64,000 nt of DNA from contig NC_083761.1 of the NCBI RefSeq assembly GCF_963514075.1, forward strand, positions 49,797,777 through 49,861,776. The letters are read 5' to 3'. The notes under the pieces are model-generated. The model worked only from the letters and a program-made list of their open reading frames with translations, was not told the origin of the DNA and searched no databases. This DNA comes from Conger conger. Taxonomy: Eukaryota. Both the position numbers and the translations under genes were made by a program. Below, in pieces: positions 1 to 64,000 of this stretch; positions within the stretch are counted from its first letter, which is position 1, and each line of letters begins with the position of its first letter.

Positions 1-240
1 TCTCAGGGCACACACACCATTCACTCACACACTCATACCTATGGGCAATTTAGACTCTCCAATCAGCCTAACATGCATGTCTTTGGACTGTGGGAGGAAA
101 CCGGAGTACCCGGAGGAAACCCACGCAGACACGGGGAGAACATGCAAACTCCGCACAGAGAGGCCCCGGCCGACGGGGATTCGAACCCAGGACCTCCTTG
201 CTGTGAGGCGGCAGTGCTACCCACTGCACCATCCGTGCCG
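1..240 (-). repeat. tRNA-derived SINE (family A), copy truncated by the window start; the tRNA-like head 'ggcggcacggatggtgcagtgggtagcactgccgcctcacagcaaggaggtcctgggttcgaatcc' reads on the minus strand
   Basis: Near-identical (about 95%) to 63036-63295. The reverse complement shows tRNA A/B-box-like motifs, followed by the conserved 'gtttgcatgttctccccgtgtctgcgtgggtttcc' core that is typical of teleost SINEs. Confidence 0.8.
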
Positions 241-329
241 CCAGAATAGACATTCAGAACTATTTATTGTTCAATCAATCAATCTAACAGGATATATCTG
301 GGCAACAAGAAACACCTGTGAGTCACATG

Positions 330-545
330 TTCCAATACTTTTGCTCACCTAAAAATGGGGTGGTCTGATACAAAGGGTGATATGTTGTTCAACAAATCTA
401 GATAAAAATACCAGGAAATAAAAGCTGAAATTTGGATCTGTCATCTCATGTACATCTTTTGACCTCACACTGAATTATCTTCAGTGTATGGCAAAAACAA
501 AGGAATTTACCTTTCTGTTCCAATACTTTTGGAGGGGTCTGTACT
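330..545. mobile_element. Short Tc1/mariner-derived non-autonomous element (MITE); related to the 8950-9538 copy
   Basis: Terminal motifs 'ccaatacttttg...' and '...ccaatacttttggaggggtctgtac' are in inverted orientation. The internal sequence matches 9330-9540. Confidence 0.55.
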
Positions 546-1521
546 TAAATGTCGTCATATGAGAATGATAATGCATGCAACAAGAATCATTTTAAGAAGG
601 GTCTCCTTCCATCCAACGTTCCACTTACTCATCATACTTGTATGTGCTGTTGGATTGCCCTCAAAAGGAGAAGAGTAGTGCTATAAAGTGTGTTAACAGG
701 ACTACATGAGGTAAATTACCCCTGATGCTAAAATTACTATTGATTGGTTTCCCAGGGCAACAACATCAATCCTCAGCACTTTTACAATTTTAAGTTCCAG
801 GCTTGGATGTAGCAGCTGACAGGAGGTAATTTGGCCATTTAGCTCCTTGGTCACAGACTCACATGGGAGTCACAGAGTGCTGTTTTCTTACAACCCAAGC
901 TGCTTCTCTGGCTGCAAAGGCTGTACCCCGCCTGGACCTTTTATTTCTCCTTTCTTTTTGCAGCTGTGGCTTAACCGTCTTCAGCACATGCAAGGGTTTT
1001 ATATTTTTTTTTTGGCCAATTATGGAATAGCTTAACTCTAATTATCACAGTTATTAATGGGACCTCCTATGTGACACAAGATAAAATAAATAATTTACTA
1101 TGTTAACATGAACATATTATTAATTCATATTAATTAATGTTTCATACAATAGTAGTCTGTAATAGCATAATTAACTCCAATAATACCCTGGAGCTCTTTC
1201 CCTCTGCTTTGTACATCACTGCTAACATCAGGCTCAGTACTGCTCAGTGCAGCTAGTCAGTGGTACAGTGTTGTATTAACCTAGCATTCTGCATTTCCCC
1301 TCTGTCAATCACTGTAGCATCTAATCCGTCAATGTTAATAAGACTTTAATCCCTCACCTCTATCCACCTGACATGTACATTGCTACAACACTATTGGTAA
1401 TGCCAATGTCATATTAAATTCCGGAAGGTTAAAGAGGCAGAGACAGCCTGCATTTAGTATTCAGTTGTGTCGCCGTGTATGGTGTACTGAACTTCCTGCT
1501 CCTCCTCCTTCCATCTCGCAG

Positions 1522-1648
1522 GGTGTCAGTCTGCGATGAGGACAAGCTGACCCACAACGAGTTTATAGGGGAGTCACGGGTGGCACTGCGTCGTGTGAAG
1601 CCAGACCAGACCAAACACTACAACATTTGCCTTGAGCACCCACCTCCG
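1522..1648 (+). CDS. doc2a: Double C2 domain protein (Doc2/rabphilin family), coding exon for the end of C2A; translation ...[40 protein letters not shown]. Earlier exons lie upstream of the window.
   Basis: Acceptor 'ctcgcag' at 1519-1521 and donor 'gtaaaag' at 1649. The peptide matches the Doc2 C2A consensus CDEDK..HNEFIGE..NICLE. Confidence 0.75.
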
Positions 1649-1949
1649 GTAAAAGAGAGGGACTGTGCATTGACATTCCTTTGTTCAGCCATAACAATTA
1701 CAAACTGGAAAGGTGTGGCTGTCAAGCAAACACACCATAGCCTTATTGTATGCTTACATTATTACTACCTACACATTCCTCATGCTTGTCATTGTAGGTT
1801 GTAGATAGAGCTCTTCAATGCCTCCAATAAGAATCTTGATCCCAGTACTCTTCGGTTTAGCCTATGGGGATGTCTGCCAAGTAGCGAGATAAATGAACAA
1901 AGGAACTCACTTGCCCCCACTCTCTTGTCCTTCCTTCTCTCTTCCTCAG

Positions 1950-2009
1950 CTGCCCTCCCCCTCCGCTATGAGTGCAGCACTCAGAGGGATCTCTTGCTAC
2001 CTGAAAGAG
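1950..2009 (+). CDS. doc2a: doc2a coding exon (linker); translation LPSPSAMSAALRGISCYLKE
   Basis: Acceptor 'cttcctcag' and donor 'gtaacag'. The peptide matches the Doc2 inter-C2 linker motif MSAALRGISCYLKE. Phase-0 exon of 60 nt. Confidence 0.75.
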
Positions 2010-2320
2010 GTAACAGTCTCATCCCCTTCTCACAAAACCTGCCTGTTTGTCTACGCTTTGGGTCTTTCCCATTCATGTCTGTGTGCCTGCATCTTTACGC
2101 CTCTCTACACACCTGTTCCTGTTTTTATTTTTGGCTCGCTGCCTGTTTGTCTGTGTGTCTTTCTGCATCTGATCTGATCCCATGGGGTCTGTATATGTAT
2201 TTATGTACTAAAAACAAGTCTGAGAAATATCTTCATGCTTAAATTTAAATATTTGGACACAATTAAATTTACTGAAGGTAAGAATGCATCAGATTCCAAT
2301 ATTTTTACAAATTAATTACC

Positions 2321-2335
2321 GGGGGGGGGGGGGGG
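2321..2335. repeat. poly-G homopolymer followed by a GC-rich stretch
   Basis: g15 run seen directly in the sequence. Confidence 0.9.
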
Positions 2336-2675
2336 CGCGGGACGGATACCCAGCACCCGGTGGGGAGAGGGGGTTCATGTAAGCTGTTAGCAAAATAGCG
2401 ATTAGCAAATTCACCATGCATACCGCGTAGTCCATGCAAGACTGATGGACAATTTATTTACAAGCAACAACACTGTAGTGACTTCTAAGAGAATGACAAC
2501 TTTATGGGAAAAGCAACTTGTTGGCCAAAACAATGCGTATGTTACAAATGACAGATTTCCCGACTCGATCACTGGGCTAGGAGTTTGCAATTCATTGCTT
2601 CAGACGAAAACTACACAAAGTTTAACCATACTAGAGGCTAGCTAGCTAGCTAATAATCATGCATCGCTATTGGAG

Positions 2676-2925
2676 GTGACATTGGCTCAGGAGGTGAGAG
2701 CAGTGGTCTGGCAGTCGGAGGGTTGCCAGTTCAATCCTGGGTTTGATCCTGGGTGTGTCGAAGTGTCCGTGAGCAAGACACCTAACCCCCAATTGCTCCT
2801 GACTTGCTGGTTGGTTCCTTGCATGGCAGCCATTTGCCGTTGGTGTGTGAATGGGTGAATGAGAAGTATAAATTGTACAGCGCTTTGGACAAAGACACAA
2901 TACAAATGCAGACTATTTATCATTT
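2676..2925 (+). repeat. tRNA-derived SINE (family B); head 'ggctcaggaggtgagagcagtggtctggcagtcggagggttgccagttcaatcc', tail '...gtgaatgagaagtataaattgtacagcgctttggacaaagac'
   Basis: Three copies share more than 85% identity (2676, 45455, 56258). A/B-box-like motifs are present. Confidence 0.8.
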
Positions 2926-3039
2926 TACAAAAATATTTACTTGTAAACACCTTGAATTTAGCTTTCTTAAAACACTCAAAAGCTACAGGGGCGCTGGGCA
3001 GTCAATATGCTCAAATCTCGGTTAAAGGTACTTCATTAC

Positions 3040-4108
3040 TTCAAAGGTACAATTGGTAAGATTTTTGTGTTAAAAAATTGTTACAAGACCATTGTAAATC
3101 TCTTCATATCATTGAAAAAGGCTCACTGACATGTTGACTCACCCTCTGCCTGTGTTTATAGTCCTTAAATTCGGGTTTCAAAGTGTACATTTGTCGGCCC
3201 GTCAAATGTATCAAAATATTGTCCAGCTGTAAAGCAATTAAAGCTCATTGGTTGAAAAATGGTTCCAACTGCCACAGCCAGTGGCATTGTGGGGGCTGAT
3301 TCTGATTGTTCGTCTCACTGCCTAAATTGCACTCCAGACAAGCAATCACTGAAACTCTGTGTACTATTGCTTATTATCCCAGTGAAGACTACATATCTAG
3401 TTATAAAACAATACCAGTTTGTTATCGGTAGCAACAAGCAAATTAGCTATAGTTAGCTTGAAGAATTTACAAATATCCACTTACGATAAAATATAGGCAA
3501 TATGAACAGTGATTGCACAAGCGTTGTGCTTCAGGTGGATATTTCTACATTCGGGAAGCTAACTAGTAATCGCTCATTTGCTTGTTATAGCGAACTGGTA
3601 TTGTTTTCTAACTAGATAAGCAATAGTATACAGAGTTTCAGTAATCGCTTTTCTGGAGTGCAATTTGGTCAGCTTCACGTTCCTTTTGTCTCTACGTGTT
3701 AAATCATCCGTAAACCTTTATTTCTCTCAAACTGTAAGTTGCAGTTGCATCGTTTGTGGTAGACTATCATATCATATATAGCCAGCTAGTTACCTAGCCA
3801 AATAACTTGCTTGCTCAGAATATAGTTGGTTAGCTAAAGTTAGATAAATAGTGTCACACCAATGTCAAGATCTCATAAAGTCACCTGTTCGGCGAACATT
3901 TTCTTACTAGAGCACTACGAAAAGACGGCAGGCTCTGTTGCGTTTATCACTCTCAGCTTTCCAAAACAGTGCACGAGAACACTGAACTGTATAATAACGC
4001 GTTATATTCATAGACTGTGGGAAGCATAAACAGTGTTGTGGTTTGAGATGTCTGTTGCAATTTCTCTCTTGGCCATTAGGAGTCCAAAATGATCTATTGT
4101 ACCTTTAA
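3040..4108 (+). mobile_element. TIR-MITE family 'X' copy (termini GGTACAAT.../...ATTGTACC), interrupted at about 3295-3945 by a nested foldback element with roughly 140-bp inverted arms (3300-3445 vs 3540-3680)
   Basis: 3055-3295 and 3960-4108 align with the uninterrupted copy at 24640-24965 and with 32150-32600 in reverse orientation. The internal segment carries a long perfect-ish inverted repeat. Confidence 0.55.
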
Positions 4109-6307
4109 CCTAGTGTTTGCTATGTGTGGATCATACAAAAGTTACAATACAACCTTTTTCTTATCCCCATTAAGCAATTTTCAAGATCAAAAAGATTTAC
4201 TGAACACATCAGTTTTATAACTTGAAAATGATCGAATGCTTTTACTTTTATTAACATCGAATATGGATTGCATGGCGACAACTTTTAAGTGTATCTTTTT
4301 TTCATACTTCTGAACAGTATTTAAGTATAAAACGTCACAAAAATTTCTTGTCAATTTCTAAGACAAGTAGTGTGTAGTGTTTCTAAGGCATTTTCCCTTC
4401 GCTGTAGCATCGATGCTGTCTTCTAAAACGAGCCCAACTTCACCGTGAAAACTGGCAAACAGTTAGCTATAGGCTTTATTATTCTGCATCATCACAAAAA
4501 AGTTTCTTAGCAATCATTGCAAATTATCAGAAAAGAAGACAATATTGCTTTCAAAGAGACTATCAAAGATAATGTTACTTTATGAATAGTGTTTGCCATG
4601 TCTAACCTACATTCTCTGCACATGTTTGACATGGTCGGAAGCTAATCAATATTTTTTTTAAGTGAGCAATGACGAATTGATAGTATATAATAGACATCTC
4701 TGTAAATTCTTTGTTTTCTTGCGCATTGTTCACGATTTGTTGTGAAAGTCGAGAAGCAAATGTTGCCTTTAATGTTTCTGTGCTTTGGTGAAGGGCAGGG
4801 CGCCGTGCATCTGGCCTAGTTTCAATGTAGGGGCCAAACATTGCAGGGGACAGATAAGGCTTTCTTAAATATGGGGGGCACATCCTCCGTGTAAATGACG
4901 CCTACGTTAATTGCACAATACTGAATGGCTGTGTGAAGTAGTGGTTGCTAGCAGTATTTTTTTGTACATATATGTTGACATTAAAATTGTCAATTGTTCT
5001 CATCATTCTTGCTGTCATTGTCATCATTGTCTATTTTTCTGATGTTTTACTTGCAGAAACAAAGATCCAGTCAGATTCACAAATAATAAAAAAATGAAGA
5101 CTCTCTCTTAAAGTGCACACAATTGCGCCACCAGAAAATTGTTACACTGTGCATTTTGTGTCAAATATATTTTGTCTACAATAAATTTCATCTATGTTAT
5201 CTACAATATTTCAGTGCCAAAATTACATTTTTATGTGAATGGGAACAATCCCTGTTAACCAATCCACATGCAATAAACATGAAATCTGTCATTCAGTGCA
5301 GTGTCTATTTAAATGCAATGCAATGTGTCAACAAGCATGGAAGCTGTAGCTGCAAAATGAATATTCCATGAACAAGTTAGACATGAAATCAGTAGGTTTT
5401 TCATACAAGGGTATCCCTCGTTGGATTAGCAAGAGTCAGAAATTATTCTTCATTGCAGTGACACGAGTATTGCTTGATGATAAAGATGACACTGAACCAG
5501 ACAGAAGGTCCAGGGGTCAGAAAGTAAAAGTCCAGCCTTGTGTTTCTTCCACACGTGAACTCAGCCAGCTAGATTCCATTAATTAGTTCCACCGTCTGGC
5601 TGAAGAATTGTACAAATTAGCAAATCCAGTCAATTGGAACAACATACGAGGGAGGATTTATACTTCCTGGACATTGATTTTCCACCTTGGCACTGAACCT
5701 GGCCCCTCTAACTTGTTTTCTCCTATAATTTAAGCAGGCTATTTCATTGAGACAAATATTCCAACAACTCCACACACGTTACCTTAATAAAAAATAATTT
5801 ATTCAGAATTGTTCGATTCTATGAATTAGATCCAGGAAATACTGAAGAGGTCCATTTGCGGCTCATTCAACTGATCTTCAGTCATTACTTGCTGCACTAT
5901 CATGTGCCATATTAAGATGAATCCCATCTAAAATGCATTTTCAATGGTGCTACTGATTCAGAACTTGCTTGACCTTCAAAAATAAGTGTGGGCAAAACCA
6001 GGTTTTCAGTTTATGTGTGGCTGGAGACAGCAGCACACATTTTTGAGTTAGAAAAATTATGCTCAGACGGCTGAGACAAGGTGCACGCTCAAATGTAAAT
6101 TAATGCAGCAAAGAACATGAAATTTGGTACTAGAAATATTTGGACATGGTTCTGCAGTTACCGGATTTGCATTAATTCTACTGAATCAGTGTTGAGAGGT
6201 GTAGATAGCATTTTTGCAGCTGTTCCAGAATAAGAATAAAAATATGAACTGTGTTTGGTATTTTGTTCTTAGTGGATCCTTAGTCTGTGAGCTCATACAG
6301 ATCATAA

Positions 6308-6311
<4 letters not shown>

Positions 6312-6345
<34 letters not shown>
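6312..6345. repeat. (GA)n microsatellite
   Basis: Seen directly in the sequence. Confidence 0.95.
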
Positions 6346-6347
<2 letters not shown>

Positions 6348-6822
6348 TAATCAGTATTTGGTCACTGAATGTACAGCATCAATACTAATGAGGCTCTGAT
6401 GTTGGCCACAGAATAAAGAACGGATGGATGGAGTGAGGGCCTGAGGATGCAGAGAAGAAAAGCAGAGCAGGAAGCAGGATTGAAATATTGATTTTGTTGT
6501 ATGGAGTGTTAGCGATTGACTGTAGATAAGGAATGAGAGATAGCGACAGAAAGAAAGCAAAGCAATGAAGAAAACTAGAGTGATAGATAGATGTAATTAT
6601 TGTATACACACACAGACACACAATGAGATTGCCTCTGGACACCCAGGCTGACTCACTGTGTACACACAATTGACACTATGCCTCTCAGTTCTGTTTTAGT
6701 GACAACATTAATTTTCAATAACATACTGCATTACACTACACTTGTCTGTATCAGTAGCAGTGATTTACCAATGTATTTATGCAGTGTTATCATTCATTTT
6801 CATTTCCTTTATTTAAATGTAA

Positions 6823-7125
<303 letters not shown>

Positions 7126-7768
7126 TGAGGAGGGAGTGGGATGCATGAGGGAAATACACAAGTGACAAAAAACCACAGATGACACATCAGAGAGGCATGC
7201 GGAGGGAAGCTTGGTTAGAATGCCTTGTGCGAGAATGACTGACAACCACATGGATATGTGAAGTAAGGGTGTGGAGATTTGGGGTAAGTGTATAGGAAGA
7301 AGGAAATTGAGACAAAGATGGAGATTAATAATGGGAGGAAGGCTGGTAAGGGTATACAGTCACAAAGATGCAGAGGGATTCAAAGGCAATCTGTAATTGA
7401 TTTGGATATAGAGTGTGAGGGGCAGGGACTGAGGAACAGACAAAAGAGCTGGACATTTGTAAGACATAAGTCCAAGCTACATCTCTTTCTGTTTCTCTCT
7501 CGCTTTCCCCCTCTCCCTCCTCAGTTCTCAAAATAAATATCCCTAACAAGCCATTTCCCTCAGGCTCCAAAATGAAAATGGTACACAAACAGACAAATCC
7601 CACACCCCCACAGCACCAAAACACACACATATATCTCTCACTCTCAGCTCTTCTCTGTTTCACGGTACTCTTGATCAAAGTCAAGCCTCTCACTTTGCTG
7701 TTTGTGTGTGCTCAGAATGATATGTGCTTGTGTGTGTGTACTCGCTTCCTCTTCCTGCTGTATAATAA

Positions 7769-7963
<195 letters not shown>

Positions 7964-8020
7964 TAATTAACCACTCTACTGTGTTTTAGTTAAGTGAACT
8001 GTTTTCACAGTTCTATGTAA

Positions 8021-8464
<444 letters not shown>

Positions 8465-8491
8465 TAATAGCCATAAAGAATTGTATGGTAA

Positions 8492-8650
<159 letters not shown>

Positions 8651-8949
8651 CATGGCCAAAGGCACTGTATGACTTTCATAGGCAGGACAGCTGATGAGCA
8701 TGAAACAAAATACATTTTGGACTGGTAGGGCAATCTGTACAGGGATTCATTTTATGTCATCATAGTAGAGTGCAATCTTTGTATTGTGCATCCTACCCCA
8801 TAACCATTCAATCCTATTGCTTATGGGTTTTTCTTTATTCAACTTCTTGCATCTCGCAACTCCCCTCACTATCTAGTCATTTATCTTTCTCTCACATGCA
8901 ATAATATATGATTGAACAATGCTTCCAAAATAATACTAAGTGGTCTTAA

Positions 8950-9538
8950 AATTACATACAGTCCCTTCCAAAAGTATTGGGACAGCAAGGCCCAATTCTT
9001 TTGTTTTTGCTATACACTGAATACATTTGGGGTTGAGATAAAAAATAAATAAATAATGAACACGAGACAAGAGAATTTAATTTCAGTTTTTATTTCCTGG
9101 TATTTGCACCTAGATGTGTTAAAATACTTAGAACGTAGTACCTTTGGTATCAGACCACCCAATTTTTAGCTGAGCAAAAGTATTGGAACAGAGTATTTAA
9201 GTAATGAAAGTAAATAACACCTAATATTTGGTAGCATATCCCTTGCGACTCATTGGAATTACCTTCTGTTGCATTCTTCTTTTGTGATGCTATTCCACAC
9301 TTTGACTTCAGCCTCTTGCATGCTCAATTGGGTTAATTGGGTGGTCTGATACAAAAGGTAATATGTTCTAAGTTGTTTAACAAATCTATTAAAAAAGGAA
9401 GCAGGAAATAAAAGCTGAAATTCAGATCTGTCACCTCATGTATATCATTTGACCCCAAACTGTATAGTGTATAGCAAAAACAAAGGAATTGACCTTGCTG
9501 TTCCAATACTTTTGGAGGGGACTGTATATCATTATTAA
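8950..9538. mobile_element. Non-autonomous Tc1/mariner element with roughly 40-bp terminal inverted repeats
   Basis: Left end 'tacatacagtcccttccaaaagtattgggacagcaaggcc' is the reverse complement of the right end 'gaccttgctgttccaatacttttggaggggactgtatat'. There is no intact transposase ORF. Confidence 0.7.
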
Positions 9539-12500
9539 TACAGATTACCATCAACAGCTGCCCATATTTGGTAATCTGTTTATTAATAATAACAATTATA
9601 AAAAATGTGTTCTTCCATGTTGAGTGTTTCTGTGTGAAATCTTGAAAAATAAATTTGCATGTTAAAATATTATAACTGTTTTTATGTCTCCCGATTCCCT
9701 GCTCCCTGCTGATGTACACATTCTCTTTGGATCAGGTTGTGAGCACACCCCCACAATGTGTTTTGCACATTGTTAGCCGTGTACACACCACTATGTGTTT
9801 TGATAGCCTCTGTATTCCTGTCATGTCAGATAAACTTCTTAGGACTCGTCAAAAGAAAATGAAGTGACATCTGTGACAGTTTATCCAGGCTTGCATACAA
9901 TGGTTTTGAGAAGTCTCCGCTAATTTGTTATTCAATTTTCTAAATAGTCATGACATGTATTATGTTTTATGCACAAGACATTGTGGGAAGTAATTCAAAC
10001 CTATTTTGCCGTGATTACCTCCCCTGTTATCCTCTTCTCTCCGTTTTTCAGTTCTGATTGCTTGCACTATTGTTCCCCGTATTGGTGTAAATATGACATA
10101 TTAATAGATTTCTGATTTATACGTTTCGTTATGTAATATTCTATTATTTCTTAATGCTAGCATTTTTATATAGGTAGCAAAATATTAATCTTCACAGAAT
10201 ATTGTCATTTATTTATTATTTATTCAGGTATTGATTTTCTTATTGATAACAGACATTTTAATGTGAACTGCAGTTCTTATGCTGTGCCTGTACAGAGAGA
10301 GGGGTGCTTTTTTCAGTGTCAGTGGAGTATGTTGTTCTTCAGTGATGTTACTGTATTGTGTCTCTCAATCTGGCTGTGTCACTGCCCCGACTAAACAGCA
10401 TGTCTGATTGTATGAGTGTGAATTTATAATGTTGAATAAGTGTTCCTATTGCTATGGTTTGTTCTGTTCCTGCAGGGGTGCAAGGAAAAGGATCATGTTT
10501 ATATTTATATCAGGTATTTATGTACATTATCAAATACATTTGGAATGCAATAACCTTGCTATAAATTCTGTGTGTGATTACTCTGACCACTATGGCAGCA
10601 ATATAAAACAGGAATGACTTTAAACCATGATCTTCCCCTTTAAACCAAAGGAAACAGGAACATGAATAATAATGATTGGGTAAACAAAAATATCCTGAAT
10701 TTTAAATAATATTATTCTAACTCCATGGCAGGACTACAGACACTATTATTATATCTGGTACAATTATCAACATGAATAGTTGTTATGTAAGAGGAAAGAA
10801 AATGGTAGAACCATGTTGTTCTGAGCCATCAGTTCAATGATGATGATGATCATTATTATTGTTATTATTAGATATAAGTCATTTAGATGTATTTGTCCTG
10901 GGCATATGGCTGATACACATAACAATACAAAAGTACAAAACAATAACAACAAGCTACAGTAGTCATTTATCATAATGCAACCACAGGACTAAAAGTAGCA
11001 CAATCATTAAATATTAAAAACCTGTCACTCCACGTCATCCTCCCTACAATGGACTCCCACAGAGAGACTCCCTTTGTAAATGGGAGTTTGTGAATGAGGG
11101 TCAAAAGGCGTACCCGAGGCAACTCTCTTGGACCATGGACCTTAAATCTAAGATATACAGTGCAGTGCTTAAGCACGTGGACAGCGACACAATTCTTGTT
11201 AGTTTTTTTCCAGCACGTTGGATTTGAACTGATGCAATGAATATGAGGTTATGAGGTTATGTGCATTTCGCCAGCTTAAATTTGAGGGTAATTACATCCA
11301 TATTGGGTCATACATGTATACAAATTACAGCCATTTCCATACACAATTGTCCAAGGATTTATTTTTATATACAATAAAGTACAGATAAAAATACAATAAA
11401 ATACAGTACAGAGAAAAAACAATTTTATTGTCTCAATATTTATATTGACTATTAACTTCAATCTGCAAGAAAATACAAGGGGTGGTGCTTTACTATTCAT
11501 CTGTAAAATAAACTACAACAAACAGCTGTGAACAATGAATAATTATTCATCGGTTTGATATCGGCATAGTTTTAGGCTACGCACACTGACCAGTGGGAAG
11601 TGAGGTTAGTTGTATTGGATGTTTAATGATGATGTGAACATGAACAATATGAAAGCGAAAAAGGGATGGAAATGCAAAATGGTCTCAGTTTGAAAATGAA
11701 TATTTTGGCTATATCCAACCTCATACAATCAGATGTGTTTAGTAAAACAGCAGCTTTACAGGAACCCATCAATGATCTCCAGTCATTATATGCAGTTCTG
11801 ATTATTTCCAATTGTACAGTTAACAGAAAGTGAATCAGTACAGGTGCCATTTCTTTACATAATATGGTACAGAAGCTACAGCACTGCAGGTTAAAAAGAT
11901 GACATAACCAAGCATAAAGTAACCAAAATTCTCCATTATCCGTAACCCTGATACTATTCAGATTCCTTTCAAAATGTCCAGGTAGATTGAAAACCACTGA
12001 CTTTGCAATGACTATCCTGTAAGCAGAAAAGTATTGTATTATGAATTGTGATTCATTAAATGATCCTGTAATAGCCTTGTCTCAATCTCACAACACACTC
12101 ATGCACATACAGGTGCAAAATCAATACATGTTCCCTACCCAGGTTAAGTGTATAGGCTCCAATGACCCATAGAAAGACCCGGCATGCTAGGTGAAACTCA
12201 CAGCTCTAATATAAACCGATGTCTGGTAGTGTTTAAGCAGACGGGTGAATTCACACGGTACAGTGATAAGCTTATCCAGAATCCTTATGAGGAAAAGGGT
12301 GTACAGGGTGAACAAACAGCAGCATAGGATTGAAGAATTTAATTACAGGCTTTCCCCTTCACAGACACATAATTATTTGCAATGTCCTGCATCTCAGTAT
12401 TAATCAGATTGGCATTCACTTCAAGTTTAATTAGATAAGCTTGCATAGTGTGGAGAACACCATCAATGTGAGCCTCCTGCAATGGTTCAGTGGGCAAAGG

Positions 12501-12894
12501 TTGAATCCATAGAGACTAGTTAAATGTGTGCTCCTCCAAAGGGTGTACAAGGGGAGGAGCAAATGTTTCCCACTATGTAATATCAATTGTAGGTCTGCCT
12601 GAAATTGAGCTGATATTTTGGAAGCAATAGAAATGTAGGAGATACATTTCCCTCAAAAATTATTGGTACAAATGAACAATAAAGGCTGTATAAAGTCAAT
12701 ATACTGCATGTCAATACTGAGCTGTACTTATGGTTTTCTGACCATTTTGGATGGCCAATTACATTTGGAATGTCATATAAAGCTATGCTCATGCTGAAGC
12801 AGGAGTGTGTAGACAAGCAGACATAAGCTGAAGGAATGGCCAGATTTAGCAAGCAGACTATGGACGACCAATCAACCATCGGGGGTTGCTTGAG

Positions 12895-13075
12895 GGAAGA
12901 CATGCAGATCGTGGCTGAGTGAACTCTCCTTATCCCTGGGTAACGCTACCACTGATTAGGCATCACCCTGTGGGACTACAGAGCAATATGGCATGGTCAG
13001 GATTCAACCCTGAACCACGAGGGTCATCCATGTACTGAAACTGCTTCCACAGGATGAGCCACCCAGCAATTTAAC
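12895..13075 (-). repeat. tRNA-derived SINE fragment
   Basis: The reverse complement contains a B-box-like 'gtggttcagggttgaatcctgacc'. Confidence 0.4.
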
Positions 13076-13539
13076 AATTATTCAATCAACCAAATTACAC
13101 TTTACATTATACATTTGTTTCCAAAAGTAAGTGTTGCAAATATTCATACCACTGTTTGCAGCTGTTTAGTGCACCTCCCTTCACAAGGACAAATAGTACA
13201 GAGTCATCTGCTATGCTTTTTTATGAGATTTGTGAAGAGATTTAGCAGGTGAAACTTTTCTCGTTTGCTGGTAGCTATAGATATTTCATCCTCCAGAGGC
13301 TGCGTTAAACTCTTTCCAGCATTCTATCTGTGGATTGTCATTTTTTCCTTTTTGGTAATTGCCCACAACACAATAGCTAGCTATAGCTAGTGGGAGTGTT
13401 GTTACTACTCACTTGATAGTGCTGCTTTCAGCATGTTCCATTGCATATAGCACAATACTTCCTCTAATTAAACACTATAAATTCATGTGTGACTGGTGCT
13501 GCTCACTGAATTGAAATTGATTATCTAAATGTATATTAA

Positions 13540-13900
13540 AAAGTATGAAGCTAAATATTCAAATACATGTATAAAATGTAGCTAAATGCTTGAAACAATT
13601 AAATATTTAGCTAAATGTATTAAACATTGAATAAAATACCTCTCAAAATGTATAAAACATTTAGCTAAATGTTTCACACATCTAGCTAAACATTTAAAGT
13701 TACTAAAGTGTATTTGTAAAGCCTATTAATTTATAAATTTGTGAATTACAAATGTATTAAACATATAGCTAAATGTAAAAAATATATAAAATATGTTTGA
13801 TACATTTAGATAAATATTTAGCTAAAGGTTTTATACATTTAGCTAAATGTTTTATACATTGAGTTAAATATTTAGCTAAGTGTTTTATACATTTATCTAA
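13540..13900. repeat. AT-rich minisatellite; degenerate unit of about 22-30 bp built on 'tttagctaaatgttttatacat'
   Basis: More than 10 imperfect tandem units are visible. They are not separated by unique spacers. Confidence 0.8.
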
Positions 13901-16900
13901 TTAATAATGTGAGAAAAAAAGGGATATTTTGCTTAAATGTGGGGGAAAAATACACAGAAAAATGATAGCTTTTTAAATAGCGATTGGTTTAAAATAGATG
14001 TTTTTTACTGCTTTTTACCAAAAAAAATAATAATAAATGTTATAATCGAACTTCTTTTTGTTCTATCTTAGATTATTTAATATGAGGTGCTCAGAGAAAC
14101 AGCAGCAACATCATTCCACAATAAATGACAGTTCTGGGGTGGTAAAGGGGGCTTCATTCTAGCATTTGTCAGTCACCAGTTTCTGGTGAGCACATCCAAG
14201 TCAAAGTTGGATGGGTTCCCCAAATATGGTGGCATCCATAGCACAATACCCTTGTGTATGTTGTGCACCTGCGATATTTATTTACATGTGCCATTTTTAT
14301 ATTTTACACGTGAAAGTATTATGCTAGTGTTGAGGTTTGACTGGTCATTCAGAGTGCAGTCATATCTGCGGCGCTCTCCATTCAATGAGAAGCACCAGCA
14401 GAGCGGTGGCCTTTGATGTTGCAGGTGCAGGTGTTTTGTCTTTGATGCCATATTGCTGATTCAGTCTCACCAGGAGGAGGATCCACATGTGTCCCTAACA
14501 CAACTGCGCCAAATCAATTGAGCAGGACTTTAATGTCAAATGGCACAACTGGTATTGTATTTAATTTGATTACCAGTTTCAGTTTTTGAGAACATATCTA
14601 ATAAATACTTAAACTCCCAGCAGTACAGAAGGAAATTGGAGCATTTACATTTAAAATAATCTGCTGTGATGAAATGCTTCACAGACACACAGCTACTGTC
14701 GATTAAGTCCACAAGAGGAAACAAAAACATTTTTAGTTAAAAATGTCTTTACATTTTCACTTATTAATATTTTGAACAAACAGCATCATCTATATAATAT
14801 CTTAAAAGCCCAAAAAGGGGCCATGGAAGCCAGACTTCCTACTGAAATAGTTTAAAAACTATATATTTCAGGAGAGGTCAATAGGATGCTTTTCTGGCTC
14901 CGATTGGATGATAAAGACTTTATCTCCAGAGTGTTCCCTCAGGAAGCCAGGCTTCAGGTGTTGTACAGAGCTGCAGGGTTTGCAAGGGAGGGCCTTTTGA
15001 TGATGAATGGAATCATATCCAAACTTAATTATCTCTAAGCATTGTTCATGCAAAGTAGCTCCTGTATGTTGGTATTTGTGTATTTGTTGATATCAAGAGT
15101 ATATCAATTGACAAACTACATTTACAGTTCCATGAAAAAGTATTTTTCACTTTGAATGGTTACACAATTTTGCCAAAATTTTTTAAAAATAGTAGTTCAT
15201 TTACTTAATGAAAAATGTTATCAAATATCCAATATCCAAATGTTACCAATATCACCGATGTGAAAAAGTAATTGTTCCCTTGAAATGACTGGTTGTATCA
15301 CCACATGGCAGAAATAATGGTAACCAAACACTTCCTATAATTTCATATCAGTCTTTCACATCGCTGTGGATGTGAAAATGAACCATGTAATATTAACATA
15401 TTATTATTAACCCAGAATTCCTGTCACCCTTGCAACAGGTTGAATCGATCAAAAACATCCTCACTGTTTCATTATACTTGTCACATGGAGATGAGCACTT
15501 AATGAGAATTTAATAATGCATTTGTGTTCTTTAGAATTTTCATCCAATTTGCAAGCTCTGTGAAAACTATCTTTAATTCAAACCAATAATTTCAAATTGG
15601 GTTCAAGTCTGAGGACCATTGCAAAACTATTTTGTGGCCAAGTTAACATTTCTTGATTAATTTTGAGCCCTAGTTTTTGATTATACTAAAAATGTATTTC
15701 ATTTATTTTATTCGTCTTCAGCAGGCCCCATGCAAATTCAAGTAATCATTTTGTACTGTGTTTAAATGTAAATGTAGTCTATGTAGTCATTTATTTTTCT
15801 GCAAAGGACAATCAGGCAATTATACAAAGGGACAAATGGATAAAATTAATGATGCATTTTATGACAAGACTGCTGAAGGACATGTTTCTAAATCGCTCAA
15901 ATTTCTGTGAAGCTTTAAAATATAAATCTACAAAGCACTCCTGGTTCACTTGAGAGCCCAAAGCCAATTAACAGAACAAATGTAGTGTTGTTAAGCTTCA
16001 GTGGTTGCACCAAAAAAAAAACAGTATGCAATTGTAATTGGTTCCTTTGCCTTGTCTATTTCCATGTACTTTCTCCGACTAAAGTTCTCTGCTCATTTCA
16101 CCCTGGGACTTTGACATTCCGTTTCTCAGTCTCTTTCATTAGACATGTTTACATCTGACATGTTTTACAAATTTTTTATTTGGTTTTATTTCGGTTTGAT
16201 CCTTTCATTTTTCACTTGAGTACACTTGAGTTTCTACATCCATGAGAGATACAAAAACATAATACCCCACAAGTATCAGCACTGGGAAGGACAACCTAAG
16301 CCATTCCTTTTCATTTTTTCCTTCTAGAGCTTTCAGTTTTTGAACAAGCAAATTTACAAATTTAAAGAATCAATTTTCATAAATACTGTAGATGGTTCAA
16401 AAGAACATAAATCCTGTCTTGTCCAACGTGGCTCATTTTCAACAACAGAGACTCAACAAAACCTTTTCTCACTGATAATGGCCAGGCATTTTCAATTTTC
16501 ATCAAAGACTATATTTTCTCAATTGAGCATGAGACCTTTAGAATTTAGAGTTCAGTTCACTCTGAATGATATGTCTTTAAAGCGGGACAGTATACTCTCC
16601 ACCTCTTCAACTTTCCTCAAGAAATTGATTTTGAACTCATCTGAGATGACAATGAATCATTGTATCAATGGTTACCGATAGTGTATTGATTTTTGTTTTA
16701 TACTAAGATCTTAAGTGGCTCTCATGTTCATTGTACAGTGCAGTCCGTATTTGGATAGCAACACATTTTTTGTTGTTTTTGCTCTGTACTCCAGAAAAGT
16801 TTAAATAAAACAAACACTGTGGTTGAAGTGTGGCTTTGAGGGTTTTTACATCCATGGGAATTACAACCCTTTTTATACAAAGTCCCCCCAAATTTAGCAC

Positions 16901-16924
16901 AAATTTAAATAAAGTAATCATATT

Positions 16925-17000
16925 CAATATTTAATTGCATTACATTACATTAATGGCATTTGGCAGACACTCTTATCCAGAGCGACGTACAACAAAGTGC
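16925..17000 (-). repeat. SINE family C tail fragment ('cattacattacattaatggcatttggcagacactcttatccagagcgacgtacaacaaagtgcaaagtgc')
   Basis: This is the reverse complement of the tail shared by 24378-24597, 42470-42550 and 57330-57452. Confidence 0.7.
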
Positions 17001-18959
17001 AAAGTGCATACCTATAACCAGGGATAAATGCGTAGAAAGACCCTAGAGGGAAGTACAATTTTGACAGCTACCTGTACAACAAAGATAAGGACCAGTGCCT
17101 ATTTGATCATCAGATTAAAAAAAACAACAACATTTTTTAAAATAGTAATAGCACAACACGCAAATGTATGATTTTCAAATAGTTTCAGAAAAAGATGGTA
17201 TTTCCTTTTAAATTAATTTGTATTTAAATTGTATTTATCATACAGGCTATGACATCAAATTAGTTCATTTGATCATATCAGTGCATTCATTGCTGTAAAC
17301 ATTCAGTTTATTGATCATACAATAAAGTAATCTGAAGAAAAATAAACAAAAATCCTTACGTTCTTATAAAATTGAAGAGACTAACAAATTTAGCATGTTT
17401 TTTCTAAAATCAGTCTGGTTCATCTTCCCTCAAGAAGACTAGGATGACTGTCACAGCCTCCTCCATGCATTAGTACTCCAGAATTGCGGTGACAGAGTCT
17501 CCAGGCTGCATGACAGACTTTTAAGAAGGGTGCATTTTGCTCTAGGTGACAGTATGTCCAGGAGAAGTGAAAAGATATGACATGGGTCACATAGTACAGT
17601 TTAATGAAAGGAAGTTAAAGAAAGGAAGGAAAGGAAACAGCACAGATTCTGCTCAGGATGAAAGATCTGAATGTGAATTGAATTATGGATTAAAAATAAA
17701 GTTAAAGTTGAAATTGATTCCACTGAAGCTAAATTCAACCAGAAAGAAAAAATGGACAAATGTATACTGCCATCTAGTGAACAGAATGCACACTGATAAT
17801 CTGCAACCAATTTCTTTATTGTCGCAGATCAATATTGTTAAACTGGTCTGTTTAAAATAAAATAAAATAAAATATAATGTGTGGCATGAGGTTACTTTTA
17901 GGGATTTCATTACATTATATTAAATTCATTTTGTAAACAACAATATTCCCAGACCAGCAAGTTTGTATGTAACATTACATCACTAAAGCACGAGTGCAAG
18001 TTAACTTCGTACTAACTATGTAGTACAAATTCTGAATGTGCTGCATGTAGACTCAAGGGGCCTGGGCTTGCCATTCTCGGAGAAACTCACAAACTCCAGT
18101 GGTAACTCGAGGTATTGCAGTTTTGTAAGCCTCTGGTGCCAAAAAGCACATTTGCCCATTGAAGTACATTCAAAGCTATACATTTACCCTGGCCAAAATA
18201 TATTACTTTTTTCACACTGAATTAATTAATCTCCAGCAATCAATTTATTTTCTGAGCAATACAGAAGAAGATGTTTCATTTGGTCCGCATGGTTTTACAT
18301 TACACTGCACTCACCTGTTCAATTAAAACAAGACAGTTGGTTGGAAAAAAAATACCAGTGCACAGACCTGCCCTCGAGGACCAAAGTTGTGCATGCTTGG
18401 TATAAATACATAGAGTGTGAGCACCTATTATCGACCAGCTACGCACGATAAACAGAAAAACGCTATTTACAACTATGTATAAAAAAATAGGCAAACTGGT
18501 GTTAACACCCTATACCTAGTTATGTAGAAGAAAATTTCCTTTTTATCTTCTGGAGTTAATTTACTTCTTTACTTCCTTATTTTTTTGTCGGATGCAAAAT
18601 ACATAGGATGTCACCATGCTAGCCCATTAGCCGCTAAGGGGACGTTTATCAACCACCCAGGGGACATGTACCGACCACCAGGTAATTTTTGCTAAAAATA
18701 AAGCCACTCTAAGCTATAAAAGGTGGTTTGCATTCAACTGTATGATATTTTAGCTTGCAAAAAATATGTAAATGATTGCAGTTACTCACCAGTTTATTTT
18801 GTAACATCATCACCTGTACCTTGTGGAAAACACCTGAATCTGATTAGGTACACGTAGGCTGCATTTACAACACCCAGCCCAAAGTTTTTCTCATCTACCT
18901 GCATTATATGGATTGAATAACTAAAAGAAATGGTAAAGGCATTGATCATAATCTTTATA

Positions 18960-19640
18960 GGGGCTAAAGTAGCATGTCTTTAACATTAGTCCTTGAGATA
19001 ATGTTGAAGTGCCTTTCCACAAAACTAAACGGCGACATGCCTGTAGGCCTACTCACTTTTACTGGCAGGAAAGTGTCATATATAGTACTGTGCAAAGGTT
19101 TGAAACAATGCTGTAGCAGATGGCAGTTTGTTCGCCGAAGGGCTGGAGAGCGGTACAAGAATGAGTGTCTGCAGGCAATAGTGAGGCATGATGGAGGTTC
19201 CTTGCAAGTTTGGGACTGCAAATGAAGTTGAGGATTTGGTCAGAATGAATGGTCTCCTCAATGCTAAGAAGTACAGGCAGATACTTATCCATCATGCAAT
19301 ACCATCAGGGAGGCATCTGATTGGCCCCAAATGTCATTAAGAACTATCTTCAGCCTAAAGAAGAACAAGGAGTCCTGGGAGTGATGGTATGGCCCCCACA
19401 GAGCCCAGATCTCAACATCATCGAGTCTGTCTGGGAGTTCATGAAGAGACAGAAACATTTGAGGCTGCCTAAACTGTGGCTAGTTCTCCAAAATGTTTGG
19501 AACAACCTACCTGCCGAGTTCCTTCAAAAACTGTGTACAAGTATGCCTAGAAGAATTGATGCTGTTTTGAAGGCAAAGGGTGGTCACACCACATGCATTC
19601 ATATTTTACAGTATTTTTTCACACCGGCCTAAAACTTCTG
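18960..19640 (+). pseudogene. Tc1-family transposase pseudogene (middle and C-terminal DDE region; frameshifted and truncated)
   Basis: ORF 19321-19632 encodes ...VWPPQSPDLNIIESVWEFMKRQ... (Tc1 DDE C-terminal signature). An upstream fragment sits in another frame at 18974-19225. Confidence 0.7.
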
Positions 19641-22600
19641 CACAGTACTGTATTTAAAAAAATAACACATATAATGCATATTTGCATTGATGCCAACTGT
19701 TCTTTTGTTAATAAAATGTAATCCATTTTTAGGACTATAAACAAAACGGCCATTAGGAAAGTTATATTGCAAACCAAGAAGCCTTATTGTTGCGCTGTAT
19801 TAACTAATCGTTGCGATTAAGAAATTCCAGGCATGTTGTTCGTATAATGTTAATATTGTAAACCAGGATGTATTAATATTGCGAAATGTATATTTATGAA
19901 GTTTTTTCACGAAGACAGTTTATTATGTGTATTTCTACGGGACATACATTTTAATGGGTAATGGCATTCACTTCTCTTGAATAAAAGCAAATACAAACAT
20001 TAGCATCTGAGGTGGTTGTTATGCATCCACGTCCCCCCCAGGTGGTCGATAATAAGTGCTTTAAAACTTGCGGCATGATTTTAACTTATAAACTTGATTG
20101 CAAATACTGATTACACAAATGTATCCTAAGAGCAATTGGGGAAAAAGCCGCATGGGCACGAATGTGTTGGCACATCCCATGAGAATGACCAGCTGGGGAT
20201 AGATAAGTTCATCTTTGTTGTTATATTTGGTACACAAATATGACTGTGCAGCAGTGGAGGCTGGTGACTTCCAGAATTGAGGAGGCCATTTTTTTCCGCT
20301 TGCTCACTTCACTCGCGATGGAATGTTCCCTGTTCTCTTATCTGTCTTTGTGCTGGCCAAAGGCATACTATTTGGAGTGTAAGCTACAGTCAGAAAGTTC
20401 TGGCTGATGAAATTAATTGTGCAGAGCTTAGCCTTGTGCCTTCCTGAAGAAATGACATTGCTGTAAGTCCATGAGCCTGCCTGATAATTAAGCTGAGAAA
20501 TGACATTTGGATGTAATATAAATGCCAAGTGAACATGTGTAAAAGGCAGGAATTTTAATTATGTAGTTAAAAACAATTTTGTTTAGCTTACATTTTTCAT
20601 TCTTCTACAGCTTCAACATGTAATCACCAATTTAATCAAGTTTAGCATATAAAAAAGATAAGATAACACTTTCTTTATCATATGTAGTTTTATTCAATAT
20701 ATTTAATATAAAATATGTAAAAATATGGTTCCAGTTGGCTTTATCTAACGTTAACGTTATCCACTAGAGGGCAGCACTCTATTCGTATTTAGAGTGAATT
20801 TCCTCACAGAGCAACAATTCAGTAATTTGATATGGAAGATTATTAAATTGACTTGTAATAAAACGAAATGGACTACATTCAAAATAAAACTGTTCAATAA
20901 ATCCCAAATGGTGTCTAACATGACCTATTGAATGTCATTCTCACTCCCTAGTATCTGGAATCTGCATATCTCCAGCCCAAGATCTCAAATTGTGCCAGAA
21001 TCTCGCCGACTTCCGAGGTAGTTTTAAGCAAAAGTGTTTGGCCAAATGAGCTATAAGCTCCAGGGATGATAGCCAGGGGTGTTCTCTAAATTTCCTGAAA
21101 AGCACAAGTTGATAGGACACTCGTAGCCACTATGGCGAGTGTTTGTTTGACTGAAGTGACTAGCGAATTCTCAAAATGGCTTCTGTGTTGAATAGGAAAG
21201 GAAAGGATAGTTGATTCCAAATGAACCAGTAGCATGTGATTGGACGAACAAAATGTCAATCTTTCAGCCCTGGACACAATGCATGGTGAGGCCAGGCCTC
21301 CGTTGCCCACCCAGTTTCAGTGATCTGGCCAATCACATATTGGCATGAAAAAAAATGCATTACATTGACTTCTATGAAAAGCTAATTTCCTAGGGGAGGC
21401 CTGGCCTCCCTTAATACAAACTGATAGGGAAATCTGGCCTGTTGCTTTACAATTGCAATATTGGGTTTTAGCCATGGGAAAATTTAGATTTATGAACAAA
21501 ACTAAAATAATATGAATATAAAAAATAAAAAATATGTTTTTTGTTAAAATAAATAAATAAAATAAATATATTTATTGTTTTTTTTAAATCTCTCTCTTCT
21601 CTCAAATTATTGGGGAGGCCAGGCCTCCTCCACCTCTATGGAGGAGCCTCCACTGCTGTGCAGTCATAACTACAATATTTTTAAAAAGTAATGAAAAGCT
21701 GCATGTCAATAATTTGCTGAGGCTTGTAATTTTGTGGTTACAGAACGATTTAATGCTTTGTTTGCTTAGGCTATATGAAGTTGCCGCTGCTGCCATCTAT
21801 GATGAAATGCACTAGCATACCATTTCATAGTATAACGGAAATGCAATTCAGTGGGACATCCTCTTAACCTCCCCATTATTTTGATGATGCTGTCATTTCG
21901 ATATTATTACTGCCAATATTACTAATAACGTGACCTGCAAAATCATTCCTGTGTCCATTGTTTATGGTGATGAATCGATAAATAAATTAAAATTAAATAA
22001 ATCTGGCATGATTCCATCATATTATTATTTTGACCACATTATTTCTGTCTTTGCATGATGATGGTGCTGTTGATGATGAAGACTAATCACATATGAAAAA
22101 TAAATAGGCCAAATAATTAATAATGAGAATAGGTTCATATATTTAATTTGCTCTTTATTTTTAAGACAATATACTATGATGCTGATTAAGGTGGTGGTGA
22201 TGATGAAGATGATAAATCTGTCAATTACAAAGATTAAAACTTTATTAATATTAGTTAGTTCAGTTAGCCAGCTATCATTGTTCTACTGTCTAGCTAACCA
22301 GCTAGGTATAACTACTGCTCAAGAGCTAGCTTGTCGAACATTACATTTTACTTTTTCTTTTAAACATTTTTGTCATTTGGCAGACGCCTTTAATCCAAAG
22401 CGATTTACAAGTGCATAGGTTCTACCAGAAGTCAAAGCATCACATCCAGAACTAGGAAAATACACATGGAGTGCTGTTCTAAACATATAGTCATCATAAG
22501 TGCAAATTATTATTATTATTATTTTTTTTTTTGGGGGGGGGTTAGACAAGGATAGGGATATCAGAAAGGGGGGGCGGGGGAAATCAGGAGAGAGGACTAA

Positions 22601-24377
22601 GGTAGAGTTTGAAAAGGTGGGTTTTGAGTCTGCGTCAAAATAGGGGGAGGGATTCTGCTGTCCTGACAGTGGTAGGCAAGTCATTCCACCACTGAGGAAC
22701 CAGAACGGAAAACAGGCGTGAACATAACAGTTCTTGAGTTAGGTAGTTAGCTAGCAAGCACTATTGTACATCAGTTAGGATAAACTGGGTGGGCAACTGA
22801 ATGTTTTTCCCAATGGGCCAGTTATGAACCAGGCATTAAAATCAGCTTGTTGAGAATTACAAGAAAGGTAAGTTTAGGTACCCAGTGTGCATACTTTAGC
22901 ACCAAAAGCCCCATTGTCCAGTATGTCCGCCTCCGTGAATTGGCTTCTTGCGCCATAGGGAGGTAAAGCTGAATTGAATTTTGGGTATACTGCTAAATGC
23001 TATGCTAGCATATTTCATCATAGACAGCAGCAAGGACAACTGCATATAAGCAAACGTAGCATTAAATCATTCTACAACCACAAAATGACAAGGCTCCATA
23101 TCACCAGCAAATGATTGAAATGCAGCTTTTCGACTTAAGGTTCTGTTCCACTGAAAAAATAAAAATTCCTGTTAAATTGACCTTTTACTGTTTACTGCTG
23201 CAAATCATCCCTCAATTATTCAACTTTCAGGATAATGCCACCTTTTGAATGATTATGCCATGGTGAAATTAGTATAATTATTAATCATTTCCATCTTTTG
23301 AGTCAATTTTCTCAAAACCTGATTTTGGATTACATGACAGGACTGAATCATTGTTCTCAGTGCATAGTCATCTTATCATCATGGAACCTTAACTCCATAT
23401 CCAGGAGAGTGTTTTGAGCCAATTCTTTTGAGCGGGTACAGCATCACAAATCTCATTGTTATATCCTGAGATTTCATCATTTTTCTTCAAATCCAAATTT
23501 TCTCAAAAAATTACTATTGGGTACTGGTGAAAAAATGGCCCAAACAATCTTCAAACATGTCTTATTTAGAATCTGAAATAATTATAATGATATCTTACTT
23601 GGTACAGATTATAGACTGCTACAGATTTGTAATTTGTCATTTCCACCGTCTTCAATAAAGTATGCAAATGAGATAATTTACATATTTTGTTGGAATTTAT
23701 CTTTTCAAGTCCATACCGCATGATAGTTGAAATGTGTGCCTCTAAAATGATCTGGAAGACCAAAGATTAGTTTTCGGTGGAACGTAACCTTAACCGGCAT
23801 GATTTTAACATATAAACTTTATTACAAATAGGATACATTTGTGTATTCAGTATCCTATCAATGGCAACCTGATGGCAACTAATATCAAGCGACATTTAAA
23901 AATTTAATGAAAAGCTGTATGTCGATCATTTGCTGATGATACGGAGCCTTGTAATTTCGTGGTTGCAGAATGATTTAATGCTTCATTTGAAGTTATTGCT
24001 GTACTTTTGTACAATAGGCTATTTTAAAGGGACGGACGGTAAAGACAGCAAATTATTTGTTTATTCAAAGTGACAACAAGTCACAGCAGAGCTACACACA
24101 GAGCTACAATAAATAAATAAACATAATATAAAACTATCCTAAACATACTAATAAAAGCCTTGCTGTGTATTTTTATGAATCTGAAATATTCTACATAAAA
24201 AGCTGTAAAGCTGTAAGCTGCTATCTTAATGTAATGTACCTACAAACATGATCAAATGTGAAATAGAATCACAAACACGTGGTTTGTGTTCATAATGCAA
24301 TATGAAATCCGAACAAATTGCATGACAAACAAAGACGGGCAATGAAGACAGGCAACAAAATTGCATGACAAACAAAG

Positions 24378-24597
24378 GGGCGGCCTGTAGTGTAGTGGTT
24401 AAGGTACATGACTGGGACCCGCAAGGTCAGTTTGGTCCCCGGTGTAGCCACAATAAGATCTGCACAACCTTGAGCAAGGCCCTTCACCCTGCATTGCTCC
24501 AGGGGAGGATTGTCTTCTGCTTAGTCTGGTCAACTGTATGTCACTCTGGATAAGAGCATTTGCTAAATGCCATTACTGTAATGTAATGCAACAGGAA
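24378..24597 (+). repeat. tRNA-derived SINE (family C), full-length copy; tail '...gtcactctggataagagcatttgctaaatgccattactgtaatgtaatg'
   Basis: tRNA-like head 'gggcggcctgtagtgtagtggttaaggtacatgactgggacccgcaaggtcagtttggtccccgg'. Partial copies at 29660-29812 and 34770-34918, and tail-only copies elsewhere. Confidence 0.75.
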
Positions 24598-24639
24598 TTC
24601 CCAAGTGCAAGTGTGGCTAGTGTGGGTTTGATACAATAG

Positions 24640-24965
24640 GTAAAAAAATGTGTTGTTAAAATATTGTTAAAAGACCATTGTAAATCCCTTCCTATCATTG
24701 AAAAAGGCTCACTGACTCACCCTCTGCCTGTGTTTATAGTCCTTAAATTCGGGTTTTAAAATATGCAGTCGACGGGCCGGCACTCCATACCAAAACATTG
24801 TACTGTAATTCAAGCTCATTGGTTGAAAATTGGTACTAATTGCCACAGCCAATGGTCTTTCAATGTCAGCACGTTCACAGATAAGGGGGGGGATAAACAG
24901 TGTAGTGCTTTGAGCATGTTTGTTGCTGCAATTCCTCTCTTGACCGTTTGAAGTCCAAAATGACC
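24640..24965 (+). mobile_element. TIR-MITE family 'X', uninterrupted copy
   Basis: Aligns with 3055-3295 plus 3960-4108, and with 32150-32600 in reverse orientation. Confidence 0.55.
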
Positions 24966-25606
24966 TATTGTACCTAGTGGACCTTGAGCGATTTCCGGGT
25001 CAGGAGCAAGGTAAAGAAAAAAAAGAGGAGAAACATAAACGATTGGAACGAGCCCTAAATCTTGCTAAAGATACATTTTAATATCATCTCAGAAATATGC
25101 ATCAGGATCTATTAGTTTCCTCAACAATTCCAAAATGCGAGTCCTGCACCACCCCAAGTACCTCTTTTAATTTGAAAATCACAGGTATTTAGTGGATTAT
25201 TTTTTCCATCTACGTAAATCTTTCCTAGGACCTAGGATCAATGTAGCCTAATAGTCTGATGTGGAGATGAATTGAGAAAAGTCTACTAATTTGGCCTTCT
25301 TCTATTCCTTGTTGTTTGTACATTCTCTTGCTACACCCTAGTGGCTGCTTGTGCACATATCATTACAACCTCCCTTGTGAAATACAAAAGAGGTAATACA
25401 TATTTATGTTGTGTACTGTTACTGTAACTTGTCATTTGTAAAAAGTTATTGCTTCATAACAACAACATATACATTTTTTTGATTGCCTTTAGAGTGACAT
25501 GACTGCATTGGCTCTTTACCTTTGTCCCTCTAGCTATGCTGCCATAGACCTATTCTAACAGCATTTTTCTTTATTGCACATGGCGAACCGATAAGGAGAC
25601 ATATAG

Positions 25607-26362
25607 CGCATTTCCATCGGTGGAACTTTACCCCGGAACTAAGGTATTTCGCCGGAAGTCGACGCGTTTTCATATCACGTGCCTGGCAAATCTCATCGTT
25701 CCGGGGCCGTTATTCAGCCCTAAAAAAGCCCCTGCTCAGGAGGTAGAGCTTTCTGATGGCCAGGAACTAGCGCGGGTGTGGCTGGCAGCGCCGATCATTT
25801 CTGATTGGGCGAGTACCTGTGTGGGTGTGGCTAGATCGCAGATTTGAAACACACACACAAGGTGGCAAATATAAGTCAATGTAGTCTGCAGTAACAGCCA
25901 TTATTCAAAAATACATCATCCACTATTGTGCTTTACATGACAAAGTAACTTTCTTACCATTCTAGCTCTTTGTTCCTGATGCCACGACTCCAGCTCCACC
26001 ATCGTTTGGTCTATCTCCAAAATAGCACGTAAACATGCCTGTCTGCATGCTCTAGTTTGGCATAGCCTAGCCCTTCTAGCATTTCGGACACTTTCTAATC
26101 GTGTTGATTCACGCACCCGTTGTGCAAACCAAGAAATCGCGAGCAGCAGCAGCGTAACCTGGACTTCCTTCATGCTTAGAAACGGCGCCGACCACAGCTG
26201 TGGCTTTTTATATGACGCCATCATTGTTGTTGGATAGTCTTCTGCTTTACCGCCATCTACTGCATTACCGCCATCTACTGGCCTGGAGTGGAACGTTTTC
26301 ACTTTTTTTCTTCAGACTAATTTGCATAAACTCCCCGGGGTCTTTAGCCCCCGGTGGAAATG
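25607..26362. mobile_element. Unclassified element of about 750 bp bounded by roughly 30-bp inverted repeats ('gcatttccatcggtggaactttaccccgg' / reverse complement 'gcatttccaccgggggctaaagaccccgg')
   Basis: The inverted termini are seen directly. The interior is GC- and CpG-rich and contains a 128-aa ORF on the - strand without recognisable motifs. Confidence 0.35.
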
Positions 26363-28264
26363 CAGGCTGAAGGAACCTTTTGTTCATTGTGTACTTGTTC
26401 CTGGGAGTTAAATTCCCAGGAACTCCTGGTCAAAATGAAGCTATAGTGGTCTCTAACATATCTGAGCTGCCTAATTATATGTTTTTCTCTTTTCCCTGCT
26501 TCAGGCAATTGCATGGAGCAGTAGGCATACGACCACCTGAGCACCCTCCTCCAGATGCAGCTGGTTCAGCTCCAGCCTCACACCTGTCGCCTGCCTGACC
26601 TGACCAGCCGTTCGCTTGTCTCTCGTCACACACCGAGTCATCCTTGCCCAGCACAGGCTGTCATTGATGTACTGTCATTTCCTATTTATTTCCATTCATA
26701 AAAAAAACTTTCCCAAATTAACCGGTGCCAGACAGCGGCAGATGGGCTTCCCTCTGTGAGTCGGGTTCTGCTCAAGGTTTCTTAGGTGTGTTTCCTTGCC
26801 ACTGTCCCTGTAGGCGAGCTCCTGGGGGGTGTATCTCTAAAGAATGGGTTTGTGACAATGCCATCTGTAAAAAGCACCATACAAACACAAATGAATTGAA
26901 TACTTGAGATTTGCCCCTGAATTTGAAATCTAGCATTTGGAAGGATAAGATGTACAGTCTCTACTTTGTTGCTTACCTATGGTACTCACTTTGATTTAAG
27001 TCGGACAAGCAAGTTCTAAGAAGGACAAGCCCACTTTTACAAGTTTGATATTCTTCCTGGGATGTTGGGTTGCATGTTCACTAATGTATTTGGAAAAGGC
27101 TTACATTTACATTATAGTCATTTAGCAGACATCCAGATCAACATACAATAAATAATGGCCATAAATGTAATTGGGACAAAGGATCTGTAGGGGAAAATTC
27201 ACAGAACAAAAGATCTCCCTCCTAAAAGCATGATAAACAATCACAAGTCAAAATCAGACTCAACCTTGATGAGCAGGCTGGTTCCTTTCAAAACTCTCGA
27301 TGATGTATGCTAAAAGTGTATCAATATATCCATATTAAAGTATGATATGTACCCTGTATAGTTTCAAACTGATTAACTGCTAAATTGTGCTAGAATTACA
27401 CAGTGACCCATATGAAACCGGAGTTGAATAAAGAAGCCAGCTGTCTACTGTGTAGATAGTCAAGGACAGTGGGCAAAGTGAGATGTCTGATATGCCTGTA
27501 CAGCTGGTTTCTCCAAAAACTCTCGATGATTTATGCTAAAAGTGTATCTATATGCAAGTGACTTATAATCAATATATCACATGTACGCTGCTTGTTATCA
27601 AATCAAATGAACCTAGAACATTAATTATAGCTGAGCTTATGAAAACGCAAGAAACCACAGTGAAAACTGTTGAAATGAGAGAAAAGAATGCAACGTACAT
27701 TTACACACTTAGAAGAGAATATTAATCAAATGTTTAGTATGTCTGTATATTTTCAATGATTACTGCTGCTTAGTTCGTGTTAGAAAAGTGACCCATATGT
27801 GGAAAAATACAGAGTGACGTGTATGTTTAGAAAAAACCATGGATGACGTGTGTGTTGGAGGGCAGTTCGCGAGGGCGGGGGCGTCCTGAACTTTGTACAG
27901 AGTTGGCCAAGCATCCCTGAACTTTGTACAGAGCTGGCAGAGCAGAAGGACCTTTGGCGATTTGCCACAATGATGTTTGCACCTGTTGGGGGGAGGATCT
28001 TTGGGAGGAGTTAAGATAAGAACAGAGTGGGTGATTTGCCACAATGAGGTTGTAGGAGGAGTTGGAGGGTGTATAAAATGGGTGTAAAAATGACATTCGA
28101 GGTCCAGTCCATGTTTTTGCAAAACTGGTCCAGCTTTATGCGCTTCTGCTAATAAAGTCCGATTTTCCTGAAGAGCTTGCTGCCGTGGTGTCTTTTCCCT
28201 CGTGAAGATGTTTTTCGACAAATTGGAGATTGGACTCGAGATTGGTCGTTTTCCTAGACATGAC

Positions 28265-28615
28265 AGATCAACTTGAAGCTTGACTCAAATGACCTCTCTC
28301 AAATGACAACAATATTGGTCAGAGGTCAACGTCAAGGTTATATGGCCAATTTAAAAAGAGGAGGCAGAATCTCAGAAACCACAAGGTCCTGGAACTAGTC
28401 TTTGCACATCAGAGATGTGTATTAACTTTAGTTGTGCAACATATGTTTCATCCAATAGGACAGCCATTTTTGCTGATAACTTGAGAACTACTGTCATGTC
28501 CGATTGGGACGAGTAAAGTATCAACTTGAAGCTTGACACTGGGCACATATTTCTCAAATAGGTCAGAGGTCAAGGTTATATGGCCAATTGAAAAAGAGGT
28601 GAGACAAAAATGGAC
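28265..28615. repeat. Two tandem copies of a roughly 250-bp unit ('atcaacttgaagcttgac...ggtcagaggtcaa..ggttatatggccaatt.aaaaagagg'). Short direct duplications lie nearby at 27880-28060 ('cctgaactttgtacagag' x2 and 'gatttgccacaatga' x2).
   Basis: Seen directly in the sequence. Confidence 0.7.
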
Positions 28616-29659
28616 ACTTTTTGGGCTAAAAATAAAATTGCCTTTATGTACTCATGGTTTGCCGTAGTGCAAGTAGATGAAATGCATAAAGAATTGGACA
28701 TTTGAATTTCAGTGCATTGGGAAGAAAAACAAACCAAGGCAGTGGCAGGACAGGCAGGGGGAGGCTTTTTTGTGCTATATTCCGCTTCATGTTCTTCCTT
28801 TCTCCCGATTACCTGTCCACGCCCCCTGCACCAGGTATGCCTTTCCTGTGTTTGTAATTGTCTCACTTCTTCTGCAGCAAGAGAGGTATTAATTGGAAGA
28901 ACTATCCACAACCAAGATTTTGAGAAAGCTTGTTAGCTAGATATTTACTTACTTGCCCTCCTGGACCCCTTGGCTGTGGATACCTCTTCCAATTAATCCT
29001 TTTATTGCTACAGAAGAAGTTGGTAAGTACTGTAGGATGTAGCAAGGGTTCAAAGTTATTATTGGCAGTGATGCAAAGTCCGTGTTCGGTTGTCCGTGTT
29101 CCTCCGCTCTCTCGCTAACGCAATTCTTCCTCTGTAAATTCCGGTTCAAAACTGACTGTGTATGTATGGTTGTATTTCTTTGTCAAAATTGAAAATTCAT
29201 CCTCTAACTCAACGAGGTTACCGTATTTTCTTTGGAGTGTCATGCGATTGCCTGGATGGGTGGCCGCCCATAAACCAGTCTCTGCATTCAAGGGTGGAGT
29301 TTGAGTGCCCGTTACCTTCTGGGAAACACAGGCTGGAGATTCAAGCCAATGACACTGACATCACTGGAAGTTTTGCCACATTATTTAGGAAACGGATATA
29401 CTGGCAATGACGGTATTTGAGTTTTTTCAAATACAGTAGATCAAGAAGTAATACAAAAAAACTAATCACCAATTAATTGTACAAATGTGAGACAAATTTG
29501 CCACTAAAAACCGTTTAATAAAAATCTACATCCTCTCAGAAAATCCATTTACTTTTTTACTTAACTTCTTCAATATATTTACAATGAATACATGACACAT
29601 CATTTACAATCTGTAACCGTGTTCAAGTTAGAGCAGATTTAAGAGATGTTGAGTGACAA

Positions 29660-29812
29660 ATCCTCCTCAAATCAATTCCGGTGGTTCGATCCCCACAGCT
29701 GTTGGGCCCATGAGCAAGGCCCTTAACGCCACAATGCTCCAGGGGCGATTGTCTCCTGAATAGTCTAATCAACTGTAAGTCATTTTGGATAAAAGTGTCA
29801 GCTAAATAAAAT
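29660..29812 (+). repeat. SINE family C, partial copy
   Basis: 'ggtggttcgatccccacagctgttgggcccatgagcaaggcccttaacgccacaatgctccaggggcgattgtctcc...' aligns with 24425-24560. Confidence 0.65.
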
Positions 29813-30413
29813 GTAGAGATTGAACCGAAACTTTTGACAATCTGAAAAATTATCAGAAGAAAAAAGTCCATCTTTTTTATGTTTACAGTCAGTGTCCGAA
29901 AGGTCTGCATGACTGGCACAGCCCTAATCAAAATAAGAATATAACCCTGATATACCAGACTCCAGCCCATTTGCCCTGCTCTCCATAATAGCATTATGAA
30001 GCCCAGTGAGCACCCATTTCCCTTCGGTCAATGGGGGCTGTTTTCAGCCTCATTCCAGTGGACTTTCAGGAGAGAGGGGGTAGAAGTGTTTCTGCAATAG
30101 CCATATAATGGGAATGAGACGATCTCAGATAAAATATTGCGAAAGGTTTAAGAAGTTAGATGTTGTAATAGCTGAGTAACAATAACGGAGTAAGAATTTC
30201 AACAGTATTATAAGCCTATTATAAGCATTTATGAATCAAAAACCTCAACAGTTTTATTCTAAATTACCTTGAATTAAATTGTATATGGCCACTATGTTTT
30301 TGGTGGAGAACTGTGCCATAGTACAAGCAGCAAAATATACTATTATTTTTTTAAATGCCATCACCTCTCTTACTGGCAACCAACAGCATTTGCATATTCC
30401 TTTGTTTTCTCTC

Positions 30414-31420
30414 TCACAAGTGAACCCTTTTATGATTTTTTAACGCACCTCCATCATAGAATGTCTTTCCACACTGGGTGCAGCAATATGGTCTCTCTCC
30501 AGTATGGATCCGCTGGTGTCTCTTAAGATTTCCTACTTGAGAAAAACTCTTTTCACACCACATGCACTGATGTGGTTTATCACCTGTGTGAATTCGCTCA
30601 TGTCTTCTCAGGTCACCTGACTGAGTGAATGACTTTCTACACCAGGCACAGGAGTATGGCCTCTCCCCTGTGTGTATTTGCTGGTGTATTTTAACATATG
30701 AGACACGACAGAAACACTTCCCACATTGTAAGCAGGAGAGCTGCCTTTCTTCCCTGCGATTAACTAAAAGACTCTCAGACTGAGCTTCACTGACAACTCC
30801 TTGGTCATATCCTGCGATTACACCCGTTTCACACAAAGTGTTTTTAATACTATACTGTGTCTTAGGGTTGTAACATAATTCAGAGGGCTGGTCAAACTTT
30901 AAGTCCATTTCATCAGACTCTGTTTTAATCTGGTCTGGTCTGAGGCTGGGTTGAAAGTTCAGCTCTGTGTTGACCGGATCCATCACTGAGACATCTGAAG
31001 TTTGGATGGAGTTTATTTCAGGATTTACTGATGAGGGTGAAACCATGGACAATGTGATTTCCAATGCCAGCTTCTTCAGTCCTGGAGAAACAAAGCTGGT
31101 ATCAGTCTCTTCCATATTGACAGACTGTAGCTCGCTATGCTCCTCTTCACTCAGGATGGTCCTCTGCGGTTCGATAATCCCCTCGCTCTCCCTAGTCACC
31201 GTGGTGTTAACAGGGGCAGTAGGGTTGATGGACTCATCACTTTTGACACAAGATGACAAGGTTGACTCCTCTCCTCTCTGTCTCTCTCTGTGATTCATAG
31301 TGAACTCCTGTTTCTCTTCAGTCAGCAGGAGCTCTGTATCCTGCCCCAGACTTGACCCCCACTCCTGCCGCTCTACTAGAGGCTTTTCCCTAGTGACGGA
31401 AAGAGCAGCAGGCTGTGCAC
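30414..31420 (-). CDS. FiNZ-type C2H2 zinc-finger gene 1, large 3' coding exon: Ser/Glu-rich linker followed by 4 tandem C2H2 fingers (…CGKCF…HTGERPY…); stop at 30414-30416
   Basis: A 362-aa ORF ends in canonical H/C-link fingers (HTGE[RK]PY). The acceptor 'atcctgaag|GTGCACAGCC' (exon start 31420) gives phase 1, which matches exon 1. The region is homologous to gene 2 (…AQPAALSV…ERQEW.SSL.QDTEL.LTEEK…). Confidence 0.7.
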
Positions 31421-32149
31421 CTTCAGGATGGAGAGAACTCATGTTAGTAAGACATCCTTGTGAGTCTACCTTTGGAAACTGAACAAGACATTTTTGGGCC
31501 ATTCCATGTCAAGTCAAATGAAGTGTACTGGAGCATCTTTTCAATTTCTTTATTTTTGTGTGGTGGCAGGCAATGATAAGGAATAGAAATCCTCTAAATT
31601 TAAGCTTAATATGCTGCTTTGTTTTTGTAATAATAATACATTTATTTTGAATAGCGCTTTTCAGGGAACAAAAAGACACGTTACGTAGTTAATCAAAAAA
31701 AATGTTAAATAAATCACATGGTTTTAAAAGCAAAAAGAGTTTTGAGTGCTTTTTTTGAATGTGGAAAGTAAGGTGGAATATCTTGGATGTTTTTTGAGAG
31801 AGAGTTCCAGAGAGGGGGCCGGCGATGGAAAATACTTGGCCACCCCAGGTCCGATGTTTGGTCTTTATGGAGGGGTAAGAAGATTGGCATCAGATGATTG
31901 AAGGTTACAAAGGTTACAAACAAAGATATTGAGTGTTGGATGTTAGGTTTTCACGTGATGTGATCTGTTGTTTTTTCATAGAAATAGCCTAAAGAAAAAT
32001 GAATTTTTTTTTATCCAAATGTCACTATTTATCCAAACGTACACTATCACAGTAAGCTAGCTGTGTTGACGCATTGACAGTAGGTACTTCAGCAGGCTAG
32101 ATAACATTAAACTCGCTCTAAATGCAGAGATGAAATAGTCTAAAGTGTC

Positions 32150-32760
32150 GCTATAGTTTACCCAAAAAGACTCAAACAATGGGACGCGCATTTGCGATAA
32201 ACAGACGTTCTCTCTTGTCTTCTGATTTTATTAAGCTTTCTTAAAGGTACAATAGGTAATTTCGGACTTCTAACGGTCAAGAGAGGAATTTCAGGAACAA
32301 ACACCCTCAAACCACTACACTGTTTATCCCACCCTTTCTCTGTGAACGCACTGATGTTGAAACGCCATTGGCTGTGGCAATTAGAACCAAATTTCAACCA
32401 ATGAGCTTGAATTATTGTAAACGATGTTTTGGTACAGGGTGCCGACCCTTCAAGTTCAACTGCATATTTTGAAACCCGAATTTAAGGACTATAAACACAA
32501 GCAGAGGGTGAGTCAAGATGTCAGTGAGCCTTTTTCAATGATAGGAAGGGATTTACAACGGTCTTGTAAGATGTTTTAACACAAAATTATTTCTTATTGT
32601 ACCTTTAAAGGTAATAAACAGACGGTTTATTGGTAAAAGTACAATAGGTCATTTCGGACTTCTAACGGTGAAGAGAGGAATCGCAGCAACAAACACCCTC
32701 AAACCACAACACTGTTTATCCCTCCCCCTTCTCTGTGAATGCGCTGATGTTTGAAACCGT
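32150..32760 (-). mobile_element. TIR-MITE family 'X' copy in reverse orientation, followed by a partial tandem second copy (32590-32760)
   Basis: Aligns as the reverse complement with 24640-24965. The termini 'ggtacaatagg' recur at 32240 and 32640. Confidence 0.5.
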
Positions 32761-33074
32761 TATTTCGAATCCAAGTGCTGGACGACAGAGCCAAAATAAC
32801 AGGAAAATAACAGTAATTGCTCCAACTGTCCAAATACATACGGACTCCACTGTCACGAACGTGCGACTACTACTTACTAAGTTATTCAACTGTAATCATT
32901 TTAGTAACGTTAGCCTTCACAAAACCGGTATATGCGCCCGAAGAGCCCAGGTTCTGGTTTGTGTGACAGCAAGAAACGACGACGATGTGATTAATGCGAC
33001 GAATGGCCAACATTTTTTGTGTTGTGTACTACTCAGATTAGCTAGCAGGGGAATATATTTAGCAATCTCCTCAC

Positions 33075-33264
33075 CCAAACAAGTCGACTCAATCTCCAGT
33101 CCGAATTCCCGCAATCTTCGCCTGAGACTCTCATTCTCTCCCTTTGTTTGGGCATTTTCCTCCTGGTATTCAGACACCACCTCTTTCACCATCTCCAGTA
33201 TCTCTTGGACAGCCACCATTAAACGCTCTGTCAGATAAGAGTTTAAGATCTGTATTTTAGTCAT
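33075..33264 (-). CDS. FiNZ-type zinc-finger gene 1, first coding exon (FiNZ domain); translation MTKIQILNSYLTERLMVAVQEILEMVKEVVSEYQEENAQTKGENESLRRRLREFGLEIESTCL(G)
   Basis: ATG at 33264. The peptide matches the fish N-terminal zinc-finger-associated (FiNZ) domain consensus (MTK.Q.LN.F.TERL..A..EI...V...I.EYQEE......EN..LRR.L). Donor 'G|GTGAGG'. Exon of 190 nt, phase 1. Confidence 0.7.
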
Positions 33265-33544
33265 TTTAGGACGGTCCTATTCTACGTTCAGACAACCAAA
33301 ACAAATCGCAGCTAAAGGAGGACAACTAATGTGGACAGCTGTAACACGTTCTTGGGTGGTAATAACAGTAAGCTTTTCAAAATAAAAGCGGTGGAAGTTT
33401 GTGCGGAAACATTTACTATCCACTTTAGCTGCCCTGGTTCCGGAAGTACATTTCATTCATTTTCGCCATAGATATTTCATAAAATTCCTAGCTAAAGACT
33501 TGAACCGAACCATCCAGCTACGATGAATCATGGCATATACAGGT

Positions 33545-33960
33545 GCCTCTCAAAAAATGAGAATATCGCGGAAAAGTTTTCCGTAATTTAATTCACAAAC
33601 TGAAACTTTCATATATTCCAGATTCATTACACATAAAAGGAAAAATTTCAAGCCTCTTTTTATCCTTTTTATCTTCATCATTACGGTTAAATAAAAAATC
33701 CAGTATCTCAAAATATTAGAATATTACATAACACCAATAAAGGAAAGGATTTATAATACAGAAATGTCGACCTTCTGAAAAGTATGTTCATTTATGCACT
33801 CAATACATGGTAGGGCAATCATGGGGAAGACTGCTGACTTGACAGTTGTCCAGAAGACACTCATTGACACCCTCCACAAGGAGGGTAAGCCACAGAATGT
33901 CATTGGTGAAAGGGCTGGCTGTTCGCAGAGTGCAATTTTTTGAGATGCAACTGTAAATTT
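33545..33960 (+). mobile_element. Tc1-like element 5' fragment (TIR-like end plus transposase N-terminus MGKTADLTVVQKTLIDTLHKEGKPQNVIGERAGCSQSAI...)
   Basis: The sequence runs 'tacaggtgcctctcaaaaaatgagaatatcgcggaaaag...' and is followed by a short ORF resembling Tc1 transposase HTH N-termini. Truncated after about 40 codons. Confidence 0.4.
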
Positions 33961-34769
33961 TGAGCAGAATAATCGGAAAAAGGTACGAGACTGTTTTTAG
34001 AAGGAATTAACTACTTATCCCATAAAGCACTTCGAATGATGTAATTGAATCGCTTTCCACTCACTTCCACCCATTTTAACCATATCAATCGTGTGCATGT
34101 TATGTTAATTACCGTTTCTCTTTACTGCTTTCTTCATAGTTTTGGGATTTCTTGTACTTAACATATTTCTATATTGTAGTTACTGGCGTTCAGTTAATGT
34201 GATTATTAGCTAGCAAAGCTACACAACGGTTTGGTTTAAACTTTAATGCTAACCTTAATTTATTTGCCTCATAGAGCAATCTAAGATGGTGGCTGTCAAA
34301 ATGAAATCATATTGTGATGACCCGGACAAACATAATGCAACATAGCTGCGTTAACTAATAAGATGCTTGCTTGCATTTTTCGCAATCAAATTGTCTTAAA
34401 GCAAATTTGCCAATCCCAGACTTGGCCTGCTTAATGAATTCATTATCAAATGTATTTTAACATGAACATATCGCTTGAAACATGCTCCCAAATTGCTTGA
34501 ATTTCCAATAACTAGGTCATCAGTAGTACATGATTAGCACCAAATTTCTGTGTGGTTGTTTCGCAAGCTTCTCTACTGACCAGCAGAACTAACAACAAAT
34601 GTCCTGTCTCTCATAAACCCAAGGTACTTTCCTTCCCTCAGTGAAGCCTGGAAGGCTGCAGCTTTTAGAACTAGAAAACAAACATTGACAGATTAGCTAA
34701 CTAACTAGCTCATTAACATAGACAGATATTTGATTAATCTTTCTGTTACTGGGACTCGAAAAGTTGGTG

Positions 34770-34918
34770 GCTTAAACCCTGGTGTAGCCACGATAAGATC
34801 TTCTGTTGGGCTCTTGAGCAACACCCTTAATCCCTCATTGCTCCTGGGGGGACTGCCTCCTGCTTAATCTAATCAATTGTATGCTGCTTTGGATAAAAGC
34901 ATCAGCTAAATAACAAAT
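34770..34918 (+). repeat. SINE family C, partial copy
   Basis: 'ggtggcttaaaccctggtgtagccacgataagatcttctgttgggctcttgagcaacacccttaatccctcattgctcctgggggg...aaagcatcagctaaataacaaatg' aligns with 24430-24590. Confidence 0.65.
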
Positions 34919-35196
34919 GAAACGTAAAACATGTCAATGCAACATATTACTCCCAAGTTCCCCAACAATTTATATGGTTGAGTCACAGATGTGCCTCACT
35001 AATTATGATCCATCAGAGAATATGGGACTTACAATTTGATACAATGTGAGGCAATACAACAGTCCTAGCCCCTATGGAATGCTGCAACTTTGGAACTAGA
35101 CATTTGTCTGTTTGTCTTGCATTCAGATTTATTCCTGAGCTAATGACACCCTTAGGTGTATATATACTACTGCTGTTTGTTCTCTCTTTTCATGTC

Positions 35197-35237
35197 TGCC
35201 CTGATGAAGGCCACTATTTGGCCGAAACATGTTGGCA
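35197..35237 (+). ncRNA. Hammerhead-ribozyme core motif in the left PLE terminal repeat: UGCC-CUGAUGA-A-GGCC-acuauuu-GGCC-GAAA-CAUG-UU|GGCA (predicted cleavage after 35233)
   Basis: Seen in the sequence: the conserved cores CUGAUGA and GAAA, a 4-bp stem II (GGCC/GGCC) with a 7-nt loop, the palindromic CAUG where stem III would be, and a 4-nt potential stem I (UGCC/GGCA). This architecture resembles the minimal, dimer-forming hammerheads described for PLEs. Confidence 0.6.
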
Positions 35238-35757
35238 TTTTTTAGTATTCAACTATGAACTAGCCTTTTATAATAAAGCTGTTTTTTACTTCATTGGAAG
35301 AGTGCCTTGGATCCACTTCTTTTGCTCTTTTAACTGGATGGTTTCCCCATGTTTTTGGACCAAAGGGGTTTTGCTTAGGAGGTGCACCACTGCTTTGAGG
35401 TGTTGAGCATCAACCATACAGTAAGTGGCTGTTTTCTACCCACTTTTCTAGTAAAACCATGGAACATAATGGTTTTTCTTATTCTGAAGAAGAAGGAAGA
35501 CAAATTATTACTAGCTCATCACTGCTTGATGACACTCTGTTATGGACACAGATTTGAAAAGCATCTTTGTGGAATTGAAACGTCTTAAGGAGAAAGACAT
35601 CAAACTGGACCTTAATTCTATTACGCTATCAGACTATTGGAGAAAGGGATTTATCCCACGTGGTCTCAGAATTTAAAAGTTCCCAGTCTATGGCTCAAAA
35701 GACAATGATGTTTTTAAAAGTAAATGGGAAGCCATTCTCAACAAGTGTTCATCTGAC

Positions 35758-36249
35758 TTGATTCTTCTACTAATTGAAGAAGCCAAAAAGGATAGGCTAA
35801 TCATCCAAAAAGAGATTGATGAAATGGAAAAGAAGTTGGCGGACTTGTCCAGTGATTCAGAATTTGAGACTAAATTAAAAGACAATCTCAATAAATTCAC
35901 ACAGACACTGAAACAAGAAAAACTTCGTAAATTCCAACGTGATGTTAATGACTACAAAGACAATAAGGTGTATTCTTGGCAGAGATTTACAGCTCCACGT
36001 CACCGGGAACCCCAGCGTAGAGGACCCCGCACTGTGTCGTTCAACTTTACCAGCGAAGAAGAGGATTCTGTTGCACCAGTAGCACACGACCCTACTCTTG
36101 ATTTTTTAGACTACCCACCCCTAACAAGGGGAGACGCGGACAAACGCCCTACTAACAGAGGCCACAGAGGAAGAAGAGGACGAGGAGGGGACGCAAGAAA
36201 TCCACCTCACAAGTACAACATGAGGAGTCACGGTCAACAGAGACTGTAA
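35758..36249 (+). CDS. PLE N-terminal ORF (coiled-coil and basic region, 163 aa)
   Basis: A Lys/Glu-rich heptad-like region (…KKDRLIIQKEIDEMEKKLADLSSDSEFETKLKDNLNKFTQTLKQEKLRKFQRDVNDYKD…) followed by an Arg-rich tail. Located inside the PLE, upstream of the RT. Confidence 0.6.
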   Translation: MILLLIEEAKKDRLIIQKEIDEMEKKLADLSSDSEFETKLKDNLNKFTQTLKQEKLRKFQRDVNDYKDNKVYSWQRFTAPRHREPQRRGPRTVSFNFTSEEEDSVAPVAHDPTLDFLDYPPLTRGDADKRPTNRGHRGRRGRGGDARNPPHKYNMRSHGQQRL

Positions 36250-36356
36250 TCAATTTATCAGGTACACCACTCCAGGACATTCAGACTAAAGTTCTATCTA
36301 TAGGTCTTTCTTTTCCCCCTACTATTTCTTCTAATTTATTTGACATAAAAATCGAT

Positions 36357-38538
36357 TTGTTTCGCTTCTATAGGAATCTACATTTGAAGACATGGTACAA
36401 AGTGAATCCTTCACCTGTGTATACCCCTCAAGAAGGCCGCTCTTCCTCTACCCCTTTTAAATCTAAATCTATTTTTTGTCCTATTGTGCAAAATTCTACC
36501 TTGAACACATTCGAGAAAAAGGTTAACTATGAAGTAGATAATTTGTTGTCTAAAAGCAACAATAAATGTAGGCACAATTTGACTAGGGCTGAACGAGATG
36601 CTCTGAAAGAGCTCTCAGACAATAAGAACATTGTAATTAAAAGGGCAGATAAAGGAGGAGCAGTTGTGGTATGGGGTCTAGAACAGTACACTAATGAGGC
36701 TAATCGCCAGCTACAGGACACTACTTTTTACCTCCCTTAACAAACAACCCCATGGAGTCTTTAACTCAGGAACTCAAGTTGTTACTGTATAAAGCTAAAG
36801 AGGATAATCTTATTTCTGAACCAGAGTTGAAATTCCTTTTGAATTCCAACCCTCGCTTGGCTTCTTTTTATCTTTTACCCAAGGTCCATAAAAACTTGAC
36901 TAATCCACCAGGAAGACCGGTGATCTCGGGGAATGAGTCCCTCACAGAGCCCATTTCTAAATATGTTGACTTCTTTATTAAACCTTTGCTCCCTACTCTC
37001 CCCGCTTACATTCAGGAAACTACTGAGGTTCTTTCTAAAATTAAAGAGAATAGCTTTGTTGGTCCCAATGCTTTATTGGTTACTATGGATGTTGAAGCTT
37101 TATACACTAACATAGAACACGAACAAGGCTTATCTGCACTTAGATACTTTTTAGACAAACGTCCTTACCCACATGACCCCCCCACTGGCTTTCTTGCTGA
37201 CTTGACGTATTTTTGTTTCAGGATAAACTATACAAACAGATGAAGGGATGCACCATGAGGGCATGTTTTAGTCCATCCTATGCGGGTTTGTATATGGGTA
37301 AATGGGAGGAAGATGTAGTGTTTAATGCTAACAATACCTTCTTAGACAAGATCATTTGGTGGGCCCGCTATATAGATGACATTATTCTGTGGTGGAATGG
37401 TACTGAAGAAGAGTTGTTATCTTTCCATGATTTTCTTAATAATGCCAACACCAACGTGAGGCTCTCGTTGGAATATCATAAAGATAAGATTAATTTTCTA
37501 GATATTGAAATCAGTAAAGATGACAATGGTTACCTCCATACTTCTATATTTAGAAAGAATATACATAAGAATACTATACTCCATGCTAACAGTTTTCATT
37601 CCACTACTTTGATTAATAATATTCCCTTCGGTCAATTTCAAAGGCTACGCAGGATTTGTGATGATGACAACGATTTCAAATTGAAGGGAAGAGAGATGTA
37701 CAGCCGGTTTAGGGAACGTGGTTATTCTCCCAAGGTATTAGACACAGCTCTTTCCAAGGCTAACTCCCTTGAACGACACACACTTTTAACTAGGAAGCCT
37801 CTGTTGACTACCAAGAAAGATCGGATTTATTTCTCTACCCGTTTTAGCACTGAGGCTTTTGGTATACGTAACATCATCAGAAAGAATTGGGGATTAATCC
37901 AGTGTGATGACACATTACGGGAGGTCTTCCCGGACCCCCCAATTTTTACATTCAAGAGAGCACCTACCTTGGGAGACAAACTAGTTCATAGCCACTTACC
38001 TGCCAAAGAACGTGACACATGGTTGCCTAGAGTACCTAACGGCACTTTTAAATGTGGCCATTGCAATCAGTGTGACACCGTAATAAAATCTAAAGGTTTC
38101 ACCCATCCTATAACACAAATGTTTTATTCTACGAATCAGTTTATCAACTGTAAGACCACACATGTAATTTACATTTTGTTATGTTCGCTATGTAATGCTT
38201 TTTATGTGGGGCGTACTAAGCGACGATTACAGGATCGGTTAGCAGAGCATAAATATGCTGTTAAAATTAACAACTTTGATTATGCTATTGTGAAACATTT
38301 CAATGACGCTCATAAATGCAGATCTGTCTCTTTTTCAGCTTTTGGTATTGAACATGTCCCTTTGAACATTAGAAGAGGTGATAGAGAGAAAATACTAAAT
38401 CAGAAAGAAAGCCGTTGGATTTATAAACTCAAAGCTATGGAGTTCCCGGGCCTAAATGATTCTATAGATATGGTATCTTTTTTTATAAACCCCTTAGATA
38501 TGGGCCCTTTTTTAGTGTATTCTTTGTCTTCTTACTGA
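36357..38538 (+). pseudogene. PLE reverse transcriptase plus GIY-YIG endonuclease ORF, split across three frames (36357-36740, 36752-37243, 37213-38538); frameshifted, probably recently inactivated
   Basis: RT motifs and the GIY-YIG motif as above. Three overlapping or adjacent ORFs sit in frames 0, 2 and 1. Confidence 0.8.
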
Positions 38539-38832
38539 CTGTATTTCTCCTCTTACTATATGTTAATACTGTTACATGGCATAACGAGCAGGATAGTATT
38601 TGAATTTATATAGTGATTACTAGTTGCTCTCTATTTTTACTATCCTTTATAGCAGTTCTATGTATTGTACAGCAGTTCTATATATTGTTTGTTTACTGAC
38701 CTCTAGTGTTTTCTGCTTGTCTTGCATTCAGATTTATTCCTGAGCCCTCCCACTTTGCACAGCTGTGGTCAATCACCTTAATGACACCCTTAGGTGTATA
38801 TATACTACTGCTGTTTGTTCTCTTTTCAGGTC

Positions 38833-38873
38833 TGCCCTGATGAAGGCCACTACTTGGCCGAAACATGTTGGAA
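38833..38873 (+). ncRNA. Second hammerhead core motif in the right PLE terminal repeat (CUGAUGA…GGCC/GGCC…GAAACAUGUU). The stem I complementarity is lost (GGAA instead of GGCA).
   Basis: Same motif as 35197-35237 with 2 substitutions. Confidence 0.5.
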
Positions 38874-40171
38874 TTTTTTAGTGTTCAACTATGAACTAGC
38901 CTTTTATAATAAAGCTGTTTTTTACTTCATTGGAAGAGTGCCTTGGATCCACTTCTTTTGCTCTTCATATAAAAATCAGTGTTTTATACTAATTTACTTC
39001 ATTCCGATAAATAACTGTTTTTGCAATATGCCCACTCACAATAACAACACAATGAATGCATATCATTTATAATTTTATTATACATGTAACAGAAGCGGGA
39101 TGAAATATTGGGACTAGTGAGATGAATACAAATTAATCTTTTGAATGAACATTTTTTATATAAAATACACTTACTGTCTTAATTTACTCTTGTTAAGCAA
39201 GCTACCTTGAGTGTGACATCCCTTTTTTTTTTTTTTTTTTTTCAAATTAATAACTTTCACTTTTAATCTTGCTATGCTACCAATGGTGATATTTATGGAA
39301 TGCAGTGTCTTTTTCCCTGCCTTTTTCTCTATGTAAAAAAATATATATATATGAAAAGAATATGATAAATATGATGCTTAGTTTGGTGTACCACTGATAG
39401 TAAACAGAGAAAAAAAACAGACCATGTTAGCCAGTTGATTAGGAATGTATGCTTTTAAAGGTTCAGCAGGGTTAAATGAAATAGAGTGCTCCATAATGCA
39501 CTTTTTTTTTTCTTGATTTGGCGCTGTACACAATTTTAGATTCGTAACCAAACAAATCACATGTGGCTAAAGTGCAGATTTTTTGCTTTTATTAAAGTTA
39601 ATTTTTCACCGTGTAGAAGTGACAGCACTTGTCCAAACTGTAAAACTCCCACCACGTGACACAAATGAGGCTCTTGCTTTGCTATGTGGCCAATAACAGG
39701 CTAAAAAGGTAATCATAAGCCTAGAATCAAGAATACACACTAAAAGCTCTCTTGTATCTCTCGTAAAGAAATTGAATATACCCCATTAATCAGAAACACC
39801 AGCAGAGCAATTTGTCCCAAACATTATGGTCCCCTGAAATAAGGGGGACTTATATATAAAAAATGCTGTCATTTATACATGGTGAAACCAAAATGTATTA
39901 CAAAAATTAATAAACTCTGCACTTCAAGCACATTATGCACCATTTGATTGCAAATGGAAAACTCTGGAGAGCCAAATCAAGAAAAAAAAAAAAAAATGTA
40001 CTAAACATTATGGAGTACACACAAATAAAACGAATTAATAGAACTACAAGTAAACATTTAGCATACAACAGCTCCTAAAAAATGTGAGAAAGACATTAGT
40101 TTCATTAAACATATTTGGGGATCTGTGTTTCTTTAATGAGGAAAAAAAAACATCCCAAACATGACAATCCA

Positions 40172-41205
40172 TTAATTATGATTATCATGCTGCATATTTT
40201 TAAGACGTGAATGGGTACGCAAATGGTGATTTAGGTGGGTCCTCCTATTATAGGTTTTCCCACACAAGGAGCAACAATATGGTCTCTCTCCTGTGTGAGT
40301 TCTACAGTGAATCTTAAGGGTTCCTGATTCGATGAAGCCTTTCCCACAAACAGTACAGACATAAGGTTTCTCTCCAGTGTGAATTCGAACATGTACATTT
40401 AGATGTCCTATTTGTTTGAAAGATTTTCCACACTGAAGACAACTGTATGGTTTTTCTCCTGTGTGAATTCTTTGATGGACTTTAAAATGTCCTGCATGAT
40501 TAAAACATTTCCCACACTCTATGCAACAATACGGTTTCTCTCCTGTATGAATTCGCCTATGCAGTTTCAGCTGGCAAGCATGACTGAAAGACTTCCCACA
40601 TTCAGGACAGCCGTATGATCTTTGTCCGTCAAATGCTTCTTGCATTTCTTCAGCCTCCTGTGCTTCAGACTGTGATGCAGACCAGCTTTCTAACCCACTG
40701 CCATTGTTCATACTGTCTGAATTTAATTTACTGAAGGACTCTGAATCTGTGAGCTTTTCTGCCACAACGTAATCCACTCCATTAGGCTCTGCTTTAATCT
40801 TGCTAGATACCATATTAGGTACCGAGTCCACTTCTTCTGTGTTAACAACCTGAATCCTGAACAAATGGGAAGGGTTGATAGACTCTTGACCATAGTCATT
40901 TTTCACACTGGGAGCTGTGTATGTTGCACTTTCATGAGCTTCTGTGTATGTTGCACTTTCATGAGCTTCTGTGTTTAGTTCTGGTGTACAAGATTCCGAG
41001 CAATCTCGAGACTTTGTTATCCGGCTACACACTGGCTCCTCTTCTCTCTGTCTGATTCTGTGCCCCTCTGTGATCTCCTCTTTCTCTTCAGTGAGTGTGA
41101 GCTCTGTGTCCTGCCTGAGACTGGAGCTCCACTCCTGTTCACAGTGCTGCCGCTCTATGAGAGACCTTCCTCTCATAACAGGAAGAGCAGCAAGCTGTGC
41201 ATCAG
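40172..41205 (-). CDS. FiNZ-type C2H2 zinc-finger gene 2, large 3' coding exon: linker followed by 6 tandem C2H2 fingers; stop at 40172-40174
   Basis: 334-aa ORF. Acceptor 'ttctttctctccag|CTGATGCACAGC' (exon start 41205, phase 1). The fingers carry HTGEKPY links. The linker is homologous to gene 1. Confidence 0.7.
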
Positions 41206-42469
41206 CTGGAGAGAAAGAAAACTAGATTAATATAAGTACATGTTCATAGATAAAAATTTAGTTGATACTGTAATGCATTTGCATGTTTTGAACGGTTGAG
41301 ACAGACACAAACCCCAATTTCCACTCACAAATTTTTGGGTACCACCCGCCTTTCTTAAGAGCCAATATAACTAGAATGACAAATCCAATGAGGCTAACAT
41401 TTTGGATTTTCTTTATTGAATATATAAAGAACATTTACACAAAGTATGAGCAAAATTGGAACGGTCAACTCCCATACCTGATTAGACCCTGGAAGACAAT
41501 GTAAGTGTGAAAAATTCAATAGATTCTGCAACATGCGCTTGGATCAAGATTCACCTCCCTGTCAGTTGTGCAGATTTTTGAGAGCCCCTGTCAACAGTGT
41601 TGATACCCAGCACTCCTTCCCAGACATCCCTAGTCTCCCGGAACGTCCAGGAGTATCCCGGAAAGATTCTCACTCCTGGAGAGGATTCGCGTCGTACCGT
41701 TAAGCTATTTATTCCCTCCCTGAACTGAAATACAAGGCTACAAATTCTACTTGCACTCCGTCAGTTACATGCAGGCTCCAGTAGGCTTTTCGATCAGTGT
41801 ATTGGATTCCAAAAACACGGCCTGCACACAGTTCGTTCATGGCAATGGAGAAACCCACAGGTAAATCCACCACTAGTGTAAGTGAAAATATAGGCTACTC
41901 CAAAATATACTCCATGTTTGAAACCAGTTAAAGCCAAGCCGACGCTGGCACACTGCACTGTGTGTAACACAGACTTTTCGCCCAGCAGGGAAGGATGAAC
42001 GACTATAAAAGATATTGAGGTGTCACTCCACTGCTAGCTAAGAAATGTCATAGGTAATGCTATCTGTAACGGCCGCTAAAAATACTATTCTTCAAAGTTA
42101 CCACCGCAGTGGTAAAGAATATACCACCAAAGCTAAAACCCTGGTGAACTGAAGAGACAGACACAAACATGGAGGGAATCATTTGCCTCCAGTAATTAAT
42201 AAAACTGCACATTGCAAAATTAAGCAATCCTGCAGATACTGAATTTCGCTCAAACAGGCACATTTTTAAATGCTCTTGGTGACACTGAAAATATAATAAA
42301 CTCCATTATCTGTCCACTCGTTTCATACATGCAGTGTACAGTGCATAACCACTAACAAATAAATGTTTCCATAGTTTTCCCAAATGTCCTGTGAGGTTAA
42401 CCACCTGTCCAATAAGCTGTATTAGTTGTTGTTTATGATCGTATTCCTACGACTTATCTCGTCTTATGG

Positions 42470-42550
42470 GTATACACTTTGCACTTTGTTGTACATCGCT
42501 CTGGGTAAGAGCGTCTGCCAAATGCCATTAATGTAATGTAATTCCACTGC
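42470..42550 (+). repeat. SINE family C tail fragment
   Basis: '...tgcactttgttgtacatcgctctgggtaagagcgtctgccaaatgccattaatgtaatgtaatt' aligns with 24540-24597. Confidence 0.7.
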
Positions 42551-43924
42551 CATGATAAATTATATAATTGTGCTGACATTATTAGAAAGCAAGTAAATCA
42601 AAGTCTTAGCATTAGCATACAGGGAAAACGATACTCAAAGTGCACACACAACAAAATGTGACTGACATTTTAGTAACCCAGATGCTAGGCACAGGTTGGA
42701 TATAGGCCTATTACTCATAGTTCTTAAATGTCCAGTGTCATTGTAAGGGTCAAGCAGCAGGGGTACGCAGAATTCAGCTGCCACATGAAAAGATTTGTGT
42801 ATTTTGTATAATCACATATTCAAGAGCTGCGGTCAATAGGGTTATACTAGTAATAGCAAGAGATAATAAGCATATTGGAGCAGTTTTTGTTTAATTGAGA
42901 TTGCAGTGATGGCGGCAGCAGTCCCCAGTTGGTTTGCTGCGTCCATGACACGTCTCTCCCAGAAACGCCCTCTGAATCTCCCTGAAATCAGTTTTGTCAA
43001 CTTGGGATGTCTGCCTTCCCGTTACAGTAACATCAATGACAGGCGCTCATCAAAGACTTAAACCTCGCAATGTACAACATATTTTGGAGAGCTACCATAC
43101 TCTCACGTTTTTTTTAATTATTTATTATTTGACCAGGAATAGGCTACCCCATTGATATTGAAATTTATTTTGCAAGGGGACCTGAAACACACTCATGTGA
43201 AACTTCAAGCACTGCGCATTTAATAAATTAACTTGAAAAATTATTTCCGATTTCTTCAGTTTTTCGTGATTATCAACGGCTTTATGACTGCTCCACCACT
43301 TCAGCAATCATTTCTCGTTAAAGTCCTAGCATTACTGGTAATGAAATAATACTAGTATTTGCCCCTTAAAACTCACCAGAAATTATAATTTCATAACTGT
43401 TCTTTCAAAACAAAAAAGATCCCCGACCCCTCTAGGGACAGTTGCCGGACATTTAAACCGCCCCAATATTCCAACTACAGTTAGGCCTAGCTACACCCTT
43501 GCCTAACCTGAAGTGTTTCAGGAAGTATCCATTAAGATAACTCGATTGTATGTTCAAAATAATATAATCGGAGTACATTGCTCAAAATAAGGACAATGAA
43601 TAAAGCCATCTTTTGCTCTTTTTTCCTTTTAACTTAACCTACCCTAATCTAGGTTTAGATAGTCTTAAAGGTCTAGGACTAGCTACTTTGGACAAGGATT
43701 ATAAACATTCATAAAATGTGAAAGTCGTGAAGGTTGACAGCATGAGTGTAAATATTAAATAAAGTAAGGATTCACTTTATAGGCTATTTAACTAGCTAAA
43801 TTAATGTATCAAAAAATCACGAAAATGTTGGAGGGGTACATAGCATAAATAAAACCACAGCTATCAAAACAATTAAGAAATACCGTGTAAATACGGAGGA
43901 TAACACAGACTACACAACACTCAC

Positions 43925-44114
43925 TTTCCCAAGTAGTTTCAGCTTCAAGTCCGACTTCACGGAGTTTCCATTTCAGACTCTCATTCTCTCTCTTTATACG
44001 GGTAGTTTCCTGTTGGTACTCAGACATCGTGTTTCCGATCACCTCCAGAATCTCCTGAACAGCCACCATTAAACGTTCGGTCATAAAGGCGTTTAAAATC
44101 TGTAATTTTGTCAT
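43925..44114 (-). CDS. FiNZ-type zinc-finger gene 2, first coding exon (FiNZ domain); translation MTKLQILNAFMTERLMVAVQEILEVIGNTMSEYQQETTRIKRENESLKWKLREVGLEAETTW(E)
   Basis: ATG at 44114. Donor 'GAAA|GTGAGTG'. Exon of 190 nt, phase 1 (identical length and phase to gene 1 exon 1). Matches the FiNZ consensus. Confidence 0.7.
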
Positions 44115-45454
44115 TTTGTCCAAATATAGGCTAGGTATATGAAACAGCTTGCTACATTGTGTGTGCTGAAGCGCATATCATTTCGCTAACAAGTTCGTTA
44201 TCTTGCTAAATTCGAGTGTATAAAAAATATATTTATCAAGCATACTAGCCGCCCTCCTGCTCACAGTAGCAGTATAATATTCTCCTTTTTCCAAAAAAGC
44301 GAATTCTGGTATTTTGTTCCTCACGTAATATAGCAGTACTAAATCGTATACCAAAGATTATTGTTACTCTCTGTCACAAGCTCTCCCTTCCAAGTGAAAG
44401 AGATTCATGTCCGGTGTCACTTAGGAACAACAAATTCAAAATAAAAGCATTTAGTGGAACAAAAAAAACATTTTAGGACATTTAATTTTTGTGCGTTCGC
44501 TGGCTCAATTTCCACGTTAGCATAATCTGTTAGCTCAGCATAAAGACTTGAAGCCTATCGGAGTCAGTAGCCTACCTCTTTCAAAGTGAAGAAATACACC
44601 TTACAGCAACTCCTAAGCTGCCTTATTTACACGAGGTTGCCTATCATGTGTATTTAAAATACACGTGCGTTCAAATTTAGTGACGTTGTTTTCCGACTTT
44701 ACCTATTAAAACTACCTTCAGAAGGTGCGCGGATCACTGCGCTCAACCAACAGAAGAGGATATATGTGTGTTCAGCGGTTATAGTTCCAACCGTCTAACT
44801 CAGAGGTTTTCCCCCGGACGTGCATTTCACTATTCTTGCCCGGTTCCTACGGGCCCGGTAAAAAGGTACAGGTTAGCCTTGAACCCTGATCTCCTGCATG
44901 AGAGAGAATCACCCTAAGCATAACACCAAATCTGCTGGGACTGGGCTGGAGAACAATAGTCAGGGTGAGGGAGGGAAGAAGGAAAAATGGAGGGGAGAAA
45001 GAGGAAAAAGGGGGAAGAAGAAAATTAGGAGAAAAAGGGGAAATGAAGAGGAAAAATAAAGATGGAATAAAAAAAAAAATTTTAATTGATGGATCGGATC
45101 ATACACAACTCATTGTCCTTTGTTATTTTATAGTTTATTATTTTTTATTTATGGCAAATTGATTCAAATTATAGAAATTATATATGAATATATAATACTG
45201 TATAATAATATAAAAATATGTTATAAATGATAACCATAATATGGAACTATAAACAAAAGTATTGCATGATCAGATCTTATTAAATGACACAAAGTATTGA
45301 TACAAAGGATTATTTTCGAAAGTGTTTGAAAATTTTTATATACGAAACACTTTCCTTAGACACGATCTCTGTGTTTGGGCAAGGTATTGTACTGTGTATT
45401 GTTATCCAGTTGTAGCCTATATATTCCAATTACCCCTGTTGCTGTTTGACATGG

Positions 45455-45705
45455 CTCAGGCAGTAAGAGCAGTCGTCTGGCAGTTGGAGGGTTGCCGGTT
45501 TGATCCTCCGCCCGGGCTGTGTCGAAGTGTCCCTGAGCAAGACACCTAACCCCCATTTGCTCTTGACGAGCTGGTCGGTGCCTTGCATGGCAGCCAATCG
45601 CCGTTGGTGTGTGAGTGTGTGTATGAATGGGTGAATGAGAAGCATCACTTGTACAGTGCTTTGGATAAAGGCGCTATATAAATGCAAACCATTTACCATT
45701 TGATA
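45455..45705 (+). repeat. tRNA-derived SINE (family B) copy
   Basis: 'ggctcaggcagtaagagcagtcgtctggcagttggagggttgccggtttgatcc...gtgaatgagaagcatcacttgtacagtgctttggataaaggcgctatataaatgcaaaccatttaccatt' aligns with 2676-2925. Confidence 0.8.
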
Positions 45706-45979
45706 TGCCGCAACAGCCCCATCGCTTGGCGGCCCGGGTAATTCAGGATATTAGAACAACATGCCTTCTCCCGCGACTGTAATTCCGAGTGTAATCAGAG
45801 CTCAATTGTATACGGAGATCCTACAGCCCCTCCTCCTACCCTTGGATCGGCGAGCCAATTATGCAGGTCCTTGTGAGCCGGCCAACCTCGGCTTTGCAGG
45901 GGCCTCGGTGTGCAACTATAATGAACTGATGCCTGCATCAAAGTCTGTTGCCTTAGGAGTCCAAGCCATCCACACGAGG

Positions 45980-47230
45980 AATCTGTGGTTAAAAAAATGA
46001 TCTGGTATGGGAGCCCTCCTGTCACCCTTCTCTTCCTCTCTCTCTTGCTAAATCTTCCTTCATTTACTTTAAGATTAACGGAGCTGCCTCTAACCCTCGC
46101 AAACAATTTTCAACCTTCTCCTCTCTTCTCAACCATTTGCTATTTGACCCCTCTGCTCCGAACAACTGCTGGCCCTCCCATCTCCCATCTTCCCTTCCTA
46201 TGTAAAGCTCTGGAATGTTCTATCTGTTCTCAACTGTCAATTATTTCCTCCAGAACAATCTCCACAATCCCAACCAGTCTGGCTTCAAGAGTGGCCACTC
46301 CACTGAAACCGCCCTACTCACGGTCACAGGATCTGCATTCCCATGGTTGACTTTCTACATCTACGATCACTCCATGTTACTTGGTGACTTGACTTATGGA
46401 CTGGTGTCCCGCAGGGCTCAGTTTTTGGTCTTGTCTTCTTCTCTCTGTACACCATATCTCTTGGTTCTGTTATGTCCTCCTATAGCTTTTCTTATCACCG
46501 TTATGCCAATGTCACCCAACTCTTTCTTTCCTTTCCTCTTGATACTCAGGTCACATTGCAGATTACTGCCTGCTTGGCTGATATCTTTGCATAGATCACC
46601 TCCCACTACTTGATGCTTAACCTTGACAAGACTGAGCTTCTCTACATCCCTGCTAAGTCCTCTCCTCCGACAATTGACCTCTCACTGACCGTCAAGGACT
46701 TTGTAGTATCCTCCTTCCGCAGAGCCAAGAATCTTTGGGTGACCCTTGATGTCACCCTTACTCCACATATATCCTCCACTCCAGGTGCTTGTCATCTCCC
46801 AACTGGATTATTGCAACTCCCTCCTGGCTGGTCTCCCATCTTATGCCATCAAGCCCCTCTAGCTGGTCCATAATGCTGCAGCCCACCTGACCACCAGTCA
46901 GCCCAGGTCAGCTCATGTCACCCCACTTCTTATCACCGTCCACTGGCTAACTATTGCTGCATGCATCCGCTTCAAGGCGCTTATGTTGGCATTCCAGTTG
47001 CTAAGGGGACTGCCCCACTATAAATCCAGATTTTATTTGCTAAATCACTACCAGCTCTGGTCACCTTATGATCCCTTGTGATCCACTCATTATGAGCACT
47101 AGGTGGTCGAGCTGCACGTTCACACCTGTTCTCTGTCCTCAGTGGTGGAATGACCTGTCTACCACTGTCATAACAGCAGAGTCTCCGACAGCCCTCCTGA
47201 TTCCCCTTCCCCCCTGCTGTATCCCTCTTA
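45980..47230 (+). mobile_element. Degraded non-LTR retrotransposon (L2/Rex-like LINE) 3' fragment: RT C-terminal region in several shifted frames
   Basis: ORFs contain …NPNQSGFKSGHSTETALLTV… and …LNLDKTELLYIP…LWVTLDVTLTPHIS…, which resemble L2-clade RT/C-terminal motifs. No intact ORF. Confidence 0.55.
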
Positions 47231-50200
47231 TATACCCTATATTTATATTTTAAAAAATAGTAAAAAAGAAAATAACATAAAAACTTTATGGATTTGATGC
47301 TTTTCGCCTGTTGAGGAACTTGGATTGGATTAAAAGTGTCTAATGACTAAAATGTAAATGTATATTCTTTATAATGGACAAAAAGCATTTTATTAATTTT
47401 CAATGAGTGGTTTTGTGAATGAAAAGATTCCCTCTTTCCCACTTGGAAATGATGCAGAAGTGAGATTCATGAGTCAAAACTGTTGATTTGTAGTAAAATA
47501 TATGAATATTTTATTATTTACAACAATGCACCATTTATGGATTTGGAGACACTAAGGGATTTTTAGTATTGCTTTGCAAAATAAGCACCTTTTTGCATTT
47601 TTTCCTACATACAGTAGGTTTTGTATTTGTAGCATGTTATTTATACCCAAATTGTAAAAAATAAACTAAATTAAGATAGGATTATTGAAAAGTGTCATCA
47701 TAAAAGCCATTTATCAAGTCTGGATGGCGGGTCAGTCACAGGGCGTTCCCACAGCTCGGGTTGCCTGCAGTTTCAGGTGGTTAGACAACTTCCCAGAAGC
47801 TTTCTAACCACCAACCTCAATTACTGGAGCTGTCTGAGTGCTGTAAATCTGGGGCACCGTGGCAGAGCTGTGGACCCACCTGGAGCTTCCAGTCAGTCGT
47901 GTTGGAGCCCTACAAAATTTAAAACTTGGTAAAAGCATATTCAAATTTTTTTGTAAGACGACTCCTATTTTATTTATTTTTTGTTTGTTTTAGGTCCCCT
48001 CCACACCCTACATGTGTTTACAGATGGCTTTGCAGATCTGAAGCTAAAATGATGCCAGTACAGTGCTGTACTGTATTGGCCTGTGCTCCAGGGCACAACA
48101 GCTATGCCTGGTCCCGCCTGCAAAAGCTTCTGATTTTGGTTTGAAACTATGACATGAGACCAGCATCCTGTCTTTACCTCAGTACGCTGTATTACCTCTT
48201 TCGGCTCCATCAAAGAAAACAGGCCCTTGTATCCTCTGACATAATTCAGTATAACTTGAGATAATTAATTAATCAGTTAAGTGCTCTTTCATACAATAAT
48301 GCGATCTCATATCCTCTATTTGGTTGAGTTTCAATTTTACCAGGATTGTGCTAGCCAGTAAAATGAGGTAAGGATCTTGTATTGGGGAGTAGGCTTGGAG
48401 ATTCATTAAAATTTACAAAATATATTGCTACCATGAAATCTCTTTCTTTGGCAGAAGTCTTTCTCCCTTGAGAGTTCCTTGCTCCTCCCCATCTCTCCAC
48501 TCTCTACTGCATTATGACAATAATTTCTCCCTTCCTTGTTTTCTATCCCCAGCCCCAGAGCCCATACTCCACGGTTCTTTTGCAGGCTGAACTGGGAGAT
48601 GTCCTGTGGTCTGAAGTCTGTGTCTGCATACAGCAAACATTTTCTGACATTTAACATATGCCAGGACAGATGTGTCTGCTACTGTCCAGAGCATAGGTAC
48701 AAAAATATCTACCCACAACCAATTCATCCCTTCCTCCCTTGCTCTTTCAACCACTCCTAATTATAAACATTCTCCACCTCCTTTACCCCATCTCTGTAGC
48801 CATTTTCCTTCAGCTTAAATGAAAGAATATTTAAATAATTCACATCCTTTAAAAATTTAAATAAAACAATTTTTCTCTCCTCACCGAGTAGTCATGCTTC
48901 TTCATTTCTGTTACTATGCCTCTCCCTGCCAACTGTTCCCTTAGCAACCAATACATTGGAGATGCACACACACACACACTGGAGATGCAGAACAGCCTGA
49001 ATTCTTCACGGCATGAATTCAACAAGGTACTTGAAACACACCTTAGGGATTTTAGTCCATGCTAACTTAACATGACACAGTTGCTGCAGATTTTTTTGAC
49101 CACATTCATGCTGTGAACCATGCTGTGAACCACCTCCAAAGGTGCTCTATTGGATTGAGATCTGGGGACTGTGCCGGTCATTGGAGTAAAGTGAAGTCAT
49201 TGCCTTGTTCGGGTGAAAGGCTTGGGATGATTTGGCACATTATCCTGCTGGAAGTATCCATTTGAAAAAATGGTAGACTGGGGCCATAAAGGGGTGCATG
49301 AGGTGAGCAACAATGTATGGTATGCCGTGGCAAATGATGCTCAACTGCTATATTAAAAGTATACTATGCATGATGATTTTTAGTCTTGCTCCAGGCCTGT
49401 GTTTACAATCAAAGTCTTCTCCTCCATCCTCAACCCCTGCCCTACTGACCTCTGTTTTTATATTTTATATCCATTTTTACATCTCCTTTTCTTGATGGCT
49501 GTCAAGGAAAAGCAATTCCCAGGTTGACTGGATTTTTGAATGAGCCCTGTGACCTTTCGCTTAACTGTACTTGTGCTTCTTCACTTCCGCCATTGCAGTA
49601 GCTAGCCAGCTACGAAAGCTCCGCTGAGACCTCTGCACCCCACAGACTCTGTAGCAACACCCACCACACCAAAAGAGTCACACCCAGAAACATCTCTAAC
49701 ACACCTTCAAATGAGAAATACAGGCAGAGGAGAATGGATTTGGCAAATGAGTACAAACATAGAGATTACCAGTGCATGACTGAGCATGGTTATTCTATAT
49801 TATTTTCATTTAAACATTCTACATAATAAGCCTGTCCGGGAGACTCAAGGCAGGATTGACCCATGGATTCATGCTGTTTATACCCATTTCTCACCCTACC
49901 ATCTGCCTGTAACAGCAGACATCTAGATTTGTTAGACCAGGTGACCTTTTCTGAATTCTCACAAATTCACAAATGTGCTGTACAGCCATTGCAAAGCTGC
50001 CAGATCATGAAAAGTTCTGTAAATCCTTCACTGCACACCTAAATTCAACACAGTCTGAGCCAATCAAAACCATACACTAAAACTGGAATAATATATATTT
50101 TAAAACCCAGAAGGTGAATTATCACTTTAAAATCTCACTGAAAATTGCAAAAGCAAGAATTGAGAGAGCAAGTGTTTTCAAGCATGTTATAGTTGCCCAA

Positions 50201-52091
50201 GGAGGAGTTACAAAGTACTAACTGACAGGGCTCCCAAACTTTTGCACAGGGCTTTTTCATTTTTTTATTATCAAGAAACTGGAAAAAATGTAATGTTTAA
50301 CTTTTGACCATTTAGAGGTTAGGTTTGTTTCTGTTCACTTAGTAATTGTTTTACAATTAATATCTATTTAATAAAATAAATCCCTTTTTGACCAGGGGTG
50401 CCCACATTTTTGCACACCACTGTAATTATTCAGCAATAAGTCATAATTTCCAATAAAACCAGTGTAAACATAAGTTAGCAAATGAACTCCAGTTTCACAT
50501 TGTTCCACCACAACAAACAGTGATAAGTTGTACTCATTTTATTGACAAGCTACACTACTTTCAGTTTACGAAATAACAAGCAAGTAAAAAGTAAGAGACA
50601 TAAAACTGCCTACCTAACAAGGGAACATCTTCTTACTGTAGTATCTTCCTGTGCCCCTGTTGGGGATGTAAACATATCCAGAGTATCAACACAGAATCCT
50701 TGATGAATAATAAGTACCCCATTTAAACAGATACTCACAATGTCTTTACTACAAGTCCAAACTCCAAACTTATAATAGTGTGTCATTTCCATTGGTTTAA
50801 TTTTTGCCTATGCACAATTAACAGTCAGATTCACAATTCGAAGTGTTAAACCTTAAAGTGATACACATAAAAAATTTAAATATTTTTTCCAGCAATATAT
50901 CAGAGAAAGCTGGTTATACATATCAGTATTTGTAGCCTGCCTCAAAAAACAGATCATTCACAGGAAGAGGAGTGAAATAGCGTCACATGCAGCAGTTTCT
51001 TAAGTGGGTCAGAGTGAAGAAGGTACTCATCTCCACCTCCTATTTTTTTTACATGCTAACTGAAAACAGCACCCATGTAATCGTCACAGTGTTTTTAAGA
51101 CAGAATCAGAACAATATTCAAAGAACTTGGCTATACTTGCACCTACCAGCCATTAGATGTCTGAGGTGCAGATATACATTTGGTAAGTGCACTGTAGTGC
51201 TGAGTAGCACTGTAACACTGCAGCATGTCAGTCAATTCATCTTTATAAATGGGCTCAACAATAAAACACTAGTGAGCATGTATTCTAAAACATAACTAAA
51301 TGTTGGAAACATACAGTATATTCAGAGTTCTGATAGAGATTGGTGTCTGCTGCACTCAGTATGTGTTGGTGTGTATACGCTATGCAGTTTTTTTGAACAC
51401 ATGCACAGCTCTGCAACTAGCCAGGTCTAGACCTTTAAATATTTTTGGTGAATACTTTTCATATCATGGCGAGTTCTTGTCATGTTAGTATAAGGGTTAG
51501 ATCAATTTAAATTGTTGAAATAATGTAGTAAAATGGAAATACCATACATTTCCATTTTGCTAAATAAAAGTACCACATTCTGAAGAAAGTCTCATTTAGT
51601 TTGATACAGGCATTCTGTTTATACAATCCCATTTTGAAACACACTCCCAATTTGACACAAGGTTGATATTGGAGTCTTGAGCTGATACAGGACAACATAT
51701 TTTCTTTTCAGATATTTAGCATTGGATAATGCAAAATTATATTATATTATGCAGGTCTTTGCTTGTCATCAGTTCCTTGTTCTATCCAATTTTCCATCAT
51801 GGCACATGGGGTCATATGTGAAGTCTCTAGTCCTGGACTGAGTACAACACAGCTTGGTGTCACCGAGGCTCTTCAGTCACGCTGATTCAACAGATGCCTT
51901 GATCTACATTAGTGTGAATTTCAGGTTCTCATTACCACCCCACTCCCCACCCAACAACAAAAACAAACAAAAAAAATAAATAGTTAGACTGCTTTTCTAC
52001 GGTGGCGGTCTGATCTTCTGGGTCACCAAATGCAAACATGATAGAGAGAAAAGTGACTTCTGAGAGATGGGTGATTACTGGAATGTTGTAA

Positions 52092-52379
52092 TCAGCACTT
52101 CCTTAAATCCTGGTCTGCGCTGAGGGAGATGATCAGGATTTCAGTTGAACTGAAACAGAGGGGAAAGCTGTATTTAATCATTTTTAATGTATAGCGCATG
52201 TAGAAAGTAAAACCCTGAAAGGTTTCATAAAACATCATGAATGGACACTCACGCCCCCAGCAGACCATGCAGACAATGATGATGACTCCTCCCACCAGTG
52301 AGACCACAGAAAGAAGCTTGGCCACCCGGCCCAGACGTCGCGCCCCATCCACATTACCCTGCTCCAGACTGTTCCTGGA
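52092..52379 (-). CDS. prrt2: prrt2-like (CD225/dispanin) terminal coding exon: [42 protein letters not shown]… (second TM helix). The conserved part ends near 52254. The true stop, or any further splice, is uncertain, and the ORF reads through to 52092.
   Basis: Acceptor 'cttcttctctcag|TCCAGG' (exon start 52379), phase 0. The peptide matches the PRRT2/TRARG1 C-terminal consensus SRNSLQQGD.DGA.RLGR.AKLLSI..L.GG. Confidence 0.6.
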
Positions 52380-52471
52380 CTGAGAGAAGAAGTGAGGTCA
52401 TGGCCCCCGTCTAGCACGAATGCAAATTACCTCTCTATGCCAACGTGCAGGAACAGAGCACCTCCACTCAC

Positions 52472-52770
52472 CATGACAGAGTAAGCAAATCCCACAATGT
52501 TGATGGGCCATGCAGGGCAGAAGCAGGCTAGGATGGCCAGGACCAGGTAGTCCCTGGGCTTGGCCCTATCCCCAGGGCTGCTCATAGCAATGCTGGGATG
52601 ATGAGACAGTGAAGGGCGTGGCGATGTGGTCACGTGACCAAGTAAGCCAGACCGACTGCCAGCCCTGACCCTTCCCTTGTGAGAATAGGATTTGGCATGA
52701 GGGCGGCGAGGATGGGAGGAGAGAGAGGAGGGTGAAGTGGCACTTGAAGGAGCAGCACAAATCCCATTGC
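52472..52770 (-). CDS. prrt2: prrt2-like coding exon: Pro/Ser-rich region followed by the CD225 motif …[30 protein letters not shown]
   Basis: Acceptor 'ctctttccag|GC', phase 1. Donor 'ATG|GTGAGTGG'. The dispanin signature PRDYL..A...CFCP.WP.NI.AF.YS.M is present. Exon of 299 nt. Confidence 0.7.
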
Positions 52771-52982
52771 CTGGAAAGAGAAAAAGAATGGAAATAGTAA
52801 ATGCTTAGAAAAATACATGCAGAACATCCTAGTCAAAATGGGCAAATAATTGATTGCAAGAAAATATATAAAGCAGTCTAAGTATTTGGACAGTGATACT
52901 ATTTTTGTTGTTTTGGTTGTGCACTTCAGCGCATTGGGTTTCAAAGTAAAGGTAATGTGAAATCAGACTGTCTGCTTTAGGA

Positions 52983-53590
52983 TATTTACACCCCCCCTCC
53001 CTCCATTTTAGGGGACCAAAAGTAATAGGACAAATAAATATAATCTTAAATAAATTTGTCCCAGAACTATACTTTTTCAAATGTAGTTTTTAGCAAACTC
53101 TAACCTGGCTGTTTTGATCCTGTTTGTTTGTTCTTCTGGGGTCTACCAGATTGTTTGCTACTCCTGAGATCACCAATACATTCCTGCTTCTTCACAACAC
53201 ACTACACAGTTAATTCTGACACACGCAATGTTTTGCCTTTGTCTCCGATTGATTTATTCTGATTCGTCCACCCCAAGATGGCCTGCTTTACTGGCACTGA
53301 TACTTCATTGGTGCTCATGTTGAGAGACAAAGCAAACTCAAAAGACCACTCCTAGAATCAACTCTAATTGAACTAATGATGCAACCGCACACAGCTGGCC
53401 AAGAAACAGCTGAGCAGCCAAGCTTTGCTTCCCAAAAATGGGGGGGGACTATGTACAATTCCTACATGCTTAATTAAAGCTGACATTCTGTACTTTATCC
53501 CCATATTCATTCATTTCAAACCCATTGTGCAGGAGTACAGAGCAAAAACAAAAATTGTCCCTGTCCAAATACTTATGGACTGCATTGCAT
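52983..53590. mobile_element. Tc1/mariner-like non-autonomous element in prrt2-like intron 1
   Basis: Termini '...gggaccaaaagtaatagg...' and '...ccctgtccaaatacttatggactgca' resemble Tc1 inverted repeats, as in 8950-9538. Confidence 0.4.
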
Positions 53591-53677
53591 ACTTTTAGAA
53601 ATTCAAAAAAAAAAAAAAAAAATGGCAACAAAGGGCAAGTGTTCATTAACAATATGATTAACTGAAACTATATTTAC

Positions 53678-53924
53678 TGTTCTCCATCTTCTCATTGACA
53701 ACAACCACTTCCCCTTTGGGTGAGACCACTTCAGATGCAGTCTGTTCGGCAGGAAGAAGAACCTGGTGCTCCTCTGTCCCTGGGTGAGGTGTGCCAGGGC
53801 TGGGGCTGGATGCATCCTCGTGTTGTGCATTTCCCTCCTCTTGGTCTCGTGGTCCTTGTCCCTCCCCAGTGGAGACTGCACTGGGATTAAGGGTGGGCTG
53901 TGTGCCATTGGTGTTCGAAGCCAT
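53678..53924 (-). CDS. prrt2: prrt2-like first coding exon (putative): MASNTNGTQPTLNPSAVSTGEGQGPRDQEEGNAQHEDASSPSPGTPHPGTEEHQVLLPAEQTASEVVSPKGEVVVVNEKMEN(S)
   Basis: ATG in a good Kozak context (ccaccATGGc) at 53924. Donor 'A|GTAAAT' at 53677. Phase 1 joins in frame to exon 52770. Pro-rich and low-complexity, as in PRRT N-termini. No direct homology support. Confidence 0.45.
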
Positions 53925-54315
53925 GGTGGAAGCAAAGGTTCTGGCTTTTCCTCTGTAAATGGTTTGGTTTCTTCTGTTGCTGAACAGGAGCACATATCAA
54001 ACAAAGAAATAAAGTATAACAAAATAATATAGCTTAATATTAAGCATTTATTTATTGTATTCTTCATTTTTTGGTAACAGAAAAAGATAGGCCCATTGAA
54101 TTTACTGTATATAAATACGTATCCTCTACCACAGTGCCATTAGAGCAATGCCTCACCTGGGCTTCACACCCATGACATTCTGGTCACAGTTGTGGTGCTC
54201 TGATATTTATCGTGGCTATTCAATCTCGCATTCACATAATTGTGTAGAAAAGGAGCATTTCATTATTAGAAGAGCGTACAGTGATCGCGTAATTGTAATG
54301 CAATATGCATATTGC

Positions 54316-54318
<3 letters not shown>

Positions 54319-54349
<31 letters not shown>
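54319..54349. repeat. (GA)n microsatellite
   Basis: Seen directly in the sequence. Confidence 0.95.
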
Positions 54350-54351
<2 letters not shown>

Positions 54352-55164
54352 ACAGGGTGTGTGCCATTGTGATGAAAATAGCTTAAAATAATAATAATCC
54401 TGTAACCATACAGCTAACGTGTAAATAAACTCCCATTCCGTTCAAAAGAGCTGCATTCGTTAAAGAACACAGCGTGTGTCTGTCATTTACACAGATCATT
54501 TACACAGATACATGCAAACTACAATTAAACCATTCAAAACAAGATAACACACACGCAGGTAGTGACACACCCACATTTGACACACGCGTTTTAACTTGCA
54601 GAACAAAATGTTTTTCAAATAAACCTCCAAAGATCTACACAACCTACCTTATTCTATGAATGCCAATCCTGAAAACATCCGAATAGAGTCAAATGCCAGA
54701 CACCTGAAAGCATCTCAAAAGGCAGTAAACGAATCCAAAACTAATTTAGGAAAAATAAAAAACTTGTTTCAAAAATCGCAATATAAAATAAAGACCAGCT
54801 ATCTGGACGTCCCCATATAAGCTACACAATATCAGAATTCTCTTTGTTCATAGCCGATCCACACGACGCGTAGGAAAGCGCTTTCCCTTTCTTTACCACT
54901 GTGTTGCTGTGGTAAGGGCGTGAGTGGAAAGGGAGGGGGAACACGAAAGAAAGAAAGGAGGGTGATTCTAAATTAATTTGACGTGGAGACGGGGTAGGTG
55001 AGGTAGTGGCTGCAGTGAGATGAGCGATTTTTCACAGGGTCTTTCTTTTGCTGATACAGCAGGGACATCCTTCTGCCTTGTTTCTCGGAGCTGCCGCGAG
55101 GTTTGCTGCCATCGAAATCGCTCTGCATCCCCACTTTTCATGCCACACACTGCATCATGCTCCC

Positions 55165-55192
55165 GTTCAGAATAAATAAATAAATAAATAAA
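55165..55192. repeat. (TAAA)n microsatellite
   Basis: Seen directly in the sequence. Confidence 0.9.
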
Positions 55193-56257
55193 TAACCGTA
55201 AAAGTTTTGTTGAACCAGGGCGTTCCTTAGTCTGCACATATATGCTATCACTTACCTGTTTAAGGGATTAAATACCTAGTTTTATTCCAACAAAATAATT
55301 GGTCATGCACGCAGTGTTTCGAATCATGCGTAGGCTACATAGCTCGGCAATCGACTGTTGTCCACACAGGTAAGCAGCCGAGCTACTATATGTGTGGACG
55401 CTTTTGGTCTGTCCACTGGCATATTACGCACATTACTAACATTTGGAATTATCCCACTTACTACGCACGTGGACCTACACCCGAGCAGGGGATGGTTTTC
55501 AGTTATATTAAAACCATGACAGATATACCATAATTTAACGCCGCCGTATGGACAGCAACCGTCTCCACACATGACAGCAAAACAGGTGTTGACAGGAACA
55601 TAGCCTAGGCTACTTGGAGTTTCTAGTTGTCCGTTATAGTTACGGTAATAACAAATATAGCATAAAAAGCACAATAGATGTCAATTATAGATATAAATAT
55701 CACTTATTTTTACATTAGATATTGCATACCATCTGGGTATGCAGGAAAATTACATCATCGCCTGGACTTATACGGGGCTACTCTGATTCACAAAAAGTAC
55801 CACAATGATACTTTCACGTAAAAACAATTACACTAATTGGGTAATTATTTGATTTGTGTTGCAAACAATGTCCGACCAATTTGTGTTGTGTTGCCCATGG
55901 TGCTACCATCAACATACAGGAAATAAATGACATTAAACATTCGATCACTATATGCATTTCTTTTACTTTTCCTCACAATAGAGATTGTGAAGGTAACGTG
56001 AATGATTTTAACGAATTTTAAAAGGGGATAAAAAAAAAAAAAGAGAAATCATTAAGCTCTCTAATTTGTGGAAGAATAGTAGTACCATGTTACCCAATGA
56101 AAGACAATACATTTTTAATACAAATCTCTTTCTCAGCTGGTTTGCAAAGGTTAACAAAGAATCACTCAATCAGGGCAGCGGATAAATTTGTATTTATTAT
56201 GCATTCAAATAAATTATTTCCACTACTAGGTCAGCTTGTTGACATGAGCCAGTATAG

Positions 56258-56460
56258 AAGCGACAATGGCTCAGGTGGTAAGAGCAGTTGCCTGGCAGTC
56301 GGAGGGTTGCTGGTTCAAATCCCCAATACCCCCAAATGCTCCTGATGAGCTGGTTGGTACCTTGCATGGCAGCCAATCGCTGTTGGTGTGAGTGGGTGAA
56401 TGAGAAGCATCAATAGTACAGTGCTTTGGATAAAGGCGCCATCTAAAATCCAACCATTTA
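56258..56460 (+). repeat. tRNA-derived SINE (family B) copy
   Basis: 'ggctcaggtggtaagagcagttgcctggcagtcggagggttgctggttcaaatcc...gtgaatgagaagcatcaatagtacagtgctttggataaaggcgcc' aligns with 2676-2925. Confidence 0.8.
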
Positions 56461-57329
56461 GAACACATTTCTTGGCTAAATGGCTTCAAGACATCAAGGG
56501 TCCAAGGTATCAAATGAGCCTCATGCTGTTGTCAGATATGGATGGACATGGATTGTTTCTCCGGAATCATTTTTCCATTGGGTTCAGTCGGACAATTATT
56601 CAGAATTCTGGCCCACTATGTAAACAACAAGGACCGTGGCTGTGATGTCTTCCACCATTCCAGAGTACCCTGGCCTCTGCCACAAGGTCCCTCAATCTCA
56701 TCGCCCCACCAGAGGACTTAAAAAAATCAGGGGCAATGGAAATCCTGTGTGTGGTGTGCACTTGTAAGTCGCTTGCACTTGTAAATCGCTTTGGATTAAA
56801 AGCGTCTGCTTATTTATTAAACCAGACATAAATGGGAACCAGGGGCCTCATTTATAAACGTTGCGTAGGCACAAAAGAATGCGTACGCCACTTTCTAAGC
56901 AAACTTTGGCATTTATAAAAAACGAACTTGACGGGAAAATGTGCGGTCCTCCACGGAAACTCTGACCCATGCGTACGTACATTAACTGGAGAAATGAGAA
57001 ACTGTGCCTTTAATGCTCGTGACGTAAGACCAGGAAAATGGGAAGTGAAACAGGATTTTAAAAGGTATAAAGATTTGCCGGGAGTTGTGGCTGGGTATGG
57101 CTGCTGTAAGGACGTGCTTCGTCCCTGTTATACTTATTAAAGTGTTGTGTTGTTGAATCTCGCTATACGGGTTCTCTCCCTTCCTAAGTGCAACACATTT
57201 GGCGACGAGAGAAGTCGCCAAAGAATGATATACAACAGATACCACTGTGTAAAATAAATCGAAATTGATTGTTGTTGATTGTACTCTTAAAGGGTTCTGA
57301 TTTTCTGCATGTTTACACTAGGACTCGGA

Positions 57330-57452
57330 ACTATACTGTCCTCTCAGGTCCTCTTTGCACTTGTTCTTGTGTTTAATTTGCACTTTGTTGTACGTCGCTC
57401 TGGATAAGAGCGTCTGTTAAATGCCATGTAATGTAATGTAATGTAATGAAAT
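57330..57452 (+). repeat. SINE family C tail fragment ending in (taatg)n-like 'atgtaatgtaatgtaatgtaatg'
   Basis: '...gcactttgttgtacgtcgctctggataagagcgtctgttaaatgccatgtaatgtaatg...'. Confidence 0.7.
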
Positions 57453-57848
57453 ATTACCTCTCACGTATCATATACGAAGAGTTAATTTGCAAAAACGGAT
57501 AAAAGCCTCTCTTACAACGAATAAACAAACACCTGTTTGATTGATGCTCCCTGGAGTGCCTAAAAAATATGATTTAGGATAAATATAAACGGAGATGTTG
57601 TAAAATAATCCCTCAAATATGTAGACGAAAATAGAGAAAATATCCAGAACTCCTGACAAATGAACAGGTCCAATTTCTACAAAAAGAGTTTTATTTTAAA
57701 ATGTTAAAAGCAAGTGATTAAAAAAAAAAAACGTAAAATACTGCAGTAGAACACAGCATACATTTGTCACAAGAGTCAAACAATGGGCCCCACTCAAGTA
57801 CTACTGGGTTAGTTGGCCAATATTACATGGGTACAACTAAAAGGTTCT

Positions 57849-57916
57849 CCCCACACCCACACCCACACCCACACCCACACCCACACCCACACCCACACCC
57901 ACACCCACACCCACAC
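57849..57916. repeat. (CCCACA)n hexanucleotide microsatellite, about 11 units, lying in the kif22-like 3' UTR a few bp downstream of its stop codon
   Basis: Seen directly in the sequence. Confidence 0.95.
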
Positions 57917-57922
57917 ACTCTC

Positions 57923-57952
57923 TCATTTGACTATTGTACTCAGAATGTTAGC
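57923..57952 (-). CDS. kif22: kif22-like terminal coding exon: ANILSTIVK*, with TGA stop at 57923-57925
   Basis: Acceptor 'tccttccttacag|GCTAAC'. Continues the KIF22 C-terminus (…SFLKANIL…). Confidence 0.6.
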   Translation of the reverse strand, partial: ANILSTIVK

Positions 57953-58078
57953 CTGTAAGGAAGGAAGGAAGAAAAAAATTAGAATGACATGAAGTACTTT
58001 CATCAAACTTCCTTGATATTTAACATTTATCAGTCAATTTAAAATAAAGCAACCCAAACATTGACCTCCTTGCCTTAC

Positions 58079-58138
58079 CTTGATGAAGGAAGAGAAACGT
58101 TTGACTGTGATTCCTTCAATCTTCTGCAAGTCCTCCAC
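58079..58138 (-). CDS. kif22: kif22-like coding exon: VEDLQKIEGITVKRFSSFIK (second half of the helix-hairpin-helix DNA-binding domain)
   Basis: Acceptor 'ctctactag|GTGGAG' and donor 'AAG|GTAAGG'. Matches the KIF22 motif VEDLE.VEGITGKQMESFLK. Confidence 0.75.
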
Positions 58139-58219
58139 CTAGTAGAGAGGAGTCTTTAGTTAAAGCACGGTCAATAGAGTCTTTTCTAATCAGACAGTGA
58201 AGGCACAGCAGGAGGGTAC

Positions 58220-58438
58220 CTGTGAGAACTGGCCGTGGACCTCTCTCCAGCCCATGATAAGCTTGGCCTTCTTGTCTCCAATGAGTTGTAATGTCTTCAG
58301 GTCCTTCAAGGTGCCAGAGTTGAGGATTTGAAGAATTTTCTCTTTGGACTTTACCAGGACAGATGTGTCCAGATGGGACTCCCAATCAGATTCAGGTACA
58401 GACAATTCCTTAACCAGGTTCTCTTTGCCTTCCACAAC
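58220..58438 (-). CDS. kif22: kif22-like coding exon: VVEGKENLVKELSVPESDWESHLDTSVLVKSKEKILQILNSGTLKDLKTLQLIGDKKAKLIMGWREVHGQFSQ (HhH domain, first half)
   Basis: Acceptor 'ctcactcttag|GTTGTG' and donor 'CAG|GTACCC'. Matches the KIF22 C-terminal motif …[39 protein letters not shown]. Confidence 0.75.
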
Positions 58439-59956
58439 CTAAGAGTGAGGGGGCATGAGTCAGGTTCAGAATGAGTAATGCTGACAGTTGTCATTCAGTG
58501 TACAGCAGATGAGAATAGTTGACAGTGCTTATGTACATTTCCACAAACATTTGATAGAATTTAGAATTTTGGCAGGGTTTTGCGTGACCACACAAAAAGA
58601 ATGTAAACAGAAGCAATGCAAGTGCAACAAAAATATCAGTTAAATGAGGAATGGCCAATTGAACTTTAATTTGTCGTCATGGATAATGTGGTTACAATAA
58701 GAAACTGCCATTTCAAAAAGTTTTGTTTGAATTATGACCGTGTTGTGTCATAGAGGACAACACAATGGATATGGAATGGACTTTGCTTTTACATTTTTTT
58801 AATTGTTGGAAAGTGCCTACATTAACCTGAAAACGAAGATTCAAAACTAGCTTTTGCATTTTCCATTTGAATTGTCATGGTTTTTTCACACAACCAATGA
58901 AAGAAAATGTAATTGCAGATTTGCATTTTCATTTGAATTTTAGCATGAATATGCTTCCAATTGTTTAAAGGATCTCTGTAAAAGCGGACTGCCAGCAGAA
59001 ATAAAAGCACCTTATAACTGGATCTAGTATATAGTGTTTTCCTGACAGGATTGCCCGCTTATTACAACAGGGTGATTTTTTTCCCTTTTCAACCCAACGG
59101 TGTGCAACGCTTTTTTAATGAAATCAGTTTAATTCAAAACAAACACTCAATATTTATTTTATGGATTTTGAAACTACAAGGTCTTACAGCACAAGCAACC
59201 ACTCAAATTTCATACTAGTCTGTGTGCAGACAACCAGTTGAGTTAGTCTGGAGCTCTGCCAAATGAATTCTGCCACACTAACCAGTGTGGCTAGGTCTGC
59301 TATACTAGGTGATTAGACCAAGCTATACTTGGCTAAACTAGACATTTTGGGCTTAACCACATTCCCACAGAAGGAACAGAGGTCTCTAGGATATTCAATG
59401 AAAATACTGATGTGGTAAGTTTGTTGCATATTAATCGAGTGCACGTTTTTTGGGACTGGACAGACATTTGCAGAGTGATGAATGGCAATGAGACCACATG
59501 ACCCTGAAGTTGACATGCCTTTTATGCTAAATCCTAAATCAACATGAACAGATACACACATTTAAAATTTACAACATTACAAAAGCTGGCAATCGTCATC
59601 AGATTGAATCTTGAATCCCACTCACAAAAGAAAGAAGAATTTAAGAAAGGTTTTCTGAATGAGGCCCATTCAGTCCAGATTAGATTCTTCTTTGCAATTG
59701 GCCAGGCCACAACTACAACAGAACAGAGCCCAAATGAAATTAAAGTGAGCCAAGGCAAGGCCTGACCTGAGGGTTCTGCTTCTGTTTCATGCTGGGACAG
59801 AGGGACGGTTTAAAGACCACAGCACACTGCTGAATTGGCTGAACCACGGACACTGAAAGTGAGAGAAAGGGAAAGATGCAGCGTTGGAAACTTTAGGCGC
59901 GACAGAATTACAAATGCATGCATTAAGGAATAACACTACATCTTGTGTAGTGGCAA

Positions 59957-61678
59957 CTACAGGGGTGTGAAAGTGTTTGCCGCCCCCCCCCTTCCTGATT
60001 TCTTATTTTTTTTTTGCATGTTTGTCACACTTAAATGTTTCAGATCAAACAAATTTAAATTAGTCAGACAACATTTGTATTATTAACCTCCTAAGACCTG
60101 GCGTACACATGCGTGGACTCCACATTATGGGCTGTACAACCATAATACTTAATTCTTAAGACCGAGAGTCCACATATGTGGACATCATTTTTCTCAAAAA
60201 CTACATCATGTCAAAAGATGATGCTTAGTTTTTATACTTATCAGGTCCCAATAAGCCCAAATAGCAAAGAGAAATTAAAAATGCATACCAAAAAAAGAGT
60301 GCGGGTCTTAGGAGGTTAAGGGAGAAACAAAATCCAAACCTACATGGCCCTGTGTGAAAAGGTGATTGCCCCCTAAACCTAATAACTGGTTGGGCCACCC
60401 TTAGCAGCAACAACTGCAATCAAGCGTTTGCGATAACTTGCAATGAATCTCTTACAGCGCTGTGGAGGAATTTTGGCCCACTCATCTTTGCAGAATTGTT
60501 GTAATTCAGCCACATTGGAGGGTTTTCGAGCATATACCGCCTTTTTAAGGTCATGCCACAGATCTCAATAGGATTCAGGTCAGGACTTTTACTAGGCCAC
60601 TTTTTCTTCAGCCATTCAGAGGTGGACTTGCGGGTGTGTTTTGGATCATTGTCCTGCTACAGAACCCAAGTTCGTTTCAGCTTGAGGTCACGAACAGATG
60701 GCCGGACATTCTCCTTCAGGATTATTTGGTAGACAGCAGAATTCATGGTTCCATTTATCACAGCAAGTCTTCCAGGTCCTGAAGCAGCAAAACAGCCCCA
60801 GACCATCACACTACCACCACCATATTTTACTTACTTATGTTACTTTTACGCCAGATGTAATGGGACACACCTTCCAAAAAGTTCAACTTTTGTCTCGTCA
60901 GACCACAGAGTATTTTTCCAAAAGTCTTGGGGAACATCAAGATGTTTTCTGGCAAAATTGAGACGAGCCTTAATGTTCTTTTTGCTCAGTAGTGGTTTTC
61001 GCCTTGGAACTCTGCCATGCAGGCCATTTTTGCCCAGTCTCTTTCTTATGGTGGAGTCATGAACACTGACCTTAACTGAGGCAAGTGAGGCCTGCAGTTC
61101 TTTGGATGTTGTTGTGCGGTCTTTTGTGACCTCTTGGATGAGTCGTCGCTGCGCTCTTGGGGTAATTTTGGTCGGCCGGCCACTCCTGGGAAGGTTCACC
61201 ACTGTTCCATGTTTTCGCCATTTGTGGATAATGGCTCTCACTGTGGTTCGCTGGAGTCCCAAAGCTTTAGAAATGGCTTTATAACCTTTTCCAGACAGAT
61301 AGATCTCAATTACTTTCTCATTTGTTCCCGAATTTCTTTAGATCTCGGCATGATGTCTAGCTTTTGAGGATCATTTGGTCCACTTCACTTTGTCAGGCAG
61401 GTCCTATTGAAGTGATTTCTTGATTGAGAACAGGTGTGGCAGTGTGCCACAGTTAAGTTTTAACAGGGGGGGGCAATCACTTTTTCACACAGGGCCATGT
61501 AGGTTTGGATTTTTTTTTCTCCCTTAATAAAAACCTTCATTTAACTGCATTTTGTGTTTACTTGTGTTGTCTGACTAATATTTAAATTTGTTTGATGATC
61601 TGAAACATTTAAGTGTGACAAACATGCAAAAAAAATAAGAAATCAGGAAGGGGGCAAACACTTTCACACCACTGTATA
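59957..61678 (-). mobile_element. Tc1-family DNA transposon, near full length, with terminal inverted repeats (TAcaggggtgtgaaagtgtttgcc … ggcaaacactttcacaccactgTA). The transposase gene on the - strand is interrupted by frameshifts (N-terminal 138-aa ORF 60846-61262).
   Basis: Inverted termini seen at 59958-59985 and 61655-61678. The ORF encodes the Tc1 HTH region (…RSGRPTKITPRAQRRLIQEVTKDRTTTSKELQASL…KHLDVPQDFWKNTLWSDETKVELFG…). The downstream DDE region is in other frames. Confidence 0.8.
60087..60315. mobile_element. piggyBac-like MITE of 229 bp with TIRs 'cctcctaagacc…ggtcttaggagg', flanked by a TTAA target-site duplication (60083-60086 and 60316-60319), inserted into the left TIR region of the Tc1 element
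   Basis: Comparison with the uninterrupted opposite Tc1 end (…ttattaagggagaaa…) shows that exactly TTAA is duplicated on both sides of the insertion. The insertion has perfect 12-bp inverted termini. Confidence 0.65.
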
Positions 61679-62066
61679 TCTTTCCATCAGTGACTTGATA
61701 TGCAATATGCATTAACTAAATGCTAAACATAGAAAATGGAGACACGATACTGTAATTTGTGAAACGTAAATGAGTTGACGGGGTTGTATACAAAGGCACA
61801 TGCATGATATGGAGGTAAAACATTTCTCATTCTGAAATTGTCCAGTTGACACAAACCCATTAAATACGCTTACAATAAACGAGTTCAAACTGCTGTGGCT
61901 TCAATGATCATAAATGGCACCAAACTATTCTATTCAGATCAGATAAAGTTGTTAGTATTGACTGTAAAGCTAGTGCTATGGGAGGGAGGTCACCACAAAA
62001 AACACGAAATTCAGAGTGCCGTACAGCAGAGAAGCACTGTAGAGTGACCGAGTTGGATTACACACC

Positions 62067-62291
62067 CTGTAGAGGCGACACCACTGCCTGTTGTCTCTTT
62101 GGCTTGGCAGCAGTTGATGGCTTCCTGTATAGGGGAGGCAAATTGGTGCGAAACATCCCTGTGTCCTTCAGGGCCTCCACACCCTTCTTGGAGTGTATTA
62201 CCACGTCTTGACCTTGTTCCTTTTGGTCCGCTGGGAATGGATTGCAAGCTTGTGCCTTCTTCTCCAGCTCCTTCTGTTTCTCTTTAAGTTT
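62067..62291 (-). CDS. kif22: kif22-like coding exon: KLKEKQKELEKKAQACNPFPADQKEQGQDVVIHSKKGVEALKDTGMFRTNLPPLYRKPSTAAKPKRQQAVVSPLQ (coiled-coil tail)
   Basis: Acceptor 'ctgtctctgcag|AAACTT' and donor 'CAG|GTGTGT'. Collinear with human KIF22 …LKTKQKELEAKMLAQ…AKPLKKAVVMPLQ. Confidence 0.65.
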
Positions 62292-62541
62292 CTGCAGAGA
62301 CAGTGCCATGATTTTGACGACAGCATTTTAAAGGTGACCGTGAGAACATCCGTTGATAGACTGGAGACAAAATTATACTTCGGCATGCACTACATTTTGC
62401 AATTTGCTTTAATTTTAGAACTGGTAATGGTTAAAAAAAAAAAAAAGATTTATCACAGAAGTCACAGAAATGACAGAAAGTCCAAGTTCTCGCTTTGTTC
62501 CCATAGACTATGCATGCAGTATGTATACTTTATTACTGTAC

Positions 62542-62662
62542 CTGAATCTCTTTGCGGGACTGGGCAACAGTCTTCAGCAAGTTGAGTCTCTCTCTCTCTG
62601 GGGATCCCATCATCATCTTCTCCAGTGCTAGCAGCCTGCTCAATACTGAGGAGCCAGCAGGG
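62542..62662 (-). CDS. kif22: kif22-like coding exon: (S)PAGSSVLSRLLALEKMMMGSPERERLNLLKTVAQSRKEIQ
   Basis: Acceptor 'ctctcccttag|C' (phase 2) and donor 'CAG|GTACAG'. Matches KIF22 …[24 protein letters not shown]. Confidence 0.6.
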
Positions 62663-62904
62663 CTAAGGGAGAGAGGGGAGTGGTCATTACAGAGCGCACA
62701 CGACAAATTACTGCACAATACAGCACATGGATGCAAAAGTTTTAATGATGGCCATCTCTCCTCCCACAGTGCTGGATCAAAAACGACAGAGCCAGGACTG
62801 AGGAGTAGGGACACTGCTTTCTGGCAGCAGAAGCTACGTGTGGCCACAACCTTGTAGTGACAGAAGAGGGCGACACACATTACATGGACTGTGTTCCAGT
62901 TCAG

Positions 62905-63300
62905 AAAGACTGCAAAATTAATTAATTAATTCATTCATTCTCCTAACCCGCTTATCCTAAACAGGGCCGCAGGGGGGCTGGAGCCTATCCCAGCATACAT
63001 TGGGTGAAAGGCAGGAATACACCCTGGACAGGTCGCCAGTCCATTGCAGGGCACACACACCATTCACTCACACACTCATACCTATGGGCAATTTAGACTC
63101 TCCAATCAGCCTAACCTGCATGTCTTTGGACTGTGGGAGGAAACCGGAGTACCTGGAGGAAACCCACGCAGACACGGGGAGAACATGCAAACTCCACAAA
63201 GAGAGGCCCTGGCCGACAGGGATTCGAACCCAGCACCTCCTTGCTGTGAGACGTCAGTGCTACCGACTGCACCATCCGTGCCGCCCGACTGCAAAATTGA
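62905..63300 (-). repeat. tRNA-derived SINE (family A), full-length copy including the 3' tail ('…ggataagcgggttaggagaatgaatgaattaattaa' on the - strand)
   Basis: 63036-63295 is about 95% identical to 1-240. The tail at 62905-63035 is the reverse complement of the typical family-A 3' region '…gccctgcgatgggctggcgacctgtccagggtgtattcctgcctttcacccaatgtatgctgggataggctccagc…'. Confidence 0.85.
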
Positions 63301-63777
63301 CCAGGGGAAATAAAGTACTCCGTGTGGAAGAGTAGGGGTGTCCAAATCCGATAACATTCAATACTGGCCAATAGCAATACTCATGTTTCTTGTCTTTTAA
63401 AAATTATTCAACAGCTAGCCTACAAACAAATGCCCAGCTTGGCTTAAAAGCAGTGCCACAATTCTAAGGCAGCAAGCAAGATAGGTCTAAGCTTAAGCAA
63501 CTGGTTTCATAAACAGCATCATTTGCAGTGGAGAATACAGTGCTTGTTCTGGAGCGACGGGGCATTCTGAAAACTGAAAGTACGGAGAAGCTTCGCTACC
63601 GGCCAGAATTCATATGCATCTTATAGCGTCAGAGAGGATCAGGTTCAGATTAGCGCGCATCCCTGCTGATACCCGGTCATTCAAATACGATGGTATCGGG
63701 AGCGGATACCGATCCTTTGATCGGATCAGTGTATCCCTATAAAAGACTGCAGTGAATGTGAAAGAAGAGACTTATAC

Positions 63778-63901
63778 CTGTGTGGCTGTGCAGGCTCAGA
63801 GCTTTCCTCTTGTTCTTCAGGCTGCTTCTCCTTGAACCTCTTCTTCTGGGGCTGAGTTGCTGCTTCATGACCCTGTTCCTGCCTGCCTCTCTTCCCGGAT
63901 A
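63778..63901 (-). CDS. kif22: Possible further upstream kif22-like coding exon: …SGKRGRQEQGHEAATQPQKKRFKEKQPEEQEESSEPAQPH(S)
   Basis: An open frame bounded by the acceptor 'tgtatcttag|TA' and the donor 'CACAG|GTATAAG'. The phase joins exon 62662. No direct homology support beyond its lysine/glutamate-rich character. Confidence 0.35.
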
Positions 63902-64000
63902 CTAAGATACAACACAGCGTCTAGCCGGTTAACCAACTTCATTATGGTCTCATACAGAATTCTTAAGAGACAATGAGGGGTAACAGTTATTTAATTTGGG

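Follow-up and report, generated by a model that had tools for sequence, protein, structure and literature searches.

One of the closest described relatives of the locus studied here is the BP4-BP5 block of human 16p11.2. Its genes follow the order KIF22-MAZ-PRRT2-PAGR1-MVP-CDIPT-SEZ6L2-ASPHD1-KCTD13-TMEM219-TAOK2-HIRIP3-INO80E-DOC2A, with KIF22 and PRRT2 on one strand and DOC2A on the opposite one. There are about 10 genes between human PRRT2 and DOC2A (table order in PMC11211608). The zebrafish homologues of the 16p11.2 genes are found on chromosomes 3 and 12, a paralogous pair that originated by genome duplication; these regions were judged non-syntenic with human except for two small groups, and a doc2a-prrt2-kif22 linkage was not reported (Blaker-Lee et al., 2012, PMC3484866). 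Zinc finger (ZNF) genes in TE-rich surroundings have been described as KRAB-ZNF and FiNZ-ZNF clusters. FiNZ is a Glu-rich domain of 28 aa (Wells et al., 2023, PMC10547256), and the FiNZ-ZNFs are "unique to cyprinid fish" (PMC10547256; PMC11603059).

We have analyzed a 64 kb stretch of DNA (the window) of the conger eel Conger conger. It contains three host genes, doc2a (+), prrt2 (-) and kif22 (-), placed as a previous sequence-only reading had stated, and the 16p11.2-like synteny block recognized in that reading agrees with our orthology trees and with its recurrence in other teleosts. As in the human block, KIF22, PRRT2 and DOC2A occur together and KIF22 is followed by PRRT2 on one strand, a correspondence in order and strand that had also been pointed out; pagr1 belongs to the block as well in Dallia. 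Unlike the human block, the conger has no MAZ between kif22 and prrt2, the approximately 10 genes separating human PRRT2 from DOC2A are absent from the interval, and the spacer holds two ZNF genes that have no human counterpart there. The gene set is the same as that of the zebrafish homologues but, unlike the zebrafish as described, the conger triple is tight. Finding three genes from a human block of about 27 within 64 kb is far beyond chance, and their order is repeated in other teleosts. Our main reading, to which we give a probability of about 0.78, is that this piece of a Conger conger chromosome is one of the two teleost-duplication copies of the 16p11.2-like block, with a spacer between doc2a and prrt2 that grew by ordinary intergenic expansion. 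The gene content is already annotated, the RefSeq proteins of this species for prrt2, ZNF1 and ZNF2 being exact matches to the window, and a second Conger conger assembly is 97-99.8% identical to it. A conserved microsyntenic block with intergenic growth requires no special mechanism, and its meaning is one of ordinary comparative genomics. The features are collected in Table 1.

Table 1. Genes, conserved flanks and mobile elements of the conger window (positions in the 64 kb stretch).
Feature	Position	Strand	Evidence or remark
doc2a (double C2-like domain alpha), last six coding exons	1522-8650	+	Spliced reconstruction, canonical AG/GT sites
doc2a coding exons	1522-1648, 1950-2009, 6925-7124, 7795-7876, 8306-8402, 8514-8650	+	
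doc2a 3' flank, conserved	8651-11303	+	~77% nucleotide identity to Synaphobranchus kaupii just downstream of doc2a (L005 25716-27517)
SINE/LINE tail with eel UnaL2 3' element	16926-17041	-	Rfam RF00436 UnaL2 (59.2 and 58.3 bits, above gathering score)
Tc1/mariner transposase remnant, degenerate	18968-19629	+	Pfam DDE_3 E=5e-7; ORF fragments
ZNF1, intact two-exon C2H2 gene	33264-30414	-	398-aa product identical to XP_061086789.1, "zinc finger protein 502-like [Conger conger]"
Penelope-like retroelement	35141-38965	+	RT and GIY-YIG ORFs frameshifted; direct repeats
ZNF2, intact two-exon C2H2 gene	44114-40172	-	407-aa product = XP_061086786.1
LINE reverse-transcriptase remnant, frameshifted	45925-47250	+	RT motifs in ORF fragments; RVT_1 match weak (E=1.2e-3, below cut-off)
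prrt2 3' flank, conserved	47722-52132	-	Collinear with the 10-kb downstream flank of prrt2 of three Anguilla assemblies, at 69-78% nucleotide identity
prrt2 (teleost "a" copy), complete CDS, four exons	53924-52133	-	100% identity to NCBI "proline-rich transmembrane protein 2-like [Conger conger]" (P0121)
prrt2 coding exons	53924-53676, 52768-52472, 52379-~52253 (52254/3), 52149-52133	-	
prrt2-kif22 intergenic region, 4.0 kb	53925-57922	.	Without MAZ
kif22 stalk and tail exons, including C-terminal helix-hairpin-helix (HhH) domain	63920-57923	-	PDB 2EDU match (human KIF22 HhH, E=1.7e-14, residues 183-241 of assembled tail); exon homology
kif22 exons	near 63.9 kb, 62673-62539, 62201-62067, 59859-59776, 58438-~58200, 58138-58079, 57952-57923	-	
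Tc1/mariner element within kif22 intron	59958-61676	-	Pfam HTH_Tnp_Tc3_2 E=1.6e-26, HTH_SB, DDE_3; terminal inverted repeats 59958-60073 and 61676-61565 (self-BLAST)

The doc2a exons present in the window code for the end of C2A (from 1522), a DOC2A-type linker and the whole C2B (Pfam C2, E=6e-31), up to a TAA stop codon at 8648-8650 (+). The 5' half of the gene, including the N-terminal Munc13-interacting region and the rest of C2A, is upstream of the window start. The best matches all bore the name DOC2A, that of Synaphobranchus being 94% identical. On short alignments (94 and 233 columns) we built two neighbor-joining trees, one for this C2 gene and one for the CD225 gene (prrt2, see below). 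In the C2 tree, DOC2B split from the rest with a bootstrap of 50/50 and the conger gene was on the DOC2A side, inside the teleost doc2a clade, the nearest non-teleost sequences being the DOC2A of Acipenser and Polypterus. The exon at 1950-2009 encodes the DOC2A-type linker LPSPSAMSAALRGISCYLKE, and the motif between the C2 domains (…PSPS.MSAALRGISCYLKE…) is found in primate and sturgeon DOC2A and is absent from the DOC2B of Megalops and Lemmus. By this split and the linker exon the gene is assigned as the DOC2A orthologue and not DOC2B, as had been proposed. Cypriniform doc2a fell in the other teleost doc2a clade, so that the copy kept in cyprinids may be a different one.

The kinesin is represented in the window by stalk and tail only, the motor domain being outside, and its stop codon is at 57925-57923 (-). 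The HhH match and the fact that all named matches of the tail were KIF22 identify it, in agreement with the earlier assignment, as KIF22. These exons are homologous to kif22 of Megalops, Dallia and Chanos and belong to a 645-aa gene model of the other Conger assembly with the Pfam domains Kinesin, Microtub_bd and HHH_3. Directly downstream on the same strand comes prrt2. In the gap between both genes, positions 54366-55645 are conserved DNA from upstream of prrt2, 72% identical to the corresponding region of Anguilla; the gap also contains SINEs and a (GT)n run. A search of 53.9-57.9 kb by tblastn with the MAZ exons of Brienomyrus detected no MAZ, the only hits being generic finger matches to ZNF1 and ZNF2, and so the previous remark that no MAZ-like exon lies there holds. 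In Brienomyrus MAZ is found in this place, upstream of prrt2; the gene would have been retained there and lost from between kif22 and prrt2 in the conger lineage and most others.

The prrt2 product has a C-terminal CD225/dispanin domain (Pfam CD225, E=4.4e-24, residues 153-219), and its family assignment is complicated by names, since the "a" copy of prrt2 is frequently mislabelled TRARG1 in other fishes at NCBI. The confusion originates in the human 17p13.3 paralogon (DOC2B ... TRARG1), where a C2-C2 gene is also linked to a dispanin-B gene. That the conger block could be of this type (doc2b plus trarg1) might be thought from the TRARG1/TUSC5 names of many close teleost matches of the CD225 gene and from an 11-residue loop motif in prrt2 that is equally TRARG1-like and mammalian PRRT2-like. 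However, true TRARG1, trarg1a and trarg1b formed a separate group, split from the rest at 98/100 with the window gene on the PRRT2 side. The anchors for PRRT2 were Marmota, Dromiciops, Caretta, Gopherus, Polypterus and Hypanus, and those for TRARG1 came from mammal, bird and fish (Scleropages trarg1a; Fundulus and Ctenopharyngodon trarg1b), without an explicit TMEM233 anchor. Besides, the C2 gene is on the DOC2A side, kif22 adjoins as in human 16p11.2, and pagr1, a further 16p11.2 gene, flanks kif22 in Dallia. Both window genes are thus in 16p11.2-type clades, unlike the 17p13.3 genes, and KIF22 is not known to have a counterpart at human 17p13.3. We consider this alternative effectively refuted already. 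The CD225 gene is assigned as a PRRT2 co-orthologue rather than TRARG1, and the original calls for the three genes were upheld, with DOC2A-named, PRRT2-side and KIF22-named matches and neither doc2b nor trarg1.

The gene order was also present in two distant teleosts. In Syngnathus typhle the order is doc2a(+), prrt2(-), kif22(-), with the doc2a and prrt2 gene models abutting at 16 bp from each other, while in Dallia pectoralis it is pagr1, kif22, prrt2, ZNF, doc2a. The distance between the stop codons of doc2a and prrt2 is ~5 kb in Syngnathus, ~10 kb in Dallia and 43.5 kb in Conger. The kif22 to prrt2 linkage appeared in Anguilla (three assemblies), Megalops and Chanos, and Silurus asotus has a fused KIF22-PRRT2 gene model. 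For Anguilla, Megalops, Brienomyrus and gar the loci compared were 10-kb flanks. Chanos differs in that prrt2 is followed by an ArfGAP-PH gene and not by doc2a, and therefore the triple linkage is not universal in teleosts.

Besides two intact ZNF genes, the conger spacer contains remnants of a Tc1 element and of a LINE RT, a Penelope-like element and several SINE families, in accordance with its earlier description as TE-rich. In ZNF1, exon 1 (33264-33075) codes for a 63-aa N-terminal domain and ends at a phase-1 donor, and exon 2 (31420-30414) for four C-terminal fingers; Pfam gave zf-C2H2 as the sole match, with neither KRAB nor SCAN. In ZNF2 (exon 1 44114-43925; exon 2 41205-40172) the fingers are five. 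The first exons of both genes are 63% identical in amino acids and ZNF2 is assigned as an old tandem paralogue of ZNF1. The N-terminal exon (MTKIQILNSYLTERLMVAVQEILEMV…) is amphipathic and leucine-zipper-like, and had no Pfam match. Similarly to the cyprinid FiNZ-ZNF and the KRAB-ZNF clusters, these are two-exon genes with a short effector-like N-terminal exon followed by a C2H2 array in the last exon, in a TE-rich neighbourhood. They differ in their short finger arrays and in that at least one copy appears positionally conserved and not rapidly turning over. The label FiNZ-ZNF given to them before was rejected, as the host belongs to the Anguilliformes, FiNZ-ZNFs are restricted to cyprinids, and the eel N-terminal exon of 63 aa appears different from the 28-aa domain, judging by the published description of FiNZ.

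The origin of the spacer was first described as an accessory, lineage-specific ZNF/TE island inserted into an ancient direct link between doc2a and prrt2-kif22. Consistent with an insertion, the models of doc2a and prrt2 abut in Syngnathus with no ZNF between them, the core at 11.3-47.7 kb did not align to the available flanks of other eels, and the core carries young TEs. However, the Anguilla and Synaphobranchus flanks compared end before most of this core, and ~7 kb of the spacer consists of conserved flanking sequence. This also corrects the statement that the spacer holds only fast-evolving content, which goes too far, as the two flanks are conserved with other eels. These flanks are probably the 3'UTR of doc2a and a long 3'UTR of prrt2, and a part of the latter (48432-48978) is conserved in Megalops too. 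"Lineage-specific" does not fit either, given that Dallia and the paralogous Megalops locus (kif22b-prrt2b) have a same-family ZNF at the same position and strand, downstream of prrt2. Finally, the human interval holds about 10 genes (PMC11211608), which argues that the doc2a-prrt2 adjacency was derived in fish and is not ancient. An inserted island thus seems quite improbable to us. Under the preferred reading of intergenic growth, the kif22-prrt2 linkage would be ancestral, as found in human, several teleost lineages and both paralogous loci of Megalops. The tail-to-tail adjacency of doc2a and prrt2 would be the fish arrangement, the approximately 10 human intervening genes lying elsewhere. 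Originally a single two-exon C2H2 ZNF gene, oriented like prrt2, would have occupied the spacer. Within the conger lineage the spacer would then have been enlarged by the old tandem ZNF duplication and by SINEs, LINE fragments, Tc1 copies and a young Penelope-like element, which have continued to accumulate. Conservation would have persisted in the long 3' flanks of both host genes.

The presence of the ZNF in Dallia and at the paralogous Megalops locus makes it probably an old resident, judging by position, strand, exon structure and local identities of 57% or 67%. The gene of Dallia (Esociformes) is on the prrt2 strand, has the same two-exon phase-1 structure and aligns in register with the last three fingers of ZNF1 (57%). 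At the Megalops locus, kif22b and prrt2b are followed by a same-family exon 1 of 190 nt, phase 1, 67% identical to that of ZNF1. Conger and Dallia carry the gene in block "a" and Megalops in block "b". As a tentative proposal, somewhat short of an even bet, a two-exon ZNF (63-aa leucine-zipper-like exon, 3-5 fingers) would have kept its place directly downstream of prrt2, in the same orientation, from a time preceding the teleost genome duplication, surviving in both blocks. It would then be a conserved gene of the fish 16p11.2-like neighbourhood that has gone unrecognised, and not a fast-evolving TE-repressor ZNF, and could belong to the same regulatory landscape as prrt2 and doc2a, which are neuronal genes. 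If the recurrence were a coincidence, or if a mobile, expanding family had inserted repeatedly and independently, this would explain why the 10 kb downstream of prrt2 showed no ZNF in Syngnathus, Chanos, Brienomyrus, Anguilla and the other Megalops locus, and why the similarities are mixed, the Megalops exon 1 being closer to ZNF1 and its linker matching only ZNF2 (locus L012). The N-terminal domain family is, moreover, probably large and abundant in teleosts. Yet strand relative to prrt2 and intron phase are identical in the three fishes, the distances are similar (3.6-8.2 kb downstream of prrt2), and ZNF1 and the Dallia gene are alike finger by finger to the stop codon, including several base-contacting positions. 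We regard coincidence or repeated insertion as doubtful.

Among the mobile elements, the Penelope-like copy shows the layout of its family, RT and then GIY-YIG endonuclease between direct (pseudo-LTR) repeats of 189 bp (35141-35329 and 38779-38965, 96.8% identical). Its ORFs have YIDD and GIY-YIG motifs, with matches to RVT_1 (E=1.9e-4) and GIY-YIG (E=6.3e-4) that are both below the Pfam cut-offs, and a homologous element was found at the gar locus (L007, E=3.5e-31). With its frameshifted ORF, the conger copy is probably dead. Relatives of the SINE/LINE tail are located at 24535-24591, 42441-42542 and 57377-57455 (self-BLAST). The two Conger assemblies differ in their SINE insertions, indicating that TE activity is recent in the conger.

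The six doc2a exons present in the window code for the end of the C2A domain, the linker and the whole C2B domain (Pfam C2, E=6e-31), the 5' half of the gene being outside. Position 1522, where the sequence-only reading had started this gene, is the precise boundary of the first exon (see table). Every one of the top database matches is named DOC2A, with identities of 94% to Synaphobranchus and 93% to Scleropages and Paramormyrops, and tetrapod DOC2A proteins reached about 71-73% versus 64-71% for DOC2B. In a neighbor joining (NJ) tree the split between DOC2B and the rest appeared in 50/50 bootstraps, and the conger gene was located in one of two teleost doc2a clades, within a DOC2A group that takes in sturgeon, bichir and tetrapods. 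Besides, exon 1950-2009 encodes LPSPSAMSAALRGISCYLKE, a linker common to DOC2A and missing from DOC2B. At the start of C2B, exon 6925-7124 carries an in-frame acidic insert of ~20 aa (6985-7045), found also in Synaphobranchus and one Paramormyrops isoform, and not in Scleropages (protein P0002) or tetrapod DOC2A. An alternative donor or an exon extension kept in early-branching teleosts is a possible explanation.

Features of the doc2a-prrt2-kif22 region of Conger conger (window coordinates)
Feature	Position	Strand	Remarks
doc2a coding exons	1522-1648, 1950-2009, 6925-7124, 7795-7876, 8306-8402, 8514-8650	+	six exons, canonical splice sites
Conserved doc2a 3' flank	8651-11303		~77% identity to sequence after Synaphobranchus doc2a
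ZNF1	33264-33075 + 31420-30414	-	four C-terminal fingers; hand-spliced product exactly XP_061086789.1
Penelope-like element	35141-38965		RT and GIY-YIG remnants; 189-bp direct repeats, 96.8% identical
ZNF2	44114-43925 + 41205-40172	-	five C-terminal fingers; hand-spliced product exactly XP_061086786.1
UnaL2-tailed SINEs	spacer core		Rfam: two UnaL2 LINE 3' elements in window
Further SINE families	spacer core		several
Tc1 remnant	spacer core
LINE RT	spacer core		frameshifted
Conserved prrt2 3' flank	47722-52132		collinear (69-78%) with Anguilla post-prrt2 sequence; part kept in Megalops
prrt2 complete CDS	53924-52133	-	four exons; last a 17-nt exon ending TAA
kif22 exons	near 63.9, 62.6, 62.1, 59.8 and 58.4-58.2 kb; 58138-58079; 57952-57923	-	stop 57925-57923

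The exon-by-exon translation of prrt2 was 100% identical to the NCBI protein 'proline-rich transmembrane protein 2-like [Conger conger]' (P0121), with a CD225 domain (Pfam E=4e-24). Since NCBI calls many close teleost prrt2 relatives 'trafficking regulator of GLUT4 1' (TRARG1), the paralogy was tested directly. Representatives of clusters at 50% identity were searched, the domain was extracted and a tree was built, with the anchors named by exact look-up. True TRARG1 (anchored by Cynocephalus, Erinaceus, birds, Scleropages trarg1a and the trarg1b of Fundulus and Ctenopharyngodon) was set apart from all else in 98/100 bootstraps. The window gene grouped with the genes of gar and bowfin and with the PRRT2 of Dromiciops, Caretta, Gopherus and Polypterus; two more representatives named PRRT2, from Marmota and Hypanus, fell below the coverage filter of the tree and were left out. 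Teleosts have two PRRT2-type clades and the conger gene belongs to the one designated 'a'. NCBI lists this 'a' copy in many species as 'trafficking regulator of GLUT4 1' or as 'tumor suppressor candidate 5', and in Lates calcarifer the two prrt2 copies carry both names. The real fish trarg1a and trarg1b are distinct genes, and the TRARG1 naming of teleost prrt2 'a' is a misnomer, a systematic misannotation. A GenBank model (COCON_G00031340, P0122) includes an extra upstream prrt2 exon at 54961-55128 (-), MQSDFDGSKPRGSSEKQ…, not used by RefSeq. The region 54366-55645, 72% conserved with Anguilla, may be a 5' exon or promoter of prrt2.

Of kif22, the window holds the stalk and tail only. The tail matched the solved helix-hairpin-helix domain of human KIF22 (2EDU, E=1.7e-14), and as a database query it gave 11 matches, among which all the named ones were KIF22 and none was a Conger protein. 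In the second Conger assembly, the gene model holding these exons is 645 aa long, with Kinesin and HHH_3 domains. Both trees and the 2EDU match bear out the identities that the sequence-only reading had given to the three genes, and the eel doc2a, prrt2 and kif22 are confirmed as true orthologues of genes of the human 16p11.2 copy-number-variant region.

The gene order and strands proposed before also hold and recur in Syngnathus typhle as doc2a(+), prrt2(-) and kif22(-), where 16 bp separate the models of doc2a and prrt2. In Dallia pectoralis, pagr1(-), kif22(+), prrt2(+), one more gene (+) and doc2a(-) are found within 23 kb. The succession kif22 to prrt2 on a single strand was present in three Anguilla assemblies, Megalops cyprinoides and Chanos. 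This pair is older than the teleost duplication, because the prrt2 'b' paralogue of Megalops atlanticus also has kif22 immediately upstream. Megalops (paralogous 'b' locus L012, and L008) has two kif22 genes (647 and 631 aa) and, behind each of them, a separate prrt2 copy, and therefore both members of the pair outlived the teleost genome duplication in tarpons. Gene adjacency is also betrayed by read-through models: a single 871-aa protein of Silurus asotus (P0447) joins KIF22 (motor and HhH) to PRRT2 (CD225), and in the squirrel family a PRRT2 isoform X1 falls into one cluster (P0274) with PAGR1 proteins. The linkage of all three genes is not universal, since in Chanos prrt2 is followed by an ArfGAP-PH gene instead of doc2a. 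In Anguilla, Megalops and Brienomyrus the 10 kb downstream of prrt2 contained no doc2a exons, nor did the 10 kb downstream of Synaphobranchus doc2a contain prrt2 exons; around gar prrt2, no neighbouring gene was called within 10 kb. Brienomyrus has a zinc-finger gene of 482 aa directly upstream of prrt2, and its exons mark it unmistakably as MAZ. With these exons, tblastn gave nothing between prrt2 and kif22 and no MAZ remnants were found in the window, in agreement with the absence noted earlier; in most of the lineages sampled, MAZ has disappeared from between these two genes.

The doc2a-prrt2 spacer measures 43.5 kb from stop to stop. Its two conserved ends are probably long 3'UTRs. The core (11.3-47.7 kb) contains TEs and two intact ZNF genes; the comparison of the spacer with Anguilla covered the 10-kb flank of prrt2. 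UnaL2 is a family first described in eels; its tails were the only Rfam hits over the window, and a tRNA scan of the window gave none. The description of the spacer as TE-rich was right, with SINEs, Tc1, a LINE RT and the Penelope-like element in the core. The conger spacer is an enlarged form of one that spans about 5 kb in Syngnathus and some 10 kb in Dallia. The further proposal, that a lineage-specific island of ~40 kb had been inserted into an ancient linkage group, holds only in part. In human there are about ten genes between PRRT2 and DOC2A (the established order, followed by the table in PMC11211608), and the zebrafish 16p11.2-like regions are largely rearranged (Blaker-Lee et al., PMC3484866), so that the doc2a-prrt2 adjacency is a fish arrangement.

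The zinc-finger genes bear on the same proposal. In both ZNF1 and ZNF2 the first exon is 190 nt long and ends in phase 1; Pfam found C2H2 fingers only, and neither KRAB, SCAN nor any further N-terminal domain. A 'KRAB-like' ZNF domain of eels has been published. The FiNZ label that they had received is not applicable, because FiNZ-ZNFs are defined by a 28-aa Glu-rich domain and are unique to cyprinids (PMC10547256, PMC11603059). That either gene is a displaced MAZ was rejected, the common finger similarity (30-36%) being merely generic. The extra gene of Dallia, considered as ino80e and rejected as such, is a ZNF of the same family and shares the strand of prrt2. Its first exon (MTKLQLLNSLL…) is of phase 1, and an in-register alignment of its three terminal fingers to the final three of ZNF1 gives 57% (E=3e-31), versus about 40% out of register or against ZNF2. 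At the Megalops paralogous locus, prrt2b is followed after 8.2 kb, on its own strand, by a 190-nt phase-1 first exon that is 67% identical to that of ZNF1, and exon 2 resembles the ZNF2 linker. With ZNFs of one family downstream of prrt2 in both fishes, the simplest reading (probability roughly 0.6) is that the ZNF in this slot would be a long-standing resident that underwent tandem duplication in the conger lineage and disappeared from Syngnathus.

The block is real, correctly located and essentially ordinary, in an annotated genome; the ZNF of the spacer, which appears positionally conserved, is its only modestly new point. The trio provides a compact, reusable microsynteny marker in teleosts and illustrates that a conserved block puts up with a roughly tenfold growth of one spacer through mobile elements. 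Beyond that, its importance is little more than housekeeping.

Segments of prrt2 intron 1 (53129-53234 and 53369-53421), single in the window and absent from Anguilla, gave short matches (79-89%) at 32219-33055 of the Synaphobranchus doc2a locus (L005), ~7 kb downstream of doc2a, where no prrt2 exons were found. A small TE common to both fishes, or the relic of a lost Synaphobranchus prrt2a, could explain them. Two spacer ORFs, 25919-26311 (-, 131 aa) and 27763-28284 (-, 174 aa), had no Pfam match and are probably TE-derived or chance. The independent Conger assembly (GCA_029692045.1, locus L001) was 97-99.8% identical to window 42.5-63.5 kb. It contains at 17891-18247 a SINE of ~357 bp missing from the window at ~47223-47236, 93.6% identical to the SINE at 62929-63286, and its junction, with ~14 bp of overlap, suggests that a target site was duplicated. 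Further indels were located near 61445 (~1.2 kb), 57.6-57.9 kb and 56809 (~260 bp). Such differences point to recent TE activity or haplotype differences. One SINE family, with copies 95% identical in the introns of doc2a (4-245) and kif22 (63047-63288), is related to the polymorphic insertion and appears to be young and active.

Follow-up and report, generated by a model that had tools for sequence, protein, structure and literature searches.

The element and its motif

The window analyzed here, meaning the whole 64,000-nucleotide (64-kb) stretch of DNA, contains a degenerate Penelope-like retrotransposon (Penelope-like element, PLE), a decayed relic whose two pseudo-LTRs (pLTRs) each carry one copy of a small hammerhead motif. 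The features of the element are as follows, with coordinates counted from the first nucleotide of the window.

35104-38965, + strand: Penelope-like element, 3.9 kb, recognized from its direct repeats and its RT/GIY-YIG coding region
35104-35329, + strand: 5′ pLTR, a direct repeat with 38709-38965
35197-35237, + strand: minimal type I hammerhead motif, 5′ copy (sequence, descriptor match, covariance model R1)
between 35233 and 35234, + strand: predicted cleavage site, 5′ copy
35272-35277 (also 38908-38913), + strand: AATAAA hexamer, a candidate polyadenylation signal of presumed function
35300-35310 (also 38936-38946), + strand: conserved GAGTGCCTTGG block, recognized from conservation in fish and frog pLTRs
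35758-36249, + strand: ORF1-like upstream ORF, 163 aa, charged and coiled-coil-like
36246-38538, + strand: ORF for reverse transcriptase (RT) with a C-terminal GIY-YIG endonuclease (EN), pseudogenized (tblastn, Pfam in homologues, motifs)
38709-38965, + strand: 3′ pLTR, a direct repeat with the 5′ copy
38833-38873, + strand: minimal hammerhead motif, 3′ copy (sequence, pLTR alignment, model R1)
between 38869 and 38870, + strand: predicted cleavage site, 3′ copy

The pLTRs are approximately 97% identical (95–98% across three blocks, with two indels of 33 nt and 2 nt). The 5′ pLTR is most likely the 3′ end of a 5′-truncated upstream tandem copy, and the insertion is considered to end, on its 3′ side, at position 38965, where homology to the 5′ pLTR stops. 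When the intact homologues P0001 (93% identity) and P0003 (70%) are aligned to the window by tblastn, the RT-EN ORF is found to be split over three frames (36246-36752, 36725-37228 and 37204-38484, with the stop codon at 38538), and the element is therefore a dead copy with two frameshifts. The RT motifs MDVEALYTNI and YIDD and the endonuclease motif YVGRT...R..EH can still be read in this ORF, whose match to the GIY-YIG family of Pfam lies below threshold. Among eight intact homologues (630–760 aa), RVT_1 scores above the Pfam cut-off in three and below it in the other five, while GIY-YIG is matched in six, at the same C-terminal site and always at sub-threshold scores (17–21 bits versus a cut-off of 22.6). 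The GIY-YIG assignment thus rests on consistent weak matches and on the motif, which point to this family, and not on a curated threshold. A database search yielded 70 homologues, and those with a named source all come from fish or frog genomes. No Pfam match was obtained for the ORF1-like ORF at 35758-36249; a separate upstream ORF, 266–327 aa long, occupies the same position in intact relatives (called genes in loci L005, L009 and L011).

Canonical EN+ PLEs are defined by an RT with a C-terminal GIY-YIG endonuclease located between pseudo-LTRs (PMC4209133; PMC8557442). The same organization is found here, with an RT ORF, a C-terminal GIY-YIG endonuclease, direct pLTRs and a ribozyme motif on the sense strand. 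The endonuclease linker contains a CxxCxxC motif (FKCGHCNQC), a trait of Neptune and Nematis elements (Craig et al., PMC8557442), and we infer from this linker alone that the element may be Neptune-like. Both motif copies lie on the coding strand of the RT plus GIY-YIG ORF and are 3636 nt apart, one preceding the first ORF by about 520 nt and the other following the RT-EN stop codon at a distance of about 295 nt. An earlier reading of the DNA, made from the sequence alone, had placed the motif in the terminal repeat of a PLE, and the direct repeats that flank the coding region bear this out.

The 5′ copy consists of the following parts.

35197-35200, + strand: 5′ strand of helix I, positions 2.4-2.1, UGCC
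35201-35207, + strand: core positions C3-A9, CUGAUGA
35208, + strand: extra unpaired A between A9 and G10.1
35209-35213 with 35219-35223, + strand: helix II, GGCCA/UGGCC, 5 bp
35214-35218, + strand: loop 2, 5 nt, CUAUU
35224-35226, + strand: G12-A14, GAA
35227-35232, + strand: palindrome from A15.1 to U16.1, ACAUGU
35233, + strand: U17, the base at the cleavage site
35234-35237, + strand: 3′ strand of helix I, positions 1.1-1.4, GGCA

All nucleotides of the invariant hammerhead core are present and in the correct order (C3, U4, G5, A6, N7, G8 and A9, then G12, A13 and A14, the A15.1-U16.1 pair, and H17, which is U). The boxes CUGAUGA (35201-35207), GAAA (35224-35227) and U16.1-U17 (35232-35233) follow the type I order. 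The sequence-only reading had recognized both core boxes in this order, a four-nucleotide complementarity for stem I, and a self-complementary segment in place of stem III; the first is upheld by our own reading of the sequence and by a descriptor match, the second corresponds to the 4 bp of UGCC/GGCA, and the third to the palindrome ACAUGU. Its proposed cleavage after 35233 also coincides with the scissile bond that we predict. Two details are to be revised. Stem II had been given 4 bp, whereas helix II can form 5 bp that close a 5-nt loop, and the A that follows CUGAUGA, written there together with the stem, is an unpaired extra base outside of it; the G10.1-C11.1 pair is formed by G35209 and C35223, and A35208 is unpaired. 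The self-reverse-complementary segment at 35227-35232 occupies the place of helix III. Because it could close only a 2-nt loop, no helix III hairpin forms in a single molecule, and the palindrome can pair only between two copies.

The 3′ copy differs from the 5′ copy by two bases, a U to C change in loop 2 (38856) and a C to A change at position 1.3 of helix I (38872). The latter converts GGCA to GGAA, such that helix I retains two C-G pairs, followed by a G·A mismatch and a U-A pair. An earlier statement that the second copy has lost its stem I pairing is therefore correct insofar as the helix is weakened by the mismatch, but three pairs are kept and the loss is not complete. Judging from the related loci L001, L002 and L004, the ancestral base at position 1.3 is C. 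The pLTR copies have diverged to the same degree inside the motif, at 2 of its 41 bases, and in the rest of the repeat, and there is thus no sign of selection since insertion.

Occurrence and covariation in related elements

To search for minimal hammerhead ribozymes (min-HHRs), we used a descriptor that specifies the two core boxes, a palindromic helix III (an even-length segment running from A15.1 to U16.1) and a U-H cleavage dinucleotide, and that requires 3 bp or more in both helix I and helix II, the latter with a bulge allowed. In the 64-kb window this descriptor finds the 5′ copy (helix I of 4 bp, helix II of 5 bp). Lowering the requirement for helix I to 2 bp adds the 3′ copy, and even then no other CTGANGA site is matched, although the window has 51 of them. 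In 200 random sequences generated with the dinucleotide transition frequencies of the window, 0.01 sites are expected per 64 kb when both helices have a minimum of 3 bp, and no site occurred in any of these 64-kb sequences when at least 4 bp were demanded of both. A simpler pattern, CTGATGA-N(8-36)-GAAACATGT, occurs twice in the window and never in 100 shuffles, where the two occurrences are duplicates of a single repeat and count as only one independent observation.

A search with the hammerhead covariance models of Rfam 15 had been suggested, with a lack of significant matches to be read as refutation. At gathering score over the whole window, and at E values up to 10 on 35100-35340, no hammerhead family (Hammerhead_1, Hammerhead_3, Hammerhead_II, HH9 or HH10) matches. 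Such a lack of matches was thus found, but it is not valid as a refutation, because the same models also miss all 16 of 16 loci that carry clear min-HHR relatives, which makes the negative result uninformative. Rfam hammerhead families are built from hammerheads that have a real helix III and loop-loop contacts. A relaxed RNAmotif descriptor was likewise needed to find the min-HHR class in the first place (Cervera & de la Peña 2014, PMC4209133). For genome scans, this means that a negative Rfam result is no argument against a PLE hammerhead, and that a dedicated descriptor or model is needed.

For an independent comparison, loci were fetched around homologues that had been selected solely by protein similarity, with the RNA motif playing no part in the choice. 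The whole motif was found in eight of these protein-anchored loci, located 300–750 nt past the stop codon and ranging from fish to Xenopus (33–93% protein identity).

L001: 93% protein identity, whole motif
L002: 70% protein identity, whole motif
L004: 66% protein identity, whole motif
L024, Salvelinus: 54% protein identity, whole motif
L003, Carassius: 52% protein identity, whole motif
L022, Boleophthalmus: 48% protein identity, whole motif
L021, Amphiprion: 46% protein identity, whole motif
L023, Xenopus laevis: 33% protein identity, whole motif

The motif is also present in a family represented by L005, L007 and L008 (56% identity), whose contigs end inside of it. No motif was seen in L009 to L020, where the contigs stop 200–360 nt after the stop codon and thus short of the expected position, or within 5 kb in L025 from Lithobates (32% identity), which may have a divergent core or be a decayed copy.

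In an alignment of ten protein-anchored sequences, the core and cleavage site vary at N7 (U or C) and at H17 (U, and C once), and the sole other core change is seen in one goldfish copy, which has GAUA in place of GAAA. N7 and H17 are the two positions at which hammerheads tolerate variation. The extra A between A9 and G10.1 is found in all ten sequences, and the G10.1-C11.1 pair in nine, with G-U in Xenopus. Besides the anatomy and location of the motif and the conservation of its core, compensatory change is observed in all three helices among these related elements. Helix I occurs as UGCC/GGCA, UGCC/GGCG, CACC/GGUG or GCCC/GGGC, helix II changes from G-C to A-U at 10.2/11.2, and six sequences have AU at the center of the palindrome (ACAUGU) where the other four have GC (ACGCGU), with self-complementarity kept throughout. 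Because the palindrome center covaries, the protein-anchored set provides independent comparative support for a dimer-type helix III. Of the alignment cells, 89% are paired, compared to 19–42% when the partners are slid. Changes on both sides of a pair are seen in 15 cells versus 6.8 in shuffles (none of 500 shuffles reaches 15), and the covariation score is 0.315 versus 0.05–0.08 with slid partners. Six of the 13 pairs show such two-sided changes here, and eight of the 13 do so in a larger set of 46 sequences.

When pLTRs are aligned from fish to frog, only three blocks are conserved, namely the hammerhead, an A[AT]TAAA hexamer and GAGTGCCTTGG, and the hammerhead is the best-conserved block of pLTRs that are otherwise unalignable.

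The larger set was obtained from a scan of metagenomes with the pattern CTGAYGAAG-N(7-20)-GAAACNNGTTGG. Of 121 matches, 43 have both stems, where fewer than one would be expected by chance; about two thirds of the 121 are stem-less chance matches, mostly in bacterial-looking contigs. The structured matches recur in runs of contigs with a common name prefix, and these contigs may be animal host DNA in gut metagenomes. Structured matches were combined with seven protein-anchored relatives, and with no sequence from the window, to give an alignment of 46 sequences. Its covariation score is 0.489 versus 0.184 after shuffling, and 92.9% of its cells are paired, a percentage that is inflated because the matches were selected for at least 3 bp per stem and for the core pattern, such that the protein-anchored set is the unbiased test of pairing. 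The covariance model built from this alignment (R1) scores the 5′ copy at 52.0 bits (E about 8 × 10^-14) and the 3′ copy at 44.6 bits (E about 2 × 10^-11), scores in which the independent information lies in the stems and spacing, the core pattern of the training set having been copied from the window. The next best score in the 64 kb is 12 bits, and with R1 there is no third copy in the window.

A dimeric model and known hammerheads

Min-HHRs are known from metazoan PLEs, including Xena, Poseidon and Neptune elements of fish, and are distinguished by an extra nucleotide that separates A9 from the G10.1-C11.1 pair, by palindromic sequences at 15.2-16.2 and in loop 3, and by a helix I that has 4–5 bp and no defined loop 1, with covariation within families (Cervera & de la Peña 2014, PMC4209133). 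All of the diagnostic traits listed in that study for the metazoan PLE class are present at the locus, where likeness to the fish examples was judged on the described traits. Like the published class, the motif lies on the sense strand of both pLTRs in type I topology, with an unpaired base between A9 and G10.1, the G10.1-C11.1 pair and a helix I within the 4–5 bp range that has no loop 1. It also lacks a stable helix III, has a palindrome around 15.2-16.2 that implies a dimer, and covaries family-wide. There is no substantial difference; helix II is 5 bp long here versus 7–8 bp in Schistosoma families (PMC4209133). The expectation that PLEs carry terminal-repeat hammerheads, some of them minimal variants that act as dimers through a palindromic stem III, thus agrees with this published work.

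We therefore regard the motif as a genuine copy of the known PLE min-HHR, which confirms the observation made in the sequence-only reading and supports its interpretation. Taking the evidence jointly, it is highly probable that the element has a sense-strand min-HHR in each pLTR that belongs to a class working most likely as a dimer, and that the copy examined here has decayed. The assignment to this fold and family is well supported. Cleavage is plausible, and is probably protein-assisted. This kind of element is already known, and the result is a correct but ordinary annotation of a decayed fish copy: 35104-38965 can be annotated as a PLE with the minimal hammerhead of its family in the pseudo-LTRs, and no new kind of element is involved.

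A dimer could arise within a single read-through or tandem transcript, from its 5′ and 3′ pLTR copies, or else between copies on separate transcripts. Both palindromes would join in one shared helix III of 6 bp. Since pairing of A15.1 from copy A with U16.1 from copy B puts U17 and the 1.x strand of B opposite the 2.x strand of A, the strands of helix I would be swapped, with UGCC of copy A pairing to GGCA of copy B, giving two intermolecular helices I, while each helix II would stay an intramolecular hairpin. The expected outcome is a pair of three-way junctions in which the CUGAUGA/GAA core is complete, and each core would cut the strand of the other copy after U17 to leave a 2′,3′-cyclic phosphate and a 5′ hydroxyl group. 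Cuts at both sites would release a unit-length element RNA of 3636 nt. The C to A change of the 3′ copy would lie in the substrate strand that pairs with the core of the 5′ copy, such that the 3′ site would be the impaired one. The site after 35233, which would be cut by the core of the 3′ copy, would retain all of its pairs.

Because nearest-neighbor energies do not model hammerhead cores, we used them solely to assess the feasibility of the double-hammerhead pairing. This pairing is nested and has a calculated energy of −27.0 kcal/mol for two 5′ copies and −20.3 kcal/mol for a 5′ and a 3′ copy. The minimum free energy dimer has −31.4 kcal/mol versus the −27.0 kcal/mol of the double hammerhead, and nearest-neighbor folding thus favors other pairings. 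In the minimum free energy folds of monomer and dimers the core is partly paired (AUG with CAU) or the helix II strands are swapped, and the active fold is not reproduced.

Published work on the class suggests that the motif would cleave and that it would require a dimer to do so. Dimeric min-HHR constructs cleave and single motifs do not; one from Schistosoma is inactive as a single motif and weakly active as a dimer or trimer, and cleavage of min-HHRs in vitro is poor and mostly seen at non-physiological Mg2+ (PMC4209133). With a 4-bp helix I and no contact between loops 1 and 2, the window motif is likewise predicted to have low intrinsic activity.

It is probable that the protein of the element itself provides help. 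The hammerhead of a Poseidon element from Anolis carolinensis (PAc) cleaves only with the protein of its element, and its C3 and G8 mutants behave as expected of a hammerhead (Frangieh et al. 2024, PMC11167929). PAc resembles the window motif in being a PLE pLTR hammerhead without a proper helix III. It is inactive alone and cleaves with protein, and is the best experimental guide to how the window motif may work. There are also differences. The PAc motif overlaps the start codon and its cut site is 26 bp into the ORF, whereas the window motif stands well ahead of the first ORF and, in its 3′ copy, beyond the RT-EN stop codon, and is followed by the conserved A[AT]TAAA. To judge from the CxxCxxC linker, the PLE clade is probably also different from that of PAc.

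The same core and the same topology are shared with canonical type I hammerheads (newt satellite 2, Schistosoma Sm-alpha and axolotl retrozymes; Rfam Hammerhead_1). A further likeness is the weak helix III with a palindromic loop, and double-hammerhead dimers of the canonical ribozymes cleave efficiently. However, the window motif is not itself a canonical type I hammerhead: canonical examples have a 6-bp helix I, a loop 1 that touches loop 2 and a helix III hairpin of 1–2 bp, all of which the window motif lacks, and they sit in tandem repeats of 150–450 bp, which the window motif does not.

Alternative readings and the end of the pLTR

A reading without catalysis is that the motif is a conserved structured RNA of PLEs, with the fold of a hammerhead and no cleavage role in the life cycle; it might serve to bind or position the RT-EN protein, or ride along with the pLTR as a selfish passenger. 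Several reports are consistent with this. Hammerhead mutations in PAc had no effect on insertion by target-primed reverse transcription in vitro, and RNA-seq gave no read with an end at the cut site (PMC11167929), in addition to which the activity of min-HHRs in vitro is low (PMC4209133). Naiad and Chlamys PLEs manage without the motif, and it has been suggested that hammerheads may simply parasitize PLEs (Craig et al., PMC8557442). Such whole clades thrive without a hammerhead, whose role in transposition is a putative one. Moreover, the fixed arrangement with the A[AT]TAAA hexamer and the GAGTGCCTTGG block suggests a composite 3′-end module. Nevertheless, in nine of the ten independent relatives the variation of core and cleavage site is confined to N7 and H17 while the stems covary, a pattern in keeping with selection for catalysis more than for a simple hairpin, and the Anolis hammerhead does cleave with protein and shows the expected C3 and G8 genetics (PMC11167929). 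We therefore consider it improbable that the motif has no cleavage role.

Alternatively, the motif could belong to a non-autonomous, non-LTR retrozyme, that is, one of the short tandem repeats that contain a type I hammerhead and give rise to small circular RNAs. Vertebrate retrozymes do contain type I hammerheads whose helix III is weak and which function as dimers, and a 2026 preprint derives retrozymes from the pLTRs of PLEs. However, retrozyme monomers are non-coding and have 150–450 bp, whereas the two copies here are 3636 nt apart and enclose the ORF1-like and RT-EN ORFs, and there are no further copies in the 64-kb window. The anatomy, a 3.6-kb coding unit with two copies only, thus excludes a retrozyme, and we give this origin very little probability.

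Least probable of all, to the point of being negligible, is the reading that CUGAUGA and GAAA came together by chance in a repeat and mean nothing at the RNA level: the core boxes are short, CTGANGA occurs 51 times in the window, many of the metagenome pattern matches are plainly stem-less and Rfam gives no match, but the full descriptor is expected only 0.01 times per 64 kb, and conservation at the same place in PLEs of 33–70% protein identity, as the best-conserved block of the pLTR, together with compensatory changes and the R1 scores, refutes this reading.

Returning to the interpretation as a PLE min-HHR, the sequence that follows the motif raises one further possibility. The AATAAA at 35272-35277 lies 39 nt 3′ of the predicted cleavage site, and A[AT]TAAA is found 19–41 nt downstream of this site in all ten protein-anchored vertebrate copies. 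It is conceivable, if rather unlikely, that in this lineage of fish and amphibian PLEs the hammerhead, A[AT]TAAA and GAGTGCC(T)TGG form a fixed 3′-end module in which a cut at U17 competes with or replaces polyadenylation. If so, the cut would take away the poly(A) tail together with roughly the last 60 nucleotides, and would leave a defined 3′ end with a 2′,3′-cyclic phosphate for use by the RT or for ligation into a circle. A proposal that min-HHR ends could be ligated into a circle has been made previously (Cervera & de la Peña 2014, PMC4209133), and for animal retrozymes an RtcB-type ligase circularizes efficiently in vitro. In one related family, assembled contigs from three samples end inside the hammerhead, and in two families contigs begin at a GAGTGCC-like block. 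Both observations may be assembly artefacts; they are compatible with such a module and prove nothing.

A TATA-like box at 35159-35166, about 35 nt upstream of the motif, was considered as a conserved promoter and rejected, as it is present only in the window, L001 and L002. UnaL2 LINE tails, identified with Rfam and in keeping with a fish genome, are also present in the window.

A candidate polyadenylation signal 3′ of the hammerhead

In every one of the 10 protein-anchored vertebrate copies, that is, those chosen by protein homology alone and without regard to RNA motif, AATAAA or ATTAAA lies 19-41 nt 3′ of the predicted hammerhead cleavage site, and a T-rich run comes after it.

35272-35277 and 38908-38913: A[AT]TAAA hexamer downstream of the hammerhead in each pLTR of the window; also found in L001-L004 and L021-L024

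This hexamer resembles a polyadenylation signal and is a candidate for that of the PLE. If it does serve as one, then hammerhead cleavage would deprive the transcript of its poly(A) tail together with its last ~60 nt.

pLTR blocks and contig boundaries

Two further elements flank the ribozyme within the pLTRs.

35159-35166 (and 38797-38804): TATATATA box, ~35 nt upstream of the hammerhead 5′ end
35300-35310 and 38936-38946: GAGTGCCTTGG, the third block of the pLTR conserved from fish to frog

The TATATATA box is common to the window and its closest relatives (L001 and L002) and is absent from more distant ones. If it functions in a promoter, the transcript would have the ribozyme at its very start. 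The two pLTRs also differ by a 33-nt stretch, CCTCCCACTTTGCACAGCTGTGGTCAATCACCT (38746-38778), which is present in the 3′ copy and in L001 but missing in the 5′ copy, indicating a deletion in the latter after insertion.

Contigs from more than 10 samples, representing two related families (L005, L006 and L011-L020), start within a few bases of the block equivalent to GAGTGCCTTGG, in versions such as GGAAGCACTCCAACTGGA and CTGAGCACTTCGGAT. These starts could mark the 5′ end of a transcript or of the element, could reflect reverse transcriptase initiation or a "tail" region, or could be mere assembly breaks. At the hammerhead itself, three contigs, each from a different sequencing run and all belonging to a single related PLE family, terminate inside the motif (L005, 3473-3495; L008, 2976-2998; L007, at its end), with final sequences of ...GCCGAAA or ...GCCGA, 7-9 nt ahead of the predicted cleavage site. 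Either cleavage in vivo or a break in the assembly graph could be the cause.

Hammerheads in other loci

The Amphiprion locus (L021) carries two hammerheads of equal score, at 8117-8157 (plus strand) and, inverted and 4.3 kb upstream, at 3745-3785 (minus strand); the inverted example agrees with the inverted, 5′-truncated partner copies described for PLE insertions. Only one protein-anchored locus with sufficient flank is without a hammerhead: in Lithobates pipiens (L025), none of the min-HHR type was found within 5 kb on either side of the RT-EN ORF, which is apparently intact (717 aa; RT-EN 32% identical).

The same min-HHR architecture, with the extra A and the ACAUGU palindrome, recurs in dozens of metagenome contigs (L030-L145), presumably animal host DNA, and among these examples stems I and II vary with compensation. 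Many of the contig names have a common prefix.

Other features of the window

16950-17003 (minus strand) and 57377-57430 (plus strand): UnaL2 LINE 3′ elements, reaching the Rfam gathering score with 59.2 and 58.3 bits
40172-41176 (minus strand): 334-aa ORF encoding a run of C2H2 zinc fingers with HTGEKPY linkers

The two UnaL2 elements are consistent with a fish genome in which LINE/SINE tails are abundant. The PLE ends ~1.2 kb before the zinc-finger ORF, which is encoded on the other strand.

Follow-up and report, generated by a model that had tools for sequence, protein, structure and literature searches.

A degenerate Tc1-like transposon of the conger eel, Conger conger, carries a 229-bp non-coding insert in its left inverted repeat. 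The insert has perfect 12-nt terminal inverted repeats (TIRs), is flanked by a duplicated TTAA and is probably a non-autonomous element of the piggyBac type. Throughout, "the window" is the whole 64-kb stretch of DNA that was analysed.

The host element and its two arms occupy the following positions in the window.

59958..59959, no strand: TA target duplication to the left of the Tc1-like element, read directly
59960..61674, minus strand: degenerate Tc1-like IR/DR transposon hosting the insert, recognised from transposase remnants, arms and relatives
59960..60082, plus strand: left Tc1 inverted repeat, outer portion ending at the insertion site, with a 30-nt deletion; from alignment to the right arm plus the six arms of the related copies L002-L004
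60320..60373, plus strand: left Tc1 inverted repeat, inner portion (inner DR), directly after the insertion site; 96% complementary to 61469-61517
61469..61674, plus strand: right Tc1 inverted repeat, uninterrupted, from inverted-repeat pairing and arm alignment
61675..61676, no strand: TA target duplication to the right of the Tc1-like element, read directly

The host shows the properties expected of a Tc1/mariner element, with TA flanks, CAGG/CACTG ends, IR/DR arms, a transposase and relatives in fish. Its outer ends pair with each other (TACAGGGG... at the left with ...CACTGTA at the right), and each arm is about 206 bp long, with outer and inner repeats that are themselves related. The transposase lies on the minus strand, where it is frameshifted and split into short ORFs. 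One of these, a 138-aa ORF at 60846-61262 (minus strand), matches Pfam HTH_Tnp_Tc3_2 (E = 1.5e-26) and shares 85-96% identity with the Tc1 transposases of numerous fishes. The host is 84-86% identical to the related copies L001-L004 over the whole element (BLASTN), and identity to related Tc1 copies is about 90-91% in the internal region (megablast). The host Tc1 element is dead.

The insert exactly fills the gap that appears when the two arms are aligned with each other.

60083..60086, no strand: TTAA, left copy of the target site duplication (TSD), read directly and from inverted-repeat pairing
60087..60315, plus strand: 229-bp non-coding TIR element, a piggyBac-type MITE candidate, exactly filling the arm-to-arm alignment gap
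60087..60098, plus strand: left TIR, CCTCCTAAGACC, from inverted-repeat pairing
60304..60315, plus strand: right TIR, GGTCTTAGGAGG, from inverted-repeat pairing
60316..60319, no strand: TTAA, right copy of the TSD, read directly and from inverted-repeat pairing
61524..61527, no strand: single unoccupied TTAA in the right Tc1 arm, the paralogous "empty site", read directly and from arm alignment

In context, the left arm reads ...ACATTTGTATTA TTAA CCTCCTAAGACC...(205 nt)...GGTCTTAGGAGG TTAA GGGAGAAAC..., and the ends of the insert are 5'-CCT...AGG-3'. Read as its reverse complement, the right arm is ...TTTTTA TTAA GGGAGAAAAAAAAATCC..., with one TTAA at the matching site. After that TTAA it continues as GGGAGAAA, which also follows the insert at its 3' end, and the 3' flank of the insert runs on as GGGAGAAAC, again the same as in the right arm. 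The extra DNA in the left arm therefore amounts to exactly 229 bp plus 4 bp. The two TIRs are complementary at 12/12 nt, and position 13 is unpaired (T vs C). Together with the palindromic TTAA on each side, they form a perfect inverted repeat of 16 nt, which matches exactly the edges of the gap between the two Tc1 arms. By chance, a first-order Markov model predicts 0.025 perfect 16-nt inverted repeats spaced within 600 nt per 64-kb window. Within the window, CCTCCTAAGACC is confined to the two ends of the insert.

These observations agree with the earlier note, which had described a 229-bp insertion at the Tc1 left end with perfect 12-bp inverted termini and a TTAA that is duplicated there and single in the right end. 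The note had also called the right end a clean empty site. The single TTAA in the right arm bears this out in part, but the site is a paralogous arm rather than an allele, and the left arm to which it is compared has a 30-nt deletion nearby.

To tell an ordinary left/right difference from damage, we compared the window's two arms with the six arms of L002-L004, three related full-length Tc1 copies from fish assembly GCA_977065575.1 that are 84-85% identical to the host over the whole element (BLASTN). The left arm of the window lacks 30 nt (CAAGTAAACACAAAATGCAGTTAAATGAAG), whose counterpart in the right arm is 61535-61564. The deletion junction, at 60073/60074, is 13 nt upstream of the insert. 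The 30-nt segment is kept in all six arms of L002-L004, indicating that the deletion is private to the window's left arm. In the left arms of L002-L004, TTTTTTATTATGAA is the aligned counterpart of the 13 nt that separate deletion and insert (TTTGTATTATTAA), so homology extends to both sides of the insertion point. Judged by this alignment, the insert has contiguous Tc1 sequence on either side. The comparison of the two Tc1 ends on which the earlier note relied is thus sound at the insertion point, where the arms of L002-L004 run contiguously on both sides, although the two ends are not fully collinear just upstream because of the 30-nt deletion. The insert interrupts the contiguous left inverted repeat and is therefore younger than the Tc1 sequence. 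This confirms the proposed order of events, Tc1 first and the TTAA element second.

The insert has a repeat architecture of its own, concentrated at its left end.

60092..60118, plus strand: first copy of the motif TAAGACC-N7-CACAT-N2-GTGGAC, overlapping the left TIR; a candidate transposase-binding site, found as a direct repeat
60149..60152, no strand: internal TTAA, directly before a degenerate second left terminus, TTCTTAAGACC (60153-60163), from repeat analysis
60157..60183, plus strand: second copy of the motif, containing the perfect 16-nt palindrome GTCCACATATGTGGAC (60168-60183), from repeat analysis

The direct repeat pairs 60078-60118 with 60143-60183 (41 nt, 71% identity). The motif has two copies at the left end and none at the right, leaving the ends asymmetric. 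The degenerate terminus (60154-60163) pairs with the right TIR (60304-60313) at 9/10 positions (90%). When up to 3 mismatches are allowed, the palindrome GTCCACATATGTGGAC occurs 3 times where 0.28 occurrences are expected; the insert contains two of these. An internal TTAA, a degenerate TIR and a second motif copy together suggest that the insert carries two left ends. The simplest reading of this arrangement would be an origin from two adjacent or nested copies that shared a TTAA and later moved as a unit. Adjacent and nested copies sharing a TTAA have been described for salmon piggyBac-like elements (PMC2198921).

As single-stranded DNA, the insert folds at -40.6 kcal/mol (z = -6.9). Its longest ORF, of 47 aa, has no homologue, and the stop codon of that ORF comes from the flanking TTAA. 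A 56-aa reading frame of the insert had no relative among 5.8 billion proteins, exact matches to ORFs of the window were absent from the protein collection as well, and a search of the insert against Pfam returned no family above cut-off. Two sub-threshold candidates were rejected: zf-C2H2_ZFHX3 for the 47-aa ORF (17.7 bits vs a cut-off of 27), and S. pombe snR91, the sole Rfam match of the insert, as noise (21 bits vs a cut-off of 50). A small non-coding element with TIRs and a TSD has the generic structure of a MITE.

The assignment to piggyBac draws on several features. Elements of this superfamily have a TTAA TSD, TIRs of 12-19 bp, a start of the form C[C/A/T][C/A/T] and asymmetric sub-terminal repeats (PMC5381638), and two salmon families of non-autonomous piggyBac-like elements have CCT after the TTAA and are nested in Tc1 elements (PMC2198921). 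The insert agrees on the first three counts. Its TTAA is duplicated around it and single in the paralogous arm, as for the 4-bp TSD of piggyBac; its 12-nt TIR falls within the 12-19 bp range; and its termini, of the 5'-CCY type, fit the piggyBac start, classically CCC/CCY ... GGG/RGG (PMC5381638, PMC2198921). Its left-end motif, with two copies there and none at the right end, is asymmetric too, but differs from the sub-terminal inverted repeat of the IFP2 type. These features support the piggyBac assignment made in the earlier note. One feature counts against it: the insert starts with CCT, whereas the commonest piggyBac start is CCC (common starts are CCCTT, CCCTC, CCCAT and CACTA; PMC10813416). 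In Repbase, a non-autonomous element is assigned when it has the same TSD and its termini match the autonomous element at positions 1-11 with <=1 mismatch (PMC4455052); the first 11 terminal bases of the insert are CCTCCTAAGAC.

The TTAA duplication had also been put forward as diagnostic of piggyBac, which overstates its value. TTAA is not diagnostic alone, because Kolobok elements duplicate TTAA too (PMC9587614, PMC6004289). It is TTAA and the termini together that point to piggyBac. In addition, TTAA is palindromic, so that duplication of TTAA, TA or TAA leaves an identical empty site. The single copy can accordingly be parsed with a TTAA duplication (element CC...GG), a TA duplication (ACC...GGT) or a TAA duplication (CC...GGT). 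Since 10.7% of the TA dinucleotides in the window lie inside a TTAA, a TTAA-specific enzyme is favoured about 9-fold over a TA-specific one. Taken together, the TTAA context and the TTAA before the internal degenerate terminus would favour a TTAA-specific enzyme, and we regard this evidence as good but not decisive.

A Tc1/mariner-type (Stowaway-like) MITE with a TA duplication is unlikely. This alternative takes ACCTCCTAAGACC...GGTCTTAGGAGGT (60086-60316) as the element and treats the outermost T and A of the TTAA pair as mere neighbours of the target TA. The expected empty site, T-TA-A, is identical to the observed one, and such elements are abundant in the genome, the host being one of them. 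However, the low share of window TAs that fall within a TTAA argues against this parsing, as does the recurrence of TTAA before the internal degenerate terminus. A start of ACC... with a 13-nt TIR is also atypical when set against CAGT/CACT ends (table in PMC2198921), and the insert has no similarity to the Tc1 present here.

Another or undescribed group that targets TTAA or TAA is quite unlikely. Such a group might be PIF/Harbinger, if the duplication is the 3-nt TAA and the right end GGAGGT, or a Sola-type element with a 4-nt duplication. A TAA duplication reproduces the empty site as well, but it would leave PIF/Harbinger with unequal termini (C... vs ...T) and would waste the perfect 16-nt palindromic symmetry. 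The termini of the insert also presumably differ from Harbinger/Tourist ends, which we count against the PIF/Harbinger option.

We consider a Kolobok-type (T2-like) MITE very unlikely. Kolobok transposases integrate at TTAA and duplicate it, and Kolobok MITEs are plentiful in some vertebrates, for example as T2-MITEs in Xenopus (PMC6004289). It is the CC...GG ends, not the TTAA, that argue against this group, whose ends are 5'-RR...YY-3' (PMC9587614) or AG/AGGRR (PMC6004289), and on these terminal dinucleotides we rejected Kolobok membership.

Least probable is that the extra 233 bp is no transposon at all and stems from a chance indel, an assembly artefact or a rearrangement linked to the 30-nt deletion, which does show other damage to the left arm 13 nt away, since the borders coincide exactly with a 12-nt TIR and a 4-nt duplication of a sequence that the paralogous arm has only once, the chance expectation is already 0.025 per window before that coincidence is required, and the insert has its own internal repeats.

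We searched for other copies of the putative piggyBac-type element, for an autonomous partner and for distant relatives. There was no second copy in the 64-kb window (BLASTN at word size 7; TIR at <=2 mismatches). Nor was there a copy in 232 kb of fetched loci (n = 13, nearly all fish, about 160 kb of it eel), which surround Tc1 and ZNF homologues in GCA_977065575.1, Anguilla, Synaphobranchus, Gymnothorax and Conger. Across the 64 kb of the window and the further DNA searched, the count thus stands at a single copy. The term MITE implies a multi-copy family, which we infer for an insert seen as one copy. The window contained no autonomous element with CCTCCTAAGACC termini, and no piggyBac transposase was present among its largest ORFs. 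In the literature, the terminal sequence matched nothing apart from unrelated primers.

The largest ORFs of the window belong to zinc-finger genes and a Penelope-like retroelement. Within the aligned region, the zinc-finger ORF at 30414-31502 (minus strand) matches Conger conger COCON_G00031360 with 100% identity, and the next best matches are from other eels. Window positions 20801-41304 are 99.7% identical, in reverse orientation, to the locus of that protein in GCA_029692045.1 (CM056175.1:34,696,449-34,717,333). These matches identify the window as conger eel DNA that comes from a different assembly or haplotype.

Pattern searches of contigs extended the survey. A pattern of the two TIRs had no match in viral, metagenome or prokaryote contigs, the motif pattern had none in viral contigs and a TIR-plus-motif pattern had none in prokaryote contigs. 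In metagenome contigs, the motif pattern had two matches, L005 and L006. The latter looks like a chance match and was rejected as a relative. L005 (JAAUYB010095606.1) is a 2-kb eukaryote-like metagenome contig with three copies of AAGACCCAATGTCCACATATGTGGACA, two of them arranged as a perfect 27-nt inverted pair. The match includes the palindrome GTCCACATATGTGGAC at the same spacing from AAGACC, and similarity ends within 29 nt. We rejected L005 as a copy of the insert, the 29-nt motif being all that the two have in common. As a lead only, the shared motif makes it a possible distant relative.

A more far-reaching interpretation of the same data is doubtful. It would make the insert a member of an undescribed and still active TTAA family, whose left-end site, AAGACC-N7-CACATATGTGGAC with GTCCACATATGTGGAC, is shared with L005, where it occurs three times, inverted and resembling a transposon end. 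The lineage would be widespread or horizontally transferred, and the insert would be a composite with two left ends, possibly polymorphic in Conger conger.

If the piggyBac-type reading is right, the insertion can be pictured as follows. With the Tc1-like element already in place, an autonomous element elsewhere in the Conger conger genome would have supplied a transposase in trans. That enzyme would have recognised the CCTCCTAAGACC termini and probably also the left-end motif TAAGACC-N7-CACAT-N2-GTGGAC, its candidate binding site. By cut-and-paste, the element would have been excised and moved into the left Tc1 arm, at the TTAA that separates the outer direct repeat of that arm from the inner one. 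Repair of a 4-nt stagger would then have duplicated the TTAA. The superfamily of the enzyme and the role of the sub-terminal motif are both what we infer from the termini and repeats. The insertion may have taken place at the present locus or in a progenitor Tc1 copy.

Nesting of this kind is routine in a repeat-rich fish genome, and the event has little significance beyond annotation. The locus does give a clean relative dating of the Tc1 sequence and the TTAA element. It also suggests activity of a piggyBac-type transposase in the conger eel lineage at a time when the host Tc1 family had already spread. The ends of the insert and the candidate binding motif can be used for a repeat-library entry. 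Should individuals turn out to differ in whether they carry the insertion, this would point to recent or ongoing TTAA transposase activity in an eel, a result of modest interest to transposon biologists and to those developing tools.

Vertebrate piggyBac MITEs are known from humans, where MER85 and MER75 are short, TTAA-flanked internal-deletion derivatives that are mobilised in trans. By description, the insert presumably resembles these elements, with a different host lineage and terminal sequence. The Kolobok/T2-MITEs of Xenopus are likewise small, non-coding and flanked by a TTAA duplication (PMC6004289, PMC9587614), but they have 5'-RR...YY-3' (AGGRR) ends in place of 5'-CC...GG-3'. The insert shares with piggyBac itself (IFP2, Trichoplusia ni) and with piggyBac-like elements a TTAA TSD and a C-starting TIR in the range of 12-19 bp, and the asymmetry of its ends recalls their asymmetric sub-terminal repeats (PMC5381638). 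Unlike IFP2, it has no transposase gene, it starts with CCT rather than CCC, and its sub-terminal motif is directly repeated, at the left end only, whereas that of IFP2 is a 19-bp sub-terminal inverted repeat. The non-autonomous Atlantic salmon elements pTSsa1 and pTSsa2 (de Boer et al. 2007, PMC2198921), compared by description only, are about 1.4 kb long with TIRs of about 18-22 bp and a CCTG start, in contrast to 229 bp, 12 bp and CCTC for the insert. Like the insert, they come from a teleost, have TTAA flanks, a 5'-CCT start and short TIRs, and lack a transposase ORF. They are also nested in Tc1-like elements, as the insert is, and occur inside each other, sometimes sharing a TTAA.

Within the 229-bp non-coding insert (60087-60315), the stretch at 60149-60183 contains an internal TTAA, followed by the degenerate terminus TTCTTAAGACC and then by the second copy of the left-end motif. 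This succession suggests that the 229-bp unit is a composite of two left ends.

The Tc1 arm that carries this insert has also lost sequence. In the arm alignment, 30 nt are missing from the left Tc1 arm at the junction 60073/60074, and the insert follows 13 nt further downstream. The deleted segment is kept in the window's right arm (61535-61564) and in all six arms of the three related Tc1 copies from another fish assembly. As judged from the aligned arms, the 30-nt deletion is private to the left Tc1 arm of the window.

The following features lie elsewhere in the window.

27-41 kb, minus strand: C2H2 zinc-finger gene cluster, with ORFs at 30414-31502 and 40172-41176
35758-38538, plus strand: Penelope-like retroelement candidate, with a run of ORFs of 163, 127, 163 and 441 aa
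62058-63900, minus strand: exons of a host gene that continues beyond the window end
9000-9514, 13605-13860, 39502-39991 and 21395-21628: other perfect inverted-repeat pairs of at least 16 nt, within 600 nt

About 400 bp separate the right end of the Tc1 element from the host-gene exons, which encode a charged, coiled-coil-like protein (...LLALEKMMMGSPERERLNLLKTVAQSRKEIQ / KLKEKQKELEKK...SPLQGV*). The zinc-finger cluster includes N-terminal coiled exons, such as 32917-33264. Self-matches of 24632-24975 with 32245-32601 and of 35141-35329 with 38779-38965 point to internal segmental repeats. The plus-strand ORF run looks like a Penelope-like retroelement; reverse-transcriptase-like motifs were spotted in it by eye only, and its 441-aa ORF gave a sub-threshold GIY-YIG match (20.4 bits, cut-off 22.6). 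None of the four other inverted-repeat pairs has TTAA flanks; each probably marks another short TIR element or a palindromic repeat.

When the window was compared with the matching locus of a second conger assembly (L007, GCA_029692045.1), a tRNA-derived SINE of 370 bp was found at L007:11910-12279; the window lacks it at the corresponding point, ~29394-29410. The aligned blocks at this site overlap by ~17 nt, matching the expectation for a target duplication. From these alignments, the difference looks like a SINE insertion that is polymorphic among individuals or haplotypes. Two further places in the window, 62929-63285 and 9-242, contain SINEs of this family.

The eukaryote-like metagenome contig L005 (JAAUYB010095606.1) carries three copies of AAGACCCAATGTCCACATATGTGGACA (190-214, 547-573 and 1064-1090) in an inverted arrangement resembling transposable-element ends. 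Its left part looks like a retroelement protease ORF broken at about position 185. Both the 16-nt palindrome and its spacing are common to the AAGACCCAATGTCCACATATGTGGACA copies and the insert's left-end motif, and the contig may represent a distant relative of the insert's family in another eukaryote.
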